From an uncultured virus (IMG/VR IMGVR_UViG_3300042308_001600) (Duplodnaviria > Heunggongvirae > Uroviricota > Caudoviricetes), in the IMG/VR virus record IMGVR_UViG_3300042308_001600, positions 62,001-121,077 of that record: 59,077 nt of DNA; one strand, written 5' to 3'. This document shows, one piece after another, positions 1 to 59,077 of this stretch (its first letter is position 1; each line of letters begins with the position of its first letter). The notes under the pieces were generated by a model that worked only from the letters and a program-made list of their open reading frames with translations, searched no databases and was not told the DNA's origin. A program made the translations under genes and the position numbers.

Positions 1-331
1 CAGCCAACACGGTGTCATAGTTCCACGCCGGACAGACGTCGTGGTCCGGTGACGAGACTGAGACATTCAAGATACCCCAGCTACGGAGATGCTCATGGAG
101 CTGGGCGCATAATTCCAGACTCAGGTCTCCGACATTAAAGTCCTCCACAGAATCCTGCCAGGCACGCTTGCCCTCGTCCGTCTCAATAATCCAATCCGTC
201 ACGGCAGACTGCACTCTGCTCAGCACTTCCTCCATGGTCATGGCGGTTATTGTACTGCACCTAAACTCCAGCTTCGTGCTCGGTTCACCCTCGCGTGATA
301 TCAGAATCACGTGATCCGCTTGGGCGTTCAA
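1..331 (-). CDS. hypothetical protein (runs off window edge)
   Basis: Manually read open frame from TTG at 331 (MNAQADHVIL...WQDSVEDFNVGDL...WNYDTVL) to position 1; start overlaps the upstream stop. Confidence 0.65.
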   Translation of the reverse strand, partial: MNAQADHVILISREGEPSTKLEFRCSTITAMTMEEVLSRVQSAVTDWIIETDEGKRAWQDSVEDFNVGDLSLELCAQLHEHLRSWGILNVSVSSPDHDVCPAWNYDTVLA

Positions 332-852
332 TGAGATCTTCTGTGACATCCTGTCAGGAATTGGTACTTCTCATAACACCACTGCTGCGCACGAAACCGC
401 ATACCCTGCCTGTACTGCTCATGACGTTTCATCGCCGTCAGGTTGCTGAGGTACAAGTCCTGCACGGCTTGCTGTAAGACACGCCATTCGAGTTGCTTCG
501 GATCCCGTGCCTGTTGCTGCAAATTTATCACCGCAACCTCCATGCTCTTCAGCATGTTTTGCCGCGCCTCCAACGTCCCGTAGGCACGCGCGTACGTGTT
601 GTCACTGGTCGCCAGCGAGATCTTTATGCTGCTCGCACAGCACAGCAGAAACACACAACCCAACAACGGATGGTCCGGAATCGTCACCAAGGCATTGAGA
701 CAACCACACAGCATGACACCGACCCAAATGCTGGTCAGATCAGTCAGGACCGGTCGCCAGTCTGTCAAGGCCACGTACACATCGTAGGTACCTTCTGAGA
801 GCCAGTACCACGCAGTGTGGCACTTGAGGATAAGATTTCGTAGTTTGTTCAA
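328..852 (-). CDS. hypothetical membrane protein
   Basis: 3' part of ORF 328..993; TTG at 852 couples to the upstream stop; two hydrophobic segments. Confidence 0.55.
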   Translation of the reverse strand: MNKLRNLILKCHTAWYWLSEGTYDVYVALTDWRPVLTDLTSIWVGVMLCGCLNALVTIPDHPLLGCVFLLCCASSIKISLATSDNTYARAYGTLEARQNMLKSMEVAVINLQQQARDPKQLEWRVLQQAVQDLYLSNLTAMKRHEQYRQGMRFRAQQWCYEKYQFLTGCHRRSH

Positions 853-1199
853 AACTGGTTTCCAAGCGTGTCGAATAAATCCGTGAACATGTCTGCGGTC
901 GAGGAGTCGGGACGCTCCAGATCCAACAGCTGCGGGTTGTGCGTGAGCACGGTCAACAGTGTACTGAGGAGCTGATCTACTGCGATGTTCCACTCATCGC
1001 GCCGATCCCAGTACCAGTCATCGTCCTCCTTCTCAATTGTAAGATCCGACGAGATTGTCACCGGGGTGCGCTCCGTATGGGAGCCTACCACCTGCACTTC
1101 AATGTAGTTTGTACCTTGCGGGAACGCTTCTGTGACGCCGAAATCAAACCGGACAAACTGCTGTTGCCCCCTGTACTCGTGATAGGCCTTGGTGGACAC
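849..1199 (-). CDS. hypothetical protein
   Basis: 116 aa ORF that tiles with its neighbours. Confidence 0.6.
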   Translation of the reverse strand: MSTKAYHEYRGQQQFVRFDFGVTEAFPQGTNYIEVQVVGSHTERTPVTISSDLTIEKEDDDWYWDRRDEWNIAVDQLLSTLLTVLTHNPQLLDLERPDSSTADMFTDLFDTLGNQF

Positions 1200-1219
1200 T
1201 AAGTGCTGATTTTACTGCG

Positions 1220-1870
1220 CTATGCGCCTCCTGCGTACGGCGGGAGAGACGGAGCTGGTATTGTTCCTGAAAGTAGCGAACTTGGAGACGGAGCCCCCAT
1301 CAGAATTTTTTTGAACATAGCTGACGATAACATTGCTTGCTCGTTCTCATTCGGTACTCCGCCAAACCTAGCGGGTGTACGGAGCAGATTCGTCTGTAAT
1401 GGATCTGCCTTGCTCTGTGCTCCCCAGTTAGTTGGGCGTGTCGGGTAACCCGCGCCCTCCTCCATTTCCCTGACGGAACCGGTGATGGGTTTAGTTGGGG
1501 TTAGCCCTGCTGCTCCTGCAAGCTGACTGGAGTGATCTGCAAACGCTGGTATCGATGATTCATCGGAACCACCCTGCCCACGCCAGTGTTCCAAGCCCGC
1601 ACCAACCCCAGCACCACCAAGACCCCCGAGCAGCATACCTTTCAGGATCGAGGGAGAACCGTTCTCCTCCTCATCCCGTTTGCTCTGCATGAGCTTACGG
1701 ACACCCTGAATGGCGCCACCCCCGAGCGCCCCGGCTCCACCACCAAGGATGGCGGCCAGGATGCGGGGGTTAATTGGCGCTTGGGCTGGTTCACCCGCAG
1801 CGCGCTTGATGATGAAAGTCGTGAGATTGATACGGAATGGCAGGTTCATAGGAATGAGTAAATGTTTCAC
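1220..1870 (-). CDS. glycine-zipper protein, putative virion/ejection protein
   Basis: Two GxxxG-rich hydrophobic helices (ILGGGAGALGGG, LLGGLGGAGVGAG); IKRAA near the N-terminus; alternative start at 1849. Confidence 0.6.
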   Translation of the reverse strand: MKHLLIPMNLPFRINLTTFIIKRAAGEPAQAPINPRILAAILGGGAGALGGGAIQGVRKLMQSKRDEEENGSPSILKGMLLGGLGGAGVGAGLEHWRGQGGSDESSIPAFADHSSQLAGAAGLTPTKPITGSVREMEEGAGYPTRPTNWGAQSKADPLQTNLLRTPARFGGVPNENEQAMLSSAMFKKILMGAPSPSSLLSGTIPAPSLPPYAGGA

Positions 1871-3771
1871 AGCGGCCGAGTACCGGCAAGAACTTCCTCG
1901 AAGTCCTTGCGAGTGATCCCAAGCAGCTGGCGAATGGTGTCCTCTGCGGCTGGGTTCGGCATAGGCTCCGGGAGGTCAATGTAACCCCAGTTCTTGTTGG
2001 CCACCAATGCCGGGTCGAAGAGACCGCCTGCCTTGGGAGCCAAGGTGCGGAAGTCAATGGTCTCACCGGAATGTACTTTCAGGGGTTTGAATTGCTCGAG
2101 CTGTTTGTCAGTCAGGAGACCCAACCGAAGTTTGCCGCCGCCCATTTCGCGCGCGTGCATGCCAGCACCGTTCAGAAGTGCCCTGAACTTTTGGAACACA
2201 AAAGGAGAGCCTGGAGCTTTGGGGGTTTGCCCTGACCTGAAGGTGCGCCAGAAATCATCGTTCTGCTGCCCCGTCAATGTGCTGGACTCCCGGAGGTTGT
2301 TGTACGCGCCGCTGCTGAGCATCACGGTAGTCTCGAGACCTGAGCGACGTTTGGCGCCGCCACCAAGGCCAGACCCCTTCGAAGGTTGTCCGTCCTGGTC
2401 ATACCCCCCTTGCCCACGTGCGTCGTATTTGTGCTCTGCGATGTGGTGCAGCTTCAACACGTAGGCATTGCCGGTTGTGATCGGCCTGTCCAGCTTGCGG
2501 TTGTCCTTGGGATCGAACACAGTCTCCTTGTCGGTCATGCCTGCTTCCTTGAGCTTGGCCGCCACAAAGTCTATCCAACTGTCCTCGTTCGGATTGAACG
2601 CCGGGAGCTTCATTGGGGTGCCTGACTTGGCTGCAACTTTTCCAAGAAGGATCTCAAGTAACAGCGAGGGGTTGGCACGCGATGGGAGACCCTGTTGGTT
2701 GAGCAGCATCTCCAGCGGTTCACCCGACGCTGTGCGGAGCATCTCATGCTCGGGGATGACCGCTGAGACGATCCCCTTCTGGCCCGAGCGCAGGACAAGC
2801 TTGTCGCCCTTCTGCATGGGGCGATGACTCTCGACCAGCACCTTCACAGATCCGTCATTCTTGCGCACCACGTCCGTGACGGTACCTGGCACTGCGCTGT
2901 CCCACTGCACAGAGGCATCCGCGCGGAGCTGTCTCGCTACCTTGCCCAAGCGCCCCAGGCTTTGTGACTGGGCTGAATTGAAGTTGCGCGGACGGGTGGC
3001 CAGGATCAGAGGGTCGCCCGGTTGTACAACCTGACCTGGACGCACGATGCCGTGCTCGTCCAGCAGCGTGAGCTGATCTTTGGTGTACATGTCAGGGAAC
3101 AGTGACTTGAAGTGGTCTTGGCCGCTCTTCAGGTTGCCCCCTGAAAAGTCCTTGTCGATGGAATCCAGATGGAGGCTGGTGGCCCGCTTTGCGAACTTGT
3201 CCGAGACCACCATGGCATCATCCATCGAGAACCCCTTGAAGGGAACAACCCCCACACGGGCGTTGAGGCCTAACGCCAGGGAACCCTTCTCGTCTGTGAA
3301 GTTGGAACGGGCCAGCAGGTCCTTGGCTTTGACAGTCTGTCCCTTCGTGACCGTCGGGGTCTGTGTGATTCCGCTGTACCGGTTGAAGGGCATGTTGCGA
3401 TACAGCCCGATCACCTTGGGAGTTCCATCTGCCAGTCGCAGTTTGATTTGTGTGTCCGCCACATCCTCAACCGTGGCGTCCCCGTCAGAGCGGATAGCGC
3501 CGGCCGTACCGCCAAGCATGTCGTCAAATGACGTGTCCGGCGTGTCATCCATGCTGGTCTGGATCCATGGTGCCTCTGGTTTTACCAGTGGTTGTGCCTG
3601 GTTGGCGAAACGGGCACCGTAGAACAACCGGGTAGGTTGGACGGCATTCTGCAGCGGGATCAGCCCGACATTGGGACCGACGAATTGATTGGGAGACATG
3701 AACTCGAAATCGACGTCCTCTTCAGGGCGCCGATCCAATTCATACTGGGCGTTAACGACTTCACGATGCAT
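1867..3771 (-). CDS. rpoB: phage RNA polymerase: beta C-terminal part fused to a beta-prime N-terminal fragment
   Basis: RpoB motifs GFSMDDAMVVS, GDKLVLRSGQKG, LNQQGLPSR, YVLKLHH, GQPSKG; then RpoC-like ETIDFRTLAPKAGGLFD and WGYIDLPEPMPNP; likely ATG at 3771 (ORF track extends to 3960). Confidence 0.92.
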   Translation of the reverse strand: MHREVVNAQYELDRRPEEDVDFEFMSPNQFVGPNVGLIPLQNAVQPTRLFYGARFANQAQPLVKPEAPWIQTSMDDTPDTSFDDMLGGTAGAIRSDGDATVEDVADTQIKLRLADGTPKVIGLYRNMPFNRYSGITQTPTVTKGQTVKAKDLLARSNFTDEKGSLALGLNARVGVVPFKGFSMDDAMVVSDKFAKRATSLHLDSIDKDFSGGNLKSGQDHFKSLFPDMYTKDQLTLLDEHGIVRPGQVVQPGDPLILATRPRNFNSAQSQSLGRLGKVARQLRADASVQWDSAVPGTVTDVVRKNDGSVKVLVESHRPMQKGDKLVLRSGQKGIVSAVIPEHEMLRTASGEPLEMLLNQQGLPSRANPSLLLEILLGKVAAKSGTPMKLPAFNPNEDSWIDFVAAKLKEAGMTDKETVFDPKDNRKLDRPITTGNAYVLKLHHIAEHKYDARGQGGYDQDGQPSKGSGLGGGAKRRSGLETTVMLSSGAYNNLRESSTLTGQQNDDFWRTFRSGQTPKAPGSPFVFQKFRALLNGAGMHAREMGGGKLRLGLLTDKQLEQFKPLKVHSGETIDFRTLAPKAGGLFDPALVANKNWGYIDLPEPMPNPAAEDTIRQLLGITRKDFEEVLAGTRPL

Positions 3772-4201
3772 GGAAAAGCGCGTTGCGGAGATTGCTGGCC
3801 TCAGGTCCCCAACGTGGGTCCTGCAAGGTTTCATACAGCGGTAGCGCGTAGGGGGCGGCACCGGTGCCCTGCACGGCGGCCATGAGACCAGCCTGAGACT
3901 GCGCTGCAAGCTGTTGCGCTGCCTCCACGTTGCCGAGCGCCTTTGCGTAGAACTCACCACCCACCCCGTAACTGCCGTTCATGCGCCCTATGAGATTCGG
4001 CAGGCGGTATGTTGAAGGTTCAAACGTCTCAGCACGCCCTGCGGGCATTAGAGCCGCCCGACCAAAGCGCAGCAGCGCATCCGCCATTGGGCTGGATGTC
4101 AGACTCGGCAGGGCCTCCCCACTTGGGGTGCCGTAGTTGAGTCTGATGTGCGCGCTCGGGCTTGTGTTGGCGGCGGCGTTGATGAGAGGTGCTTTGAACA
4201 T
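3761..4201 (-). CDS. hypothetical protein
   Basis: 146 aa ORF tiling between the RNAP gene and 4214..5662. Confidence 0.6.
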   Translation of the reverse strand: MFKAPLINAAANTSPSAHIRLNYGTPSGEALPSLTSSPMADALLRFGRAALMPAGRAETFEPSTYRLPNLIGRMNGSYGVGGEFYAKALGNVEAAQQLAAQSQAGLMAAVQGTGAAPYALPLYETLQDPRWGPEASNLRNALFHAS

Positions 4202-4213
4202 GAGGCGTGGACT

Positions 4214-5662
4214 TTAGGTTCCGAGTGCTTCCCGCAAGAATCCCGTCATGGAGCGCACAGGCAGCCCTTGCGCCCCTACTGTGGAGGGCAGCGTCTGTGG
4301 TTGTCCACCTGCTACCATGGAGCCTGTGCGATTCTTCAGGTAGGTGCCGAGCTGTCCAAGCAGCCCTTGCAACCATTCACCTGAGCCGCTGGGGGTGGTC
4401 AATGGTTGTCCTGCCTTGGCCGCCGCCTCGCGCAGCGCCTGCTGTTGGGCAGTCGCCTGTGCGACAGTCGCGTCATGCCCCATGTTGGCCATCGGCCCCT
4501 CCATGAGCGGAAACGAGAGGCCCAGCAGTTTCGCAATTGGTTTCGCCGCCAGTCCGACCCCTTTCCAGGGAGTAACCGTGAAAGCCGTGTTAGCAGTATC
4601 CAGTGCACCCGAACCAAGTTGACCAAGCATCGCCTTGGTTTTAGTCAGCTTGTCGGTCGGGGTATTCCAGATTCCCTCCGGGGTTGCATGAGCTGCCGAG
4701 AGTTCCTTGTAGGCATCGGGCGCTGCTGCGTAAGCCTGGCCAGTGTGGGAGGCTGCCCCTAGTCCTGTTGCACCTACAGCCAAGCCGGCGTTGCCCAGTA
4801 CACGTGGTAAGTTGAGCGCTTTATTGCCCATCCACTGCGTCGCGTTAGCTACGCCGTTGAGTAAGCTGGTAGGCATCAACGCTCCCACCGTACCTGGTTT
4901 GGCCGAGTTCGAAAAGGGTTGCCACGGTGTCTCTCCGAAAGGCGTGACCGGTTTGTCACCTGCAAACCAGTTAAGACCCGGAACTGTACTGATACCGGCA
5001 CGTGCAATCGGCAGGGCCTTGCTGGGCTCCTTAATCCCATTCCAGAGCGTGTCCATGACACCTGGCACAGGCGCCGCAGGATCACCGTAGTGCCCAGCCT
5101 GCAGGGCTTTGTAATTGATTCCGTTGTCGCGGTACAGATCCGCAATATGCGGTCCCTTCAGCACGCCTGTTGGTGCGGCCCGCCCGGTTGGCCAGGGTTT
5201 GCCAGAGCGGGTCAGGGTGGGCGCACTCGGAGCATCTGCCGCTGTTTTGAGACCATAGAGCCCATGGTTCAACCGGGACATGCTTGCCTGCTGGGTGAGC
5301 TTGCTGATGTTCCCCATGGTCGTCGAGAAGCGCTTACCGAAATAACCAGCGCCCATGTTGTTTGCCGCGTTGGACATGGCCTTGGTGTGCAGGATCTGTT
5401 GCTGCTGCAGCTTCTGCTGATGGCCTGCTTCCAAGGCCTTCATCTGCGCCTGCTGGGCTGTTTGCTCAGCCTTGACCTGTCCCTGCTCGGCCTTGGTCTG
5501 TTCAGGGGAGACTGCGTTCGGATCCTCAGCCGCATGGTTCGGGATCACGATTGGCTTGATGCCGTTGGTTTGATCCGCAGGCCGCACAGGACCCGGGGCG
5601 CTCTTGGGTGAGACGCCGTCCTGCAGGAGTGCGAGCTTGATGAAGGGCGAAAGAGTGGTCAT
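4214..5662 (-). CDS. Ala/Gly/Gln-rich putative virion protein
   Basis: 482 aa; Q-rich segment, Gly-rich hydrophobic stretches, IKLA and LKTAA motifs. Confidence 0.6.
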   Translation of the reverse strand: MTTLSPFIKLALLQDGVSPKSAPGPVRPADQTNGIKPIVIPNHAAEDPNAVSPEQTKAEQGQVKAEQTAQQAQMKALEAGHQQKLQQQQILHTKAMSNAANNMGAGYFGKRFSTTMGNISKLTQQASMSRLNHGLYGLKTAADAPSAPTLTRSGKPWPTGRAAPTGVLKGPHIADLYRDNGINYKALQAGHYGDPAAPVPGVMDTLWNGIKEPSKALPIARAGISTVPGLNWFAGDKPVTPFGETPWQPFSNSAKPGTVGALMPTSLLNGVANATQWMGNKALNLPRVLGNAGLAVGATGLGAASHTGQAYAAAPDAYKELSAAHATPEGIWNTPTDKLTKTKAMLGQLGSGALDTANTAFTVTPWKGVGLAAKPIAKLLGLSFPLMEGPMANMGHDATVAQATAQQQALREAAAKAGQPLTTPSGSGEWLQGLLGQLGTYLKNRTGSMVAGGQPQTLPSTVGAQGLPVRSMTGFLREALGT

Positions 5663-7464
5663 ACGTTCACAGCGTTATTACGGTAGCTTGCCAACAACTC
5701 AGCTCGACGCTGGCGCTCTTCCGGGGAGAGGATCACGCGTTTGGTACGCTCGTTAGTTTCGTGCCGGAGGCGACCACGAACATCGCGGCGAATCTTGCCC
5801 ACCAGAGCATCCGAGAGTGCCATCTCCTGCACAGGCAGATCAAGCTGCGTTTCCGCGTCACCCTTGTTCTTGGTTGGTAGTGTCACCCGGATACGTCCAG
5901 ACTCAGGGCGCTCCGCACGGTCCGCGACACCCTGCAGGGCATTGATGCCCTTGAGGCCCAGATAACCGACACCACCCAGCAGCCCGGCGCCCAGAAGCCC
6001 ACCCGCGATGGCTGTTCCCGGATTCTTGTCTATGTACTGAGAAGCCTGATCAAAGATGCTCGGGGACGTGACGTTGACAGAGGTATTGGCGGGAGCCGTG
6101 ACGTTGACGTTGGTCCCACGCTCCTTGGACAAGGCGGCCACCAAATCAGAACCCGTGTTCATGTTACGCCGCATTAAATCCTTCGCGAACACACCGGGAA
6201 TAGCTACCGCCATACCTGTTGCTCCGCCCATCATCTTTAACCTCTTGGCGGCGTCGATGGTCAATTGTACGGGCCGCTTTGCCGCTTCGGCCTTCGCGAG
6301 TGCGGAAACACCAGGCAACCGTCCCGTACCTTTGCCAATCCCGAACATGGTAGTGTTCAGCAAACCGTCCGCCAGGCGTTCCTTCCAATGTTCAGTCGTG
6401 AGAAACCGTCCACTGGGGGCGTTGTATAACGCGTCCATGCCGACCGCACCTGCTGTTGGTGCCGCCATGTATTTGGTGCCTGTCCACAACGCCTTGGCAA
6501 CCTCGGGCCAACCGGCTTGCTTCACCGCCGCCGTCTTGGACGTGGCTTTCAAGACGGCCAGAAGTTGGGCCGTCCGGAGGGCTTCCTCGGAGGCACCGGT
6601 CTGACTCTCGCGGTTGAGTTCCTGCTGCAGCACCGGGTCAGCCAGCATGTCGCGACGGGTCCCACCTGGGGGTAGGCGGCGCATCATCTCAATGATCCCC
6701 TCGTTGTTGGCCTTGCGGCTGTGGTAACCGAGCAACCCAGACAGCAACGCCGCACCGCCGCCGGCCATTGCCGTGTGTTCTGGCTTGGCTCCTAGGAAGT
6801 GGGCACCTGCGCCGACTGCTCCACCACCAACCAAGGCTGTCATCAAGGATGCCTTGGCAGGGGAGGACATGTCCACAGCAGGACTGTCAGCCATAGACCT
6901 GAAAAGTTTTGGGAACCATTGACTCTGTCCTTCCTCGACGTTGGCCTGTTCCTCTGGGTTCAGCACAGCACGGCGGGGTGCCAGCGGCATGTACTGCTGG
7001 AGAGAAACACCCCCGTAGGAGCCTGGAACGTAGGAAGGTCGGCGTGCCATTTTGGTCAACATAGAGGGAAGCGGTTGGGAGCGCAAGCGTGCCATCTTAT
7101 GCTGCACAGGCACCCCGAGCTTGTCGGCGAGCTTCAGGCTCGGCTCATTACCGGGCACAATGTAGGCCCGGACATCCTGGACATCCGCCGGCTTGTGCTC
7201 CTGGAACATTTCCTGCAGGGCACGCTTCGCAAGCCCCTGGCGCCGGAACTCCGGCAGGAGTCCCACAGCGTAGTAGCCAGCCTTCTTGCCTGTCTGATCG
7301 TTGCGGAACTGCCAGCCTGTGAAACCAGCCAGCTTGCGCGTCGCAGGGTCTCGGATCGCGAACGCCTCGTCGAGCTGGGCGCGTTTGAGGCCGTGAGGCC
7401 ACCAGGTGGGGTTGTCCTGGTAGATACTGTTTAGGAGCTGGTCGAATTCCGCACGGGTTGCCAT
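5659..7464 (-). CDS. GNAT acetyltransferase domain fused to a glycine-zipper region
   Basis: GNAT motif A VGLLPEFRRQGLAK and motif B GNEPSLKLADKLG in the first ~120 aa; several GxxxG helices downstream. Confidence 0.75.
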   Translation of the reverse strand: MATRAEFDQLLNSIYQDNPTWWPHGLKRAQLDEAFAIRDPATRKLAGFTGWQFRNDQTGKKAGYYAVGLLPEFRRQGLAKRALQEMFQEHKPADVQDVRAYIVPGNEPSLKLADKLGVPVQHKMARLRSQPLPSMLTKMARRPSYVPGSYGGVSLQQYMPLAPRRAVLNPEEQANVEEGQSQWFPKLFRSMADSPAVDMSSPAKASLMTALVGGGAVGAGAHFLGAKPEHTAMAGGGAALLSGLLGYHSRKANNEGIIEMMRRLPPGGTRRDMLADPVLQQELNRESQTGASEEALRTAQLLAVLKATSKTAAVKQAGWPEVAKALWTGTKYMAAPTAGAVGMDALYNAPSGRFLTTEHWKERLADGLLNTTMFGIGKGTGRLPGVSALAKAEAAKRPVQLTIDAAKRLKMMGGATGMAVAIPGVFAKDLMRRNMNTGSDLVAALSKERGTNVNVTAPANTSVNVTSPSIFDQASQYIDKNPGTAIAGGLLGAGLLGGVGYLGLKGINALQGVADRAERPESGRIRVTLPTKNKGDAETQLDLPVQEMALSDALVGKIRRDVRGRLRHETNERTKRVILSPEERQRRAELLASYRNNAVNV

Positions 7465-7470
7465 AGGAGA

Positions 7471-7499
7471 AGTTTAACCACCGGTCCCTCCATTGTCAC
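7471..7499 (-). promoter_or_regulatory. sigma70-like promoter, probably giving a leaderless transcript
   Basis: GTGACA-17 nt-TAAACT with 6 nt before the ATG at 7464. Confidence 0.45.
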
Positions 7500-7589
7500 G
7501 GGTAAGATTTACGCTTTGCGCCATTCACCTTCCCACAACCGGAGCGCGTACCTCAGGTATTGCCCGAACCATCTGCGAACTTGGGACGC

Positions 7590-8150
7590 TCAGTCATGCT
7601 GCTGCGCCGCGATGTATTTCTCAAACCATGTCCGGTACCGTTTGGCTTCCATCGGTCGGATGGTTTCCCGCTGCGCGCAAGACTCGCTCATGATCAAGTC
7701 TTCAACTTCCTCATGGGGTAGCTGCAGCACATGCCCCAATTCATGGAGCAGCACCGCCACAATCGAGATACTACCAACGGCAAGCCCGTTTACCCTGCGC
7801 CACCAGATACCGAACCGGGTTACCGGCAGGGGTTTCCAGTTCAACCTGGGGTTGTCCTTGAGCTCAATAACCCAACGCGGTGCCAGCTTGCCTGGGAACT
7901 GTGTACAGGTTGCCCAGGTCTCTGTTGTCGTTGGCCGTGGTTTGAACTGGTGTCCAAACGTGATCAACACCAAAGGGTCCGTGCAGCCTTTCACCCAGGG
8001 CTGAAACACCACAAGCCCTGCAAGTACACGATTCCATTCGGTGACTGCCTGCTCGACGGAGCGTTGCATGGCCTCGCGATCGATCTTGCCAAACAACAAG
8101 TCTGCGGTGCTGTAAGCGATGATGGTGGGTGTCATTGGGGTATAGTCCAT
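7590..8150 (-). CDS. matrixin-like (M10/metzincin) zinc metalloprotease
   Basis: VLLHELGHVLQLPH followed by a Met-turn (LIMS); upstream AVTEWN is typical of matrixins. Confidence 0.75.
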   Translation of the reverse strand: MDYTPMTPTIIAYSTADLLFGKIDREAMQRSVEQAVTEWNRVLAGLVVFQPWVKGCTDPLVLITFGHQFKPRPTTTETWATCTQFPGKLAPRWVIELKDNPRLNWKPLPVTRFGIWWRRVNGLAVGSISIVAVLLHELGHVLQLPHEEVEDLIMSESCAQRETIRPMEAKRYRTWFEKYIAAQQHD

Positions 8151-8443
8151 ACGAGACTGTTGCCCTGCAAACTATTTCGCCGCTTTGCCGCTTTGCAGTC
8201 CGCACACCCCTGGCAGGTAGTACGTGCCTGCCTGTTAACCCCCTTAGGACCACCGCAGTCCAGACACAGCCCCCGGTCGTGACGGTCAGCGCGCCAAACA
8301 TCCCGCACACCGCGCAGGTGGACGCGACACACACTGCAGAGCCCCGCGCGTCCGCTTGGGAGCAAACGATCCGAGGGAAGATTACACTGAGGGCAGCATT
8401 TACACACCGTACGGTTATGGCGTTGCTGGGCCGTTAAAGACAT
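8132..8443 (-). CDS. Cys-rich zinc-finger protein
   Basis: Several CxxC pairs. Confidence 0.5.
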   Translation of the reverse strand: MSLTAQQRHNRTVCKCCPQCNLPSDRLLPSGRAGLCSVCRVHLRGVRDVWRADRHDRGLCLDCGGPKGVNRQARTTCQGCADCKAAKRRNSLQGNSLVWTIPQ

Positions 8444-8919
8444 TAGAGACAGTTGTCGTCGTATTCCTGCTGGGCTGCGTTACACAGATTTGTGACACGC
8501 ACGAGCACAGCCCGGAGTCTCCGGATGTAGTACTGACGGGTGACCGCGCTCCCGCGGTCTATCATCAGACGCGCACAGCAGCCTGCGAAAACCCGGCTCA
8601 AGCGCTGCAAAGTGCGATCAGCTGGGTGGGGTTGATTGTACCCAGACCAGGGATGGCAGGCAAGCGGATTGAAATCCGGGTGCTGTCCGGCATCGGTAAT
8701 CATGCGCAGTTCCCACAACTCAGGCACCGTGATGGTGTCTCCCTGAATAACCGTCAGGCGCTCCAGCAGGTAGGTCCAGGTGAACTGTACGGGCCAATGC
8801 CTCCGGGCATGCGCGAGGATGTTGACGCTCTGGATATCGGAAGAACTGAATCCCTGCTCGAAGGATTCAATGAGTTGATTGCGCCGGCTGCGCAGATTTG
8901 AAGTGAGTGTGTTGGACAT
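8443..8919 (-). CDS. hypothetical protein
   Basis: 158 aa tiling ORF. Confidence 0.6.
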   Translation of the reverse strand: MSNTLTSNLRSRRNQLIESFEQGFSSSDIQSVNILAHARRHWPVQFTWTYLLERLTVIQGDTITVPELWELRMITDAGQHPDFNPLACHPWSGYNQPHPADRTLQRLSRVFAGCCARLMIDRGSAVTRQYYIRRLRAVLVRVTNLCNAAQQEYDDNCL

Positions 8920-8935
8920 TTAGAACAGATCCCAA

Positions 8936-9136
8936 TCAGGCCTTCTCCACTTTTTCAATGGATACGACCATGGATGACTGACAGGCAGCTTCTGCATCCC
9001 ACTGGACAGCCGGATTTTTCGGGTCCGCCAATATCTTGAGCGCTTGCTCCTCCGCGTCTTCTTTCCGCTCCGCCATTACAGTGAAGCGGCCTGTGCGGGT
9101 GAGCACACGCGCTAGCGTACACTCAAACTCCCACAC
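8936..9136 (-). CDS. hypothetical protein
   Basis: 66 aa tiling ORF. Confidence 0.5.
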   Translation of the reverse strand: MWEFECTLARVLTRTGRFTVMAERKEDAEEQALKILADPKNPAVQWDAEAACQSSMVVSIEKVEKA

Positions 9137-9434
9137 AGGCCGAGATGTTCAGGATGGTTTCTTCCATGTGCGTCAAAGCGAGCCTCAGTACTCTCCGGTA
9201 ACCTCCTTTTGCCGCGAACTTAATACAGGTGCGCAGCTTGCTCTCCAGTGCCGTTATCGAGGTTGCGTGCAGCACCATCCCTTCAACAACATCCCAGGAT
9301 TGGCGCTCAACCAACGAGGCCGCGATGCTACGCTCCTGCCAGACTCGCTCCAGCAAGTCGGCAAGGTGCAGTACATCGTAGCTGTGCATGGTCTCGTCCA
9401 TGCTAGATGGTTCCCGCGCATACGGTACTGTCAA
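9123..9434 (-). CDS. hypothetical protein
   Basis: 103 aa tiling ORF. Confidence 0.55.
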   Translation of the reverse strand: MTVPYAREPSSMDETMHSYDVLHLADLLERVWQERSIAASLVERQSWDVVEGMVLHATSITALESKLRTCIKFAAKGGYRRVLRLALTHMEETILNISACVGV

Positions 9435-9437
9435 CCG

Positions 9438-9866
9438 CTATTTGCGTGGGTAGTACACGACGCTCAGTACGCAACTCCTGCGTGAGTCTGTGTGGACGAG
9501 CGTAATGTACACCGTGTGACTCGACTGAGGAACGAGGATATCAATATCCAACCCCAACGCCTTGAAAGTTGGAGCGACCCATTGAGTCTGCATACGCTTG
9601 CTGCCATGCAGAAATGGATTTGCAGGAGCGTTCACGGAAAACAACAGCTCCACCCCATGCCCCGTCGGGCCTTCCAACGGCCGCACGCGTAGTGATGCGC
9701 CTTGGCAAACCGCGGGTGTAAACCAGCCTTTGAAGGTGTCATCCTCTATGTCGAAACTGTGAGATTCGAACGGGGAGGCAGCAGGAGTATCGAGCCAGGT
9801 TAAAACAGAGGCAGCGATACCGCCGAGTGCCTCAAAAAAATCGGAAAGAGATAGGGGGTTTGTCAT
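9438..9866 (-). CDS. hypothetical protein
   Basis: 142 aa, ATGA coupling. Confidence 0.6.
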   Translation of the reverse strand: MTNPLSLSDFFEALGGIAASVLTWLDTPAASPFESHSFDIEDDTFKGWFTPAVCQGASLRVRPLEGPTGHGVELLFSVNAPANPFLHGSKRMQTQWVAPTFKALGLDIDILVPQSSHTVYITLVHTDSRRSCVLSVVYYPRK

Positions 9867-10096
9867 ACCAGGGCACTACAGCACTTCTTGGCCTTCTGTC
9901 CAGAACCGCAACCACAAGGAGCGTTCCGGGGTTGGGCGCGTGTTTCACGTCGTATCTCTTCAAACATGCGGTCTGACTTCATGTCCAGCATCCGTGCAGC
10001 AAACGGCGACGCACCATGACGACGAAGAATCCAGCGGGCCACCAGGTTCCCCAACACGGGGTCCTCTTGTTCAAACGGGATTGGGATTGCTTCCAT
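9863..10096 (-). CDS. SEC-C motif protein
   Basis: C-terminal RNAPCGCGSGQKAKKCC matches the SEC-C zinc motif. Confidence 0.75.
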   Translation of the reverse strand: MEAIPIPFEQEDPVLGNLVARWILRRHGASPFAARMLDMKSDRMFEEIRRETRAQPRNAPCGCGSGQKAKKCCSALV

Positions 10097-10574
10097 GTTG
10101 TTTCCGGTACGCTCGGATGCGATCTACTTCTTTCACGATCTGCTGTGCCGCCTCATCTTGGCCACTCCGCGCCATGTCGATCATGATACCTGCTGGTAAG
10201 ATATTGGCCATGTAACACAGATGGTCAAAAGCCTTGAGGAGCAGATCCTCCAGACGCTGCACGCGTGGCGTTGGATCGACCAAGTACGTGGCCTCATCTG
10301 TCTGGAAGGTATCCAGGGTGTTACCCCTCACATCTTCAATCCAGTCCCAGAAGTCTCCACTTTCATCCTCATCATTGTACGCAGCAACGGCCGCCTCTTC
10401 CGACTCGTCCAGCAAGCGTGCTATTGCACGTGGAATACTCAACTCCTCCGTGAAGCATTCCACAGTCGTACCTCCTTTATGCGTATCCGCTGCCAGCAAG
10501 TACAACTTGGCAGTTCCATCCGGCTGCACCATCAACCTGGGCAGCTTCAAAGATTGATTTTCAGAAGGCTCCAT
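10071..10574 (-). CDS. hypothetical protein
   Basis: ORF 10071..10628 with likely ATG at 10574. Confidence 0.6.
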   Translation of the reverse strand: MEPSENQSLKLPRLMVQPDGTAKLYLLAADTHKGGTTVECFTEELSIPRAIARLLDESEEAAVAAYNDEDESGDFWDWIEDVRGNTLDTFQTDEATYLVDPTPRVQRLEDLLLKAFDHLCYMANILPAGIMIDMARSGQDEAAQQIVKEVDRIRAYRKQHGSNPNPV

Positions 10575-10785
10575 GCGGATGTGTTTCTCTGACGACGTCA
10601 GACCACCAGTCATCAATGTCCATGTCACCCAGAATGATAAAGCGACGCCTCATGTCCTCCCGCTCAGCCCTGCCCCCTGCGTCGTAGTTGTCCTTGTCGA
10701 ACACCTGCACCGTAAGCGGTACCGTCGAACGAACTGCCTGCACCAGACCCCCTTCGACAAAGATGATTACATCAGGTTGCTTCAC
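10561..10785 (-). CDS. hypothetical phage protein
   Basis: VIIFVEGGLVQAV..VQVFDKD, a pattern common in small phage proteins. Confidence 0.6.
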   Translation of the reverse strand: MKQPDVIIFVEGGLVQAVRSTVPLTVQVFDKDNYDAGGRAEREDMRRRFIILGDMDIDDWWSDVVRETHPHGAF

Positions 10786-11036
10786 GGCTTACCCTCCATG
10801 ATCCGGCAAGCTTCCCGGATACCGCGTACTCGCTGCTGTCCGGAAAGCACCTTGTTAAGCGCAGATGTGACTAGCTGCATTTGAGAATGCAGATACCGTG
10901 GCAGTTCGACATCATCTGTCCGCAGCAGTTTTAGTGCTTCCTTCAAGACTTCCTCGGCGCGCTCCAGCACCTCAATGGACTCACCCTTCACACGCGCAAA
11001 GGTTTGATTAAGTCGGATTTGCTGCCGGGGTGTCAT
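10782..11036 (-). CDS. hypothetical helical protein
   Basis: 84 aa, ATGA coupling. Confidence 0.55.
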   Translation of the reverse strand: MTPRQQIRLNQTFARVKGESIEVLERAEEVLKEALKLLRTDDVELPRYLHSQMQLVTSALNKVLSGQQRVRGIREACRIMEGKP

Positions 11037-11533
11037 ATGCTGCTTGCCTCCCAGGTGGCTGGAACCTTGTCACACAGCACGTGAGTGGGATCCGTGTCTT
11101 GGATAGGACGCCAGCGACTGCGCACAATGGGCAGCCCTATTTCGTCATACGTGCGACTGACGATCCTACCATCCTCGGCTCGAATGTACTGCAGGAGCCC
11201 CTGCTCTCCAAATTCATCGGCATGTGATCCCAGTAAAACGGCGTTACGCCGCACCAGACTGTCAGGCGCGCTCAGTAGAGCGGTGTTGCGCTGCACCAAA
11301 CTGTCGGCGATTGCGCGTTGACCTTCTGGAGAACGGTAAAACAGATCCACATAGGCGAGCTCAACACCGTCTACCCACAGTGACGCGCCGTAGCCTTCCC
11401 GTCGCAACTCCACTGTGCCTTTTGCCTCTGCGTGGTCAAATACCAACCTGGCTACTTCCTGCCCTGACACTGTCGTGGCTTCCGGTACTAATTGACCGCT
11501 GGGAATTTCTTCCGCTGCTGTGGGGGTGCCCAT
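11033..11533 (-). CDS. hypothetical protein
   Basis: 166 aa tiling ORF. Confidence 0.55.
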   Translation of the reverse strand: MGTPTAAEEIPSGQLVPEATTVSGQEVARLVFDHAEAKGTVELRREGYGASLWVDGVELAYVDLFYRSPEGQRAIADSLVQRNTALLSAPDSLVRRNAVLLGSHADEFGEQGLLQYIRAEDGRIVSRTYDEIGLPIVRSRWRPIQDTDPTHVLCDKVPATWEASSI

Positions 11534-11895
11534 CCTAAAAGTGAAAGCATGATAAAATCAACGAGGTCCTGCTTCGGGGACTCCAAGAAAGCCTCCTGTA
11601 GCTGCATACCTGTCAGCGACTTCTTGCTGTAGCAATTTACCAGCGTGGCTATGTTCCGTGATTTCTCCTTCACGGTGGCTGGCTTGCGGCGTCTGCGCTC
11701 CTCGTAATCACTGCTTGGTTCATCCAACAACAGGGGTTCACTGTCATGACTGGTCTCTTGTACCTGCAGGAGCTTGAGCTTCAAATCCGGGAGGCTGATG
11801 CCATGCTGCGTCACTTGGTCGGCGATGTTACCGTCCTGGAGTAACCACAAGATTAGGTCGGCAATGACGGCGAGTTCCGGAGGATCGAAGTGCAT
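11488..11895 (-). CDS. hypothetical protein
   Basis: Likely ATG at 11895, downstream of a terminator. Confidence 0.5.
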   Translation of the reverse strand: MHFDPPELAVIADLILWLLQDGNIADQVTQHGISLPDLKLKLLQVQETSHDSEPLLLDEPSSDYEERRRRKPATVKEKSRNIATLVNCYSKKSLTGMQLQEAFLESPKQDLVDFIMLSLLGWAPPQQRKKFPAVN

Positions 11896-11947
11896 GTGTA
11901 CTATATGATGCTTACATCTAAGCAGTACACAGCAAGACGCAATAGCT

Positions 11948-12008
11948 AAAATGATGGCGGGAACCGGCCCAGGGGTGTTACCCCCTGAGCCGGCCCACGC
12001 CGTGGTCA
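11948..12008 (-). terminator. intrinsic terminator
   Basis: Long GC-rich imperfect hairpin right after the stop at 12010, followed by TTTT on the minus strand. Confidence 0.65.
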
Positions 12009-12009
12009 C

Positions 12010-13317
12010 TTAAACAACTGCCATCTCGGCGGGTGTCGTTTCGGCCTCAGCTGGTGTTGCCTCGACCTCAGGCTCGATCTCGATCTCATCCGCAATCGGT
12101 GCGGACGAAATCACCTCAGGCTCGATCTCGATTTCATCCGCAATCGGTGCGGACGAAATCGCATTCTCCAGAATCGAGAAATCGTCGCCGACCTCTCCGT
12201 TCTGAACACCCATTGCAACGGCCACAGCGGCGGCCGCCTCAGCCTTTGCAGCGGCCAAGTCCTCCTTGGCCTGCTGCTGCTGATCCATCACGTCCTGCAG
12301 CCAGACCTTCCCCGACTTTGTCAGGTTGATCTGCTGAAGCAGGAAGAGCGGTAGCCCTGCCGCTCCTGCCCATTTCGCGAACTCTGGCGCTGCCTGGAGG
12401 ATCTCCTCCCGGCGTGCGAAAGTGTCCGTGAGGAACCGGCAGTCTTCCGCCAGGGGCGGAAGAGACGGCAGGGGCGTCAGCTGTGGACGCCCGTGGCGGT
12501 CGGGGTTGCGCGCCTGTTGGACGACCTCGGGTTTCTCCCGAGTACCGCCCTCCAGTTCAGGAACGGCCGACATGGCCGTCATACGACCGTTGCGGACCTC
12601 AATCCGCAACTTGAACGCCGTCGTACCACCCCAGCGGCTCAGCGGCACCCAGCGGGTGTTGCGCTGGATATCCGAGGTGTCCAGCGAGGGGCGCGGTGTC
12701 GCGGCCCCAAGCGGGATGAACGGACCTGCGATCTTGGGCAGGTTCGTCACGATGGCCTCGACGGCCTTGATCTTCTTGATCAAGTCCTCGAGATCCGCGC
12801 GGCTGACACCCACTTGGGTGCCGTCGTCATCCTCGAGGAGTTCCACCACGTCCCAGGCTGCCGGGAGGCCAGGTCCTGCTTTCTGGAGGAACTCCAGGGA
12901 CTGACGGAACAAGCAGTGCGGAACTGCATGTTCCCACACGGTCATGCCCAGCGACTTCTTGTCACGGGGCTTAATGATACGGTGCTGGTCGAGGAGATCG
13001 ATCGCCTCCTCGACTGACATGTCCTCCAGGAGGTTATCCCCCTGAAGGATTCCCGTGATGACCTGGCGACTGGCCAGCCATCCCTTCATGAGGCGCACCG
13101 TCGCCTCATCCACCTTCGCCGGTGCCGGCATCTGTTCCCCGATGACCTCCAACGTGAAATCGTTGGGGCCTGCGTAGCTGCTGGTCAAGCGGCAGCGCGG
13201 CGGTCTTGCCGCCGCGAGGTTCGCGAACTGCTCATTGCTCTCCAGGAGAGCGCCCATAGATGTGAGTCCTTGGGCGAACATGTTGGAGAGACTCATCTGT
13301 TTGCTTTTGTTCTGCAT
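12010..13317 (-). CDS. hypothetical protein with acidic C-terminal tail
   Basis: 435 aa; own promoter motif, leader and terminator. Confidence 0.8.
   Translation of the reverse strand: MQNKSKQMSLSNMFAQGLTSMGALLESNEQFANLAAARPPRCRLTSSYAGPNDFTLEVIGEQMPAPAKVDEATVRLMKGWLASRQVITGILQGDNLLEDMSVEEAIDLLDQHRIIKPRDKKSLGMTVWEHAVPHCLFRQSLEFLQKAGPGLPAAWDVVELLEDDDGTQVGVSRADLEDLIKKIKAVEAIVTNLPKIAGPFIPLGAATPRPSLDTSDIQRNTRWVPLSRWGGTTAFKLRIEVRNGRMTAMSAVPELEGGTREKPEVVQQARNPDRHGRPQLTPLPSLPPLAEDCRFLTDTFARREEILQAAPEFAKWAGAAGLPLFLLQQINLTKSGKVWLQDVMDQQQQAKEDLAAAKAEAAAAVAVAMGVQNGEVGDDFSILENAISSAPIADEIEIEPEVISSAPIADEIEIEPEVEATPAEAETTPAEMAVV
12065..12160. repeat. 48-bp tandem duplication
   Basis: Two near-identical copies encoding ISSAPIADEIEIEPEV. 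Confidence 0.9.
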
Positions 13318-13319
13318 GG

Positions 13320-13640
13320 TGTGGAACCGGATTTCGCCGGAACGATCCTGGTAGTAACTGCCAGGTCAGCGGTCGGGCCAGTTGGGCCCTGTGGGGGCGT
13401 ATGCCGCCCCATATTGATTCCCGCCCCTGTGGGGTCTCGTGAACACGAACCATCGTACAGGTCACCCATGACCTGTTTGATTTCCCCAAATGCATGACCC
13501 GATGAAGTCACTGCAAAGCCCGAAGCCGAACAAACCTGCGTGCTGGTAGCGAGCCAGTACGCAGGCGGGGACCCGAAGGTCCCCAGTTCGTGCCCTTTCG
13601 GGAGATGGGTGAGGCGCCACCAAGCGTAGCCGTCCTCAAA
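13320..13640 (-). ncRNA. candidate structured ncRNA or long structured leader
   Basis: About ten consecutive hairpins, including ggggacc-UUCG-ggucccc, ccc-GAAA-ggg and acagguca/ugaccugu. Confidence 0.5.
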
Positions 13641-13670
13641 TTTCTATAACGCGTTGGTGTGTGTTATTGC
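13637..13670 (-). promoter_or_regulatory. phage promoter-like motif, copy 1
   Basis: GCAATA-N13-CGTTATAGAAATTTG; same layout at 31362-31395. Confidence 0.6.
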
Positions 13671-14125
13671 ACACAAACTGTCTCGCGTATGCGTCGCGCC
13701 ACTTGACCCGGTTCCGGCTCGCCATTACCATACCCACTGCTCTCAAATAGCCGCCCCGTCAGCTGTAACGAATCCAGCTCGAACCATTCTCGCACCTGCT
13801 GCCACACCCGACACACCACCGGATTGAGGTCAAGGTTATGTGGTTGCAGTCCCTCCCCACACCATACCGCGGCTACCTTGCACACGGGGTAGATGGTCAA
13901 CTCCACTTTCCCTTCAGAGGATTCAGGCACGGCCACCCAACACCAGTTTTCAGGATCCAAGTCAGGAAGCCATCCCACCGGGCAAGCTCGGCTGTCCGGT
14001 GGGAGTTGGTTGATCAAGTGCGAACGCGGAGCCTGCGGTACGCGCACCCAGGCCTGCATGGTGAAACGCGACGGATCCAGACGATCAAGGTAATCAGCCA
14101 TCTGGAGTAGTCGCGCGACATGCAT
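13664..14125 (-). CDS. hypothetical phage protein
   Basis: RLLQMADYL..FTMQAW..ACPVGW..QVARRIR pattern. Confidence 0.65.
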   Translation of the reverse strand: MHVARLLQMADYLDRLDPSRFTMQAWVRVPQAPRSHLINQLPPDSRACPVGWLPDLDPENWCWVAVPESSEGKVELTIYPVCKVAAVWCGEGLQPHNLDLNPVVCRVWQQVREWFELDSLQLTGRLFESSGYGNGEPEPGQVARRIRETVCVQ

Positions 14126-14130
14126 AAGTA

Positions 14131-14499
14131 TCAGATGTCGTCCGTCAGTTGGTAGGCAGGGTGTGACGGTACTGTCACGACCGCATCGAGCTGGTCGAGC
14201 ATTTGTTTTTCACGTGGCGGTCTGATCGTGAAGCCCTGTTGCAGCAACTCCTCAACCACAACCCGGCCGAAGCTGCGGAAAATGAAGCGCAGGTTCTTGT
14301 CGTCGCGCCAGTGCAGCTCAGCTTGGTCCGCCTCGGCGCACGTCTCCCAAGACTTCAGGCTTATCACAGCCCCCAGCGGCCGTGAGTCTTTTGCGTCCAC
14401 CGGCTGCAGCAGCGCCTTGAAGAGCGCAAAGGCTGCCAGTTCTTTGGCTTCTAGCGGAAGCCCATCATAGGGCGTGGGTTTGCTGGGTGTTTCAGTCAT
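14131..14499 (-). CDS. hypothetical protein
   Basis: 122 aa tiling ORF. Confidence 0.6.
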   Translation of the reverse strand: MTETPSKPTPYDGLPLEAKELAAFALFKALLQPVDAKDSRPLGAVISLKSWETCAEADQAELHWRDDKNLRFIFRSFGRVVVEELLQQGFTIRPPREKQMLDQLDAVVTVPSHPAYQLTDDI

Positions 14500-14698
14500 G
14501 ATCTATGAGGCTGCTAAACAAATGCGCCCGATACCACCATAAAAGCGCTGCAACTGCAAGCACAATTCCAGACGTCATAAAAGCCACGGAGGGAGAAATC
14601 AAGGCAGCTGGTAATGGCAGAAGTACAGCACACCACAAAGCAATGCACAGCCCTCGACGGGCTTGAGCCAGACGCTTCAGAATTCGTTGCTCGTTCAT
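14492..14698 (-). CDS. small protein with two predicted TM helices
   Basis: Two hydrophobic helices. Confidence 0.6.
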   Translation of the reverse strand: MNEQRILKRLAQARRGLCIALWCAVLLPLPAALISPSVAFMTSGIVLAVAALLWWYRAHLFSSLIDHD

Positions 14699-15510
14699 TT
14701 TTTTCGTGAATAGCTGTACTGCACACCTTCTTCACGCAGCGTTTTGAGCGAGGCAGCAGCCTCTGTACCTGGGCGTTGTGGACCATGGATCAGCAGTGCA
14801 AAGGACCCACGCGGGTTGTAGGCATGGGAGTCATCATGGTCGATCTCCAGTTCCAACGCCTCGGCCACGTCGGGATGTTTTACAATCTGGGCTGTGACCC
14901 AGCCCGGGAGAATTAGGTCGTCGAACTTACCACCAAGGCTGGCCGTCAGAAAACAGTTCTTGGCCAGCGCCTTGTGCCTGTTGAGCCAGTTGCGCCAGAA
15001 CGGTATGGACTTCGTGTACGCGTAAAACTTTTGATATGGACGCGCCTGCGCCACCATTTGCCAGGCGTCAAAGTATGTCTGCGAAAAGAAGTCACCTCCG
15101 ATGTGTATCCGAATGATACCACCCACATCAGGCAGAGATCGCAAAATCAGATCCCGCATGTCTGTGGCTTTCTTGAGCCGACGGAGCAATGCGAAGTTGA
15201 AGCGCCTGGCTTCACGCAAGTTCTTGAACGCCACTTCCTGCGAGGCAGAAAAGCATCGTGTGTCCTGCTGCGGTCCGTCCACAAGCCGGTTAGTGTTGAA
15301 ATCCACCTTGGCCAAACAGGTGCAAGCTCCGGGGCATGTGTGGCCGGATGGCAGGGAAAACGTCAGGATGTGACTTCCCAGCTTGGCATTGTCACGACTG
15401 AACTTTAGCAGCGCACCTGTGGGCTGCTTCTGCAGCTGTTTCTGTTTCCAACGTCCCGCAGTGCTCTTGCGCGCACTGCCTGTAACTCTGTTATGTTTGA
15501 TAGCCGGCAT
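14695..15510 (-). CDS. Gp88-like phage protein
   Basis: FSLPSGHTCPGA..C, RIHIGGDFFS and FYAYTKS motifs. Confidence 0.65.
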   Translation of the reverse strand: MPAIKHNRVTGSARKSTAGRWKQKQLQKQPTGALLKFSRDNAKLGSHILTFSLPSGHTCPGACTCLAKVDFNTNRLVDGPQQDTRCFSASQEVAFKNLREARRFNFALLRRLKKATDMRDLILRSLPDVGGIIRIHIGGDFFSQTYFDAWQMVAQARPYQKFYAYTKSIPFWRNWLNRHKALAKNCFLTASLGGKFDDLILPGWVTAQIVKHPDVAEALELEIDHDDSHAYNPRGSFALLIHGPQRPGTEAAASLKTLREEGVQYSYSRKK

Positions 15511-15726
15511 GTTGGAGCCTCAGAAGCTGCCGCAAAGGCAGCCATGATGCGGACCACAACAAAACGCATTCCCCTGTTCTCAGGCGCCGACAAATGAGTG
15601 TCCTACAGCCGGTTTGGACCACTCCTGCCGCTAACCCTGGTGAAAGGCGTCGTACATTTTTCAACTCACCGTAACGATGAGCCGCCGTCAACCGGCGCAA
15701 TTCCATTTCGACTGGTGCGTGTTTGG

Positions 15727-16278
15727 TCACGCGACCACATCCTTGCGGTTGTCCACTTCGAAGCTGCACATATCCTTGAAGTCCTCCAGCAACCACAAGG
15801 GACAAAATGTGTGCGGGAATGAACCGCGGCCCAGCGCCACAAGTTTGTACTTGTGCGGTTGGTCTCTTTGCGCCCGCAGGCAGGATTTCAGGTACTCGAC
15901 CCAATCCTCTTCGTCCAAGGCTTTCGCCATTGGAACACCTGTGAAGTCCGACTGTGGTGGGAAGTGTATCGGTTTGATGAACTTCTCCCAGATGATGGGT
16001 GTGCGGCCCAGCGCCTCTGTCAGATTCGGCGCGCGTGTGAAAATGATCACATGCTGCAGATCAACACTGAAGGGATGGGGTAGAATCGGGATCACCGTCA
16101 CAAAGGGCCGATGCTCCGGATTACCGACAAGTACGTCCTCTGGACGCACACGTGCACTTGCATGGAGCCCTCGCACCTGCTGGTCAAAATCCGCCTGCCG
16201 GAACGCCACACCTCCAGTCGGAGATGGGGGTTCAGTAGGCTGGGGATTCGAACCGGAAATGATGATGTGAGGGTCCAT
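15727..16278 (-). CDS. hypothetical protein
   Basis: 183 aa ORF. Confidence 0.6.
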   Translation of the reverse strand: MDPHIIISGSNPQPTEPPSPTGGVAFRQADFDQQVRGLHASARVRPEDVLVGNPEHRPFVTVIPILPHPFSVDLQHVIIFTRAPNLTEALGRTPIIWEKFIKPIHFPPQSDFTGVPMAKALDEEDWVEYLKSCLRAQRDQPHKYKLVALGRGSFPHTFCPLWLLEDFKDMCSFEVDNRKDVVA

Positions 16279-16314
16279 GGCAAGTACGTCGTTAGAGGAG
16301 ATCAGTTCCTGTGC

Positions 16315-16881
16315 TTACTTACCAGGTGGTGGTGGCGGGGGTGGCGGTGGAAACTTGGAGAAGTCGATCTTGGGTGGAGCCTCCGCCGCAGCCGGTGGGG
16401 TTGCTGCAGGTTTGACCGCGGCAGCTTTCTTGGTCCTGGTCTGCTTCTCGGGCTTGTTTTCCGACTCCGCAGGTTTCTCGGGCTTGCTCTCGGGCGCTGC
16501 GGGTTTCTTGGCCCTTGGTGCCTTGGCTTCCGCCGTGGGTTTCTTTGTCTTGGGGGTCTTTGCGACGGCACGCGTTGCTGCTTTCGCGTCCACGCCTCCG
16601 CCGCTGATGAGTTCCTGCAGCCTTGCCGCGAGCTCCGGATTGGTGAGCAGCAGTGTGCACACATGTTTGACACCCTCATGCACGTCCTGACGCTTGCGCG
16701 CTGCGGTGCGTTGCATGACAGCCGACACAGCGGACGCTACTTTTGCTTCCACGGAATGCTTCGCAGCATGCGTTTCCGCAGCGGCCTTGTCAGTGAACTC
16801 CTGCCCACCGACGCGATAGACGACTTCGATACCGGCACTCGCAGATGCGGTGCCCCCTTTAGATGATGCTTTTTTAACCAT
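16315..16881 (-). CDS. basic Lys/Ala/Pro-rich (histone H1-like) protein
   Basis: K/A/P-rich low-complexity tail ending in a polyproline run. Confidence 0.6.
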   Translation of the reverse strand: MVKKASSKGGTASASAGIEVVYRVGGQEFTDKAAAETHAAKHSVEAKVASAVSAVMQRTAARKRQDVHEGVKHVCTLLLTNPELAARLQELISGGGVDAKAATRAVAKTPKTKKPTAEAKAPRAKKPAAPESKPEKPAESENKPEKQTRTKKAAAVKPAATPPAAAEAPPKIDFSKFPPPPPPPPPGK

Positions 16882-16922
16882 GATGTAGAACTGGCAAGAT
16901 AATCAACGACGGCAAGTACAAT

Positions 16923-17363
16923 CTAAACAGGATGTACTTTAACAACTAACCCGTACTTGTTCGCACGTGGGTGCCACAAGATTGCCTGCTCCTGCACGGT
17001 GCGCGCAGGCACCCATGCTCCGTTTTCCTGCTCAGGAAAAAACTGATAAACTGTGCTGTCAGGCTCACGCAACAAGTAAGAGGCGCGTGTACCGTCCGTG
17101 AACTCCAACCACCAACGATAGGACGTGGGGGGTGCTGTCACCCAACCTGCTAGACCCGAAAGTGCGATCTCTCGGATGCTGAGGTGCACACCGCCAGGCA
17201 ACACAATCGTGTCCGTGTGATCAATGTCTTCGGGACACTGCAGCACGGTTTTGCCGTCAGCGCCCAGCACGCACATAGACTCCTTGCTCGCGGTCCGGTA
17301 GTAATTGCGATGACCACCATTCGTGTCAATACACGCGAAACTGTACATTGTAGCCATCAGCAA
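16923..17363 (-). CDS. hypothetical protein
   Basis: 146 aa ORF downstream of the AT-rich intergenic region. Confidence 0.55.
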   Translation of the reverse strand: MLMATMYSFACIDTNGGHRNYYRTASKESMCVLGADGKTVLQCPEDIDHTDTIVLPGGVHLSIREIALSGLAGWVTAPPTSYRWWLEFTDGTRASYLLREPDSTVYQFFPEQENGAWVPARTVQEQAILWHPRANKYGLVVKVHPV

Positions 17364-17588
17364 ATTGAGTGTTGTAAAGCACTGTGTAGCAATAACTTAA
17401 AACGCTGAACAACATTTTAAGCGCACCATTTCTGGTGAAACCTAAAACGCAGCTAAATAATTGATAATCAATACTTAGCATACATGTATCACGCTGAACA
17501 GTTTGTTCAACTTATTCCAAAACACGTTCAGGAAATTGCCCATTTCGCACATTCTTCAGTGTATTATACTGGATACTCTTATAACCAT
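17364..17588. promoter_or_regulatory. AT-rich intergenic region with palindrome and minus-strand TATAAT
   Basis: Near-palindrome CTAAATAATTGATAATCAATACTTAG at 17453-17478; TATAAT at 17568-17563. Confidence 0.45.
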
Positions 17589-18011
17589 CTACATCAAAAA
17601 CCAAGGCGTTGTCTTTCCAAAGTCTGTGTGCAGCATTGCCTCGAACTTCTCAAGTTCCCTGGCCTCTATCTCGCGCTGCAACTTTGTTGACGTGTCCCCC
17701 AACAGCCATTTACGCCGCAAGATCGCCAGCGCCAGCGAGGCGTCGTAGGCTACTGCGGGTTGGCCTCGATCCCAGACCAATCCAATGATCGCGTCATTGA
17801 GGAACTCCAACACAATGCAGCGTGCCTGCACCACGATCTGCCAAAAAGCAGCACGTGTGAAGTCGTCCTCTGGTCCTGCCCAATACCAGGCCACGTCCGA
17901 ACGAAAGTCCTGGGTGGTCCGCATCAACTCCCCCGCTCGATGCCATTCTGCATCAATCGCTCTCGCCCGGTTTATCGCGGCGAGCCGTAGCTGCTTCGTT
18001 GCTGAATCCAT
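17589..18011 (-). CDS. hypothetical protein
   Basis: 140 aa ORF. Confidence 0.55.
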   Translation of the reverse strand: MDSATKQLRLAAINRARAIDAEWHRAGELMRTTQDFRSDVAWYWAGPEDDFTRAAFWQIVVQARCIVLEFLNDAIIGLVWDRGQPAVAYDASLALAILRRKWLLGDTSTKLQREIEARELEKFEAMLHTDFGKTTPWFLM

Positions 18012-18567
18012 CAGGGTAACGTTTCTTGAGAAGTTTATGACTGTTCTGATCTAGCAACTCGGCCATGCTGCAGGATGCAAGTCCCTGAATACAGATCAAT
18101 GTGGATCTGATGTTGGTGATTAACCTGTCCCGTATTTCTTGGCGATCATAGTAGGCCAGGCGTTTGAGGTCTCCCACAACCTCATGTGCACACGCCGGGA
18201 ATGTCATTGCAAACATGGTGCCGTCATCGGTTGGTGGGCAGATATCATCGAGGCACAAGTCAAGGCCACGTACGATCACAGCCAAGTACCAGCAGATATC
18301 CCCAAGTTCCTCGTTGCGGTTTTCCTCATCCGGAGCGCAGGCGTATTCATACAACTCCGTGGCCAGTCCGTGGGCGCCGTGCTTGAGATCCTCGACACGC
18401 CTGACATTTGCCAGATCCCACACCACCATTGCAGGGTCTTGACCAGGTTGAATAACTCCCCATTGCGTTAGCAGTTTTCCGACATCCGGCGTCGTCCTGT
18501 AGGCGTTGACGCTGTAATCATGCCAGAGTTCTGGCGTAAGCCTGTTGTGTTTTGAGTAGAATTCCAT
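17953..18567 (-). CDS. MazG-like nucleotide pyrophosphohydrolase
   Basis: HGAHGLATE, EELGDICWYLA and KLLKKRYPDGFS motifs. Confidence 0.8.
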   Translation of the reverse strand: MEFYSKHNRLTPELWHDYSVNAYRTTPDVGKLLTQWGVIQPGQDPAMVVWDLANVRRVEDLKHGAHGLATELYEYACAPDEENRNEELGDICWYLAVIVRGLDLCLDDICPPTDDGTMFAMTFPACAHEVVGDLKRLAYYDRQEIRDRLITNIRSTLICIQGLASCSMAELLDQNSHKLLKKRYPDGFSNEAATARRDKPGESD

Positions 18568-18574
18568 GTGTGTT

Positions 18575-19129
18575 TTAAGCGGTTGGTACGATTGAACTAA
18601 ACTTTCCAGGGACAAGTTTGAAAGACGCCCCGTAACGCTTTAACGGCCAGTTGGCCCGTAGCCAACGCTCCGCTTGTTCATCCGGTGTGTACACCTTTGC
18701 GGCGGTGGCGCGTTTGCCTGCCTTCATTGCTGGTTCTTCAACCACGACAGTCTCGAGTACCTCCACGTTGCGCAGCATGAGCGTCGCGTCTGGCTGCAAC
18801 TGCAGATTGGGGTTCTCGGGTGGCATACCCGCAGCAGATTTCTGCTGCTCCTCAAAGGCGGCCTGCCGCTGCTGTAACGTGCCCAGCAATCGCGTCGCGG
18901 CAGCCTGCATGACCGCCGGGGCTGGACACTCAGCCTTCTGCTCTGTTTCCTCCGCGACTCGCTGTAACATGGCGATAGTCTGGTTGATCAGAGACGGATA
19001 GAAATGCGCGGGATGCACCTGCAGCCGATAATTCGCAACTTTGCCGTCGCTACTCCGATAGTTGGTCAACCATACCTGCCCAAGACTTTCTTGGGCGCGT
19101 GAGATAATATCAGCAATGCTGGGTGTCAT
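18575..19129 (-). CDS. hypothetical protein
   Basis: 184 aa tiling ORF. Confidence 0.65.
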   Translation of the reverse strand: MTPSIADIISRAQESLGQVWLTNYRSSDGKVANYRLQVHPAHFYPSLINQTIAMLQRVAEETEQKAECPAPAVMQAAATRLLGTLQQRQAAFEEQQKSAAGMPPENPNLQLQPDATLMLRNVEVLETVVVEEPAMKAGKRATAAKVYTPDEQAERWLRANWPLKRYGASFKLVPGKFSSIVPTA

Positions 19130-20625
19130 TTAACCAGGACGTTGTCTACAATATCGTCTTTGATGTTCTGCGGTCTGTTGACCTGCTGTGTGGAATCACT
19201 GAACTGGGAGCCCGTGGCTGCCGTCTGTAGCGTACCCGTGTGCATTTGCGACGCGTCATCTTTACCGATAGTTGCTGCGCCACCCTGTTGGGCAAGCATA
19301 GCACGCAGTTGTTCCATCGGTGTTTGTGGGGCAGCCTGCGCTGCCGCCGCCTTGATGACTTCTTCGCCGGCCAGTGCCGCGATATGCAGATCCAGGGCGG
19401 AAGCCGTACAACTAATCAGCTGCGACGCCGTCTTGTTGAACTCCGCCAGCTGTGCGCCTTGCTTGCGCCAGTGCGGTGCAGCATTAGCGAAAACACCGGC
19501 AGACATGAGCATCAGAGCAGGCCCAATACCAGACTGCACCGCGACCCGCACAGCTGCGCACTTGACCAAAGGATCCGACGGCAACTCAAGGTTGGCTCCT
19601 TGGGCCAGATCCAGCATGGCGTCCGAACCATATTTGAACTGATGACGTTCCAGGTCATCGAGCATCCCGTGTCCCACTGCAGCGATGACGGCTTTGACAC
19701 CGGCATCGGCTGCAAGCTTTTCAAACTGGAGAGCCACATGTACCAGGGCGTCGGATGCTTTCTTGAAAGCCTCCGTGTCTTCCTCCTCCTCTGCTGCCGG
19801 GTCTTCCCCAAACCCGACACGCACTCGGTTCACCGGGGCCTGCATCTTGGGTTTGAGCGGGAATTGCTGGTCCAGAAAACGATCCGTCAGCAAGCCCGAC
19901 GTCAGGGCTGTCAGTAACGGTATGCCGCCAATCGCAAGAGCGGCGATCTGCGGCATACTCAAGCCTCGCCCGTCTGCCGCCTCCTTTGTACCTTCAGCTT
20001 CGGCCTGCAGCGCCGCCATGTAGCGCGACTGCTGTTCCGCAAGCCTGTCTTTCACGTCCCGCTCGCGCCAGCCTTGGTAGGCCTTGCGTGTCAGCTGCAA
20101 CCCGCCCAGCGCAGCCAGGGGGAACGCTGCACCACCCAACATGTAGTCCCACACGCTCAGTGGTTGTTTTCCTGCCGCGGGCATTGGTGACTGCACGTAC
20201 TGCTCAGCCGGTGCCATTTTCTCATTGAACCACTCCCCGGCGGGGGCCGCCAGGTTCATGAGTTGAGAAAAACCTGAGGCCTGCTTGCGAAGTCTCGCCG
20301 GTAGTTGCAGCTCCAAGTCAGAATCGGCTGCCTCGTTTTTGTCCTCCACGATGGCGTTCCGCTGCCGAAGCAACGCGGTCAGAAGTCCTACCCCGCCGCC
20401 GGCGACCAGACCTCCAAGCAGCATGCGGGCAAGGAACCCTGGGTTGACATGAGTGTCGTGGGTTCCCACAGGGGCGGCAGGGGCGGGAGGGGCGGGAGCC
20501 GCTGCTGGGGCTGGCATCGCTGCTGGGGCTGGCATCCCTGCTGGGGCTGGCATCCCTGCGGTGGGGAACATAGCAGCGTCCGCCTGCTTGACGTTAGGGT
20601 TTGGAATTGGTGTCGTCTGAGTCAT
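19126..20625 (-). CDS. putative virion protein with glycine-zipper helices and many K-x-A motifs
   Basis: Likely ATG at 20625; three hydrophobic Gly-rich helices; KQAD, KQAS, KEAA, KKAS, KLAA, KCAA, KTAS, KAAA. Confidence 0.65.
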   Translation of the reverse strand: MTQTTPIPNPNVKQADAAMFPTAGMPAPAGMPAPAAMPAPAAAPAPPAPAAPVGTHDTHVNPGFLARMLLGGLVAGGGVGLLTALLRQRNAIVEDKNEAADSDLELQLPARLRKQASGFSQLMNLAAPAGEWFNEKMAPAEQYVQSPMPAAGKQPLSVWDYMLGGAAFPLAALGGLQLTRKAYQGWRERDVKDRLAEQQSRYMAALQAEAEGTKEAADGRGLSMPQIAALAIGGIPLLTALTSGLLTDRFLDQQFPLKPKMQAPVNRVRVGFGEDPAAEEEEDTEAFKKASDALVHVALQFEKLAADAGVKAVIAAVGHGMLDDLERHQFKYGSDAMLDLAQGANLELPSDPLVKCAAVRVAVQSGIGPALMLMSAGVFANAAPHWRKQGAQLAEFNKTASQLISCTASALDLHIAALAGEEVIKAAAAQAAPQTPMEQLRAMLAQQGGAATIGKDDASQMHTGTLQTAATGSQFSDSTQQVNRPQNIKDDIVDNVLVK

Positions 20626-20995
20626 GAGGATCGAGCTTTCTGTAAAAGATATCGCGCAACATAATGTGGCATATCCATTTGTCACCGACAACGACAGGCT
20701 CGCTGTGTCGCATGATTTCAATACAAGCACCGTCCCCGGTGGGATTATGCGACTGCTCGTACAACTCGTTCAGCGCCCCCAGGTCATCAGCATCCAACAG
20801 ATTCAGGATCTTGTGTGTTATGGGCCCGTACTTGACGTGCTGCTGGTTTTTTACAAAATGATCCTTGAGCTGTGGCTTGCCCTTAACCCACTTCTCTGGT
20901 CGACGTACTGTGTCGACAACTTCCACCGCTGCCTGGCCCAGGACAGGCACTGCGGCAGGGAGGGCTATACCGGGAGATAGGTCAGATGGAGACAT
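20594..20995 (-). CDS. hypothetical protein
   Basis: Likely ATG at 20995. Confidence 0.6.
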   Translation of the reverse strand: MSPSDLSPGIALPAAVPVLGQAAVEVVDTVRRPEKWVKGKPQLKDHFVKNQQHVKYGPITHKILNLLDADDLGALNELYEQSHNPTGDGACIEIMRHSEPVVVGDKWICHIMLRDIFYRKLDPHDSDDTNSKP

Positions 20996-21002
20996 GGCGC
21001 AT

Positions 21003-21566
21003 TCATGCACCCTGCTGCCATTTGCGCAACCGCGCATCTGTGCCGATCTCATCCGCCAGCTGCTTGTAGAAATCGGCCTTGGTATCCAACTCCTCAGCCT
21101 TGGCGTCGTCGGCCTGTGTCATGCGCTTCAGGTGCCAGTTCAGAGCGCCCACACCACTGCCAACGACACCTCCACCCAACGCCAACGCGCTGAGAATGCC
21201 AAACATGTTGTCCGAAATGCTTGTACCTGCACGAGGGAACATGGAGGCAATCGTCGCAGTGCCAAAGCTGGCCTGTTTGATGTTCACACGACCCAAGGCG
21301 TCTTGGACGGGTTCCACCAGGGTATCAAACGACGGGTTCCACTCAGGGCTGCGCCACAGCCTGCAGTACAACTGCTGCGCGAATTTGCCTTCATGGCCTG
21401 CCTTGATGAGACAGGTGTCGCCGATCAAAGCAAGGATGCGTCCAAACGCCCGGTTGTCCAGGTGCTCAGCCGCTGCTTTCGCCACTTGCAAATCGAGTGG
21501 AGAACAGCCCAGCTGTCTCGCGGTTTCATGCATGACGTGAGTTTGAGCAGCGTTCCTGTGATTCAT
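21003..21566 (-). CDS. putative virion membrane-helix protein
   Basis: IKQAS motif, then LALGGGVVGSGVGAL helix. Confidence 0.6.
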   Translation of the reverse strand: MNHRNAAQTHVMHETARQLGCSPLDLQVAKAAAEHLDNRAFGRILALIGDTCLIKAGHEGKFAQQLYCRLWRSPEWNPSFDTLVEPVQDALGRVNIKQASFGTATIASMFPRAGTSISDNMFGILSALALGGGVVGSGVGALNWHLKRMTQADDAKAEELDTKADFYKQLADEIGTDARLRKWQQGA

Positions 21567-21841
21567 AAATACGGACGGTAAGTGAGTTGATCTGGTGTGG
21601 CGTAGCGTATGCTGGATTGAACGGCCAGGCCTGCGAGTGCGCCCGGACCACCATACCCCGAAAGGAAGGAGGACACAACTGCGCCGATACCTGCAGCCGT
21701 GCCTGCCCTGAGAAGTTGAAACAACCGCTGTTTGTGTTCCTCCGGCAGAAGGTCAATGATACCCATGATCCCCTGCTTGGCGCTGGGCGGAATATCCATG
21801 GCACCTTGGATAAGCATACGAAGCAGGGCTCCCACGTTCAC
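21563..21841 (-). CDS. small glycine-zipper protein
   Basis: AGTAAGIGAVV..GPGALAGLA. Confidence 0.55.
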   Translation of the reverse strand: MNVGALLRMLIQGAMDIPPSAKQGIMGIIDLLPEEHKQRLFQLLRAGTAAGIGAVVSSFLSGYGGPGALAGLAVQSSIRYATPDQLTYRPYL

Positions 21842-22479
21842 TTGTGGGTGCCCCTTCCATACGCGAGCAAACCAGCGAGCCCTGCTCCGCCAAGGGCGTA
21901 GTGGCTCAGCGGGGTGTTCTTCTGATTCAGGATGTTCGACAACCAGCCAGCGCCGGCAGCAGCCGCCGCACCTCCCAACGCCCCCACAGTGCCCCGCAGC
22001 GGGGCGGACTGCTGCAGGATGTTGGGCATCTGCGCGGTTTGCAGCTTGTTGCGTAAATTACGAGCCAGCTGAAACAACGAGGTACCCAGAAAAGGAAAGT
22101 CGGGAGTTTGGGATTGCCAAGCAGGCGCACCAACCGGACGGCGGAACGGGTCCGTTTGAACCAGCTTGCCGGTGTTCATGTACGTCGCGTTGTCATGCAC
22201 GGCCGCCAATCCCGACGGCAGCGGCTGACGTGTTGCGAGTTTGACAGCTAGATTGACTAAAGGAGCACCCCAGATCTGGGCTGAGACTTTCTCAATTTCA
22301 GGGCCTGTACCGGAGCCACTGTAGTAATCTTTGCCGACCAAGTTCAATTTGGAAAGGCCTGAAGGGTCCTCGTCCTCCTTGGGCTCATTGAAACCACGCG
22401 GTGGCATCCCATCAATACGTTGATAGCGCAGCCGGGAGCGTGGTTTGGAAACATGTTCCGCGTGCGGGATAAGTTGCAT
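21838..22479 (-). CDS. putative virion protein with C-terminal glycine zippers
   Basis: VKLAT motif; two C-terminal Gly/Ala helices. Confidence 0.6.
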   Translation of the reverse strand: MQLIPHAEHVSKPRSRLRYQRIDGMPPRGFNEPKEDEDPSGLSKLNLVGKDYYSGSGTGPEIEKVSAQIWGAPLVNLAVKLATRQPLPSGLAAVHDNATYMNTGKLVQTDPFRRPVGAPAWQSQTPDFPFLGTSLFQLARNLRNKLQTAQMPNILQQSAPLRGTVGALGGAAAAAGAGWLSNILNQKNTPLSHYALGGAGLAGLLAYGRGTHK

Positions 22480-22489
22480 AATACCGCAA

Positions 22490-22517
22490 AATGTAGATCA
22501 AGCCCCTGCTGATGCAA
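22490..22517 (-). promoter_or_regulatory. possible sigma70-like promoter
   Basis: TTGCAT-16 nt-TACATT shortly upstream of the ATG at 22479. Confidence 0.3.
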
Positions 22518-24306
22518 GCTGCGCCACTTGCGCTCCGCCTTGACTACGTGCAGCCGCACGTAGCTCCGTCATTTTCTGACGCACCAGAGCGTGCATGTCG
22601 GGATCCGTGGACCGGATGGCAGCGAGCTGTTTAGCCCGATCCCCGTCATCTTGGATCTGCAACAAGCGCTGGGACTCCGCGAGGGCCTGCTCGGCTTTCT
22701 GGGAAGGTGTGTAGGCCACCCCTCCCGGTGCGCCACCTGCGCCGCCGCCGCCTCCTCCGATTGACCCTGCGCCTTCCTCCAAGGCAGCGTCCGCCTGAAT
22801 CTTGTCCACCTGCCGTTTGATTTCGACGTTCTCGCGAGCTCGCTCCGCCGCTGCTTCGACCGGATCGTCCACACCGTAAGGACGGAACGCGATGCGGCGT
22901 GGAAACTCTCCACCGGCCGCCAATTGCAGGTACACCTGCCGGGATTCGATGTCGTCGAGGATACGCGGACTGGCGGCCTTGACCTGCATCTGTTCCCGCC
23001 CCATGAAATCCAGGGCAGTGCGCACGACCCACTTGAGGTGCTTGTTGAAGCTCCAAGGCAAATGCTGCCAGGTATTCTCAAACAACCGCAAGGCTGTCGG
23101 CACCTGCTGCCAAGCCATGGAACCGTTGTAGAGTTCGGCCGGAAAACCCTGGGCGTTTAGCATCGCGTTGGTCTGCCACTCCATGTTCTCCTTGGGTGTC
23201 AGCTGCTTGCCTGAGGCCCCGACTTCCGCAAAGCCCATCTGGAAGGGCATGGCGTGAATCGAAAACGGATCCTTGCGCCGGTCTCCAATCATCTGCTGCA
23301 GCATCTGCTGCCAGACCTGCATGGAGCCCTGGTTCGCGTACGCGTCGAGTGACCCGCTGGCGCCGGCCTGTGGGAAGAACACACGGAACGGTAACATATA
23401 GTCCAACCCAATGGCTTCGTCGATTCGACGGTAGACAGCCATCTGATGGATGTTCGGGAAGTTGGCCAGAATCTCAGGCATACCCCAGCCGGAGTCGCTG
23501 ATGCCGGAGATGCACGGAGCACGCAGGTGAAACACCTCCCCCTCGTTGTAGAGAAAATCACTGTCCGCGGCGAGCGCCCGCAGCTGCGCAATCGGAGTCT
23601 CATTGACCTGCCACAGGTCCCCGCGGCGGATAGCGGCTTTGAAGAACGGCTGGAAACGCTCAGCCACCTGGTAGCGCCCGGATCTGTCCGCGTGCTGGAG
23701 GTACGCGTAAGCCGGATCGATCCGGCGCAACGCCAGCCGGTTCAGGTCACGTGCAACACGGTCAATGAAATTGACCTGAATAGTGCGGCGCTGCCGCTGG
23801 CTGCGGTGCTGACGTGTAGGGTCAGCAATCTCGTACTTGAGCGTCTCAAACTTGTACTTGGCATCCGGGAACTCCGACACAGACATTTCGGAGTGTCCAT
23901 TGTCCGTGGGAATCAGCAGGAACCTGTTGAACGGCCTGTGCATCCGTCCAAACGCGTTGCCGAAAGCCGACCAGTCCATCCCCAGTTCAGCCAGATGTAA
24001 CCAGAAGGCGATACCGTCGCGCATCCACTCCCGTAATTCATCCTGTTCCGCCTTGTCCCCGGCCTTGGATTTGGCGCCGATGAAATCCAGATCCGTGAGG
24101 AAATACGAGACAACACGCTGACTGGCCCGCGCATACTCAGGCGTGCGGATGTACAGGAAACGACAAATTTCAAAAAGTGCTGTCAGGTTCTCCGGGACGA
24201 AGGACCAGCTTGGCAGCATGAAAGGATCTCCAAACTTGGAGATGCTCGACGACAAGAACCCGCTGGTTCCCGTGTTAGACAGTGAGTTTTGATGCGACTC
24301 GAACAC
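22498..24306 (-). CDS. probable portal protein
   Basis: 602 aa; portal-like elements (DWSAFGNAF, EVFHLRAP..GWGMP), helical C-terminus, structural-gene neighbourhood. Confidence 0.55.
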   Translation of the reverse strand: MFESHQNSLSNTGTSGFLSSSISKFGDPFMLPSWSFVPENLTALFEICRFLYIRTPEYARASQRVVSYFLTDLDFIGAKSKAGDKAEQDELREWMRDGIAFWLHLAELGMDWSAFGNAFGRMHRPFNRFLLIPTDNGHSEMSVSEFPDAKYKFETLKYEIADPTRQHRSQRQRRTIQVNFIDRVARDLNRLALRRIDPAYAYLQHADRSGRYQVAERFQPFFKAAIRRGDLWQVNETPIAQLRALAADSDFLYNEGEVFHLRAPCISGISDSGWGMPEILANFPNIHQMAVYRRIDEAIGLDYMLPFRVFFPQAGASGSLDAYANQGSMQVWQQMLQQMIGDRRKDPFSIHAMPFQMGFAEVGASGKQLTPKENMEWQTNAMLNAQGFPAELYNGSMAWQQVPTALRLFENTWQHLPWSFNKHLKWVVRTALDFMGREQMQVKAASPRILDDIESRQVYLQLAAGGEFPRRIAFRPYGVDDPVEAAAERARENVEIKRQVDKIQADAALEEGAGSIGGGGGGAGGAPGGVAYTPSQKAEQALAESQRLLQIQDDGDRAKQLAAIRSTDPDMHALVRQKMTELRAAARSQGGAQVAQLASAGA

Positions 24307-24366
24307 GGGAGTGGGAAGTTGTTTTGGAGGGTTTGATTGCCGCCTGCTTAGGCATCAGTTCAACCA

Positions 24367-24406
24367 GCACATCAACATCAACCACGTGAGGTTGGGGTTG
24401 ATGTGC
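24367..24406. other. intergenic hairpin
   Basis: GCACATCAAC...GTTGATGTGC 10-bp arms plus an inner stem, upstream of the portal gene. Confidence 0.5.
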
Positions 24407-24413
24407 CGCTGTT

Positions 24414-25013
24414 TTATTCTGGACGGGTGGTATGCCAGTTTTGATCATCATGCTCCACCAGCATAAAACTGATCAGCGTACCGTGCAACCCCAGCGTGAC
24501 ACTGGCACCGAGGTACATGGCGTCGTAAACCTGACCGGACTGTCGCGTCACTTTAATAACCTGACTGGCCATATCGTGCAGCTTCAACTGCACTTGGTTG
24601 GCGCCCCAGCCCAGTAGAGTTAACGTTGCGGCGTCCTCACTCACATACACGAACACGCTGAATTGCAGGGTCAGGGAATCGAAGGTGAGCGTGATCCGCT
24701 CCTGTGAGGAGAGAAGGAGCTGTGCAAGTTCACCCGCAGCCGTGGTGTTGGCTTCCACTGGCGTGTTGTCTGTCGGTTGCCTTCCACGTTTACGTTTGAC
24801 CGGCGCGATGGAAACTGGTGTGACGGCGTCGTCAGGGTCCTGTACAGAGCTGCTGGATTTGCCAGTAAAAAAGTTCTCCGCCGCACGCGCGCGTCTGCTC
24901 AGTTCTGCGGGCGCGGGGTATTTGTCCGCCTGCTCCAAGAGAGCTTGTTCGGCCAGGTCATTCGAAGCGACATCAGCATTGGGAGGAACCATCACCGCTA
25001 AGATGAAGCGCAC
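24414..25013 (-). CDS. hypothetical protein
   Basis: 199 aa ORF. Confidence 0.6.
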   Translation of the reverse strand: MRFILAVMVPPNADVASNDLAEQALLEQADKYPAPAELSRRARAAENFFTGKSSSSVQDPDDAVTPVSIAPVKRKRGRQPTDNTPVEANTTAAGELAQLLLSSQERITLTFDSLTLQFSVFVYVSEDAATLTLLGWGANQVQLKLHDMASQVIKVTRQSGQVYDAMYLGASVTLGLHGTLISFMLVEHDDQNWHTTRPE

Positions 25014-25578
25014 GCATCTTGCTTTGCAAGCGTGAAATGCTCATCTGCGATTTCTTCTTGTGCCGCCGCACAGGTGCGCTGATTAAACGCGCAATACGGG
25101 CGCACTCATTCCTGAAGCCTGTCGAGTACTGACCAGCCAACACCAAAGCAGGACCGTCAAATACTTCACACCAGCGGGACATGTGTACAACCAGGTGTAA
25201 AGTCCGCACCCTGGCAAACCACACGGCGTTGGGTTGTGTGTCTGTTGTGATCGTCGCCGGTTCTTCCAGGATGAGGGAGAACATATTGGCGAGATCCCAG
25301 ACGATCCCTGCGTTGACCGGCAGCTCCGGCAAACCTTCCTCCGGGGTCACCATGCCCGCCGCCCTAAACTCACCCCAGCTGAATCCTAGAAGGCGTAACA
25401 CTTGTACCGCACGCCGCCTTCCTGGTCGGTGCCTCATTTTGCACCAGTTGTAAAACACAGAACGTGGTACCCCGAGAGATACCACGTTCCGTTTCTGTAA
25501 CTGAAGTTGCTGCTGAACAAACCACACGAACCGCTCATGGGTCGCGCGGGATAACCTGGCATCAGGCGGCTTGCCCAT
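24973..25578 (-). CDS. putative XRE-like HTH protein
   Basis: SLGVPRSVFYNWCK..RP..AVQVLRLLG resembles an XRE HTH. Confidence 0.5.
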   Translation of the reverse strand: MGKPPDARLSRATHERFVWFVQQQLQLQKRNVVSLGVPRSVFYNWCKMRHRPGRRRAVQVLRLLGFSWGEFRAAGMVTPEEGLPELPVNAGIVWDLANMFSLILEEPATITTDTQPNAVWFARVRTLHLVVHMSRWCEVFDGPALVLAGQYSTGFRNECARIARLISAPVRRHKKKSQMSISRLQSKMRALHLSGDGSSQC

Positions 25579-25777
25579 TGAGGCGAGACGTCAGCGCGTC
25601 GATGAAGAGACAGGTGCCCAGGACAGCCTTTTCGGCCTGTTCCTGCAGACGGGGGGCGGCACTGGCGACCTTCTCCAGGAGCTTGCTGGAATCCTGGTGA
25701 CGGGAGCGTGCTTCAGCGGAGACGCCAAGCAAGAACATCTGCGAGGCGCGTTTAACGTAGGCGGAGGAGGGAATCAT
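25562..25777 (-). CDS. small protein with K-x-A motifs
   Basis: VKRAS and EKVAS; likely ATG at 25777. Confidence 0.55.
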   Translation of the reverse strand: MIPSSAYVKRASQMFLLGVSAEARSRHQDSSKLLEKVASAAPRLQEQAEKAVLGTCLFIDALTSRLNGQAA

Positions 25778-25821
25778 ATACGGGGTATGGGTGGGTGGGG
25801 TTGTTGTGGAATGCAGGGAAA

Positions 25822-27402
25822 TCAATCAGCACCGGCGGCGAAGGCCTGGACGATGTCACCAGCGACAAAGTCCACACTGCCGTTGTTCTGGATCAGGATG
25901 ATGGCCGAGCCCTTGACATTCACGGTGCCGTCATGCAGCACAGCGGTGCCGGAACGGGTGATGCGGACCGCGAACTTGGTGGACAGATTTGTGAGGCCTG
26001 TGTCGAGTTCAATGTAACCACGGCTGACATCAGCCGCGGTGACCGTGCGAGACACATAGACGGGAACGTCTGTCGCGATGGTATCCAGCACGTCAGTGCC
26101 ACCTGCGAGAGTCGCAGCTCCCCAGGAGAGTGTCGCCGCCACCTCAGTGGTTGGAATGCTGTTGCCATCGGTGCCGGGAACGCGTGCCGTGACCGCAAAG
26201 GCGTGGGAAGTGACTGACGTGGCGGCTGTCACGTGCGGATGTGGCAGTGCACAGACGTAATTCGTGTCCGGGGTGCCGGAGTGGTTGATGGCACGGATCA
26301 GATTCAGGAGGCTTCCATCGGCGTCTGCGCCGATGTCCACATCACCTTCTTCGGCTGGGGTTGCCATGAAAGTGTAAACCTTGTCGACAATCGTGACCGT
26401 GTCGCCTTCTGTGACATTGGTGTTGTTGCTCGTGAGCGTGCCGGTCGCATATGCGCCGGCTTTGAATTCCAAGGACACCAGCGGCGTAGCCAGCGGCAGG
26501 TCATTAGAACCTGTCACGCTGCTGGCATCTCCAAAGGCAGTCCAATCGGCGACGTCATCCCCGTCGATGATCACAACCGCATGCGTGTCCGCGCCGCCAG
26601 TGAGTGTCGCTGCGCCGAAGGAAAGATTCGCGCCGGTTTCCGTGGTGGCGATGGCGTTGCCCGCCGAACCGGCGGTGGAGGCCGTGACCGTGATTGTATC
26701 ACCCGCGCCGGCAGCTGCCGTAACGGTTGTGTGCGCGACGGTTGCCGAGCCGTACTTTGTACCGCTGCCAGCTCCACCAGTGATAGCGGCGATCAGGTTG
26801 TCCAACGCGTCGCTGGCTGCCACCTCCACCAGAATCTCATTGGCCGTGACGCCTTGGATCGCCGTCTTGAAAGTGTAAACAGTGCCACCGATCGTGACCG
26901 TGTCGTTGTTGGCAGGCGCAGCGGCGGCGGTCAGCGTACCGGAGGCCGCAATAGCCGCGGGGGTGGCCAGCTCAGTGGAGCTGCGTACTGTTGCGCCCGT
27001 GGCGGCGAAGTCGGTGCTGGCTGCAAGTTCCACCAAGAAGGCGGCGAGCAGGGCGGCGGTGGTTGCGCCGTCAATGTTGGAGTTGCCGAACGTGAAGGGA
27101 ACCCCACCAAGCGTGACCTTGTTGAGCGTGGCGCCATTTGGAATGACCCCGCCGGCACCGATCTGTACCAGAAGTGTTTTGCGTGCTGTGCTTGGACGCA
27201 CCGAAGAGATGCCGTGGATGGCGTCCGATTTGACGACCTGCATGTAGCCAGCGGCGACATGGCTGCGGACAGCCGCCAGGACCTCTTTGTCGAGCGCGAA
27301 CTCTGCTGGAATCGTGAAGTCTTCCCGGTTCGCAAGGTTCCGGACATATTTCTGACCAAAACCGAAGATACCAGTGCGAAGGGGGCGGAGGATGAGTGAC
27401 AT
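25822..27402 (-). CDS. virion structural protein (Thr/Ala/Gly-rich, duplicated beta domain)
   Basis: Two copies of A(S/T)GTLT..DTVTI..VYTF..NLI.AI..VTA..GN.I.TTE....LS(F/W)GAATL.GG, typical of phage tail/decoration proteins. Confidence 0.7.
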   Translation of the reverse strand: MSLILRPLRTGIFGFGQKYVRNLANREDFTIPAEFALDKEVLAAVRSHVAAGYMQVVKSDAIHGISSVRPSTARKTLLVQIGAGGVIPNGATLNKVTLGGVPFTFGNSNIDGATTAALLAAFLVELAASTDFAATGATVRSSTELATPAAIAASGTLTAAAAPANNDTVTIGGTVYTFKTAIQGVTANEILVEVAASDALDNLIAAITGGAGSGTKYGSATVAHTTVTAAAGAGDTITVTASTAGSAGNAIATTETGANLSFGAATLTGGADTHAVVIIDGDDVADWTAFGDASSVTGSNDLPLATPLVSLEFKAGAYATGTLTSNNTNVTEGDTVTIVDKVYTFMATPAEEGDVDIGADADGSLLNLIRAINHSGTPDTNYVCALPHPHVTAATSVTSHAFAVTARVPGTDGNSIPTTEVAATLSWGAATLAGGTDVLDTIATDVPVYVSRTVTAADVSRGYIELDTGLTNLSTKFAVRITRSGTAVLHDGTVNVKGSAIILIQNNGSVDFVAGDIVQAFAAGAD

Positions 27403-27447
27403 AGTACTTAAAGGAACGTTGAGAGTTGAAGCCTGTCAAAAAGAAAT

Positions 27448-28098
27448 TCACCGGGGCAGGCCAATCACCTTACCGCGCAGATCTTCCGGGGACAACCAGT
27501 GAATGTCACCCGTGCGGGGATTTCTGAACTTTTGGTACAGCCGCCCATTGCTCCCGATCTTGACGCCGTTGGCCAACCTGGTGTCGACACCGGCCGACCC
27601 TGATTCAGGACCTTCAATAGGGGACAAGAAACCAAAGATCGAGGGGTGAATTGCCTGCATCGAATCTGTGATCATGTCAGCGCTGCTGACCCCGCCTGGA
27701 CCCAATAACGTGACACGCCTTGCCTGGTTTGCGACGTCGAGCGGGTTGATTTCCTCCAAAGGAGAAGCGAGCTGACTGGCTGTGATGTGCTTCGTCACGA
27801 GATCGCTCAATGCTCCAGGCATAAACCCTTTTAAGGATCGGTGCCGGGCCGCGTAGCCCAGTGTTTTGCGCAAGGAGCCGGTTGCGTCCAACCGTACACG
27901 CTCAGACAACAAGTCGGGTGTGTTCATGATGCGCTTGAACTGAATACCATCACGGTGGTCCTGCTCGGCCAAGCCGCGATTGATCGCCAGCGCTTTTTGC
28001 GTTGCAGCCAGTACACCGTCGACACCAACTGGTACATAGTGGTCGTCGGAAGCCGAAGGAATATCAGCATTATCAAGTACGTCGAGATCAGTCGTCAT
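27448..28098 (-). CDS. rpoB: phage RNA polymerase beta, middle fragment (fork/rifampicin region)
   Basis: SQLASPLEEINPL..RRVTLLGPGG and IHPSIFGFLSPIEGPESGSAG align with E. coli RpoB ~420-615. Confidence 0.9.
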   Translation of the reverse strand: MTTDLDVLDNADIPSASDDHYVPVGVDGVLAATQKALAINRGLAEQDHRDGIQFKRIMNTPDLLSERVRLDATGSLRKTLGYAARHRSLKGFMPGALSDLVTKHITASQLASPLEEINPLDVANQARRVTLLGPGGVSSADMITDSMQAIHPSIFGFLSPIEGPESGSAGVDTRLANGVKIGSNGRLYQKFRNPRTGDIHWLSPEDLRGKVIGLPR

Positions 28099-28570
28099 CG
28101 TCAGTGTCCTCCGTTCCGTTCAAATCAAAACTTGCCACGCATTCTCCGGTTTCAAGATCCAACACGTCCAGTGTGTCAAAGAACACACGTTGACCGCTCA
28201 GCATGTCCTGCACAGCTTCCAGCGCGTCGTACATGCCGGTGGCCAGCGTGAGGGTGGGAGTGTTGTCGAGATGTTCAGCCCCGCTGGTCATCAAATCTTC
28301 CCAGACCTCCAACACCTCCCCTGTCACGTTGATGACCACAGCGGCTCCTGAAGCTGAAGCCTGTTGCTCCACATCCCCGAGCGTACAGCTGATACGTTCA
28401 GGCAAGCCCGCGCGGAGGGCATCCACATCCACACCTGCCGGAAGCAATGCGAGCAGGATGCCGGGATCCAAGTCGGCATCATGCGGCTTGCACCCAAGCT
28501 TTAACTGCGCGGCAGCCCAGGCTCCGCGATAACGGTCTGGCAGGGGAAGATGCAGAATCAAATAAGACAT
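28088..28570 (-). CDS. hypothetical protein, possibly a degenerate 2H phosphoesterase fold
   Basis: Two spaced P-x-hydrophobic motifs (DPGILLA, TPTLTLA) with 2H-like size and spacing but no His. Confidence 0.4.
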   Translation of the reverse strand: MSYLILHLPLPDRYRGAWAAAQLKLGCKPHDADLDPGILLALLPAGVDVDALRAGLPERISCTLGDVEQQASASGAAVVINVTGEVLEVWEDLMTSGAEHLDNTPTLTLATGMYDALEAVQDMLSGQRVFFDTLDVLDLETGECVASFDLNGTEDTDDDD

Positions 28571-30147
28571 CCAAGTACCTCCATGAAGGGTGTGGCAACC
28601 ACGGTGCAGGCCTGGGCGCTGTTGGCGTACTTGATCTTCAAGTTGTCCCCCGCCTCGAAGACCATCTGGAAGTCTTCCGGGTGACGCGCCATCATGTGCG
28701 CAATTGTCGCCGTTTTGAAGAGGCTGGAAGCTGCCAGCATTGCGTCATTGCCTGCGTCCGGATTATCGGGGCGTGTCAGAAAGATGCTGATCGCCTGCTC
28801 GAGTTCCTCAACTGTGCCCTCAAGAGGTAACGCCGCCTGGCTCTGCTGGTTGATATACCTGGCCAGCGCGATCAAGTCTTGCCGGGTCAAGCTGGCCCTT
28901 TTCGCGGCCCAGTCACCCCAGGCTTGTGCCTTGTGCGCGTCCATGTCCTTGCGGGCAGCCTCCTGTCGCTCCTGTGGTAGGAGGGTCGGCGCATCAATCC
29001 CCCAGTTCCGCAAAGCGTGTCCCCGGCGTGCCGTTGGGTTCTGTACATACTGTGCACCGGCTCGGCGCTTGAAACGCAACCAGCGCTGGATCTGCCTGGC
29101 GTCGTCCTCGGAGCGCCGCCCGCCCGCGTAATTGTCATACCATTCCAACCAGCCCATAGGATCTACGTCCTTGTTAATCCACGCATCCGGCCACTGCTTC
29201 ATGGACGCCAGCTGCGGTCCCGACTTGCCGTAAATGGCGTTCTTGACGTCCGTCAGATCCTCGGGTGTGAAGTCTGGCTTGAAAGCCTTTTCGAGATCCT
29301 CGTAGTCCTTGTCAGTTGTCGCCAACTCACGACCCAAGGCCGCGCGCTTGACGGTGTCTGCCATGGTTGGCAGGTGTTGGTCCCGCACGCTTGCCAGTAT
29401 CTGGGAGCGGTCAAATGCCGCACGTAGCTGTTTGACTTGATCCACTCTGGGGGCATCAGGGAGCTGTTCGCGGGTGGGCACCAGCTTGACGTAAGCCTGT
29501 TGGAACGCCTTGGGGTTGTACTTTTTGGCGTTGCGTTCCCATGTACCATCCCCCCACATACCCTTGATGTGATCGTCCTGGACGCCCATGTCCTTCAGGA
29601 CCGAATATAAATGCACCTCTGACTGTTTCCCAACCTTGAGCTTAAACTGCGCCGTTTCGGGCTCCAGCATGACCCGGTAGCCGGACCCGGATCCGGGCCG
29701 CACGTTGAAATGAACCTCGGTGTTGCCGTTGTTCATGACACGCCCATAGGGACCTGGGACCAACCGCAGCTGACGCACGGCTGTGTAGTTTGAACCGCCG
29801 TGCAGAAACGTACCGCGAGGCGACAACCAGGGAACATTCATGAGCGTCACACGCTGTTCGTCCAGCACGTCGTTGGTCTTGTCGTCGAACAGCTGCAGGG
29901 TCCCGCGCAGCCGGCGCCCCAAAAACTTGTTGTTCAGCAGTGCCTGCTTTTGCTCCTCCGGAGAAAAGTCCTCCGGGCCCTCGTAGGTCGAGTCCTTGAG
30001 CTCCATGCGCACGCCGCCAAAACTGCGCGGAAACGAAGTTTTCACCGCGTCGTGTACCTTGTCGAAAATATGAGTACGCTGTGTCCCGAAATCATCCGGG
30101 TCAAACAGCTCCACACCTTTTGGTTTGAATTCACGCATGCTTACCAA
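28558..30147 (-). CDS. rpoB: phage RNA polymerase beta, N-terminal fragment with extra C-terminal domains
   Basis: EQRVTLMNVPWLSPRGTFLHGGSNYTAVRQLRLVPG resembles E. coli [36 protein letters not shown]; extension contains DPMGWLEWY..GRRSEDDARQIQRW. Confidence 0.85.
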   Translation of the reverse strand: MVSMREFKPKGVELFDPDDFGTQRTHIFDKVHDAVKTSFPRSFGGVRMELKDSTYEGPEDFSPEEQKQALLNNKFLGRRLRGTLQLFDDKTNDVLDEQRVTLMNVPWLSPRGTFLHGGSNYTAVRQLRLVPGPYGRVMNNGNTEVHFNVRPGSGSGYRVMLEPETAQFKLKVGKQSEVHLYSVLKDMGVQDDHIKGMWGDGTWERNAKKYNPKAFQQAYVKLVPTREQLPDAPRVDQVKQLRAAFDRSQILASVRDQHLPTMADTVKRAALGRELATTDKDYEDLEKAFKPDFTPEDLTDVKNAIYGKSGPQLASMKQWPDAWINKDVDPMGWLEWYDNYAGGRRSEDDARQIQRWLRFKRRAGAQYVQNPTARRGHALRNWGIDAPTLLPQERQEAARKDMDAHKAQAWGDWAAKRASLTRQDLIALARYINQQSQAALPLEGTVEELEQAISIFLTRPDNPDAGNDAMLAASSLFKTATIAHMMARHPEDFQMVFEAGDNLKIKYANSAQACTVVATPFMEVLGCLI

Positions 30148-30210
30148 TAGCTAATAGAATGGGGGATGTCCAGCGGCAGGGTGCACCCCTACCGCTGGAG
30201 ACCTCAGAGG

Positions 30211-30990
30211 TCAGCGTGGGATTACGCCCATATCCTCATACACACCCGTGTAGAAGGCACCCGCCTGCATACCGATCGTCGCGGCATTGACAACTGCACC
30301 GGCACCTGGACGCCAGTCACCTTCCCACTCCCATTCCTTGTCCGTAAGGTTCAGACCTGGCAGTTTTCCTCTGCCGGTACTGCTCGGGGTAAATGGGATT
30401 CTTGTCCCCATCTTGGGCGGCCAATGATCGTCCAAGGGAAGTTGGCTGAGAGGCACGGTGCGCACTCCCCAGCTGTCATTCCTGGCCCTGCCGGGTACGT
30501 GGATGTTAGGACAAAGCTCCCACGGAGATGGTGGGAGCTTCATTTTCAACGTCACCACAGAAAGCTCCGGACTATGACGCTGTCGGAGCTCTGAGATGGA
30601 TTTGTGCTCCCACCCGGACACCCCGCCCGGTACCATGAATGCCATTTCAGAGTTGGCGGTACTTGTCACCCCTAGCATCCACATCTCCAGGTACTCCTGA
30701 CAGGGCTCCCATTGCTGCTGGAACTGAAACAGGCAACAGCTCAGAAGTTCCTTCAGGCACTTGCGGCGCCATAGAGGTACCACTCCTGCCCCAGGTATGA
30801 TGTAGATGAACTGATAGCAGGGCCGATGATGGCCCCGGTATACATCGTCCCCATCCCCACCTCCGCCTGTGATCCTGTTCAGATCTAGCCCACCATTGTG
30901 TGGTGGCTGGTCGGCAGGTACATCGCTGGGCGGGTCGCCCAACAATGTATCGACGTCAAACTCTCCTAGTAGGGACGCCAGCTTTGTCAT
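30211..30990 (-). CDS. hypothetical protein
   Basis: ATG at 30990 coupled to the upstream stop. Confidence 0.6.
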   Translation of the reverse strand: MTKLASLLGEFDVDTLLGDPPSDVPADQPPHNGGLDLNRITGGGGDGDDVYRGHHRPCYQFIYIIPGAGVVPLWRRKCLKELLSCCLFQFQQQWEPCQEYLEMWMLGVTSTANSEMAFMVPGGVSGWEHKSISELRQRHSPELSVVTLKMKLPPSPWELCPNIHVPGRARNDSWGVRTVPLSQLPLDDHWPPKMGTRIPFTPSSTGRGKLPGLNLTDKEWEWEGDWRPGAGAVVNAATIGMQAGAFYTGVYEDMGVIPR

Positions 30991-31364
30991 GCTGACCTCC
31001 TTTCCGGGCCCTGAAAGACCCGCAGCACCGTTAGGAGTACCCACACACTACCCAAAGTGGGCAGTATGCTGAGGAGAGTCGGTAGCAACTCTCCCACCGC
31101 TACAAGGGCTGCGACACCGCTGCACAAAGGCAGGACGGCATTCCAGGGCACCATGCACGCCACCACGAAGGTGACGAGCAGGATACGCAGCCCGTCGGCG
31201 AACACCCAAACCAAGGCGGAACACCCGCCAAGGATAAGTGCGCCTACAACAACCACCCCGCACAATAGTGCGAGGGGTTTCCCGATCCAACCAAGTTGGA
31301 TCAGGGCGACCTGGCTGCCCTTGCGGACCCAGGTCTCAACCGTGTTGATGAATCTCTTCACCAA
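30987..31364 (-). CDS. multi-pass membrane protein
   Basis: Very hydrophobic 125 aa; begins at the end of promoter motif copy 2. Confidence 0.6.
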   Translation of the reverse strand: MVKRFINTVETWVRKGSQVALIQLGWIGKPLALLCGVVVVGALILGGCSALVWVFADGLRILLVTFVVACMVPWNAVLPLCSGVAALVAVGELLPTLLSILPTLGSVWVLLTVLRVFQGPERRSA

Positions 31365-31395
31365 ATATCTATAACGTGGAAGGTCGCTGTATTGC
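31362..31395 (-). promoter_or_regulatory. phage promoter-like motif, copy 2
   Basis: GCAATA-N13-CGTTATAGATATTTG. Confidence 0.6.
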
Positions 31396-31399
31396 GAAC

Positions 31400-31963
31400 T
31401 CAGCTCTCGTCCGCCGTCACCTCGGGCGTCAGACGCACCAAGTTGCCTTCAATGGCCGAGATCGTGGCAGCCCCGAAGGCATCACCCACCTTGAAAGCTT
31501 CCACATCAGACATGCTGGATACGATCCGACGCACGGCTTCGAAACCAAAGCGCTGCGGATAATTCTCCACCCGCAGCGTTCCTAGTGCGTCAGATTCCAC
31601 CCGCACATCGACGGTTGTACCGTCCTTGGAACGCTCCAAACGGCTGGGCTCGATGTCGCTGATGGTGTCCGTGCGCACGACACGGCCAGCGTCATCCAGA
31701 CACACGAGGAAACGTGTGTGTTCCGGCAGCAAATGGAACGGCGCGCGTGTCGGTTTACCGGCGTCGTTACGTCCAACAGCCTGAGCGATGGCGGCCCGCG
31801 TGCATGGGAATTTGAGATTCACACCTGTTGGGTCCGTACCGATAATGCGGCACTGCTCCTCGATGACTTTGTCTGTGCCTTCCTTCATGGGAATGAGGGC
31901 TTTGTCCATGGCGTAGATGAGCACACGCCGGGAGATCTTTGGATTGTTTCTTGTCAGACTCAT
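31400..31963 (-). CDS. hypothetical protein
   Basis: ATG at 31963, ATGA coupling. Confidence 0.65.
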   Translation of the reverse strand: MSLTRNNPKISRRVLIYAMDKALIPMKEGTDKVIEEQCRIIGTDPTGVNLKFPCTRAAIAQAVGRNDAGKPTRAPFHLLPEHTRFLVCLDDAGRVVRTDTISDIEPSRLERSKDGTTVDVRVESDALGTLRVENYPQRFGFEAVRRIVSSMSDVEAFKVGDAFGAATISAIEGNLVRLTPEVTADES

Positions 31964-32382
31964 GATGATTTGGGTATGGGTAGATTGTTCCTCTGCCGCC
32001 AAAGAATGCGTTCGACGATTTCGACGGACTCCAATCCGGGACAGCAAGAGGCACAGTTGACGACATGGTATATGCCGTTCCTTTTGAATGTCCAGCCGTC
32101 TTTCTCCTTACCGCCCGGCTCCATGCGTGCCACTACTTCTTTGCAGCGTGTACACACCACGGCAGCCCAGTCTTTGGCCTGGGCCACGCAACCCCGGCAG
32201 ATGTTGTCATGAAAGCGTACTACGCCGCTGTGGCGCGGTGGCATATCCACCTTGCGCTTTCGCTTACCACACATGCAAAGCATGAAATTGACGTCGTCCA
32301 GAAGAGTGACGATGCGCGGGGGTACCGGGGGAGGTAGCTTCTTGGTAATATCGATGTACTCTTGCAGCAGGCGGTTGTCCAT
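31960..32382 (-). CDS. zinc-finger protein
   Basis: CMCG, CRGC, CTRC and CASCC motifs. Confidence 0.7.
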   Translation of the reverse strand: MDNRLLQEYIDITKKLPPPVPPRIVTLLDDVNFMLCMCGKRKRKVDMPPRHSGVVRFHDNICRGCVAQAKDWAAVVCTRCKEVVARMEPGGKEKDGWTFKRNGIYHVVNCASCCPGLESVEIVERILWRQRNNLPIPKSS

Positions 32383-32387
32383 GGGGT

Positions 32388-34064
32388 TTAGATGCTGATG
32401 ATGCCTAGTTGGTCTTCCACAAACTTGTGCTTGTCCCTGTCTGGAATCTTCGTCGCGTACTCGACAGTTTGGCTAAGTCGCCAGAAGGCCTTTTCACGCA
32501 GTTCGTCCACCAGCTCTGCGTCAACTTGACTGAGGTCACCAATCAGCTTGATCGGACGCTGCGAGTCCGGTGGTATGTAGTCGATGATTTGCTGCTTGGC
32601 CAGATCCCCAAGCCGGCGCTTCACTGTGCTTTCCTGTACATTCAGCTCCTCCACGAGCGTGCACATTGGCACATCGATGTAACCATTGGCCGCAGGCACG
32701 CCACACTGTTGCAACAACTCCAACAGCGACGTTACAACCGGACTGTCCACTTTGTTACGCAAGCGCACGCTGCATATCTTTTCTGTCGCGGCTGCACGGT
32801 CTGTGACGCGTGCACCGGAAAGAATGTTCATGATGGCCGCCAGCCGGGGTGCGTGTAGCCCCGCGGCCTTGCTGAGGTCCTCATAGGACAGAGAGATCAA
32901 ACCATCATGATTTGCCGCATGCTTGACCAGCGCCTTGTGCACCTGTCGCACTTCGCCGAAGGATGGACTGCTGAGGTTGATCAGGTATTCCTGCGTGCGC
33001 ACCGAGTCCGGACTGAAGTAGGTCAGGCAGGTGGAGCGTAAACCATCACGCCCGGCACGCCCATCCTCCTGCATCTGCGCCTCAATGGAACCTGGAATAT
33101 CTCTATGAACAACCAGCCGGATGTTGCTCTTGTCGATACCCATCCCGAATGCGTTGGTCGCACACAACCAAGGTATCTCTCCTGTCATGAACTGCGACTG
33201 GATGTAGTTGCGCGCCGCGGGTGCCAGCCCACCATGGTAGAACCCCACCTGCTCCCCCGTGATTTTCTGCAGCTCCAAAGCCAGCTCCTCGGTCCGGCGT
33301 TTGGTTGCGCAGTACACAATCGCAGCACCCTCGGTCTGCTGCGTCAACAGCGAGGCCAAAGGCGCAGCACCTTGCCAGTCTTCCGACTTGAGTTCCAGGT
33401 TTCTGCGCCGCGGGTAATGCATGGACAGATGCGCGTCCTCAATACACATCACGTGACGGATGTCGTGCTCAACCTGGGCAGGACACGTGGCCGTGAAAGC
33501 CGCCACGATCTTGGGCTGCAAAGCTGTGATGAAATCACCGATGATCTTATAGGCCGGACGGAACGTGACCGACCAGGTGGAGATACAGTGGGCCTCATCG
33601 AGGACGATCATATCCGGAGGCACCTTCCGCATGGCGGCCATGAAATCATCACGACGAAGACGCTCCGGCGCCACGAACAGCAGATCCAGGTCTCCTCGCA
33701 ACCACGCGCGGACTGTCTCGGCATGCAGCGCCGGGTTGTGGCTCGAAATGCTGCCTACCCTGGCGCCCTTGGCTACCGCGGACTGCACCTGGTCCGCCAT
33801 CAAGCTGATCAAGGGCAGGAACACCAACGTCTTGAGACCCAAACACAATGTCGGGATAATAAAACAGGCGCTCTTGCCGGTGCCGGTCGGGAGGATGCCA
33901 ATCGTGTCCCGCCCTGCCATCAGGCTGGCCGCAACGGCATCCTGCCCTTCGCGCATACGTTGAAAACCCATGCGCTTCAGTACTGCCGGGAGCTTGAGCA
34001 TTCCGCGTGCGTACTGCTCCATATCAATTACTGGCTTACGTACTATGTAACGAGGTTGGGACAT
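32388..34064 (-). CDS. recQ: RecQ-family DNA helicase
   Basis: LPTGTGKS, VAPERL, DEAHCISTW..FRPAY, TAT, ATNAFGMGIDK and QEDGRAGRDG motifs. Confidence 0.95.
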   Translation of the reverse strand: MSQPRYIVRKPVIDMEQYARGMLKLPAVLKRMGFQRMREGQDAVAASLMAGRDTIGILPTGTGKSACFIIPTLCLGLKTLVFLPLISLMADQVQSAVAKGARVGSISSHNPALHAETVRAWLRGDLDLLFVAPERLRRDDFMAAMRKVPPDMIVLDEAHCISTWSVTFRPAYKIIGDFITALQPKIVAAFTATCPAQVEHDIRHVMCIEDAHLSMHYPRRRNLELKSEDWQGAAPLASLLTQQTEGAAIVYCATKRRTEELALELQKITGEQVGFYHGGLAPAARNYIQSQFMTGEIPWLCATNAFGMGIDKSNIRLVVHRDIPGSIEAQMQEDGRAGRDGLRSTCLTYFSPDSVRTQEYLINLSSPSFGEVRQVHKALVKHAANHDGLISLSYEDLSKAAGLHAPRLAAIMNILSGARVTDRAAATEKICSVRLRNKVDSPVVTSLLELLQQCGVPAANGYIDVPMCTLVEELNVQESTVKRRLGDLAKQQIIDYIPPDSQRPIKLIGDLSQVDAELVDELREKAFWRLSQTVEYATKIPDRDKHKFVEDQLGIISI

Positions 34065-34648
34065 TTCGAGTGCGTGTGTAAGAATTTAGCAAGATTGAAC
34101 CAGATCATAGCGGCAACCCACGGTTCGACCAGCGGCCATTTTGACCTGTCAGCGCCTTCCGGCAGTAAAGACGGGAAAAGCTGCAACACCTTCACAGCAG
34201 TCCAGGACTGCCTGTCCTGCAAAGCCATGTAGGCGGGGCTGTTGAGTTCCTGAACAGGATCCAGGAAACTCAATGTCGGTTGCCAGTACGCGGGTGGTTG
34301 TAACCCCTTCTGTTCCCGGAAGAGCTGATCCTGCCACAGCGCCCACTGCGCGTACCGCGCTAGCACACTCCGAGCATGTGGACTGTACCATTGCTGTGAG
34401 GTTGACGCAGTTTCTATTATCCCGATCAGCTGTGACAACCCTGCACTGGATGGTACCAGCCTGCCCGAATCGACTACAGCAAAGGGTGCGTGGATGCCTG
34501 CTTCTGTAACGATCTGACACACGACGTCCACGTCAGGAGTACCTGGCAACACGGGTGTGTTGATACAACCCTGGGTCAAATCAACCAACCCACCTGGAAG
34601 GGGTGAGTAAAAATATACAAGGGCGGGCTGGCTGAATGACGGTGTCAT
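34043..34648 (-). CDS. hypothetical protein
   Basis: ATG at 34648, ATGA coupling. Confidence 0.6.
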   Translation of the reverse strand: MTPSFSQPALVYFYSPLPGGLVDLTQGCINTPVLPGTPDVDVVCQIVTEAGIHAPFAVVDSGRLVPSSAGLSQLIGIIETASTSQQWYSPHARSVLARYAQWALWQDQLFREQKGLQPPAYWQPTLSFLDPVQELNSPAYMALQDRQSWTAVKVLQLFPSLLPEGADRSKWPLVEPWVAAMIWFNLAKFLHTHSKCPNLVT

Positions 34649-35088
34649 GCCGTGCGCAGTTCCTTCCTGAATGACTTCTGGAACGAACGTCCCAGTTGAA
34701 CCATGCACAGTTCTGGGATGTTTGGGTCCGCAAAAGGCAAGCGCCCAGCTGCGGTCAGGCACACAAACTCACGCAGTCTTTCGCGCGGAACCAACAAGAA
34801 GTCGATGGCACTGAAGTTGGCACCGCCCGAGGCTTGTTGGGTGTTAACACACATGTGCAAAATATCGAACATGCGCAGCTGCCTGCGCATGCCTTCCAAG
34901 TTTGGGCTCTGGAAGTAGAAAGCCACATCCAAGATGGTCGACCCGGAACCGAACTCCGCGGCCGGTACGCACAACTCCGCCGCACTGTAGTTTCGCTCCA
35001 CAATATCATCAGCCGCCGGCCGCCAGTTATCCTCGACGGCTAAAAGTATCTCGTACCATTTCTTGATGTTTCGTCTGCTGCGCATCAT
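34645..35088 (-). CDS. hypothetical protein
   Basis: 147 aa tiling ORF. Confidence 0.6.
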   Translation of the reverse strand: MMRSRRNIKKWYEILLAVEDNWRPAADDIVERNYSAAELCVPAAEFGSGSTILDVAFYFQSPNLEGMRRQLRMFDILHMCVNTQQASGGANFSAIDFLLVPRERLREFVCLTAAGRLPFADPNIPELCMVQLGRSFQKSFRKELRTA

Positions 35089-35525
35089 GCAAAATGCCTC
35101 TTCAATTTTTCACAAGCTATCTGCCAGCCGGGATGTACCAATTGTGGGGGCGTGTCCAGGTCGAAGCTCAAAGGATCCACGTGGGGCGTGTCGCCGTAGA
35201 TCAGGTGCAGGTTCTCCGCGCTCCGCACCACCGTCGAATCGGAGACCAATAACACACCTGCGCGGGCCTGACTGAGCAGGTCATGAACAATGGAGTCAGC
35301 GTTGTCCTGCCAGATGTCACGGCACACCGGAAACGCCACACAGGTTATGAACACACGATCCCATCCGACCGGGAGCGGGTATGCTTCATCAAGCTGCAAA
35401 AAATGCGCCTCTGTCAATTCATCCAGTGCTCTCGGCGCTCTTCCCGAGAGCTTCAAGGCACGCCACAACCACCCGAGCGTTTGTTGCTCGGAGACTTTGA
35501 TCGCTTCGTTGTTAGACTTTGGCAT
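35085..35525 (-). CDS. hypothetical protein
   Basis: 146 aa tiling ORF. Confidence 0.6.
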   Translation of the reverse strand: MPKSNNEAIKVSEQQTLGWLWRALKLSGRAPRALDELTEAHFLQLDEAYPLPVGWDRVFITCVAFPVCRDIWQDNADSIVHDLLSQARAGVLLVSDSTVVRSAENLHLIYGDTPHVDPLSFDLDTPPQLVHPGWQIACEKLKRHFA

Positions 35526-36999
35526 CGCTGGTTTTCTTCACTTTGGCATCGCTGGTTTTCTTCACTTTGGCATCGCTGGTTTCCTTCACGGAGGTCACAA
35601 TGTCTTCCACCAGGTTCACGTACCCGTTGATACCCAGCTGAATGCCCAGGTTGTTGATCAGCGCCTTGTCGCGATGCAGGTGCAGATCCACTTGCAGCGG
35701 GGTCAAGCCTTTCAAACCCAGATCGCCGACGGACACCAGGCCTTCCTCGTTGATGCGCACACCGAGCAGTTTTTGCTCCTGCAGCATGTCGCAGAAACCT
35801 TCGCTGTAGTGAATCGGAGGATCCAGATATGTCTTTCCCTGATCGAGGTCGAACTTCTTGTGCTCCATGCGCAGTTCCCAAGAACACAACCGTTCACCTA
35901 TTCCGTGTGACTGTTTGCGCAAACGACAGCGCACCCTTTTGGACACGATCAATTTTTTCTCGAATGGATCCTTGATAAGCTCTAAGGATGTCATGATGAA
36001 GGTCAAGGCTGCCAGACTCTCGAAAGCGCTCATGCCCAGGAACTTGTAGCGCATCAGGTGGGACTTCCACTCGGACATACCCTGCACAGCCCGTGCCGCG
36101 GAACCGTCGAAATCGACATCAGCATTACGGCTGTGGGCAACGAACACCAGCACGTTGTACTCATCCACAAAACATTGCAACCAACGGCAAAAGTGTTGGG
36201 CGTACTTGGAGTGTCCTAAGTTCACCTTCTGAGTGCCCACTTCAGTACGCTGCTCCTTGCCGACTTTGTCCCACGACACATTACCCTCAGACTCCACGGC
36301 GTTCAGGAGGCGGCTGAATGGATCCACGATAATCAACAAAGGGATCGACATAGGCAGACCTGCCGCGGCGTTTTTACCCTTACCGCAACCTTCACGTTGA
36401 ACCTTGGCCCAATTGACCATCTGAGGCATTAGCTGCAACACAGACTGGGTGTACTCGATAGACACATTACTGAGCAGCTGGAGTGCTATGACCGGGTCAG
36501 AGTGCATGCAACGAAGCATGCGATCGCGGCTCATAGTCTTGTCCTTGCCTTCACAAGACATGTACAGCAGGGGCGCATTGCGTTCCTTCATGATGTGTGC
36601 GGCGTCGGTCAACATTTTGGTGGTCTTGCCGCAACTCGTGTCTCCCACGAAATTAACCAGACCGCTGCCCGGGTACCCATAATTGTCGGTCAGCCACTGC
36701 ATCAGAAAATGCACATGTGGTAGCTGTGTTTGCTTTACTGTGGACGCTTGCGCGTAGGTCGCTGGGCGTGGGTTGGAAGTACGCCGCGAGGCCATCTCCA
36801 ACAATTGCTCCTGCACGGACCTGGCCCGCCCTGCTTCCGCCTGTGCCACACTGTCGAATTCGCCTGCGTTGCTGCGTGATGCATTATGGATACGCGGGAC
36901 TGTCATGTCCTCCGCAACCTCCGGAACAGCTGTGTCCGGGGATGTGTTGTTGCACACTTTCGTCGCTTTTGCTGGCTTTGTTGTTTTGCGTTTGGCCAT
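35512..36999 (-). CDS. RecA/UvsX-like recombinase
   Basis: Walker A GDTSCGKTT, Walker B LIIVD, RecA-like layout, replication-module context. Confidence 0.7.
   Translation of the reverse strand: MAKRKTTKPAKATKVCNNTSPDTAVPEVAEDMTVPRIHNASRSNAGEFDSVAQAEAGRARSVQEQLLEMASRRTSNPRPATYAQASTVKQTQLPHVHFLMQWLTDNYGYPGSGLVNFVGDTSCGKTTKMLTDAAHIMKERNAPLLYMSCEGKDKTMSRDRMLRCMHSDPVIALQLLSNVSIEYTQSVLQLMPQMVNWAKVQREGCGKGKNAAAGLPMSIPLLIIVDPFSRLLNAVESEGNVSWDKVGKEQRTEVGTQKVNLGHSKYAQHFCRWLQCFVDEYNVLVFVAHSRNADVDFDGSAARAVQGMSEWKSHLMRYKFLGMSAFESLAALTFIMTSLELIKDPFEKKLIVSKRVRCRLRKQSHGIGERLCSWELRMEHKKFDLDQGKTYLDPPIHYSEGFCDMLQEQKLLGVRINEEGLVSVGDLGLKGLTPLQVDLHLHRDKALINNLGIQLGINGYVNLVEDIVTSVKETSDAKVKKTSDAKVKKTSDAKV
35517..35588. 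repeat. 24-bp tandem repeat x3
   Basis: CTTTGGCATCGCTGGTTT(T/C)CTTCA x3, encoding VK(K/E)TSDAK. Confidence 0.9.
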
Positions 37000-37034
37000 G
37001 TTTTTGCTCTCTGGCTGATTGTCTTCCTAGTACG

Positions 37035-37071
37035 AACAAAACGTGACGGGGGATCGGACCCCGTCACGTTT
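37035..37071 (-). terminator. intrinsic terminator
   Basis: 13-bp arms AAACGTGACGGGG/CCCCGTCACGTTT with a T-rich tail, after the stop at 37083. Confidence 0.75.
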
Positions 37072-37082
37072 GGATTACCTAC

Positions 37083-39065
37083 TTACAGGGATTGCCCTGC
37101 TGCCCTTGCCCGTTGCTGCAGCGCACCCAAGCGCATGAGCCGCTCACCAGGCATGTCCATGGTGCGGTTTCGCGACTGTGCGTCGAGTTCCGCCCACTCC
37201 TGCATTTCCGGTCCGGTCAGTGCGCTGCTGTCGTTGGTTTCAACGGAGACGCCCGTGCCGAGCACGTCTGCAATTGACTGCCACCCCTTACTTGGATCCA
37301 CGACGCTACACACGCGGACCTCAGGTGGGCATTTGCCCAGGTCATGCAGTGCCACCGGCTCCGCACGACTTACACCATTTTCAGCAACCCAGAAAAACTG
37401 GGCGGGCGCGGGAGGTGGAGGTGGAGGCGGCGGAGGTGGAGGCGGAGGCGGAGGTGGAGGTGGTGGAGGCGGTGCCGTAAACGGAGTGTCCGCTTCATGG
37501 CCCAACGGGCTGGTTGCCGGTTGACCGAAGGCCGGAGCCTGTTGACCTCCGAAGGCCGGAGCCTGATAAGCAGGCGCTGGAGCCTGTTGACCTCCGAAGG
37601 CCGGAGCCTGATAAGCAGGCGCTGGAGCCTGTTGACCTCCGAAGGCGGGAGCCTGCTGACCTCCGAAGGCGGGAGCCTGCTGACCTCCAAAGGCTGGAGC
37701 CTGCTGACCTCCAAAGGCTGGAGCCTGATAAGCGGGCACTGGAGCCTGCTGACCGCCAAAGGCCGGAGCCTGATAAGCGGGCACTGGAGCCTGCTGGCCC
37801 CCGAAAGCTGGGGCTTGGTAAGCAGGCGCTGGAGCCTGTTGACCTCCGAAGGCCGGAGCCTGCTGGTCCCCGAAAGCTGGGGCTTGGTAAGCAGGCGCTG
37901 GAGCCTGTTGACCTCCGAAGGCCGGAGCCTGCTGGGCTGGCGCGGGGTGCTGCATCGGAATGTCGTCGTCGGACGGTTGTGCAAAACCCGTGACAGCCGA
38001 CTTGTAAGTCGGAGAGGGCGCACCACCTCCAGGGATGTCACACATACCACCACAGACAACAGCAATCAGATCACGCGGCAAGAAACCGTCGGCGATCAAG
38101 ATCTCAACAAGACGCTGAAAGGGCTCGATGCGAATCACATCTTCAGACTGAAGATCGTAACGATTCTCAAGCTGTTGCTGTGTCAGCGGGTACTGCACGA
38201 TACCAGCGGGCCAACCGGGCTCCGTGGAGAAGACTGGGCACCATGGCGTTGCGGAAGAGTTACCAGACTGAACTTGCTTCACTGTCGCCAACAATCCACG
38301 AGCGGGATCTGTGATATCGCCGAGCATGTACTGTTCCCACTTGGGGTCCACCAGATGAGGCGGCATAAACTGCTTCCAGCGCGGGTCCGCGGGATTCAGA
38401 GGCGCCCCGGTAGGGGAAAGCATGTCCGGAGGAGCAGCACGCGGAGTCGCACGATCCAGCTGATCCACCATGTTCAAGTGCCCGCCGCGATCAATCGTGA
38501 GCAGCATGTCCTTCGGGGTTTGCTGATCACGATGCGCGGCCACAACATTGTAAGCCATGCTCGTGCCGGGCCATTGGAGGATTGGCTTACCGTACTTGTT
38601 GTCAGGAGTGCGCGGGCGCTCTTCAAGCAGGTGCGCGTATTCCGCGTGTTTCTTGCAATACCGCAGCAGCATCACCACAGGGCAAGTGCGATCCGCTTCG
38701 GGATAACTGTCCCCACGTGTGATAGGAGACACGAACGAGAGTTTCTGGTTGCCCAGATAACGATACGAACGATACGGCACATACCAGGCGCTGAAGAACG
38801 GGTGACCGGATTCCGCGTCGATTGAGTTGGTGCGGTAGGGAACTACCGAGAGCTTGAACGCTGGGTCCTGCGGATCCAACTGTGGGTCGTGGGCCGGTTT
38901 GAAGCGCACCTGCAAGTTCACACGTTTGTCGCCAGGTTGAATCCATTCAACCCCTGGTTGGAATAGGCTGATCACAGAGCTGAAGCCTGCGTCCATCTGT
39001 TCTTCTGCTGCACTGCCACCGGTGAGTCGGCGGCTGGTTTGTTTAGTTGGGATATGAGTTGCCAT
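37083..39065 (-). CDS. replication-module protein (possible SSB) with FG/Q repeats, polyproline and a GYF-like C-terminal domain
   Basis: 660 aa between the DNA polymerase and RecA-like genes; globular N-terminal half, repeat linker, FFWVAENG..PV C-terminal domain. Confidence 0.55.
   Translation of the reverse strand: MATHIPTKQTSRRLTGGSAAEEQMDAGFSSVISLFQPGVEWIQPGDKRVNLQVRFKPAHDPQLDPQDPAFKLSVVPYRTNSIDAESGHPFFSAWYVPYRSYRYLGNQKLSFVSPITRGDSYPEADRTCPVVMLLRYCKKHAEYAHLLEERPRTPDNKYGKPILQWPGTSMAYNVVAAHRDQQTPKDMLLTIDRGGHLNMVDQLDRATPRAAPPDMLSPTGAPLNPADPRWKQFMPPHLVDPKWEQYMLGDITDPARGLLATVKQVQSGNSSATPWCPVFSTEPGWPAGIVQYPLTQQQLENRYDLQSEDVIRIEPFQRLVEILIADGFLPRDLIAVVCGGMCDIPGGGAPSPTYKSAVTGFAQPSDDDIPMQHPAPAQQAPAFGGQQAPAPAYQAPAFGDQQAPAFGGQQAPAPAYQAPAFGGQQAPVPAYQAPAFGGQQAPVPAYQAPAFGGQQAPAFGGQQAPAFGGQQAPAFGGQQAPAPAYQAPAFGGQQAPAPAYQAPAFGGQQAPAFGQPATSPLGHEADTPFTAPPPPPPPPPPPPPPPPPPPPPAPAQFFWVAENGVSRAEPVALHDLGKCPPEVRVCSVVDPSKGWQSIADVLGTGVSVETNDSSALTGPEMQEWAELDAQSRNRTMDMPGERLMRLGALQQRARAAGQSL
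37410..37935. repeat. coding tandem repeats (24/21-bp units) plus polyproline tract
   Basis: 13 QAPAFG units, 6 QAP(A/V)PAY units, ~21 consecutive Pro codons. Confidence 0.9.
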
Positions 39066-39193
39066 AAGGGAACGATCATCTAAAACGCATCACGTGAGGT
39101 GCAAGCCATTGCAGCGTTGAACACTCATTTTTCTTGTCGCATTTGTGCGAAAGTTTTACTGCAGTTACAGCAGCCTCAGAGACTGCTGTTGGT

Positions 39194-42100
39194 CTAGCTG
39201 AACAAGCACGTGTTCAGACTCGCGCGAGGGTTCTGCTTGAAGAACTCATTCGACGAATCCAACCATGCTTCTGCTGCCCGTAAATGGGAAGGGGTGGGCG
39301 CGTACTCGTCACGCGACAACAGCGCGTCCATATGACGCTGCCCTGGTACGTACTTGTAGGGCAGCGACCACCCGGCATTGACTTCCGTGTCGATCGAGTA
39401 GTTCAGAACGCGTCCATGGTACTCCCACCCGTTGGCTCTGTACATGCACAGTTCATGCGCCTTGGCCCACAGCTTTCGCTCGTGGTAGGGGCACATGGTG
39501 ACCACGCTGTCGTACAGGACCGTAATAGGCACACCCTCGAGGTTGTACCGCCGCTTGAACTGCATCAGCCAGTACGCAGCCCGAAGAGCTGTAGCCGCCA
39601 CCGACTCCTGCATGAAGTAGTTTCTCGCCTCACGAGCCTGTGCTGAGATGATCGACCGGGTCAAACTGCTAGATAGCCCGTACACGTTCGGGGGTGCCAC
39701 AAAGTGCCGCAGTTTACCTGATGCTGCACGCAAGTAACCAGGATCCAGAACCTTGTCTTCCTGCGCGTTCAGGAACGCCACAGCTTTTGGTTGGCGCTTC
39801 TCCAAAGCTGTCAGGATTTTCTCCCCAGTACCGGGCTCCGGCTTGAAGCCTGTGTCCGCCTCAATACTGCGTTCCAGTGTGCCGGGCGTCGAGCCGTATG
39901 CTGTCTTGAAGTTGCCAGCTTTTCCGGCTCCTCGGTCCTTCTTGTTGGTCATCAGTTCGCGCGGGCGTTCCTGGAACATCTCCGCCAGGGACCAGTGTAG
40001 ATCCGCTTTGGGATGGCGCAGAGAACCGTCCGGATTTCGCTTCAGCTCAGATTCCTGAACGTTGCGTATAAACTTGCCCTCTTCCCACACACTCATGATG
40101 AAACGCTGCTCCTGCGCTCGCGGTGCAATACCACAGTCGCTGGCATAACCCACCCGCACCTTCTCCCCCTTGGTTGTGATCGCGAACTGCTGATCCGGTT
40201 CCGTCATGATCCGGATCAAATTTTCATCACCCGAAATGTACGCCAGGCCCAGCACCTCGGCTGTCTGGAAGTCGGACTCCACAAAACACAGACCAGGCGG
40301 AGCTTGCACGCAGTGCCGCAGAGCTGGCAATTTCTGTTTCAGGTACTTCTGAAAAATGGCGGGAAGTCTGCCTTCTGCGTGAACATATTCCAGGATGCGC
40401 GCCATCCCAGACAGGATCCGATCCTGGACATATGAGGGCCAGTTGAGGCTGTTCGGATTCCAGGCACGCGGACGGGATGTCTCCGTCATGGACATTTGCC
40501 CATGCACCCGCTTGTCTGGTGCCACCCACGCGTGTAGTCCGGCCTCCTCCGTAATCTCCCCCGCCTCGTTGCGCTCCGGTTCCTTCAGGAAAGCCTTCCG
40601 GATATTGCCCACCGCATTGAGCTCCAGCAACTCCATCAATACCGGATCCTGGTTGGCGGCCGAGAGGATCTGCAAAGTTTGTTTGTCCACGGCCGGCACG
40701 AGACCTTCACGTTTTGCCGGCTTCCAGGACATCACCTTTGCCCAGTCTGTGGCCGGTACCCCCTTGGCTTTGTTGGCAGTACTCTTGACTGGTGTGTAAC
40801 CTTTCACATCAAACAACCAACGCCGCATGTCCGTCACGGAGCGTAAATTGAAACCGGCAGCCCCGTGGGCGTGCTCAATGGACTGCACAATGCAGCGCTC
40901 CTCCTCCTTTGAGAGAGATTCCAACGGCAGTCCCATGGACTCTTGCAAGAAAACACGCAGTGCCGCCGCCGCGTCCTTTGCGTCGGCCATGGCGTCCTCG
41001 TAGACCTGCCGGAGCCTGGGCCCCCAGGAACTCGATACAGATATTGCAAGCGTGCGCCGCAGCTCCGCGTCTTCCAGCCCCTTGAGGTTCGGCAGCATCT
41101 CCACCGCATTGCGCGCCAGTAGCAACCAGGCCTCTGCGTAGATGTTGTCGCGGAAGATCCGCTCCATCTCCTGGTAGACGAACCCGTACAACATGCGCAT
41201 CTCATCCATGAGCTCCATGTTCATCGGCAGCCCCGTGATGGCGAACTGCGTGAACACATCCGTCACAAACGGGTTCATGATCGTCCGGTAGTACTCAAGC
41301 ATGCCCTGCTGCTCTAAGTCCTTCTCGATGTAAGGCAGAGCACGCAACGGGACGTCAACGTCCCGGAGAGCGTAGGGGATCAGTATCTCATCCGGGATCA
41401 GACCGTAGCCACCCTCCACGTCCGCCCTGTGGTCCTTCTTCCAGAACTCCAGCTCCATCTCATACCTGCCAAGATCTGTGTACCGGAGGGACATACGCTC
41501 CAACCCGCGGTCACCATGTTCGTTGCAGCACTGGTACGCGAACTCAGTATCAAGTCTTGTCTTGCCCCACCAGGTCAATCCTAACCACTCCGCAAGCCAG
41601 GGTAAATCCGCAGATATGTGATGTCCGACCAGCTCCACGTCCGGCTGATCCCACACTTCCGCCAGAATCGCCCCGGCCGCCCGGTAGTCCACGTCAAAGA
41701 CGTAGTTGAGCTTGTCGTCCATGAACCTGATGTACGCCGCATGCCCCGGCAGCCAGCCAATCTGGAGCGAACGCAACTGGCCTGATGCGTGGCTCCTGCC
41801 GTGCCACTCACAGTCAGGACATAGCAGCTTGTATGGTTGCAGGTCCTTTACAAGCTGCCGCAGTTCCGCGGCGTTCGTGACAGTTCGGTAATGCAACGGT
41901 ATCCTGTTGACCAGGATACCCCGAGATTCGTCGAGGGCCTGTTTCACCTGGGCCATGTCCATCCGAAACCGCTCCATCCATTCAGGCTTGGCCGCCACGT
42001 AGTACTGGTGGTTCATGGGCATGACGCGACACTGGAACTCATCGCTCCAGAACCAGGCCCCGATGGCATCGCCAAATTTGAACCGTATCGGCACCAAGAA

Positions 42101-42619
42101 CTCGAAGGCGGCCTTGCCGAAAGCCACCACAATCTTGGGCTTTACCTCCGTCAGCTCACGCCGCAGACACGCCAGACCGGGGGATATGTCCCCTGCCTTG
42201 GGGTTGAGCCGTGTCTCCTTGGGCAGCAACCATTTGCACACCGCCGTGTAGTACACGTCACTGTCAACCGCTACACCCACGGACATACACATGTCCTTTA
42301 GAGCCGCGCCGTGCGGGCCTTTCAAGTACGCAGGTTTGCGTTTGAACACAGCCCCGTAGGTACCCTGCTCCTCCTCCAGCACCTCCTCTTCCAGAACACT
42401 GCTGGAGAGGAACATGATGGAGGATTGTTTGGACCCTCGGCCGGCCACCACAACTCGATCCTGATGACGTCTGCTAACGTTCCAATTCTCCGGCACTTCA
42501 AAAGGTTCAGCGCACACCTTCGGCGTGGCTGCCTCCGGCTCGGGAGTCGGCGCTGGAAACGACGGGTAAGGTTGTTCGGTTTGCTCCATATCTGTGAGTT
42601 TCTCAAGCATGCCGTTCAT
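39194..42619 (-). CDS. polA: family A DNA polymerase with N-terminal UDG-like and 3'-5' exonuclease domains
   Basis: UDG-like YYTAVCKW..ELTEVKPKIVVAFGKAA; exonuclease DCE, HISAD, YALRD; polymerase motifs ESDFQTAE, RGAGKAGNFKTAYG, LYDS. Confidence 0.92.
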   Translation of the reverse strand: MNGMLEKLTDMEQTEQPYPSFPAPTPEPEAATPKVCAEPFEVPENWNVSRRHQDRVVVAGRGSKQSSIMFLSSSVLEEEVLEEEQGTYGAVFKRKPAYLKGPHGAALKDMCMSVGVAVDSDVYYTAVCKWLLPKETRLNPKAGDISPGLACLRRELTEVKPKIVVAFGKAAFEFLVPIRFKFGDAIGAWFWSDEFQCRVMPMNHQYYVAAKPEWMERFRMDMAQVKQALDESRGILVNRIPLHYRTVTNAAELRQLVKDLQPYKLLCPDCEWHGRSHASGQLRSLQIGWLPGHAAYIRFMDDKLNYVFDVDYRAAGAILAEVWDQPDVELVGHHISADLPWLAEWLGLTWWGKTRLDTEFAYQCCNEHGDRGLERMSLRYTDLGRYEMELEFWKKDHRADVEGGYGLIPDEILIPYALRDVDVPLRALPYIEKDLEQQGMLEYYRTIMNPFVTDVFTQFAITGLPMNMELMDEMRMLYGFVYQEMERIFRDNIYAEAWLLLARNAVEMLPNLKGLEDAELRRTLAISVSSSWGPRLRQVYEDAMADAKDAAAALRVFLQESMGLPLESLSKEEERCIVQSIEHAHGAAGFNLRSVTDMRRWLFDVKGYTPVKSTANKAKGVPATDWAKVMSWKPAKREGLVPAVDKQTLQILSAANQDPVLMELLELNAVGNIRKAFLKEPERNEAGEITEEAGLHAWVAPDKRVHGQMSMTETSRPRAWNPNSLNWPSYVQDRILSGMARILEYVHAEGRLPAIFQKYLKQKLPALRHCVQAPPGLCFVESDFQTAEVLGLAYISGDENLIRIMTEPDQQFAITTKGEKVRVGYASDCGIAPRAQEQRFIMSVWEEGKFIRNVQESELKRNPDGSLRHPKADLHWSLAEMFQERPRELMTNKKDRGAGKAGNFKTAYGSTPGTLERSIEADTGFKPEPGTGEKILTALEKRQPKAVAFLNAQEDKVLDPGYLRAASGKLRHFVAPPNVYGLSSSLTRSIISAQAREARNYFMQESVAATALRAAYWLMQFKRRYNLEGVPITVLYDSVVTMCPYHERKLWAKAHELCMYRANGWEYHGRVLNYSIDTEVNAGWSLPYKYVPGQRHMDALLSRDEYAPTPSHLRAAEAWLDSSNEFFKQNPRASLNTCLFS

Positions 42620-42625
42620 AGTTAA

Positions 42626-42868
42626 TCAACAGTTGGCGTAGCAGCCGGGATTGAGGCAGACCCACATTTGGGGTGTCACCTTGTGCATCCTGTGACTCAC
42701 ACCGCGCTTGCTGCAAGCTGAGTTTCCATGACACGAGGATCCCATGTCAAAATCGCCCGTCACCGGATCCACAGGACCCCGCTCCCCTTCCGGTAACCGA
42801 AAGGGTTTGAGGCGGGGACAGAACTCCACCTTGCGCTTCTTCTTTTGTCTAGGTGTCTTTTTCTTCAT
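42626..42868 (-). CDS. small basic Cys-containing protein
   Basis: ATG at 42868, ATGA coupling. Confidence 0.45.
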   Translation of the reverse strand: MKKKTPRQKKKRKVEFCPRLKPFRLPEGERGPVDPVTGDFDMGSSCHGNSACSKRGVSHRMHKVTPQMWVCLNPGCYANC

Positions 42869-43131
42869 AGCAGCCAGATGTGGTGAATACTGGAATGCAT
42901 CATGCACATAGCAGGACGCCCGCACCATTTGCCGCGGTAGTACTGAATGTGGCAGTCATTCTTGATTGTCGGATGAAAACCGAATTGCTCATTGAGCTCA
43001 CGCACAATGTACAACCCCACATGCTTCAAGAACGTCCGGTACGTAACCTCGCGAGAGGAATTATCGAACGCTTCCAACCTGTGTGCAGGTAGATGAACGC
43101 ATGTTCCAACCCACTGTACGTTCCTGTTCAT
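42865..43131 (-). CDS. hypothetical phage protein
   Basis: 88 aa tiling ORF. Confidence 0.6.
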   Translation of the reverse strand: MNRNVQWVGTCVHLPAHRLEAFDNSSREVTYRTFLKHVGLYIVRELNEQFGFHPTIKNDCHIQYYRGKWCGRPAMCMMHSSIHHIWLL

Positions 43132-44684
43132 GTCGTGACCAGTTCCCCCGGCAGTTCACACTCAGCCATGTGCTCGGGGCAACGTGCTGCCAGGAATTCT
43201 TCCACATGGGCCGGAAAATCATCGACCAGCCAGCGTGCTCCCACAGGGGTGAAGAACACCTGCCAGCGCCAATCGCGGTCTGTTCCATGCTTGGCACGGT
43301 AACCTGCGGTGCTGCTGTTTGACGTGTGCACCCGCCGTACAAATGCTTTCTGTTCAATCATGATCTGCGGACGCAACACAGGCTCGCCGTCCGCCCGCAA
43401 TTTCTTCTGCCCTATCTTGAACCGCACCACATTGCGCAGAACTTTGTTCACGTCACGCGAGCTGGCGGGCATTGCTGTGTGCACCATGGCGAGCAGGGTG
43501 TCATAATCGTATTTGTCCAACAGCGCAGCCAACACGTCATTGATCGTGCACCAGCCGTGGTCCTGCCGAAGTTTGCTGGAATGGTAAACCATTCTGTCAG
43601 TTTCAGGACTTCGCACGATGGAGCCCGCTGCTGTCGCTTGCGCCAGACTGGTCTTCAACCGCGCCAGCTCCTCGTTCTTGCCGGCCAGCTCCGCCGCCAG
43701 AACATCCGCGGCCCCTTGCATGTCCTGAATGCGCTGCAACGTCTCGGCCTTGTATTGAACATGGTGTTGCTGTTGCTGCCTCGTGCGTTCGACCAGCTGC
43801 AGACAAGCCTGCACCGCCTGTTTAGGATCATTAAAGTCCACCTTGGAAATATACTCAGGCAGACCTGCGGGGCACGGCACCGGCACCGGTGCAATCCGCC
43901 GGTAAAGCTCGTTGAACGCCAGCAACCGGGCACGTAGCAGCTTGGGCAAGCTAAGCAGTAGAAACACCGCCGTCTTGCGTGAGAGTGTGCCGTCTGCCGC
44001 CACAGTCAGGAAATCAGTGTCATCTGTCTCCCCATATTCGACCCGCGACGTCTGCAGTTTGCGCCTCACGTGCTTCTCGGAATACCCGCAGCGCGCGGCG
44101 AGCTTGCTCACGTCGATGCGTGTTTGGCTCAAGTCGTCGTGGTAGAAGTCCAACACCAGCTGTGACATGGGTTGGTACTCCCAGGCCAGCGCGTCTAGGC
44201 TGGCACATTCCGGCCAGGCTGTACGAATAAGAGGTCCGCAGAACTCGATCTCCCGCGTCTTACGCAGCCCTGACATGTAGCTGTAGACGTCGATGAATCC
44301 CGCACATCTGCGCTGCTGGTCTGCCTCATGCCCTTTCAGGCTGTTGAGCAGCCATACGATGAAGCGCTGCAACGCCGGCAACCAAAACACCGCCGAGTTC
44401 ACATGCTGACCTGAGCGAAACAAATGCACACCCTTTTCCTGAGGGTGCGCGGCAACATATCGCCGGATCGGCCGCAGCAAGTTGTCATGCCGCCAGCCTG
44501 CCTGTTTCATAAGCAAGCTGCTCGTGAAAATACCGTCGTCACCCGCATCCCGCAGTTTGAAAACATTGCCTAGCAGCGCGTCAAAACGACCCGTCACGGC
44601 AGGCGTGCGCGTCGTGTGTGTCTTAACCTCATTCCAGGCCCGTTCTGTCGAAGGGGACATTTGTGTGATGTGCGTGATATCCAT
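43128..44684 (-). CDS. phage antirepressor-like protein (Rha-like N-terminus, KilAC/ANT-like C-terminus)
   Basis: RHDNLLR motif; DFNDPKQA plus coiled coil; C-terminal QVFFTPVGARWL. Confidence 0.6.
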   Translation of the reverse strand: MDITHITQMSPSTERAWNEVKTHTTRTPAVTGRFDALLGNVFKLRDAGDDGIFTSSLLMKQAGWRHDNLLRPIRRYVAAHPQEKGVHLFRSGQHVNSAVFWLPALQRFIVWLLNSLKGHEADQQRRCAGFIDVYSYMSGLRKTREIEFCGPLIRTAWPECASLDALAWEYQPMSQLVLDFYHDDLSQTRIDVSKLAARCGYSEKHVRRKLQTSRVEYGETDDTDFLTVAADGTLSRKTAVFLLLSLPKLLRARLLAFNELYRRIAPVPVPCPAGLPEYISKVDFNDPKQAVQACLQLVERTRQQQQHHVQYKAETLQRIQDMQGAADVLAAELAGKNEELARLKTSLAQATAAGSIVRSPETDRMVYHSSKLRQDHGWCTINDVLAALLDKYDYDTLLAMVHTAMPASSRDVNKVLRNVVRFKIGQKKLRADGEPVLRPQIMIEQKAFVRRVHTSNSSTAGYRAKHGTDRDWRWQVFFTPVGARWLVDDFPAHVEEFLAARCPEHMAECELPGELVTT

Positions 44685-44687
44685 GGG

Positions 44688-45983
44688 TCAGTAGCTGTTC
44701 AACCACGTTTGCCTTTGTTCGTCCACCCAGGCCTGCGGGAAGTCCCCAATGTCTTTTGCAGCTTTGCCGTCTGGAAGCTGCTGCGGCAAATGCCAGACAT
44801 CGGTCAACACCTTGGAGGCCAGCCGTCGTGAGCTAAGTTCCAGGTCCTTCTGCCCGGCCGCGTCATTGTCGGGCACCTGAATGACCACCGCGAAGTGACG
44901 AGCAAGAAGCGCGATCTGATCATCCGACAGGAACTTGCCGATCTGCGCCACGGCCGGCGCCCTCAACCTTCCAGCGTCCAACGGTCCCTCTGACGTGAAG
45001 GCGATTGGCAGCTGACCAGGACGATGGCAGGCATTCCAGGCGATAGCCGCATCGAGCCCCATCAGGATCTCATTCCGTGCCGTGCCGTTAGCTGTGCGGT
45101 ACTTGCTGGGCGACCAGCGTTCCGCGTACTGAGGAGGCGGGATAAACTTCTTCTTGGCGACGTCGTAGGACTCCATGCAGAACCAAGTGTTTGTGTCCCC
45201 ATTCCAGAAATACTTGAAACGTGTACCACCATGCTCCGCGACCCGTTCAATGATGCGCGCCTGCCAGGTTTTTTGCACCCCCTCAATGTCGGCGAAGAAG
45301 ATAATACGACCCTGCGGCGAATCTCGGAAACCCTCGCAGAGTTTGCGGTAGTAACGCTTGGTCGCGGGATCCTGCGCCCATTCTCGCACACAGTAGCTGC
45401 AACGGAACTGTTCCCACAAACTCTGCAAATCATAGTCACGCTCCAGCAAATACTGGACGGCGGGATGATCAGCAGACAGCTGGTTGATCGGAATGACATC
45501 CCGCGGATCCCCGTGATTACCTCGAGATCCGGGAGGACCATTGCCCGGACCACCGGGAACAATGTTGTCCAGGGCGTCGCGTACCAGCCACTGTGTGTTG
45601 TCCGCAAAAGACACGGAACCGATCTTGGATTCCTTGATCCCGCGCGCGGCCAGTGGCGCAAAGGTCATGAGCTGTGTGGCCTTGTACTTGGTGCCACACT
45701 TCATGCACAACCCTACGGAGTCCCGCAGGTGATCTGTGGCACCTTCCCAACGTCCTGTTGCGCAGAACTTGTCTGCATTGACGGCCAGGTGCCGTTTGCG
45801 CAACTCCTGATCCCCCTCAACTTCCAAACAGGCTGGACAGGCAAGGTTCAAATGCAGCCCGTTCTTTTCCCGGCTGATCAGCACCGCACCATGCTTGACC
45901 GCCAAGGCCTGCGCGAAGTTCATGACATCCTCGGGGACACCAGTGCTGGCCCCGCTGCGAAATCGTACTTGGTCAGGGTCCAT
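44688..45983 (-). CDS. DnaG-like DNA primase
   Basis: CPAC/CMKC zinc finger, YLLER, RIIF..WQAR, SKY, TOPRIM EGPLDA and DNDAAG; likely ATG at 45983. Confidence 0.85.
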   Translation of the reverse strand: MDPDQVRFRSGASTGVPEDVMNFAQALAVKHGAVLISREKNGLHLNLACPACLEVEGDQELRKRHLAVNADKFCATGRWEGATDHLRDSVGLCMKCGTKYKATQLMTFAPLAARGIKESKIGSVSFADNTQWLVRDALDNIVPGGPGNGPPGSRGNHGDPRDVIPINQLSADHPAVQYLLERDYDLQSLWEQFRCSYCVREWAQDPATKRYYRKLCEGFRDSPQGRIIFFADIEGVQKTWQARIIERVAEHGGTRFKYFWNGDTNTWFCMESYDVAKKKFIPPPQYAERWSPSKYRTANGTARNEILMGLDAAIAWNACHRPGQLPIAFTSEGPLDAGRLRAPAVAQIGKFLSDDQIALLARHFAVVIQVPDNDAAGQKDLELSSRRLASKVLTDVWHLPQQLPDGKAAKDIGDFPQAWVDEQRQTWLNSY

Positions 45984-46344
45984 TGTTCGGTTTGAGTTCA
46001 AAATATCTACCAAGAAGCTGTGGACATTCATCAGGCAGATCCTTGAGAAGGTTTTCTGTGATGATCGCGCGCAGATCAACCAATGGGGTGGTTCTACCTG
46101 CGGACAGGATTCTGCAATATGCCAGGTATTCCCGAATCGTAACCACGTCCTCAAGCATCTCGGGCATGCGCTTCTCGCGGTACGCATCCAGATCCGACTC
46201 GGTCATGTCACGATCACAACCACGCTCTGCTATCTCGATCTCGAGCTCTGATTCCAGAAAGGTCAGGATCGGATGCTGTTCCCCAGCCTCGTAGGCACGT
46301 CGGGCCTGCTCCACCCACAACACCACAGGATCACCAGATTCCAT
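45973..46344 (-). CDS. hypothetical protein
   Basis: Likely ATG at 46344. Confidence 0.55.
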   Translation of the reverse strand: MESGDPVVLWVEQARRAYEAGEQHPILTFLESELEIEIAERGCDRDMTESDLDAYREKRMPEMLEDVVTIREYLAYCRILSAGRTTPLVDLRAIITENLLKDLPDECPQLLGRYFELKPNNGP

Positions 46345-46996
46345 CGGAATACTCCTGTTTGAGTGCGTTAAGGTTGCGGCGAATGTAGTCCGCGACGGGG
46401 CAGCGTCGGTCATCCTTTTTGCCGTTGCTGTACAGCCAGTGCAGGTATCTAGCCGGGACATCCTGCATGAGATCTCCCTTGTGTTTACCAAATGGCATCG
46501 GGTCAGTGTCTTGGAGTTCGATCATGTTTTCAATAAGCTCGTGCGTTGGTGGAGCAGTCACGCTTTGCGTTTCCACGAAGGATGCAACCACAGCGTGTCC
46601 AGCTCTTGCAGTCAAGACGCGTTGCGCTGGCGCAGTCAGTTTGGGAGATTGTGTTGGTAACTGCGTCTGTGCCTTGGCCTGTTTCAGGGCCTGCTTCATT
46701 TCAACCAAAGCTGTGATGTCCGATGGTGCAATGTGGCTGACACGAATGCCTTTTTTACGGAACCATTCAGCCAATGCGTAGTACTCACGATGCTGTTGCT
46801 TGTACTTGGCTGACTCGCTTCGACGCTTTGATGCATGCTTGGCATAGGCACGCTTGAGCGCCGCGCGGCCTTTTGTGCGGTTCTTCGCCCACGCTTCACG
46901 TTGAGCCTCCGCCCAGCAGACACGACACACGTTTCGGAACCCGCTTGCGCCGCGTGCCACCAAGTCAGTGCTTGAGCAGTTTTTGCATGTCTTCAT
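46331..46996 (-). CDS. zinc-ribbon/basic domain joined to a DUF3820-like (MPFGKHKG) domain
   Basis: CKNC..CRVC N-terminus; MPFGKHKG..DVPARYLHWL C-terminus. Confidence 0.65.
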   Translation of the reverse strand: MKTCKNCSSTDLVARGASGFRNVCRVCWAEAQREAWAKNRTKGRAALKRAYAKHASKRRSESAKYKQQHREYYALAEWFRKKGIRVSHIAPSDITALVEMKQALKQAKAQTQLPTQSPKLTAPAQRVLTARAGHAVVASFVETQSVTAPPTHELIENMIELQDTDPMPFGKHKGDLMQDVPARYLHWLYSNGKKDDRRCPVADYIRRNLNALKQEYSDGIW

Positions 46997-47198
46997 TGAG
47001 TTCCTTCAGCTTGGCGCGTTCCAGTGCGTTGTGCATGACCAGGTTGCGTTCCATTGCCACGATGTTGGCCAGGGACGCGTTGATCTGTTTTGCCTGCTCG
47101 ACGTGCTCGGCGTTGGCCCGCACGAACGCGATATTGGCCTTCGCCTGCTCCAGCACGAAGGAATGGGATGCGTGAATAGTGGAAGTTTCTGGGGTCAT
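46965..47198 (-). CDS. hypothetical protein
   Basis: 77 aa tiling ORF. Confidence 0.55.
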   Translation of the reverse strand: MTPETSTIHASHSFVLEQAKANIAFVRANAEHVEQAKQINASLANIVAMERNLVMHNALERAKLKELNEDMQKLLKH

Positions 47199-47415
47199 AC
47201 CAAATTGACTACACGAAGTTCAAGCGGACGCTGCACGACAGGGATCGTATCCCCGTCGAACAGAATGTCCAACAGCACACGCCCTTGGTCGTCATGACGC
47301 GGAGCACGGCTTACCACTCCCTCCTGCTCGAAGAGGGGGCTGTACACGCGGCATCCCTTTTGGAAATGCGCGGGCACGATTGCGAGTTCTATGGGTGGCT
47401 TGGGCATATATCGGA

Positions 47416-49206
47416 TTAGTGGCGGCAGAAGTCGCCAAGGCTCATGTTCGCGTACGGGATCCGCAGTTGGGATTCCCGGACAGTTGCAAGGCAGACCCAC
47501 AGACGCCAGGCCTTTGCATAGCACTCCTGCCAGTCAATACCAAAAACATCGAAGGTATCCAACCCACACGCACCAAACTCGCGTGCGACACGCACGAAGG
47601 TCGGACGCCCCCGAGGGGATTCCACGAACCAACGGCAGACATCCTGCTTGGTGATGTTCGCCGCACTTACGTCACGCAGCAGGGGTACCACGCAAGCATG
47701 ATGGTCGCCCATGTAGCCCGCCAGAGCGTAGATGCGTGCGGCCCACAGGAACCGGTCAGCGTAGCCCTCGGTCAGCTGGTCACTTCTCCAACCCTGCAGG
47801 TCCTCGTAGAGGGCATCGGGTGCCCACGCAGATGTGTCGGCTTTATGCGGCACGCGCATATCCGGGATAGCCCGTACGAGGTTGGCTGAGACGTCTTCAG
47901 CGCGGTAAAGCACCCGCCCGAACTTATCGTGAGTCCGCGCTGCCGCGCTGGTGGCATGCTCGGCATCCTGTTCGTTTTTGATCGCAAAGGCGCTGGAAAG
48001 CAGATTCACGACATGCACAAGCGGCAGGCGTTTACAGCGCTCTGTCTGCACCGCGGCCCAATACCGGGCAAAGTGGTCAAGAGTCAGGGAGCCACCGTGT
48101 AGCTTGCGCACCAACTTGTGAGCCACCATGACGGTAATGGCCTCCCCAGGGCGGAGGCAATCCTCCAACAGCCAGCCGGGTAGGTTGGCCTTGAACCAAG
48201 CCAACGCGGCCTCCTTGCGGGGTCGCACCCCCTGTTGGAGTTTCTCAATCGCGAGCCTGCCGCGATGGTGATGTGCCGGATCTGATGATGATCGATCCGC
48301 TTCCAGCGATGTCTGAGCCTGAAGGTAGAAGGTCGGGGCAATCGCCGGGTCAGGTTGAGGAAGCCCAAGATCTTCAATGTGTTCCAGGACGTCCTCCGAG
48401 ACCGGGTAGGCTGTTTTGATTTCTTCCTGACGTTCCTGACTGACAGGCGTGACCACTTCCGGGGTGGTCGGAGATTCCGATCCTCCCTGGAGTTCCTGAC
48501 GGTCGCGACTGTCCTGAGGGTCTCCGGGAAGAGATTGGAAATTTTCCCTCGGCAGAGGGAATAAAAGGGTCTCTTTTTCAGAGGCTTCTACAGGTATTAC
48601 ATTATAGGAGTGCAGAGGAGCGGCGTCAGTACCCCCCTGTTTTGGGGGGTACTGACTGTGATCATTTTTTTGAGCCTTGGTCTTGCGTGTGCGGCGTTTC
48701 TTGGGCTTGGGTTTGTCGATCCCACCCTTTTCCCGGCGCATCTGTTTCCGGGCATTGAAGTCGCGCTTCACATCCGTCTCCTGGCTGTAGTGGAGCACCC
48801 AGCCGCCCTTCTGGACCTTCCCGTCCAGATCGACCCTGAAGCACCAGCCGTGAAACTTGCTGTCCTTCCGGATAACCACGTTGGCCAGCATCTGCTGAAT
48901 CCTGAGGTAGTTCAGGGCCTTGGTGGTGCGCTTGTCGGAAAAGCCTGTGTCAGCCCGGACCAGCTTCTTGGTGACCTGCCAGTAGCTGGCATGGCGCAGA
49001 ATGGCCATCAGGATGACCTTGGCGTCGCTGACGTTCTTCTTGGTGAAGTCGGGGTGCTGGGACAGCTCGGGGATCGTAGGAGCCCGCAAACCGGCAATAC
49101 AGCGCGGCAGGAGGTGCGGGGAAGACGGGGGTGTCTTGGGCTTGCTGGGCTTCTTGGGAGCCTTGGGCTGCTTGGCAGCCGGCACGGGGAGGGTGGTCTG
49201 AGACAT
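47416..49206 (-). CDS. winged-HTH protein, replication-initiator-like
   Basis: AKVILMAILRH..WQV..ADTGFSDKRTTKALNYL resembles phage/plasmid Rep wHTH; long disordered linker. Confidence 0.5.
   Translation of the reverse strand: MSQTTLPVPAAKQPKAPKKPSKPKTPPSSPHLLPRCIAGLRAPTIPELSQHPDFTKKNVSDAKVILMAILRHASYWQVTKKLVRADTGFSDKRTTKALNYLRIQQMLANVVIRKDSKFHGWCFRVDLDGKVQKGGWVLHYSQETDVKRDFNARKQMRREKGGIDKPKPKKRRTRKTKAQKNDHSQYPPKQGGTDAAPLHSYNVIPVEASEKETLLFPLPRENFQSLPGDPQDSRDRQELQGGSESPTTPEVVTPVSQERQEEIKTAYPVSEDVLEHIEDLGLPQPDPAIAPTFYLQAQTSLEADRSSSDPAHHHRGRLAIEKLQQGVRPRKEAALAWFKANLPGWLLEDCLRPGEAITVMVAHKLVRKLHGGSLTLDHFARYWAAVQTERCKRLPLVHVVNLLSSAFAIKNEQDAEHATSAAARTHDKFGRVLYRAEDVSANLVRAIPDMRVPHKADTSAWAPDALYEDLQGWRSDQLTEGYADRFLWAARIYALAGYMGDHHACVVPLLRDVSAANITKQDVCRWFVESPRGRPTFVRVAREFGACGLDTFDVFGIDWQECYAKAWRLWVCLATVRESQLRIPYANMSLGDFCRH
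48625..48656. repeat. perfect 13-bp inverted repeat
   Basis: GTCAGTACCCCCC-tgtttt-GGGGGGTACTGAC. Confidence 0.9.
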
Positions 49207-49471
49207 GTGAGGTGATCCTGGAGCCCTCAGGGCCTGGATTCTGTCTTGAACTGGTGAGCCCTGTTACAGGCAAAAGTGTTGCGGGGCCGCTCGCTTTTGT
49301 GAAAAAACACCAACTCTCAACATCCTCGCAGGCCCTTCGGGCATTTAGGGATGACCTCCTGTCAGATCCAATTGTCGCTGTTTTTTCAACTCAGAGACGC
49401 TCTTCAAATCGAGAGATTACACCGTGATGGTGCCCGATCAGGAGAGAACATTCAAGCACAAAGTTCTATAA

Positions 49472-49663
49472 TTACTGGACTATTTCCATCCAGCCTCGAT
49501 TTGTTCGTGGTGCTGTAACACGAACGACCCAAGAGAACCACTGAGGATATGCTCCAGTGTACCGCGCGACCTTGAGCACCGTAGACATACCTGCAGGGTT
49601 GTCCGCGAACCAGGTGCTAATTGTAGATCCCACCGCGGGCGCTGGTTTGTTATCGTGTTTCAC
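49472..49663 (-). CDS. hypothetical protein
   Basis: 63 aa tiling ORF. Confidence 0.5.
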   Translation of the reverse strand: MKHDNKPAPAVGSTISTWFADNPAGMSTVLKVARYTGAYPQWFSWVVRVTAPRTNRGWMEIVQ

Positions 49664-49666
49664 TTC

Positions 49667-50254
49667 CTAGTTTTCAGAAATCAGGCTGTCGATCTCCTGT
49701 CGTGCCCCGACCACCGCAGCTTTCCAGATCTCGTCAAAACGATCGGCAGCAATCTGCCGGTACGTTACTGTAGCCGTCAGATTTATTTCACCATCAGGAT
49801 TACAAACCTGCACCTCAATCATGAGCCAAGGGGACTGACCCTGCACATACTCCCGGTAGTACACGTACAGTTTCCAGACATGCTCGTCCAGGTAATCATC
49901 CTCAGTGGGCTCGCGACCTAGCTCGGCCAGCAGACCATCCCGAAGTTCCTCGTCAGGTTGGAACGGTCCTTCCTCCTCAAAGTATTCCCGCACAGCAGCA
50001 CTGTCGAACATCAGGCAGGTACAGCACGAGTCACCCAATGGAGAAGGGCTGTACTCATCTGGCACCTTGGTCAGATACCACAGATTCTCATCGGGCACGT
50101 CCGAATCGTCTTCGACGACAAAGTCTTCCTCGGCCTCTTCGACCTGCCATGGTGCCTGTGCCATGGTGTCTATGCCAGGGAACACCTTGAAGGTGTAACC
50201 CTTGTACTTTGCTTCATGTCTGCGGCTTAGCAGTTTTGCGAGGTTTGGAGTCAT
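49667..50254 (-). CDS. acidic hypothetical protein
   Basis: 195 aa ORF. Confidence 0.65.
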   Translation of the reverse strand: MTPNLAKLLSRRHEAKYKGYTFKVFPGIDTMAQAPWQVEEAEEDFVVEDDSDVPDENLWYLTKVPDEYSPSPLGDSCCTCLMFDSAAVREYFEEEGPFQPDEELRDGLLAELGREPTEDDYLDEHVWKLYVYYREYVQGQSPWLMIEVQVCNPDGEINLTATVTYRQIAADRFDEIWKAAVVGARQEIDSLISEN

Positions 50255-50733
50255 AGTGGTATAGGAGTTCAGGTGGTGGTGCTCTTTGTCAAGATGCCAC
50301 CTCCAGGATTTGAATCAGATTGTCCCGTACGAACTGTGTCGTGTACTTCAAGCAGTCCTCGGCTTTACAGGGTGGTTGCAAGTTGATGCTGCTCGTCAGG
50401 GCATTTTTGCCATCAGCGTTCCGGTACAGGATTTGGAAGTACCTCATTTGTCTGGTATTGCCGGGTTCGTCGTGATGCATGGTTCGTAGCGCTTCCCATC
50501 AATAACTACAGGCACTAGCTTCGTGTCCATGAAGTTAATGCATTCTCCGAGTGAGTCCAGGTGCAGAAGGCTCGCTGCTTGGCGTACCCGTACACCCCCA
50601 GAACCACGCTGCAGCCAGCGGCGGCATTCATTGTTTCGCCCACACAACCCGGTCTGGTCATGGCAGCGACACACATCATCCGGAAGATTTGGTACGTAGT
50701 ATTCCATCTTTTGTTCAAGCTCACGGAACGGGC

Positions 50734-51201
50734 TCATGGACATCCCATCAGGGTAGCAGTGTGGTTTCCAAATACTGTCATGATGTACTGACCTGTAAGG
50801 TCGGAGAGTTTGCTGCATTCAACCTGGCATTTCGCACCTAGCGGTTCGAACCATTCAAGTTCCACACACTTCAACACAAGGGAGCGGTGTTGCATACCTG
50901 AAATGTAGTGTGTCTTGGCCTGCAAGGGAGCATTGAATGCTCGGGCGCAGTAACTACAAATGACTTCCTCGTAGGCTTCCCCGTCCTCGTAGTAGGCTGG
51001 GCGTGTACTGCAGTTGGTCCACTCCCCTGCCTCCAGGGAATGTTGGACCCCGCAACCTGGACAGGGAAACGGATCCCCAATCTGTTCATAGCCGAGCATG
51101 GTCTTGAAGTCCTGTCCATGCTCGTACTCGGTAATGAGACAGGGGTGTCCGTTGACGGTCGCGTGGATGAGCATCTCCATCTCAGTTTTGTTCCAACACA
51201 C
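50734..51201 (-). CDS. zinc-finger hypothetical protein
   Basis: CPGC and CSYC motifs. Confidence 0.5.
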   Translation of the reverse strand: MCWNKTEMEMLIHATVNGHPCLITEYEHGQDFKTMLGYEQIGDPFPCPGCGVQHSLEAGEWTNCSTRPAYYEDGEAYEEVICSYCARAFNAPLQAKTHYISGMQHRSLVLKCVELEWFEPLGAKCQVECSKLSDLTGQYIMTVFGNHTATLMGCP

Positions 51202-51814
51202 AATGCGTCACTTCGCCTTGGTCTACACAGACCCACCAGACTTCATTGCGGTCGCAGTGGCGATAGTAGTAGTCTTCCCCGACGCCGGAATCCGGCCCAT
51301 CCTCTGTAACCCAGTCTCCGGGAACTGTGTTGGTGCGCAGCGCCAGTTCCCGTAGCGCCAAGGGATACTCAGCCATCAGTTCATCGATAGTGGCTTTGGC
51401 CTGTACCAGCTCTGCCAGCTTGCGCTCCACAGCCGTGATGACCAGATCCTCGTTCTGGTGTACATCGTAATCAGATACTTCGTACTCATTGGGCGCACTG
51501 CAGATGTAGTCAATGCGGCCCAGCGCGTAACTGAGTTCGATGCAGCCTCGCTCCAACTTTTCGATGCGTTGCCGCGCATACGCCAGCTCTTCCTCCATCG
51601 TGGGTTGACCGGTTGTGATCCACTCTGTGTTTACACTGTGGGTGTCCGCACATGCCTCTTCTTCGCCTGAGAAGAACCCATTGCCCATCCCGTGCTCAAT
51701 TACCCGCTTGGCCGCAGCCGCAAGATCCTTGCGCAGTTGCTCATGGTCTGCACACCCATCGAATATCTCGTACTCGATGTCGGACGTAAGCCGTAGTTTG
51801 ATCTTTTCACTCAT
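51182..51814 (-). CDS. hypothetical protein
   Basis: 210 aa, ATGA coupling. Confidence 0.65.
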   Translation of the reverse strand: MSEKIKLRLTSDIEYEIFDGCADHEQLRKDLAAAAKRVIEHGMGNGFFSGEEEACADTHSVNTEWITTGQPTMEEELAYARQRIEKLERGCIELSYALGRIDYICSAPNEYEVSDYDVHQNEDLVITAVERKLAELVQAKATIDELMAEYPLALRELALRTNTVPGDWVTEDGPDSGVGEDYYYRHCDRNEVWWVCVDQGEVTHCVLEQN

Positions 51815-53223
51815 GCTTGTCTGAACATGCGGTCCACGAATTTCTGATAGCCGAAGTTACGACGCACAGGCACCAAGCCACCGACACCCTTGCGGGCTTT
51901 GCCGATGAAGAAGTACTGATCCGGTTCATAGTTCTCACCATGTCCGGCTTCGTCCTGATCTTTGCTCTGGATTGCCGAGATGCCGATGACACCCGTCATG
52001 GGCTTGTCCATCGACTTGGACTCCTGCAGATTCGCGGCGCCCACGCGCGCGTTGTTCTTGCCAGTGACATTGTGGGCCTGGGCGAATGTGCAGCCCACGG
52101 CGTTCATGTCACCCGCCAGATCCGCCACAGCCTCACAACCGCCATTGTAGGCCAGCCGGATCTTGGTCGGATCGTTCTTGGCATCGTCATCGAGGGAACC
52201 ACCAATCCAGTCCAACAGGAAGGCATCCAGCCCGCCCATTTCGTTGGCCAGCTGATCTAGCGTGTCCCGCAATCCCAGCCGGATGTCCCGGTTTGGTCGC
52301 TTGAACCACTCCACGATCCGAAAGTTTCCCTTGTTCACGTGACGGCTGAACTCCTCAACGGCCGCACGTTGTGTGGGCTGCAGTGTGCCTTGGTTGAGAC
52401 CATTCACGATTTGCTTGTACGGGATCCCGCATTGCTGGCTCAGCAGTCGCATCGTGAGGTCATTGGTAGCCTGGCTTCGCTCTGTGGTGACCAGTGCCAC
52501 CTTGTTGCCAGCCAGTGCCCATTCCCCGGCAAACTGTGTGCTCGTGACGGTCTTGCCGGCGCCGGAAGCGGCGATGAACAGGTACCCCTCACCACGACCG
52601 AACCCACCACCCAACCGCACATTCAACTGTGCGATGGAGGTCCTCAAACGCACGACATCCGGTTTGGGATTTTGCAGCTCCTCCCAGATATCAAAGATCA
52701 TCTGCTCGGTGTTGGCCAGCTTGTCGATAAAGACGTTCTCCTGGCGGAGGTGTCCTTGCAGCTTGTCGGCACGCCAGCGCTCTGTCCTGGCACGCTGGGA
52801 GATCATTTGAGTCCTCACCTGCTTGAGCCAGTACGTGCAACCTGTGTTGGTCTGCTGCTGGATAAGCGGCATGTTGGTTGAACCGCTGCAGAGCATCTCA
52901 TAGAAGTACTGCCAGACATCCGTCAATTCCTGCGCGGGTAGTTTGCCTTGTCCGGCCACCTGGCTCATACAGGTGTGCAGGAATTCCCAGGAAGGCTGTG
53001 GTGTCACAGGACCTCCGTGCAGATGATACAACAGCGCAGCCTGTGCCAGCCCAGCGTGCCTGGGCATCTGGAACGACCTGGCTTCCTGCCCCTCGTGATC
53101 GCAAAACAGCACCGTTCCAACCAGGGTCGCGAACTGTGCGTCCAGCATTATACGAGTCAACATGGTGCGTTCGAAGTACACCGGATCCTTGTCGATCATG
53201 TCATAGAGTTGCTCGCTGGTCAT
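51811..53223 (-). CDS. dnaB: DnaB-like replicative helicase
   Basis: LNVRLGGGF, Walker A AASGAGKT, LVTTE, FLLDW, FAQ, ES, IGKARKG. Confidence 0.85.
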   Translation of the reverse strand: MTSEQLYDMIDKDPVYFERTMLTRIMLDAQFATLVGTVLFCDHEGQEARSFQMPRHAGLAQAALLYHLHGGPVTPQPSWEFLHTCMSQVAGQGKLPAQELTDVWQYFYEMLCSGSTNMPLIQQQTNTGCTYWLKQVRTQMISQRARTERWRADKLQGHLRQENVFIDKLANTEQMIFDIWEELQNPKPDVVRLRTSIAQLNVRLGGGFGRGEGYLFIAASGAGKTVTSTQFAGEWALAGNKVALVTTERSQATNDLTMRLLSQQCGIPYKQIVNGLNQGTLQPTQRAAVEEFSRHVNKGNFRIVEWFKRPNRDIRLGLRDTLDQLANEMGGLDAFLLDWIGGSLDDDAKNDPTKIRLAYNGGCEAVADLAGDMNAVGCTFAQAHNVTGKNNARVGAANLQESKSMDKPMTGVIGISAIQSKDQDEAGHGENYEPDQYFFIGKARKGVGGLVPVRRNFGYQKFVDRMFRQA

Positions 53224-53906
53224 GTGTGTTTCAAGATGGGTAGGATGTCATAGCCTTGATGTCTCAGTACGCTTCCAAGGTCAGATCGAACTGCCAACTC
53301 GTCCCGTGCCGCCTTGCCCCAGCGTTCCATCACAACCGGATCGAAGTTACTCAGAAGGCAGCGCAGCCAGGGTTTGATGTCCCGCAGGTAACTACGCAGT
53401 ACTTCAAGCTGTGGTTCGCCGATCGTCAGACTCCCGGCACACCCACGCAATGCTTGGTGTGCATACGCGAGAGCTCCTTCGTATTCCATCAAGGCATCAG
53501 AGGAGCCAGCATGCGCATAATCCTCAGCATTGATGATGTCGGCGCCCATGGTCTGTACAGCTTTGATGCTGCCTTGCACGCGTTTCCATATTTCCTCACA
53601 GCTGGTAATCTTGCTGACACCAGTCAAGAGCGCCCCAGCGCTAGTTGGATGTTTGTGTATGTCATATAGGTGCTCCCGTACAACCTGATCCGCAGTCAGT
53701 GGTTTATCGTGCCAGAACCTCGCAGCAGCCAGGACGGCCGGGATATCCTTGATCTTCTGAATACTGCTGTTGGCCGTGCAATTAGGGAGGGCACGTTCAC
53801 ACGCCTGCAATAAACTCTGTGCCCACATACCCACATTACCCTCAGCGTGACAGGCTGAGAAAAAGGACTCTCGGGATTGCTGGTGTGGTACTCGGCTCAT
53901 CTGCAC
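53220..53906 (-). CDS. hypothetical protein
   Basis: 228 aa between the two helicase genes. Confidence 0.65.
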   Translation of the reverse strand: MQMSRVPHQQSRESFFSACHAEGNVGMWAQSLLQACERALPNCTANSSIQKIKDIPAVLAAARFWHDKPLTADQVVREHLYDIHKHPTSAGALLTGVSKITSCEEIWKRVQGSIKAVQTMGADIINAEDYAHAGSSDALMEYEGALAYAHQALRGCAGSLTIGEPQLEVLRSYLRDIKPWLRCLLSNFDPVVMERWGKAARDELAVRSDLGSVLRHQGYDILPILKHT

Positions 53907-55411
53907 CTTTCTCGAAGTTTGCGCTTCAGTTCATTCTGTCCGTGTACGACATACACTTCGAAGCCGCGCTCCTGATAGTATCTGAGGCGCGTCTGGCTCT
54001 CGCGCACAGGACACCAACAGTCCGAGCCCTTCAACCGATCCATGGCATCCTGGGAAGCCGTGAAGAGGAAGTCGACCACGACTCCGCAGCGTTTGCCGGG
54101 ACGCAGTTCCGCCACACGACCTGGCTTCTGGATGGTCTTCGTGGAGGCGCCACCACCAGACAGGTTTATGACAACCCGAAGGTCACTGAAGGTGACGCCC
54201 TGCGCATAGATGTTGGTCGCGAAGCACAGACGTGTTTCCCCTGATTTGAGATTATCCGTCTTCTCCTTGCGCTGCTTGGTGGACATCTGCTTGGCCATCG
54301 CGATCTCCATCCCGGGGATGGCGACAAACTCCTTCAGGTATTCAGCCTGGCGCTCGTTGTCGATGAAGCCCAAGATCTGCCATGTGGGATCGAACACGTC
54401 ACTCTCGGGACTGCACAACCAGCGCAGACAGTTGGCAATCCCTGGATTCTCCCAGAAGATCTGCTGGTAGGCCTTGCGGCGATCCCGGCATGGAAACCCC
54501 TTGGTCGGGATAGCAAGCATGTAGACAACGATCGGGGCAATTGCACCTTCGCGGACAGCCTCCAGGTAAGTACGCTCCGACAGCACAGGCCCGATAAGCC
54601 CGCGGATCAGTGGATCCTTGCCGTCAAACCTTCCATCCAGGGTGGCCCCGTAACCAAGCTTCCGAGCCTTCTCGAAACGCATGAAATCCGGCATACGCCC
54701 AGATGTCGGGAGAGCATGCGGTTCATCCACGAGAATCAGGCGTACTTCCGACGTGTCCTCGACCTTGCTCATCGAGTCCATGGAGATCACCGTCACGTCC
54801 TGGCTGATCTTCTTGGTCGAGACCTTGCTATGCATCTTCTTCACCAGCCGCAGCGGAAGCGCCCCCTCAAGCTCCGCGTGGAGCTGGTCCACCAAATCCA
54901 CGCCCGGAACCACCACCAATGTACAGAGGGTCGGGTAGGCGCGGCAGGTGTTGATGATCTCGGTCGTTTTGCCGAACCGTGTCGGGGCTGCAATCAACCC
55001 TGATTTGTCTTCAAGCAGCGCCGTCTCCAGCAGCTCACGCTGCGAGAACCGGAACCCATGCATGAGATCAAACCTCGGCTTCGGGAAGTCCTTGAGACGC
55101 ACATCGTGGAGTGTGTAGGCAACCCCGTGGTCCTTCAGGACCTCCAGCACATCTGGCAGAAATCCCTGATAGGTGCGCAGGAAGCACATCCCTGGCACAG
55201 TTGGTACAGGCCCCAGCTCGTACAGGTCCTCAGTGTGAGTCTTCTTCTGCCACCGGAACGTTGATGGATTCTGGACCATTTCCGACACCTCCATCTTGAG
55301 CACCTGCCGGATCTCCTTGAAGCCCGGTGTCACCGTGAGGGTGCTCTCGTCCCACAGGAGGTGCACAGGCCCTCCCGTTAATTTCCAATGTTTCAATGTT
55401 GAATCGGCCAT
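53897..55411 (-). CDS. superfamily 2 (UvsW-like) helicase
   Basis: APTRFGKT, DEPH, GAT, QKPGRVAE; start at ATG 55411 or GTG 55366 (ORF track extends to 55753). Confidence 0.88.
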   Translation of the reverse strand: MADSTLKHWKLTGGPVHLLWDESTLTVTPGFKEIRQVLKMEVSEMVQNPSTFRWQKKTHTEDLYELGPVPTVPGMCFLRTYQGFLPDVLEVLKDHGVAYTLHDVRLKDFPKPRFDLMHGFRFSQRELLETALLEDKSGLIAAPTRFGKTTEIINTCRAYPTLCTLVVVPGVDLVDQLHAELEGALPLRLVKKMHSKVSTKKISQDVTVISMDSMSKVEDTSEVRLILVDEPHALPTSGRMPDFMRFEKARKLGYGATLDGRFDGKDPLIRGLIGPVLSERTYLEAVREGAIAPIVVYMLAIPTKGFPCRDRRKAYQQIFWENPGIANCLRWLCSPESDVFDPTWQILGFIDNERQAEYLKEFVAIPGMEIAMAKQMSTKQRKEKTDNLKSGETRLCFATNIYAQGVTFSDLRVVINLSGGGASTKTIQKPGRVAELRPGKRCGVVVDFLFTASQDAMDRLKGSDCWCPVRESQTRLRYYQERGFEVYVVHGQNELKRKLRERCR

Positions 55412-55859
55412 AGCCGAATTTGGACCCGAATGGTGAAATTCCGAGTGTGTCGCCAATACGTTCAAGGGCTGCATAGACTTCCTGTGGTTCTGGCAGCCTT
55501 TTGCGCTGCACTGCCTGTGGTTCGCCGGGATCAGGGCGGACCAGACTACCACCAAACGAGACGATCGCTCCTGCGCGAATGCTTTCATGGTCGCAGGTGC
55601 GCTGGGTCTGGCCTGTGCGATACAGGCGGGCGTGCAGCCTTGTCTGAATGTTGGTGAGGTAGCGGTCCATCCGAACCGCGCTCTGGTAGACATCAGGACC
55701 TGCCACCTCTCCGAGGGCCGTCCCCCAGGCCCAGGCCCACTGCGGTTGATCAAGAAGCAGCATATCCGACCTGTGTTCCCGGCGGAACATCAGGACCTTG
55801 TTGATATCGCGGTCTCCCAACATGGGAGTGGTCAACCGCACGGAAAACATGAGACGCAT
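55230..55859 (-). CDS. orphan RAMP (Cas7-like) fold protein
   Basis: N-terminal VRLTTPMLG, internal ESIRAG..VSF, C-terminal Gly-rich loop IGDTLGISPFGSKFGYGRF. Confidence 0.6.
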   Translation of the reverse strand: MRLMFSVRLTTPMLGDRDINKVLMFRREHRSDMLLLDQPQWAWAWGTALGEVAGPDVYQSAVRMDRYLTNIQTRLHARLYRTGQTQRTCDHESIRAGAIVSFGGSLVRPDPGEPQAVQRKRLPEPQEVYAALERIGDTLGISPFGSKFGYGRFNIETLEINGRACAPPVGREHPHGDTGLQGDPAGAQDGGVGNGPESINVPVAEEDSH

Positions 55860-55901
55860 GCGCGGATCCTAGCGGGTACTGCGCATGCGTCCAGTCGGAA
55901 T

Positions 55902-56543
55902 TCACAAAGCGAGCAACGTCGCCATGTCGTGTACCTTTGCAGGGTCCAGTTCATGGAAGGAGCGACAGATGGACGAAGCCACCATGAAACAGTCCACGAA
56001 GCCGGAGAACCTCACAACATTGCCGACAGACACGCCACTGGCCAACGCCAAGGGACTACTCCCAAGGGCTGTCTTCATGCTACGCACACGTGCCGGATCC
56101 GCAGGCATCCCCGTCGCCGGACCGCTCGTGGTCACGACATCGAAAATAGCCGCAGCCTTGACGGCCGCTGCAGCTGGATCCTCTGGTTGTACCTGATACT
56201 TGAAGGCAACCCCAACGAATGTACGCCAAGCGCGGTTCTCGCGACACGGCAGGTCGTCCACCCTCAAATCCATAGGGTCGTCGAACCACAACGCATCGCA
56301 GCATGAAGGTACGAGCATAACTGCCTTTTGTGGAGATATGTCCAGGAAGTTCAGACCAACCCACCCTGCTGGGTGTGCCTGTCTTACACGCCAGTAACTC
56401 TCCACCAACTTCTTCGCAGTACGGCGGTGATCGATGAGGAACACCCCATCTGCGCCGTTCGCAAAGGCCACTTCTGATTGTTCAACAGCCTGATCATCGT
56501 CACGGACGTGGATCACAGGTACGAATCTTGGAAGTATTTTCAT
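55902..56543 (-). CDS. BtpA/SgcQ-like TIM-barrel protein
   Basis: PVIH..NGADGVFL, GLNFL, GVAFKY, VVTTSGPATG, ASGVSVGNV..VASS. Confidence 0.75.
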   Translation of the reverse strand: MKILPRFVPVIHVRDDDQAVEQSEVAFANGADGVFLIDHRRTAKKLVESYWRVRQAHPAGWVGLNFLDISPQKAVMLVPSCCDALWFDDPMDLRVDDLPCRENRAWRTFVGVAFKYQVQPEDPAAAAVKAAAIFDVVTTSGPATGMPADPARVRSMKTALGSSPLALASGVSVGNVVRFSGFVDCFMVASSICRSFHELDPAKVHDMATLLAL

Positions 56544-59044
56544 ACGGTAAGCATCACCTTCTTCTGCAAGGCCGGCAGGATTTCAACACAATGATCGCAG
56601 ACGATCACCTGACACTCCTTGCGCTGCAGCACAGCCTGCAGGTCCTCTAGCATGTCCCGGAACCCCTCGCGGGAGGCGGGGTCCAAATGGGTTGTCGGTT
56701 CGTCGAGAACCAGCAAGCCCACATCCGGGATCACAATCTCCTGCAGGGCCAGCAGGAATGCCACGGCCATCTTGACCCGCTGCCCGCCGGACAACTGTGT
56801 TTGTGGCATCCATTCGGATGGTTCGTCGGTGCGCTGGAACTCGAAGTCCAGCACCCCACCACCTTTCCGGACTGTGAAGTTCGCATCCATGCGAGTCAGA
56901 TGCGGCCCCAGGACCAGCATCAGTCGGGCGTAGATACCATCCAAGTACAGCTTTGAGATACCCTCACGCCCAAAGGCTTGGCTGAGTTTGTCCATTTGCT
57001 CTGCTGCGAGCAGCTTATGCGTGGACTGCCGCTGCAGATCTTCCAGGTCTCCTTGGCGGCGCTGCAGTTCGGTGATGTCACGCTGCACCTCCTGCTGAAC
57101 CGCCGTGAGCTCGCTTCGCTTGTTGGCGTGCGCCTGCTCTGCCTCCAGCTGCGAGAGAATGTCCTGCATGGTGCCGCTGAACGTGATACCAGCACGAGCC
57201 GTGCTCAGTTTCGCCTGGGCTTGCTCCACACGCAGCAAGGCCTCCTGCATCTGTTGTCTCTGCAAGGCAAGGTTGTGCAGAGCTGTTGCGCAGCTCTCCA
57301 ACTGGCGTTTGTTGAGATTGCAAGCCTCCCGCACGCCCGTCAACGTGTTGCGCGTCTGATCCGGATCAAGCAACATCAGCTCACGGAAGTCAGCGTGTTC
57401 ACGCCAGTGCGCAAAACCGCCCTGCGTCGTCTGCAGGTCCCGGAGCAGGTTTTGACGGCGCTGTTGTTCTGCTGCGCTCTGGGAACCCCGGGAGGTCAGC
57501 TCCATCAACGCCGCGCCCAAGCGCAGCTTCTCTTGCTCTGCGGCGTCTGGAGCCCCCGTCAGTTCGCCAAGTTCGCAGAGAGATCGTTTAAGTTCTTCCA
57601 GCTCCCTCGATGTGATCGCCCGAGTTTGCTCAAGGTTTGCCAGGTCCGTGGTGGTGCGCGTCGCCTCCAGTCTGAACGTCCGCTCATCCGCGTCGTATTC
57701 CGTCCGTTTACGCTGCAGATCCTGTATCAGCTTGGCCGCAGTTGCACGGTCCCAATGGCTCAGGTCGCCTTGGCACACAGGGCAGCTTGTCAGGTTGTGG
57801 TCTGCGGCGGTGCTCAGGAGTCGCGTCAAAATGTCTATCTGCATGCGTTCCAGGGCCTGATTTGGGTCGGCTCGGTGTTCTGCCAGTTTTGCTTGCGCCA
57901 GCTCCGCCGCCTGGCGTGCGTCCGCCTCTTCGCTTACCAGCTCCGCGAGTCGCTGCTCGAGGCGCTGTATTCCAGTACGGTAATTGGCTCCGCGCGTAAG
58001 CCGTGCATGCAGTTGCTCCGCGGCGGACAGCTTCGCCTGTGTCTCGGCGTATTGCCGGCGCAGATCTTCCAAGGCCTGCGTATTATCAGGCGGCATGTCT
58101 TTTGCTGCCTCCTCAGCCGCGGCCAGCCCCTTCAGTGCAATCTGGAAAGCTACGGCGTCGGTCAGCAACTTTTCCAACCGTTGAACCTCCGCGCGGTTGT
58201 GCTCCAAGTCAGCCTGGGCACTCTTGGTCATATCTGTGTGCTGTTGCATCTCGTGCTCCAAGACACGCTGCCGCACAGCCAGATCCCCCAGGCGGGTCAG
58301 CGAATGTTGCGCCGCCTCCAGGGCACCGGCTTCCCGTTCGACGTTCACAAGCAGCTGCCACTGCTGTGAAAGATGACGCAGTCTGACACTGTTGTCCGGG
58401 CAGCCGTCCAGGTCATTCATGATTGCCCGGAATCGTGAACTCTTCTGTTCCAAGAGTGTGGCGATATCCTGCAGGGCGGGTCCGTGGTCGTACACGTCAG
58501 TGCGCAAGATTGCAGCCTGGGTGGAGGCGGCCTTGGACACAAGGTCCAGGTGGGCACAGCCTACCATGCGCAGGAAGGACTTCTCACGTTCCGATTGCTT
58601 CCCAAACAGAACGTCGTCGAGGTGGCCCTGTTTGACGAACACGCAGTCCATGACGGACCGCTTGTCGGCGTTGAGGATGTCCTGCATGACTGAATCAACC
58701 TCAGCCGCGGATGTGATTTTGCGACCATCCCATGTGAGCTCGCGCCCGGACGTGGTCTTGGTGATCTTGCGTGTGATGGAACCCTGTTTGCCGTCTTTCA
58801 CGAACTCCATGGTCACAGAGGCTGTGCCGTGCTTCCCGCCGTCCCGCATGTACGTACTTGCCTTTACTTTACCGTCCGCATCGGTGGTGCCGAAGTCGCC
58901 CGTGAAGGCATACCGGATCGCATTCAGGAGTGTGGATTTACCTGCACCATTTTCACCCAGCACACCGACAACCGGTGCGCCCATGTCACAAACTAGGTCC
59001 GCATGACGGCCCAGCTGCTTGAGATGTACTTTTGTTACTTGCAT
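56540..59044 (-). CDS. sbcC: SbcC/Rad50-like ATPase
   Basis: GENGAGKS, Q-loop VKQG, coiled coil with CPVC zinc hook, LSGGQ, LLVLDEPTTHLD. Confidence 0.93.
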   Translation of the reverse strand: MQVTKVHLKQLGRHADLVCDMGAPVVGVLGENGAGKSTLLNAIRYAFTGDFGTTDADGKVKASTYMRDGGKHGTASVTMEFVKDGKQGSITRKITKTTSGRELTWDGRKITSAAEVDSVMQDILNADKRSVMDCVFVKQGHLDDVLFGKQSEREKSFLRMVGCAHLDLVSKAASTQAAILRTDVYDHGPALQDIATLLEQKSSRFRAIMNDLDGCPDNSVRLRHLSQQWQLLVNVEREAGALEAAQHSLTRLGDLAVRQRVLEHEMQQHTDMTKSAQADLEHNRAEVQRLEKLLTDAVAFQIALKGLAAAEEAAKDMPPDNTQALEDLRRQYAETQAKLSAAEQLHARLTRGANYRTGIQRLEQRLAELVSEEADARQAAELAQAKLAEHRADPNQALERMQIDILTRLLSTAADHNLTSCPVCQGDLSHWDRATAAKLIQDLQRKRTEYDADERTFRLEATRTTTDLANLEQTRAITSRELEELKRSLCELGELTGAPDAAEQEKLRLGAALMELTSRGSQSAAEQQRRQNLLRDLQTTQGGFAHWREHADFRELMLLDPDQTRNTLTGVREACNLNKRQLESCATALHNLALQRQQMQEALLRVEQAQAKLSTARAGITFSGTMQDILSQLEAEQAHANKRSELTAVQQEVQRDITELQRRQGDLEDLQRQSTHKLLAAEQMDKLSQAFGREGISKLYLDGIYARLMLVLGPHLTRMDANFTVRKGGGVLDFEFQRTDEPSEWMPQTQLSGGQRVKMAVAFLLALQEIVIPDVGLLVLDEPTTHLDPASREGFRDMLEDLQAVLQRKECQVIVCDHCVEILPALQKKVMLTV

Positions 59045-59077
59045 GGCTTTTGCTCGAACTTTATCCAACGTCCGGTG

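Follow-up and report, generated by a model that had tools for sequence, protein, structure and literature searches.

Five scattered genes of an Arash-like phage very probably encode one two-barrel RNA polymerase with a predicted beta-beta' chimeric subunit

In phages of the phiKZ/AR9 type the genes for the split RNA polymerase subunits are scattered and alpha is absent (PMC7598289, PMC7824862, PMC5105663), and Iyer et al. argue that for these enzymes the split state is ancestral (PMC7824862). The AR9 protein g078 is, according to its database record, proteolysed, only the polymerase domain being found in virions. The mReC phages, in the available part of their description, were chosen for having matches to both beta and beta' that span 800 amino acids or more, and the accessible supplement rows hold mostly one beta and one beta' gene, close together and with high whole-subunit scores (PMC7481178). 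For Salmonella phage Arash (OQ632216) the accessible part of the report labels gp206 'beta' and gp216 'beta-prime' and notes no fusion between them (PMC10585845). As judged from collinear homology, gp206/gp216 of Arash, with the enzymes of Vibrio phages D69, D148 and D181, is the closest known system to the locus described here.

The window, meaning the whole stretch of 59,077 nucleotides that was analysed (positions 62,001 to 121,077 of IMG/VR record IMGVR_UViG_3300042308_001600), derives from a tailed, Arash-like phage with a genome of about 200 kb, the record being 98% complete. A sequence-only reading had described a beta subunit split into three collinear genes. The three frames (pieces A, B and C) lie on the minus strand without internal stops, do not overlap in RpoB coordinates, and follow one another in N-to-C order along the strand in profile and BLAST alignments. 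The three-gene unit itself had to be given up: five genes, A to E, were found over about 110 kb, and that reading had overlooked both a beta-beta' chimera and Arash, a cultured relative with an unsplit polymerase. The features are as follows.

29362..30138, minus strand: polymerase domain of piece A, aligned to beta 48-221 and continuing as far as about ORF residue 262
29338..29349, minus strand: KRAA (Lys-x-Ala-Ala), five residues past the A polymerase domain, a proposed prohead-protease site
28558..29337, minus strand: C-terminal extension ('passenger') of A, non-polymerase, no NCBIfam match
28891-28902: KRAS, a second motif within the A passenger, from a motif scan
28088..28570, minus strand: ORF of 160 aa lying between A and B, without any family match
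27448..28098, minus strand: piece B, fork loops and rifampicin-pocket region, beta 417-617
22498..24306, minus strand: portal protein homologue between B and C (tblastn with Arash gp204, E 9e-36)
2134..3771, minus strand: beta part of piece C (catalytic barrel, flap, GDK..R.G.KG, KLHH), beta about 648-1336
1867..2133, minus strand: predicted beta' part of piece C, an in-frame fusion, beta' 19-139 with the zinc-binding segment (about 64-100) deleted
G000, 3110-6241, outside the window: piece D with NADFDGD, the beta' metal-binding DxDGD motif

The pieces remain alignable to bacterial RpoB and RpoC, as had been proposed, A and B by profile and C by BLAST; the profile alignments were made against four bacterial RpoB or five bacterial RpoC sequences and are given in E. 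coli numbering. Residues 27-192 of piece A correspond to beta 48-221 (probability 97%, E 3e-11), and residues 21-213 of piece B to beta 417-617 (98%, E 5e-14). The view of the first ORF as a beta piece holds for about residues 4-262 of its 529, the remainder being non-polymerase; these last ~265 residues have no match in NCBIfam, and the entire ORF has none in Pfam. Its likely start is ATG 30138 rather than TTG 30147, judging from homologue starts. Family searches gave no sign that the 160-aa ORF between A and B is a member of the enzyme. Piece C, the largest beta piece (634 aa), aligns by BLAST from residue 18 to 539 with beta 648-1336 and matches Pfam Rpb2_6 at E 1e-58. Its catalytic residues, K324 and K332 in GDK..R.G.KG and H442 and H443 in KLHH, are the same in all 48 homologues aligned.

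Piece C had been taken for a C-terminal beta gene, which holds for its beta C-half; its tail appears to be beta', making the protein a chimera. Residues ~547-628 align to beta' 19-139 minus the four-cysteine zinc segment (profile, 76%, E 2e-5), and the tail has no match to the RpoB profile. Against E. coli RpoC alone the match, though the top one of 504 sequences, was not significant (E 0.11), only the profile comparison being so, and taken alone the beta' assignment of the tail is of moderate strength. This part is predicted with pLDDT of about 80-90, and in fused relatives it runs on continuously into piece D. The model of piece C resembles beta chains in fold (Z 33.1, rmsd 3.1, 312 aligned), these filling the whole-C fold searches, which thus carry no information on the tail.

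The catalytic beta' gene, sought elsewhere in the genome, was found outside the window as piece D. Together D and E align by profile to beta' 336-550, 574-926 and 1151-1363, the last two segments falling in E and including the bridge helix, trigger loop and C-terminal clamp. With both the gene for NADFDGD and that for the bridge helix and trigger loop located there, the enzyme is complete in five genes. In the proposed arrangement A would provide the beta N-terminus, B the middle of beta, and C the beta C-terminus fused to the beta' N-terminus; D would provide beta' ~176-552, with NADFDGD and one intein, and E beta' ~570-1363, with the bridge helix, the trigger loop and one intein. In all six records at least 90% complete (13 records searched) A to E occur as separate frames, in the same order and on one strand. 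The 98%-complete record holds no intact rpoC, the piece C query matches only its own gene there, and one polymerase set was found, with the proviso that a very divergent second set could escape the search. It is thus very probable, from these alignments, that the five scattered genes encode one complete, working two-barrel polymerase of bacterial style. Pieces A-E would assemble without an alpha subunit, and a sigma-70-like protein of the phage would serve the enzyme: a sigma-70-like gene is present in nine of nine records and alpha (PF01000) in none of the nine, the control being matched in 14 of 14. Host alpha could also be used by the enzyme.

The likeness to Arash extends over all five pieces, with collinear homology at 26-35% identity. 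Arash gp206 contains A, B, C and D in order in a single chain (its residues 28-231 matching piece A and 270-468 piece B) and gp216 corresponds to E; the beta-beta' joint and the D|E cut are shared by both phages. Arash has two polymerase genes, whereas here there are five, which carry passenger extensions and inteins. Homologous between the two phages are the terminase, capsid, portal, sheath, protease candidate and sigma, and clear matches were obtained for six of the 47 Arash genes tried (gp1, gp10, gp204, gp222, gp226 and gp236). The capsid candidate matches gp226 at E 9e-15; a Gp23-type capsid (PF07068) was matched in none of five records, nor in the control. The portal gene, which in Arash lies just upstream of the fused polymerase gene, lies here between B and C.

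With the phiKZ/AR9 enzymes this polymerase shares, besides the scattered split genes and the absence of alpha, a break in beta' directly behind the catalytic barrel. Superposition of the C model begins at residue 3 for AR9 gp089 and at residue 7 for the phiKZ non-virion chain, close to the start of both chains, so the B|C cut is similar. It differs in having one polymerase set rather than two paralogous sets (virion and non-virion), a sigma-70-like gene, where the phiKZ/AR9 criterion is none in the genome, a family A DNA polymerase, and a chimeric subunit, the phiKZ/AR9 beta and beta' parts being on separate polypeptides. In the same structural comparison piece C is 25-27% identical to bacterial RpoB versus 17-20% to AR9/phiKZ. 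In the tree this type was represented by AR9 gp089, which aligned over 286 of 537 columns and lay on a branch of 1.96 with support 0.86. The enzyme resembles those of mReC phages in that beta and beta' are readily alignable to cellular enzymes, as well as in its large uncultured genomes, and differs in that both subunits are fragmented, no beta piece exceeding 634 aa and piece D reaching 1043 aa only through its intein and passengers. Judged from its genes, the polymerase thus fails to fit either the phiKZ or the mReC layout. Phages RP13, IME392 and RHph_Y65 gave no PF00562 match, and IME392 failed to align.

Among cellular enzymes, piece B stops close to where the archaeal B'' model stops (a weak match, E 0.009), recalling the archaeal B''/B' division. 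Pieces D and E map onto the cyanobacterial gamma and beta' models, and NCBIfam also holds fused beta/beta' models. The end of piece D is close to beta' 552 and the beginning of E close to 570; by estimate this D|E cut lies upstream of its cyanobacterial counterpart by roughly 10-20 residues. Archaeal and chloroplast split sites have reportedly been introduced into the E. coli polymerase. We know of no cellular case of the A|B and C|D cuts. The proposal that this lineage has its own split points is hence retained for two of its four cuts and withdrawn for B|C, which is like that of the AR9/phiKZ non-virion enzyme, and D|E, which is cyanobacterial/phiKZ-like.

The enzyme is probably packed in the virion, by likeness to the Arash proteome, where gp206, gp216 and gp10 account for 3516, 1210 and 467 particle spectra in the portion of the report available (PMC10585845, Table 2). 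It would be packed into the head and begin early transcription after injection, and during head maturation the head protease would trim the non-polymerase extensions at Lys-x-Ala-(Ala/Ser), a proposal somewhat favoured by the distribution of the motif. Lys-x-Ala-(Ala/Ser) bounds these extensions and occurs 33 times in the head module versus 3.9 expected (8-fold), with five control motifs at 0.4-1.8-fold. Its strict form was found in 21 of 38 boundary windows, which are mutually dependent and include a linker set chosen by eye, in six of 298 core windows and in none of 98 seamless junctions. At the A domain boundary eight non-redundant homologues carry the strict form in five cases and a looser form in seven; at the B boundary it is present in two of six windows. 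Since one site in C and three in E lie within conserved cores, the motif is insufficient for a cut. The strict motif is absent from the internal junctions of Arash gp206, which was seen at 100% coverage in the accessible data (PMC10585845), so no cutting is needed in the Arash branch. A candidate protease of gp21/assemblin fold is encoded, its assignment resting on the predicted fold, invariant His/Ser and an Atlas lead. Its model matches T4 gp21 (Z 10.5, rmsd 3.0, 128 aligned) and herpes assemblin (Z 9.6, rmsd 2.7, 114 aligned); by sequence nothing in Pfam or the PDB matches it, nor does Foldseek give a match at E 0.001. By eye, part of the A passenger is like the module that homologue P0138 carries in its C|D linker.

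As regards history, there is good probability that the split genes arose by fission of an Arash-like fused gene rather than by the opposite route. In the tree (SH-aLRT supports, fast search) the proteins lacking A and B form one clade (95) beside the fused forms, Arash and D69 branching first; the root lies on a branch of 1.5 substitutions/site, support for a clade of the fused metagenomic forms is absent (6), and C-only forms are interspersed with linker forms. Because piece C contains the beta-beta' joint, an earlier fusion is needed. The first steps would be fusion of rpoB with rpoC, loss of the beta' zinc domain and detachment of E, giving the Arash state; a single separation of A and B would follow; and C and D would have come apart, or been rejoined, on several occasions, frequently by way of a linker flanked by the motif. 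That a protease linker was the route to the C|D split is put at slightly under an even chance. The five-gene explanation as a whole, with virion packing, trimming and fission history, is reasonably likely.

Other explanations have been considered. That the pieces are what is left of a decaying rpoB captured from a host agrees with the low identity of piece A to E. coli RpoB (~22%) and is practically negligible against the intact frames, the invariant catalytic residues, the conserved layout, the 341 homologues of piece C at E 1e-20 or better and the low dN/dS in one close pair (A 0.004/0.051, B 0.009/0.065, C 0.007/0.127). Rejoining of the pieces into a normal-sized subunit by RNA or protein splicing is very improbable: the inteins in D and E do suggest that mobile splicing elements are common in the genome, but they lie inside single frames and intein-free alleles exist, no Rfam match was found in the window, pieces A, B and C match neither an intein nor an intron family, and the spacing between pieces varies among relatives from about 1 kb to >50 kb. 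An ancestral split state, the Arash chain being a later fusion, would follow the argument made for phiKZ (PMC7824862) and is helped by the long outgroup branch, the weak basal support and the presence of some C+D linker forms, possibly re-fusions, among C-only forms. It is made decidedly unlikely by the rpoB-rpoC order kept in six of six complete records, by the beta-beta' joint within piece C, and by fused forms with seamless junctions on the two deepest branches.

Finally, the polymerase could be a non-virion enzyme for middle or late transcription, its extensions staying attached and the motifs being turnover sites or belonging to neighbouring head genes. Pieces A, B and C indeed have replication genes (DNA polymerase A, helicases) as neighbours, the single polymerase set may serve late genes, and the Arash preparation, in the part of the report available, was not clean, comprising 116 proteins with replication enzymes and co-purification being allowed by its authors (PMC10585845). 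Against this, gp206, gp216 and gp10 exceed the portal in spectra per residue (2.3, 2.0 and 2.0 versus 1.5, calculated from the accessible table) and have 128, 40 and 24 unique peptides, most non-structural enzymes there having 2-14 (PMC10585845), and the motif is at domain boundaries rather than cores. This alternative is therefore unlikely, and both roles could hold together.

Under the preferred reading of a fissioned, virion-packed enzyme, present-day members of the lineage form a series that runs from two polymerase genes to five, with mapped cuts, which bears on whether split enzymes arose by fission or are unfused relics. It would also represent a minimal core of bacterial type that has a sigma-70-like partner but lacks a recognisable alpha, the beta' zinc domain and a trigger-loop insert. 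Searches demanding long rpoB and rpoC would miss it, and with gp206 of the cultured Arash re-read as a beta-beta' fusion its predictions are testable now. A broader reading is tentative and somewhat less probable than its opposite: that of a widespread, essentially undescribed class of virion polymerases carved from a fused polyprotein at head-protease sites. As part of the same tentative reading, such enzymes would be built on a beta-beta' chimera, lack alpha and the beta' zinc domain and be driven by a sigma-70-like factor; protein cleavage would have preceded gene fission, and the motif-flanked linkers would be cassettes bringing unrelated enzymes into the head.

With respect to promoters, a k-mer search of 44 intergenic stretches gave nothing solid. 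The candidate TTAGCT, near the gene start in four of 20 cases versus 0.9 expected, was rejected as picked post hoc, and an alignment of 15 upstream regions, several references being from the wrong side of minus-strand loci, held no shared motif. In piece B the positions of E. coli Q513, D516, H526, S531 and I572 are changed.

The phage encodes a multisubunit RNA polymerase of known type in a new arrangement, divided into five pieces: A (beta N-terminal), B (beta middle), C (beta C-terminal plus beta' N-terminal), D (beta' middle) and E (beta' C-terminal half). The three beta frames of the sequence-only reading were confirmed, each intact, and cover residues 48-221 (A), 417-617 (B) and 648-1336 (C) in E. 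coli beta numbering. Its claim that active-site residues are kept also held, since the catalytic lysines and KLHH are invariant in 48/48 aligned homologues (out of 120 among the matches listed). The beta assignment of the two outer pieces needed correction: A is a real polymerase piece, but half of its ORF is non-polymerase, and C spans beta 648-1336, but its last ~90 residues match beta' 19-139 except for the zinc segment, which is deleted (76%, E 2e-5, profile of 78 tails). These 78 tails gave no match against RpoB, and the corresponding stretch of 31 fused relatives continues to beta' 286 (98.9%, E 3e-17). Piece B (window 27448-28098) differs from E. coli at five positions of the rifampicin pocket (513, 516, 526, 531 and 572); a rifampicin-insensitive enzyme is therefore predicted. 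A TTAGCT stands directly upstream of piece A (window 30149-30154, minus strand), as it does at three other gene starts, so that 4 of 20 sites are near starts against 0.9 expected for a motif picked after the fact; it was not seen in relatives.

The 121-kb virus record holding the window (G000) is 59% complete, and for the missing part of the genome G001, a 200,255-base record of the same phage (98% complete), was used instead. Piece C is 100% identical in both, and two compared overlaps differed at 13/7069 and 0/6008 bases. The NADFDGD-bearing beta' gene, which the sequence-only reading proposed to locate elsewhere in the genome, is piece D. The remaining polymerase genes, and the sigma-70-like gene, are:

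G000:C1:3110-6241 (in the stretch L001), minus strand: piece D, 1043 aa, outside the window
G001 159844-162834 (= L010:7844-10834): piece E, 996 aa, beta' C-terminal half
L012:11983-12699: tail-region sigma-70-like gene, homologue of Arash gp10

Piece D begins with an N-terminal extension, followed by beta' 179-270, then an intein, then the NADFDGD-bearing beta' 336-550; the extension (~295 residues) holds a phosphatase-like domain and two zinc-ribbon-like stretches, split by five copies of K-x-A-[A/S], a proposed prohead-protease site. Piece E spans beta' 574-926 and 1151-1363; an intein sits inside the trigger loop, and the large trigger-loop insert is absent. Records G002 and G012 have alleles of 614-617 aa that lack the intein. 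The sigma-70-like gene was found in 9/9 records, and an alpha subunit gene in 0/9 records searched. Searches of 13 related records recovered A and B from 11, C from all 13, D from 10 and E from 9, and all five stand as separate frames on one strand, in the order A-B-C-D-E, in 6/6 records at least 90% complete. The dN/dS for A, B and C was 0.06-0.14, obtained from one pair of close relatives and not from the window's own genes. The polymerase is real and conserved, and very probably functional.

The phage is tailed and encodes terminase, DNA polymerase A, helicases and an NAD-dependent ligase. One 1141-aa ORF (window 39194-42619) joins DNA polymerase A, uracil-DNA-glycosylase-like and 3'-5' exonuclease domains, and the terminase large subunit (L007:16122-19271) bears an intein and is encoded on the other strand from most genes. 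An ORF of 601 aa that starts with a GNAT acetyltransferase domain (window 5659-7464) stands 1.9 kb upstream of piece C, and a 901-aa protein (L001:12021-14726) carries an inorganic-pyrophosphatase-like domain known from minor head and DarB-like proteins of phages.

That the split points are the phage's own was right for the A-B and C-D cuts, but B-C and D-E recur in known enzymes. The non-virion beta chains of AR9 and phiKZ, phages with split virion and non-virion polymerases, start at the B-C cut, to which the archaeal B'' end is a weak match, and the cyanobacterial and phiKZ beta' cut lies near D-E (PMC7598289, available text). No description of the A-B cut, the C-D cut or a chimeric C was found in the available parts of the polymerase literature examined. 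The polymerase would resemble the phiKZ-type virion enzyme in its way of working, with virion packaging proposed here; it departs from phiKZ-type enzymes, as the available text of PMC7598289, PMC7824862 and PMC5105663 presents them, in number of sets, sigma and the beta-beta' chimera. It also falls short of the length rule for mReC, uncultured phages selected on beta and beta' matches of at least 800 aa (PMC7481178, available text). Paper titles and abstracts, with most subscription journals and bioRxiv supplements outside the scope, contained neither layout nor motif; an earlier description may exist outside the literature searched.

Architectures among the matches listed (242 proteins: two sets of 120 plus Arash gp206 and D69 gp261, from a cultured Salmonella phage and a Vibrio phage relative) were C only in 128, C+D in 78, A+B+C+D in 34 and B+C+D in 2, counts which are not family frequencies because both searches were length-gated, with 7999 candidates scored each, and some proteins may end at contig ends. 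A tree was built from 55 of 83 aligned sequences (529 columns, rooted on three bacteria; dropped were 26 near-duplicates and two partial rows, YerA41 and AR9; one B+C+D protein counted with the fused forms). The phage group was supported at 97.5, with Arash and D69 as first branches and other fused forms next; proteins without A and B formed one clade (95.2), inside which C-only and linker-bearing C+D forms were mixed. Because fused forms branch first and the A/B-less proteins form one clade, these sequences favour fission, in which A and B would have left once and C-D changed more than once. Confidence in this direction is limited by the length of the root branch. Fused homologues P0211, P0214, P0132, P0138 and P0142 have modules inserted at the A-B or C-D joints, a 2H phosphoesterase in P0211 and SET, DUF5661 and 2H domains in P0214.

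In a set of 215 mechanically chosen ORFs, K-x-A-[A/S] was seen 33 times in the head module against 3.9 expected there, compared with 1.3-2.4-fold outside it and 0.4-1.8-fold for five control motifs within it; the Arash head genes gp220, gp223 and gp225 are also rich in it. A candidate protease was located in the same genome:

L010:17994-19490: prohead protease candidate (Arash gp222 homologue), gp21/assemblin fold

Its His96 and Ser147 are invariant in 102/102 sequences, K-x-A-[A/S] flanks the protein itself, and the best fold matches of its model (pLDDT 92) are T4 gp21 and the herpes assemblins; assemblins cut after Ala. At a cut-off of E 0.001 it has 2641 representatives, many with a large insertion, probably an intein, beside the invariant serine. 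At the polymerase boundaries the strict motif occurred in 21/38 windows (after A 5/8, before B 2/6, before D 4/6; in C-D linkers, after C 5/9 and before D 5/9) against 6/298 core windows and 0/98 seamless junctions, in a set that shares ancestry, has two pairs overlapping one site and linkers chosen by eye, and leaves out L031, L035, L045, P0134, P0139 and P0141 as near-duplicate or incomplete. Against trimming at the motif, K-x-A-[A/S] is found inside the C and E cores too, and strict sites are absent at the Arash gp206 junctions. Motif-directed trimming of the polymerase extensions is proposed from sequence and from precedent, the AR9 g078 annotation pointing to trimming of a phage polymerase. 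We infer packaging, trimming and the fission route with a strength that falls in that order. A 534-aa ORF without clear family (window 19126-20730) has 7 K-x-A-[A/S] against 0.95 expected; it probably encodes a head or ejection protein that is processed.

A comparison of piece C with 50,697 phage records ranked Arash and three Vibrio phages highest, and as a cultured relative Arash makes this polymerase variant testable. Its gp206 (1525 aa) holds A (28-231), B (270-468), C (477-1103) and D (1142-1524) in one chain, and E is gp216. In the Arash virion proteome gp206 had the largest number of spectra and gp216 and gp10 were also present; the authors allow co-purification (PMC10585845, available text). 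A clear match in the genome was found for 6/47 Arash genes tried: terminase, sigma gp10, portal, gp222, capsid and sheath.
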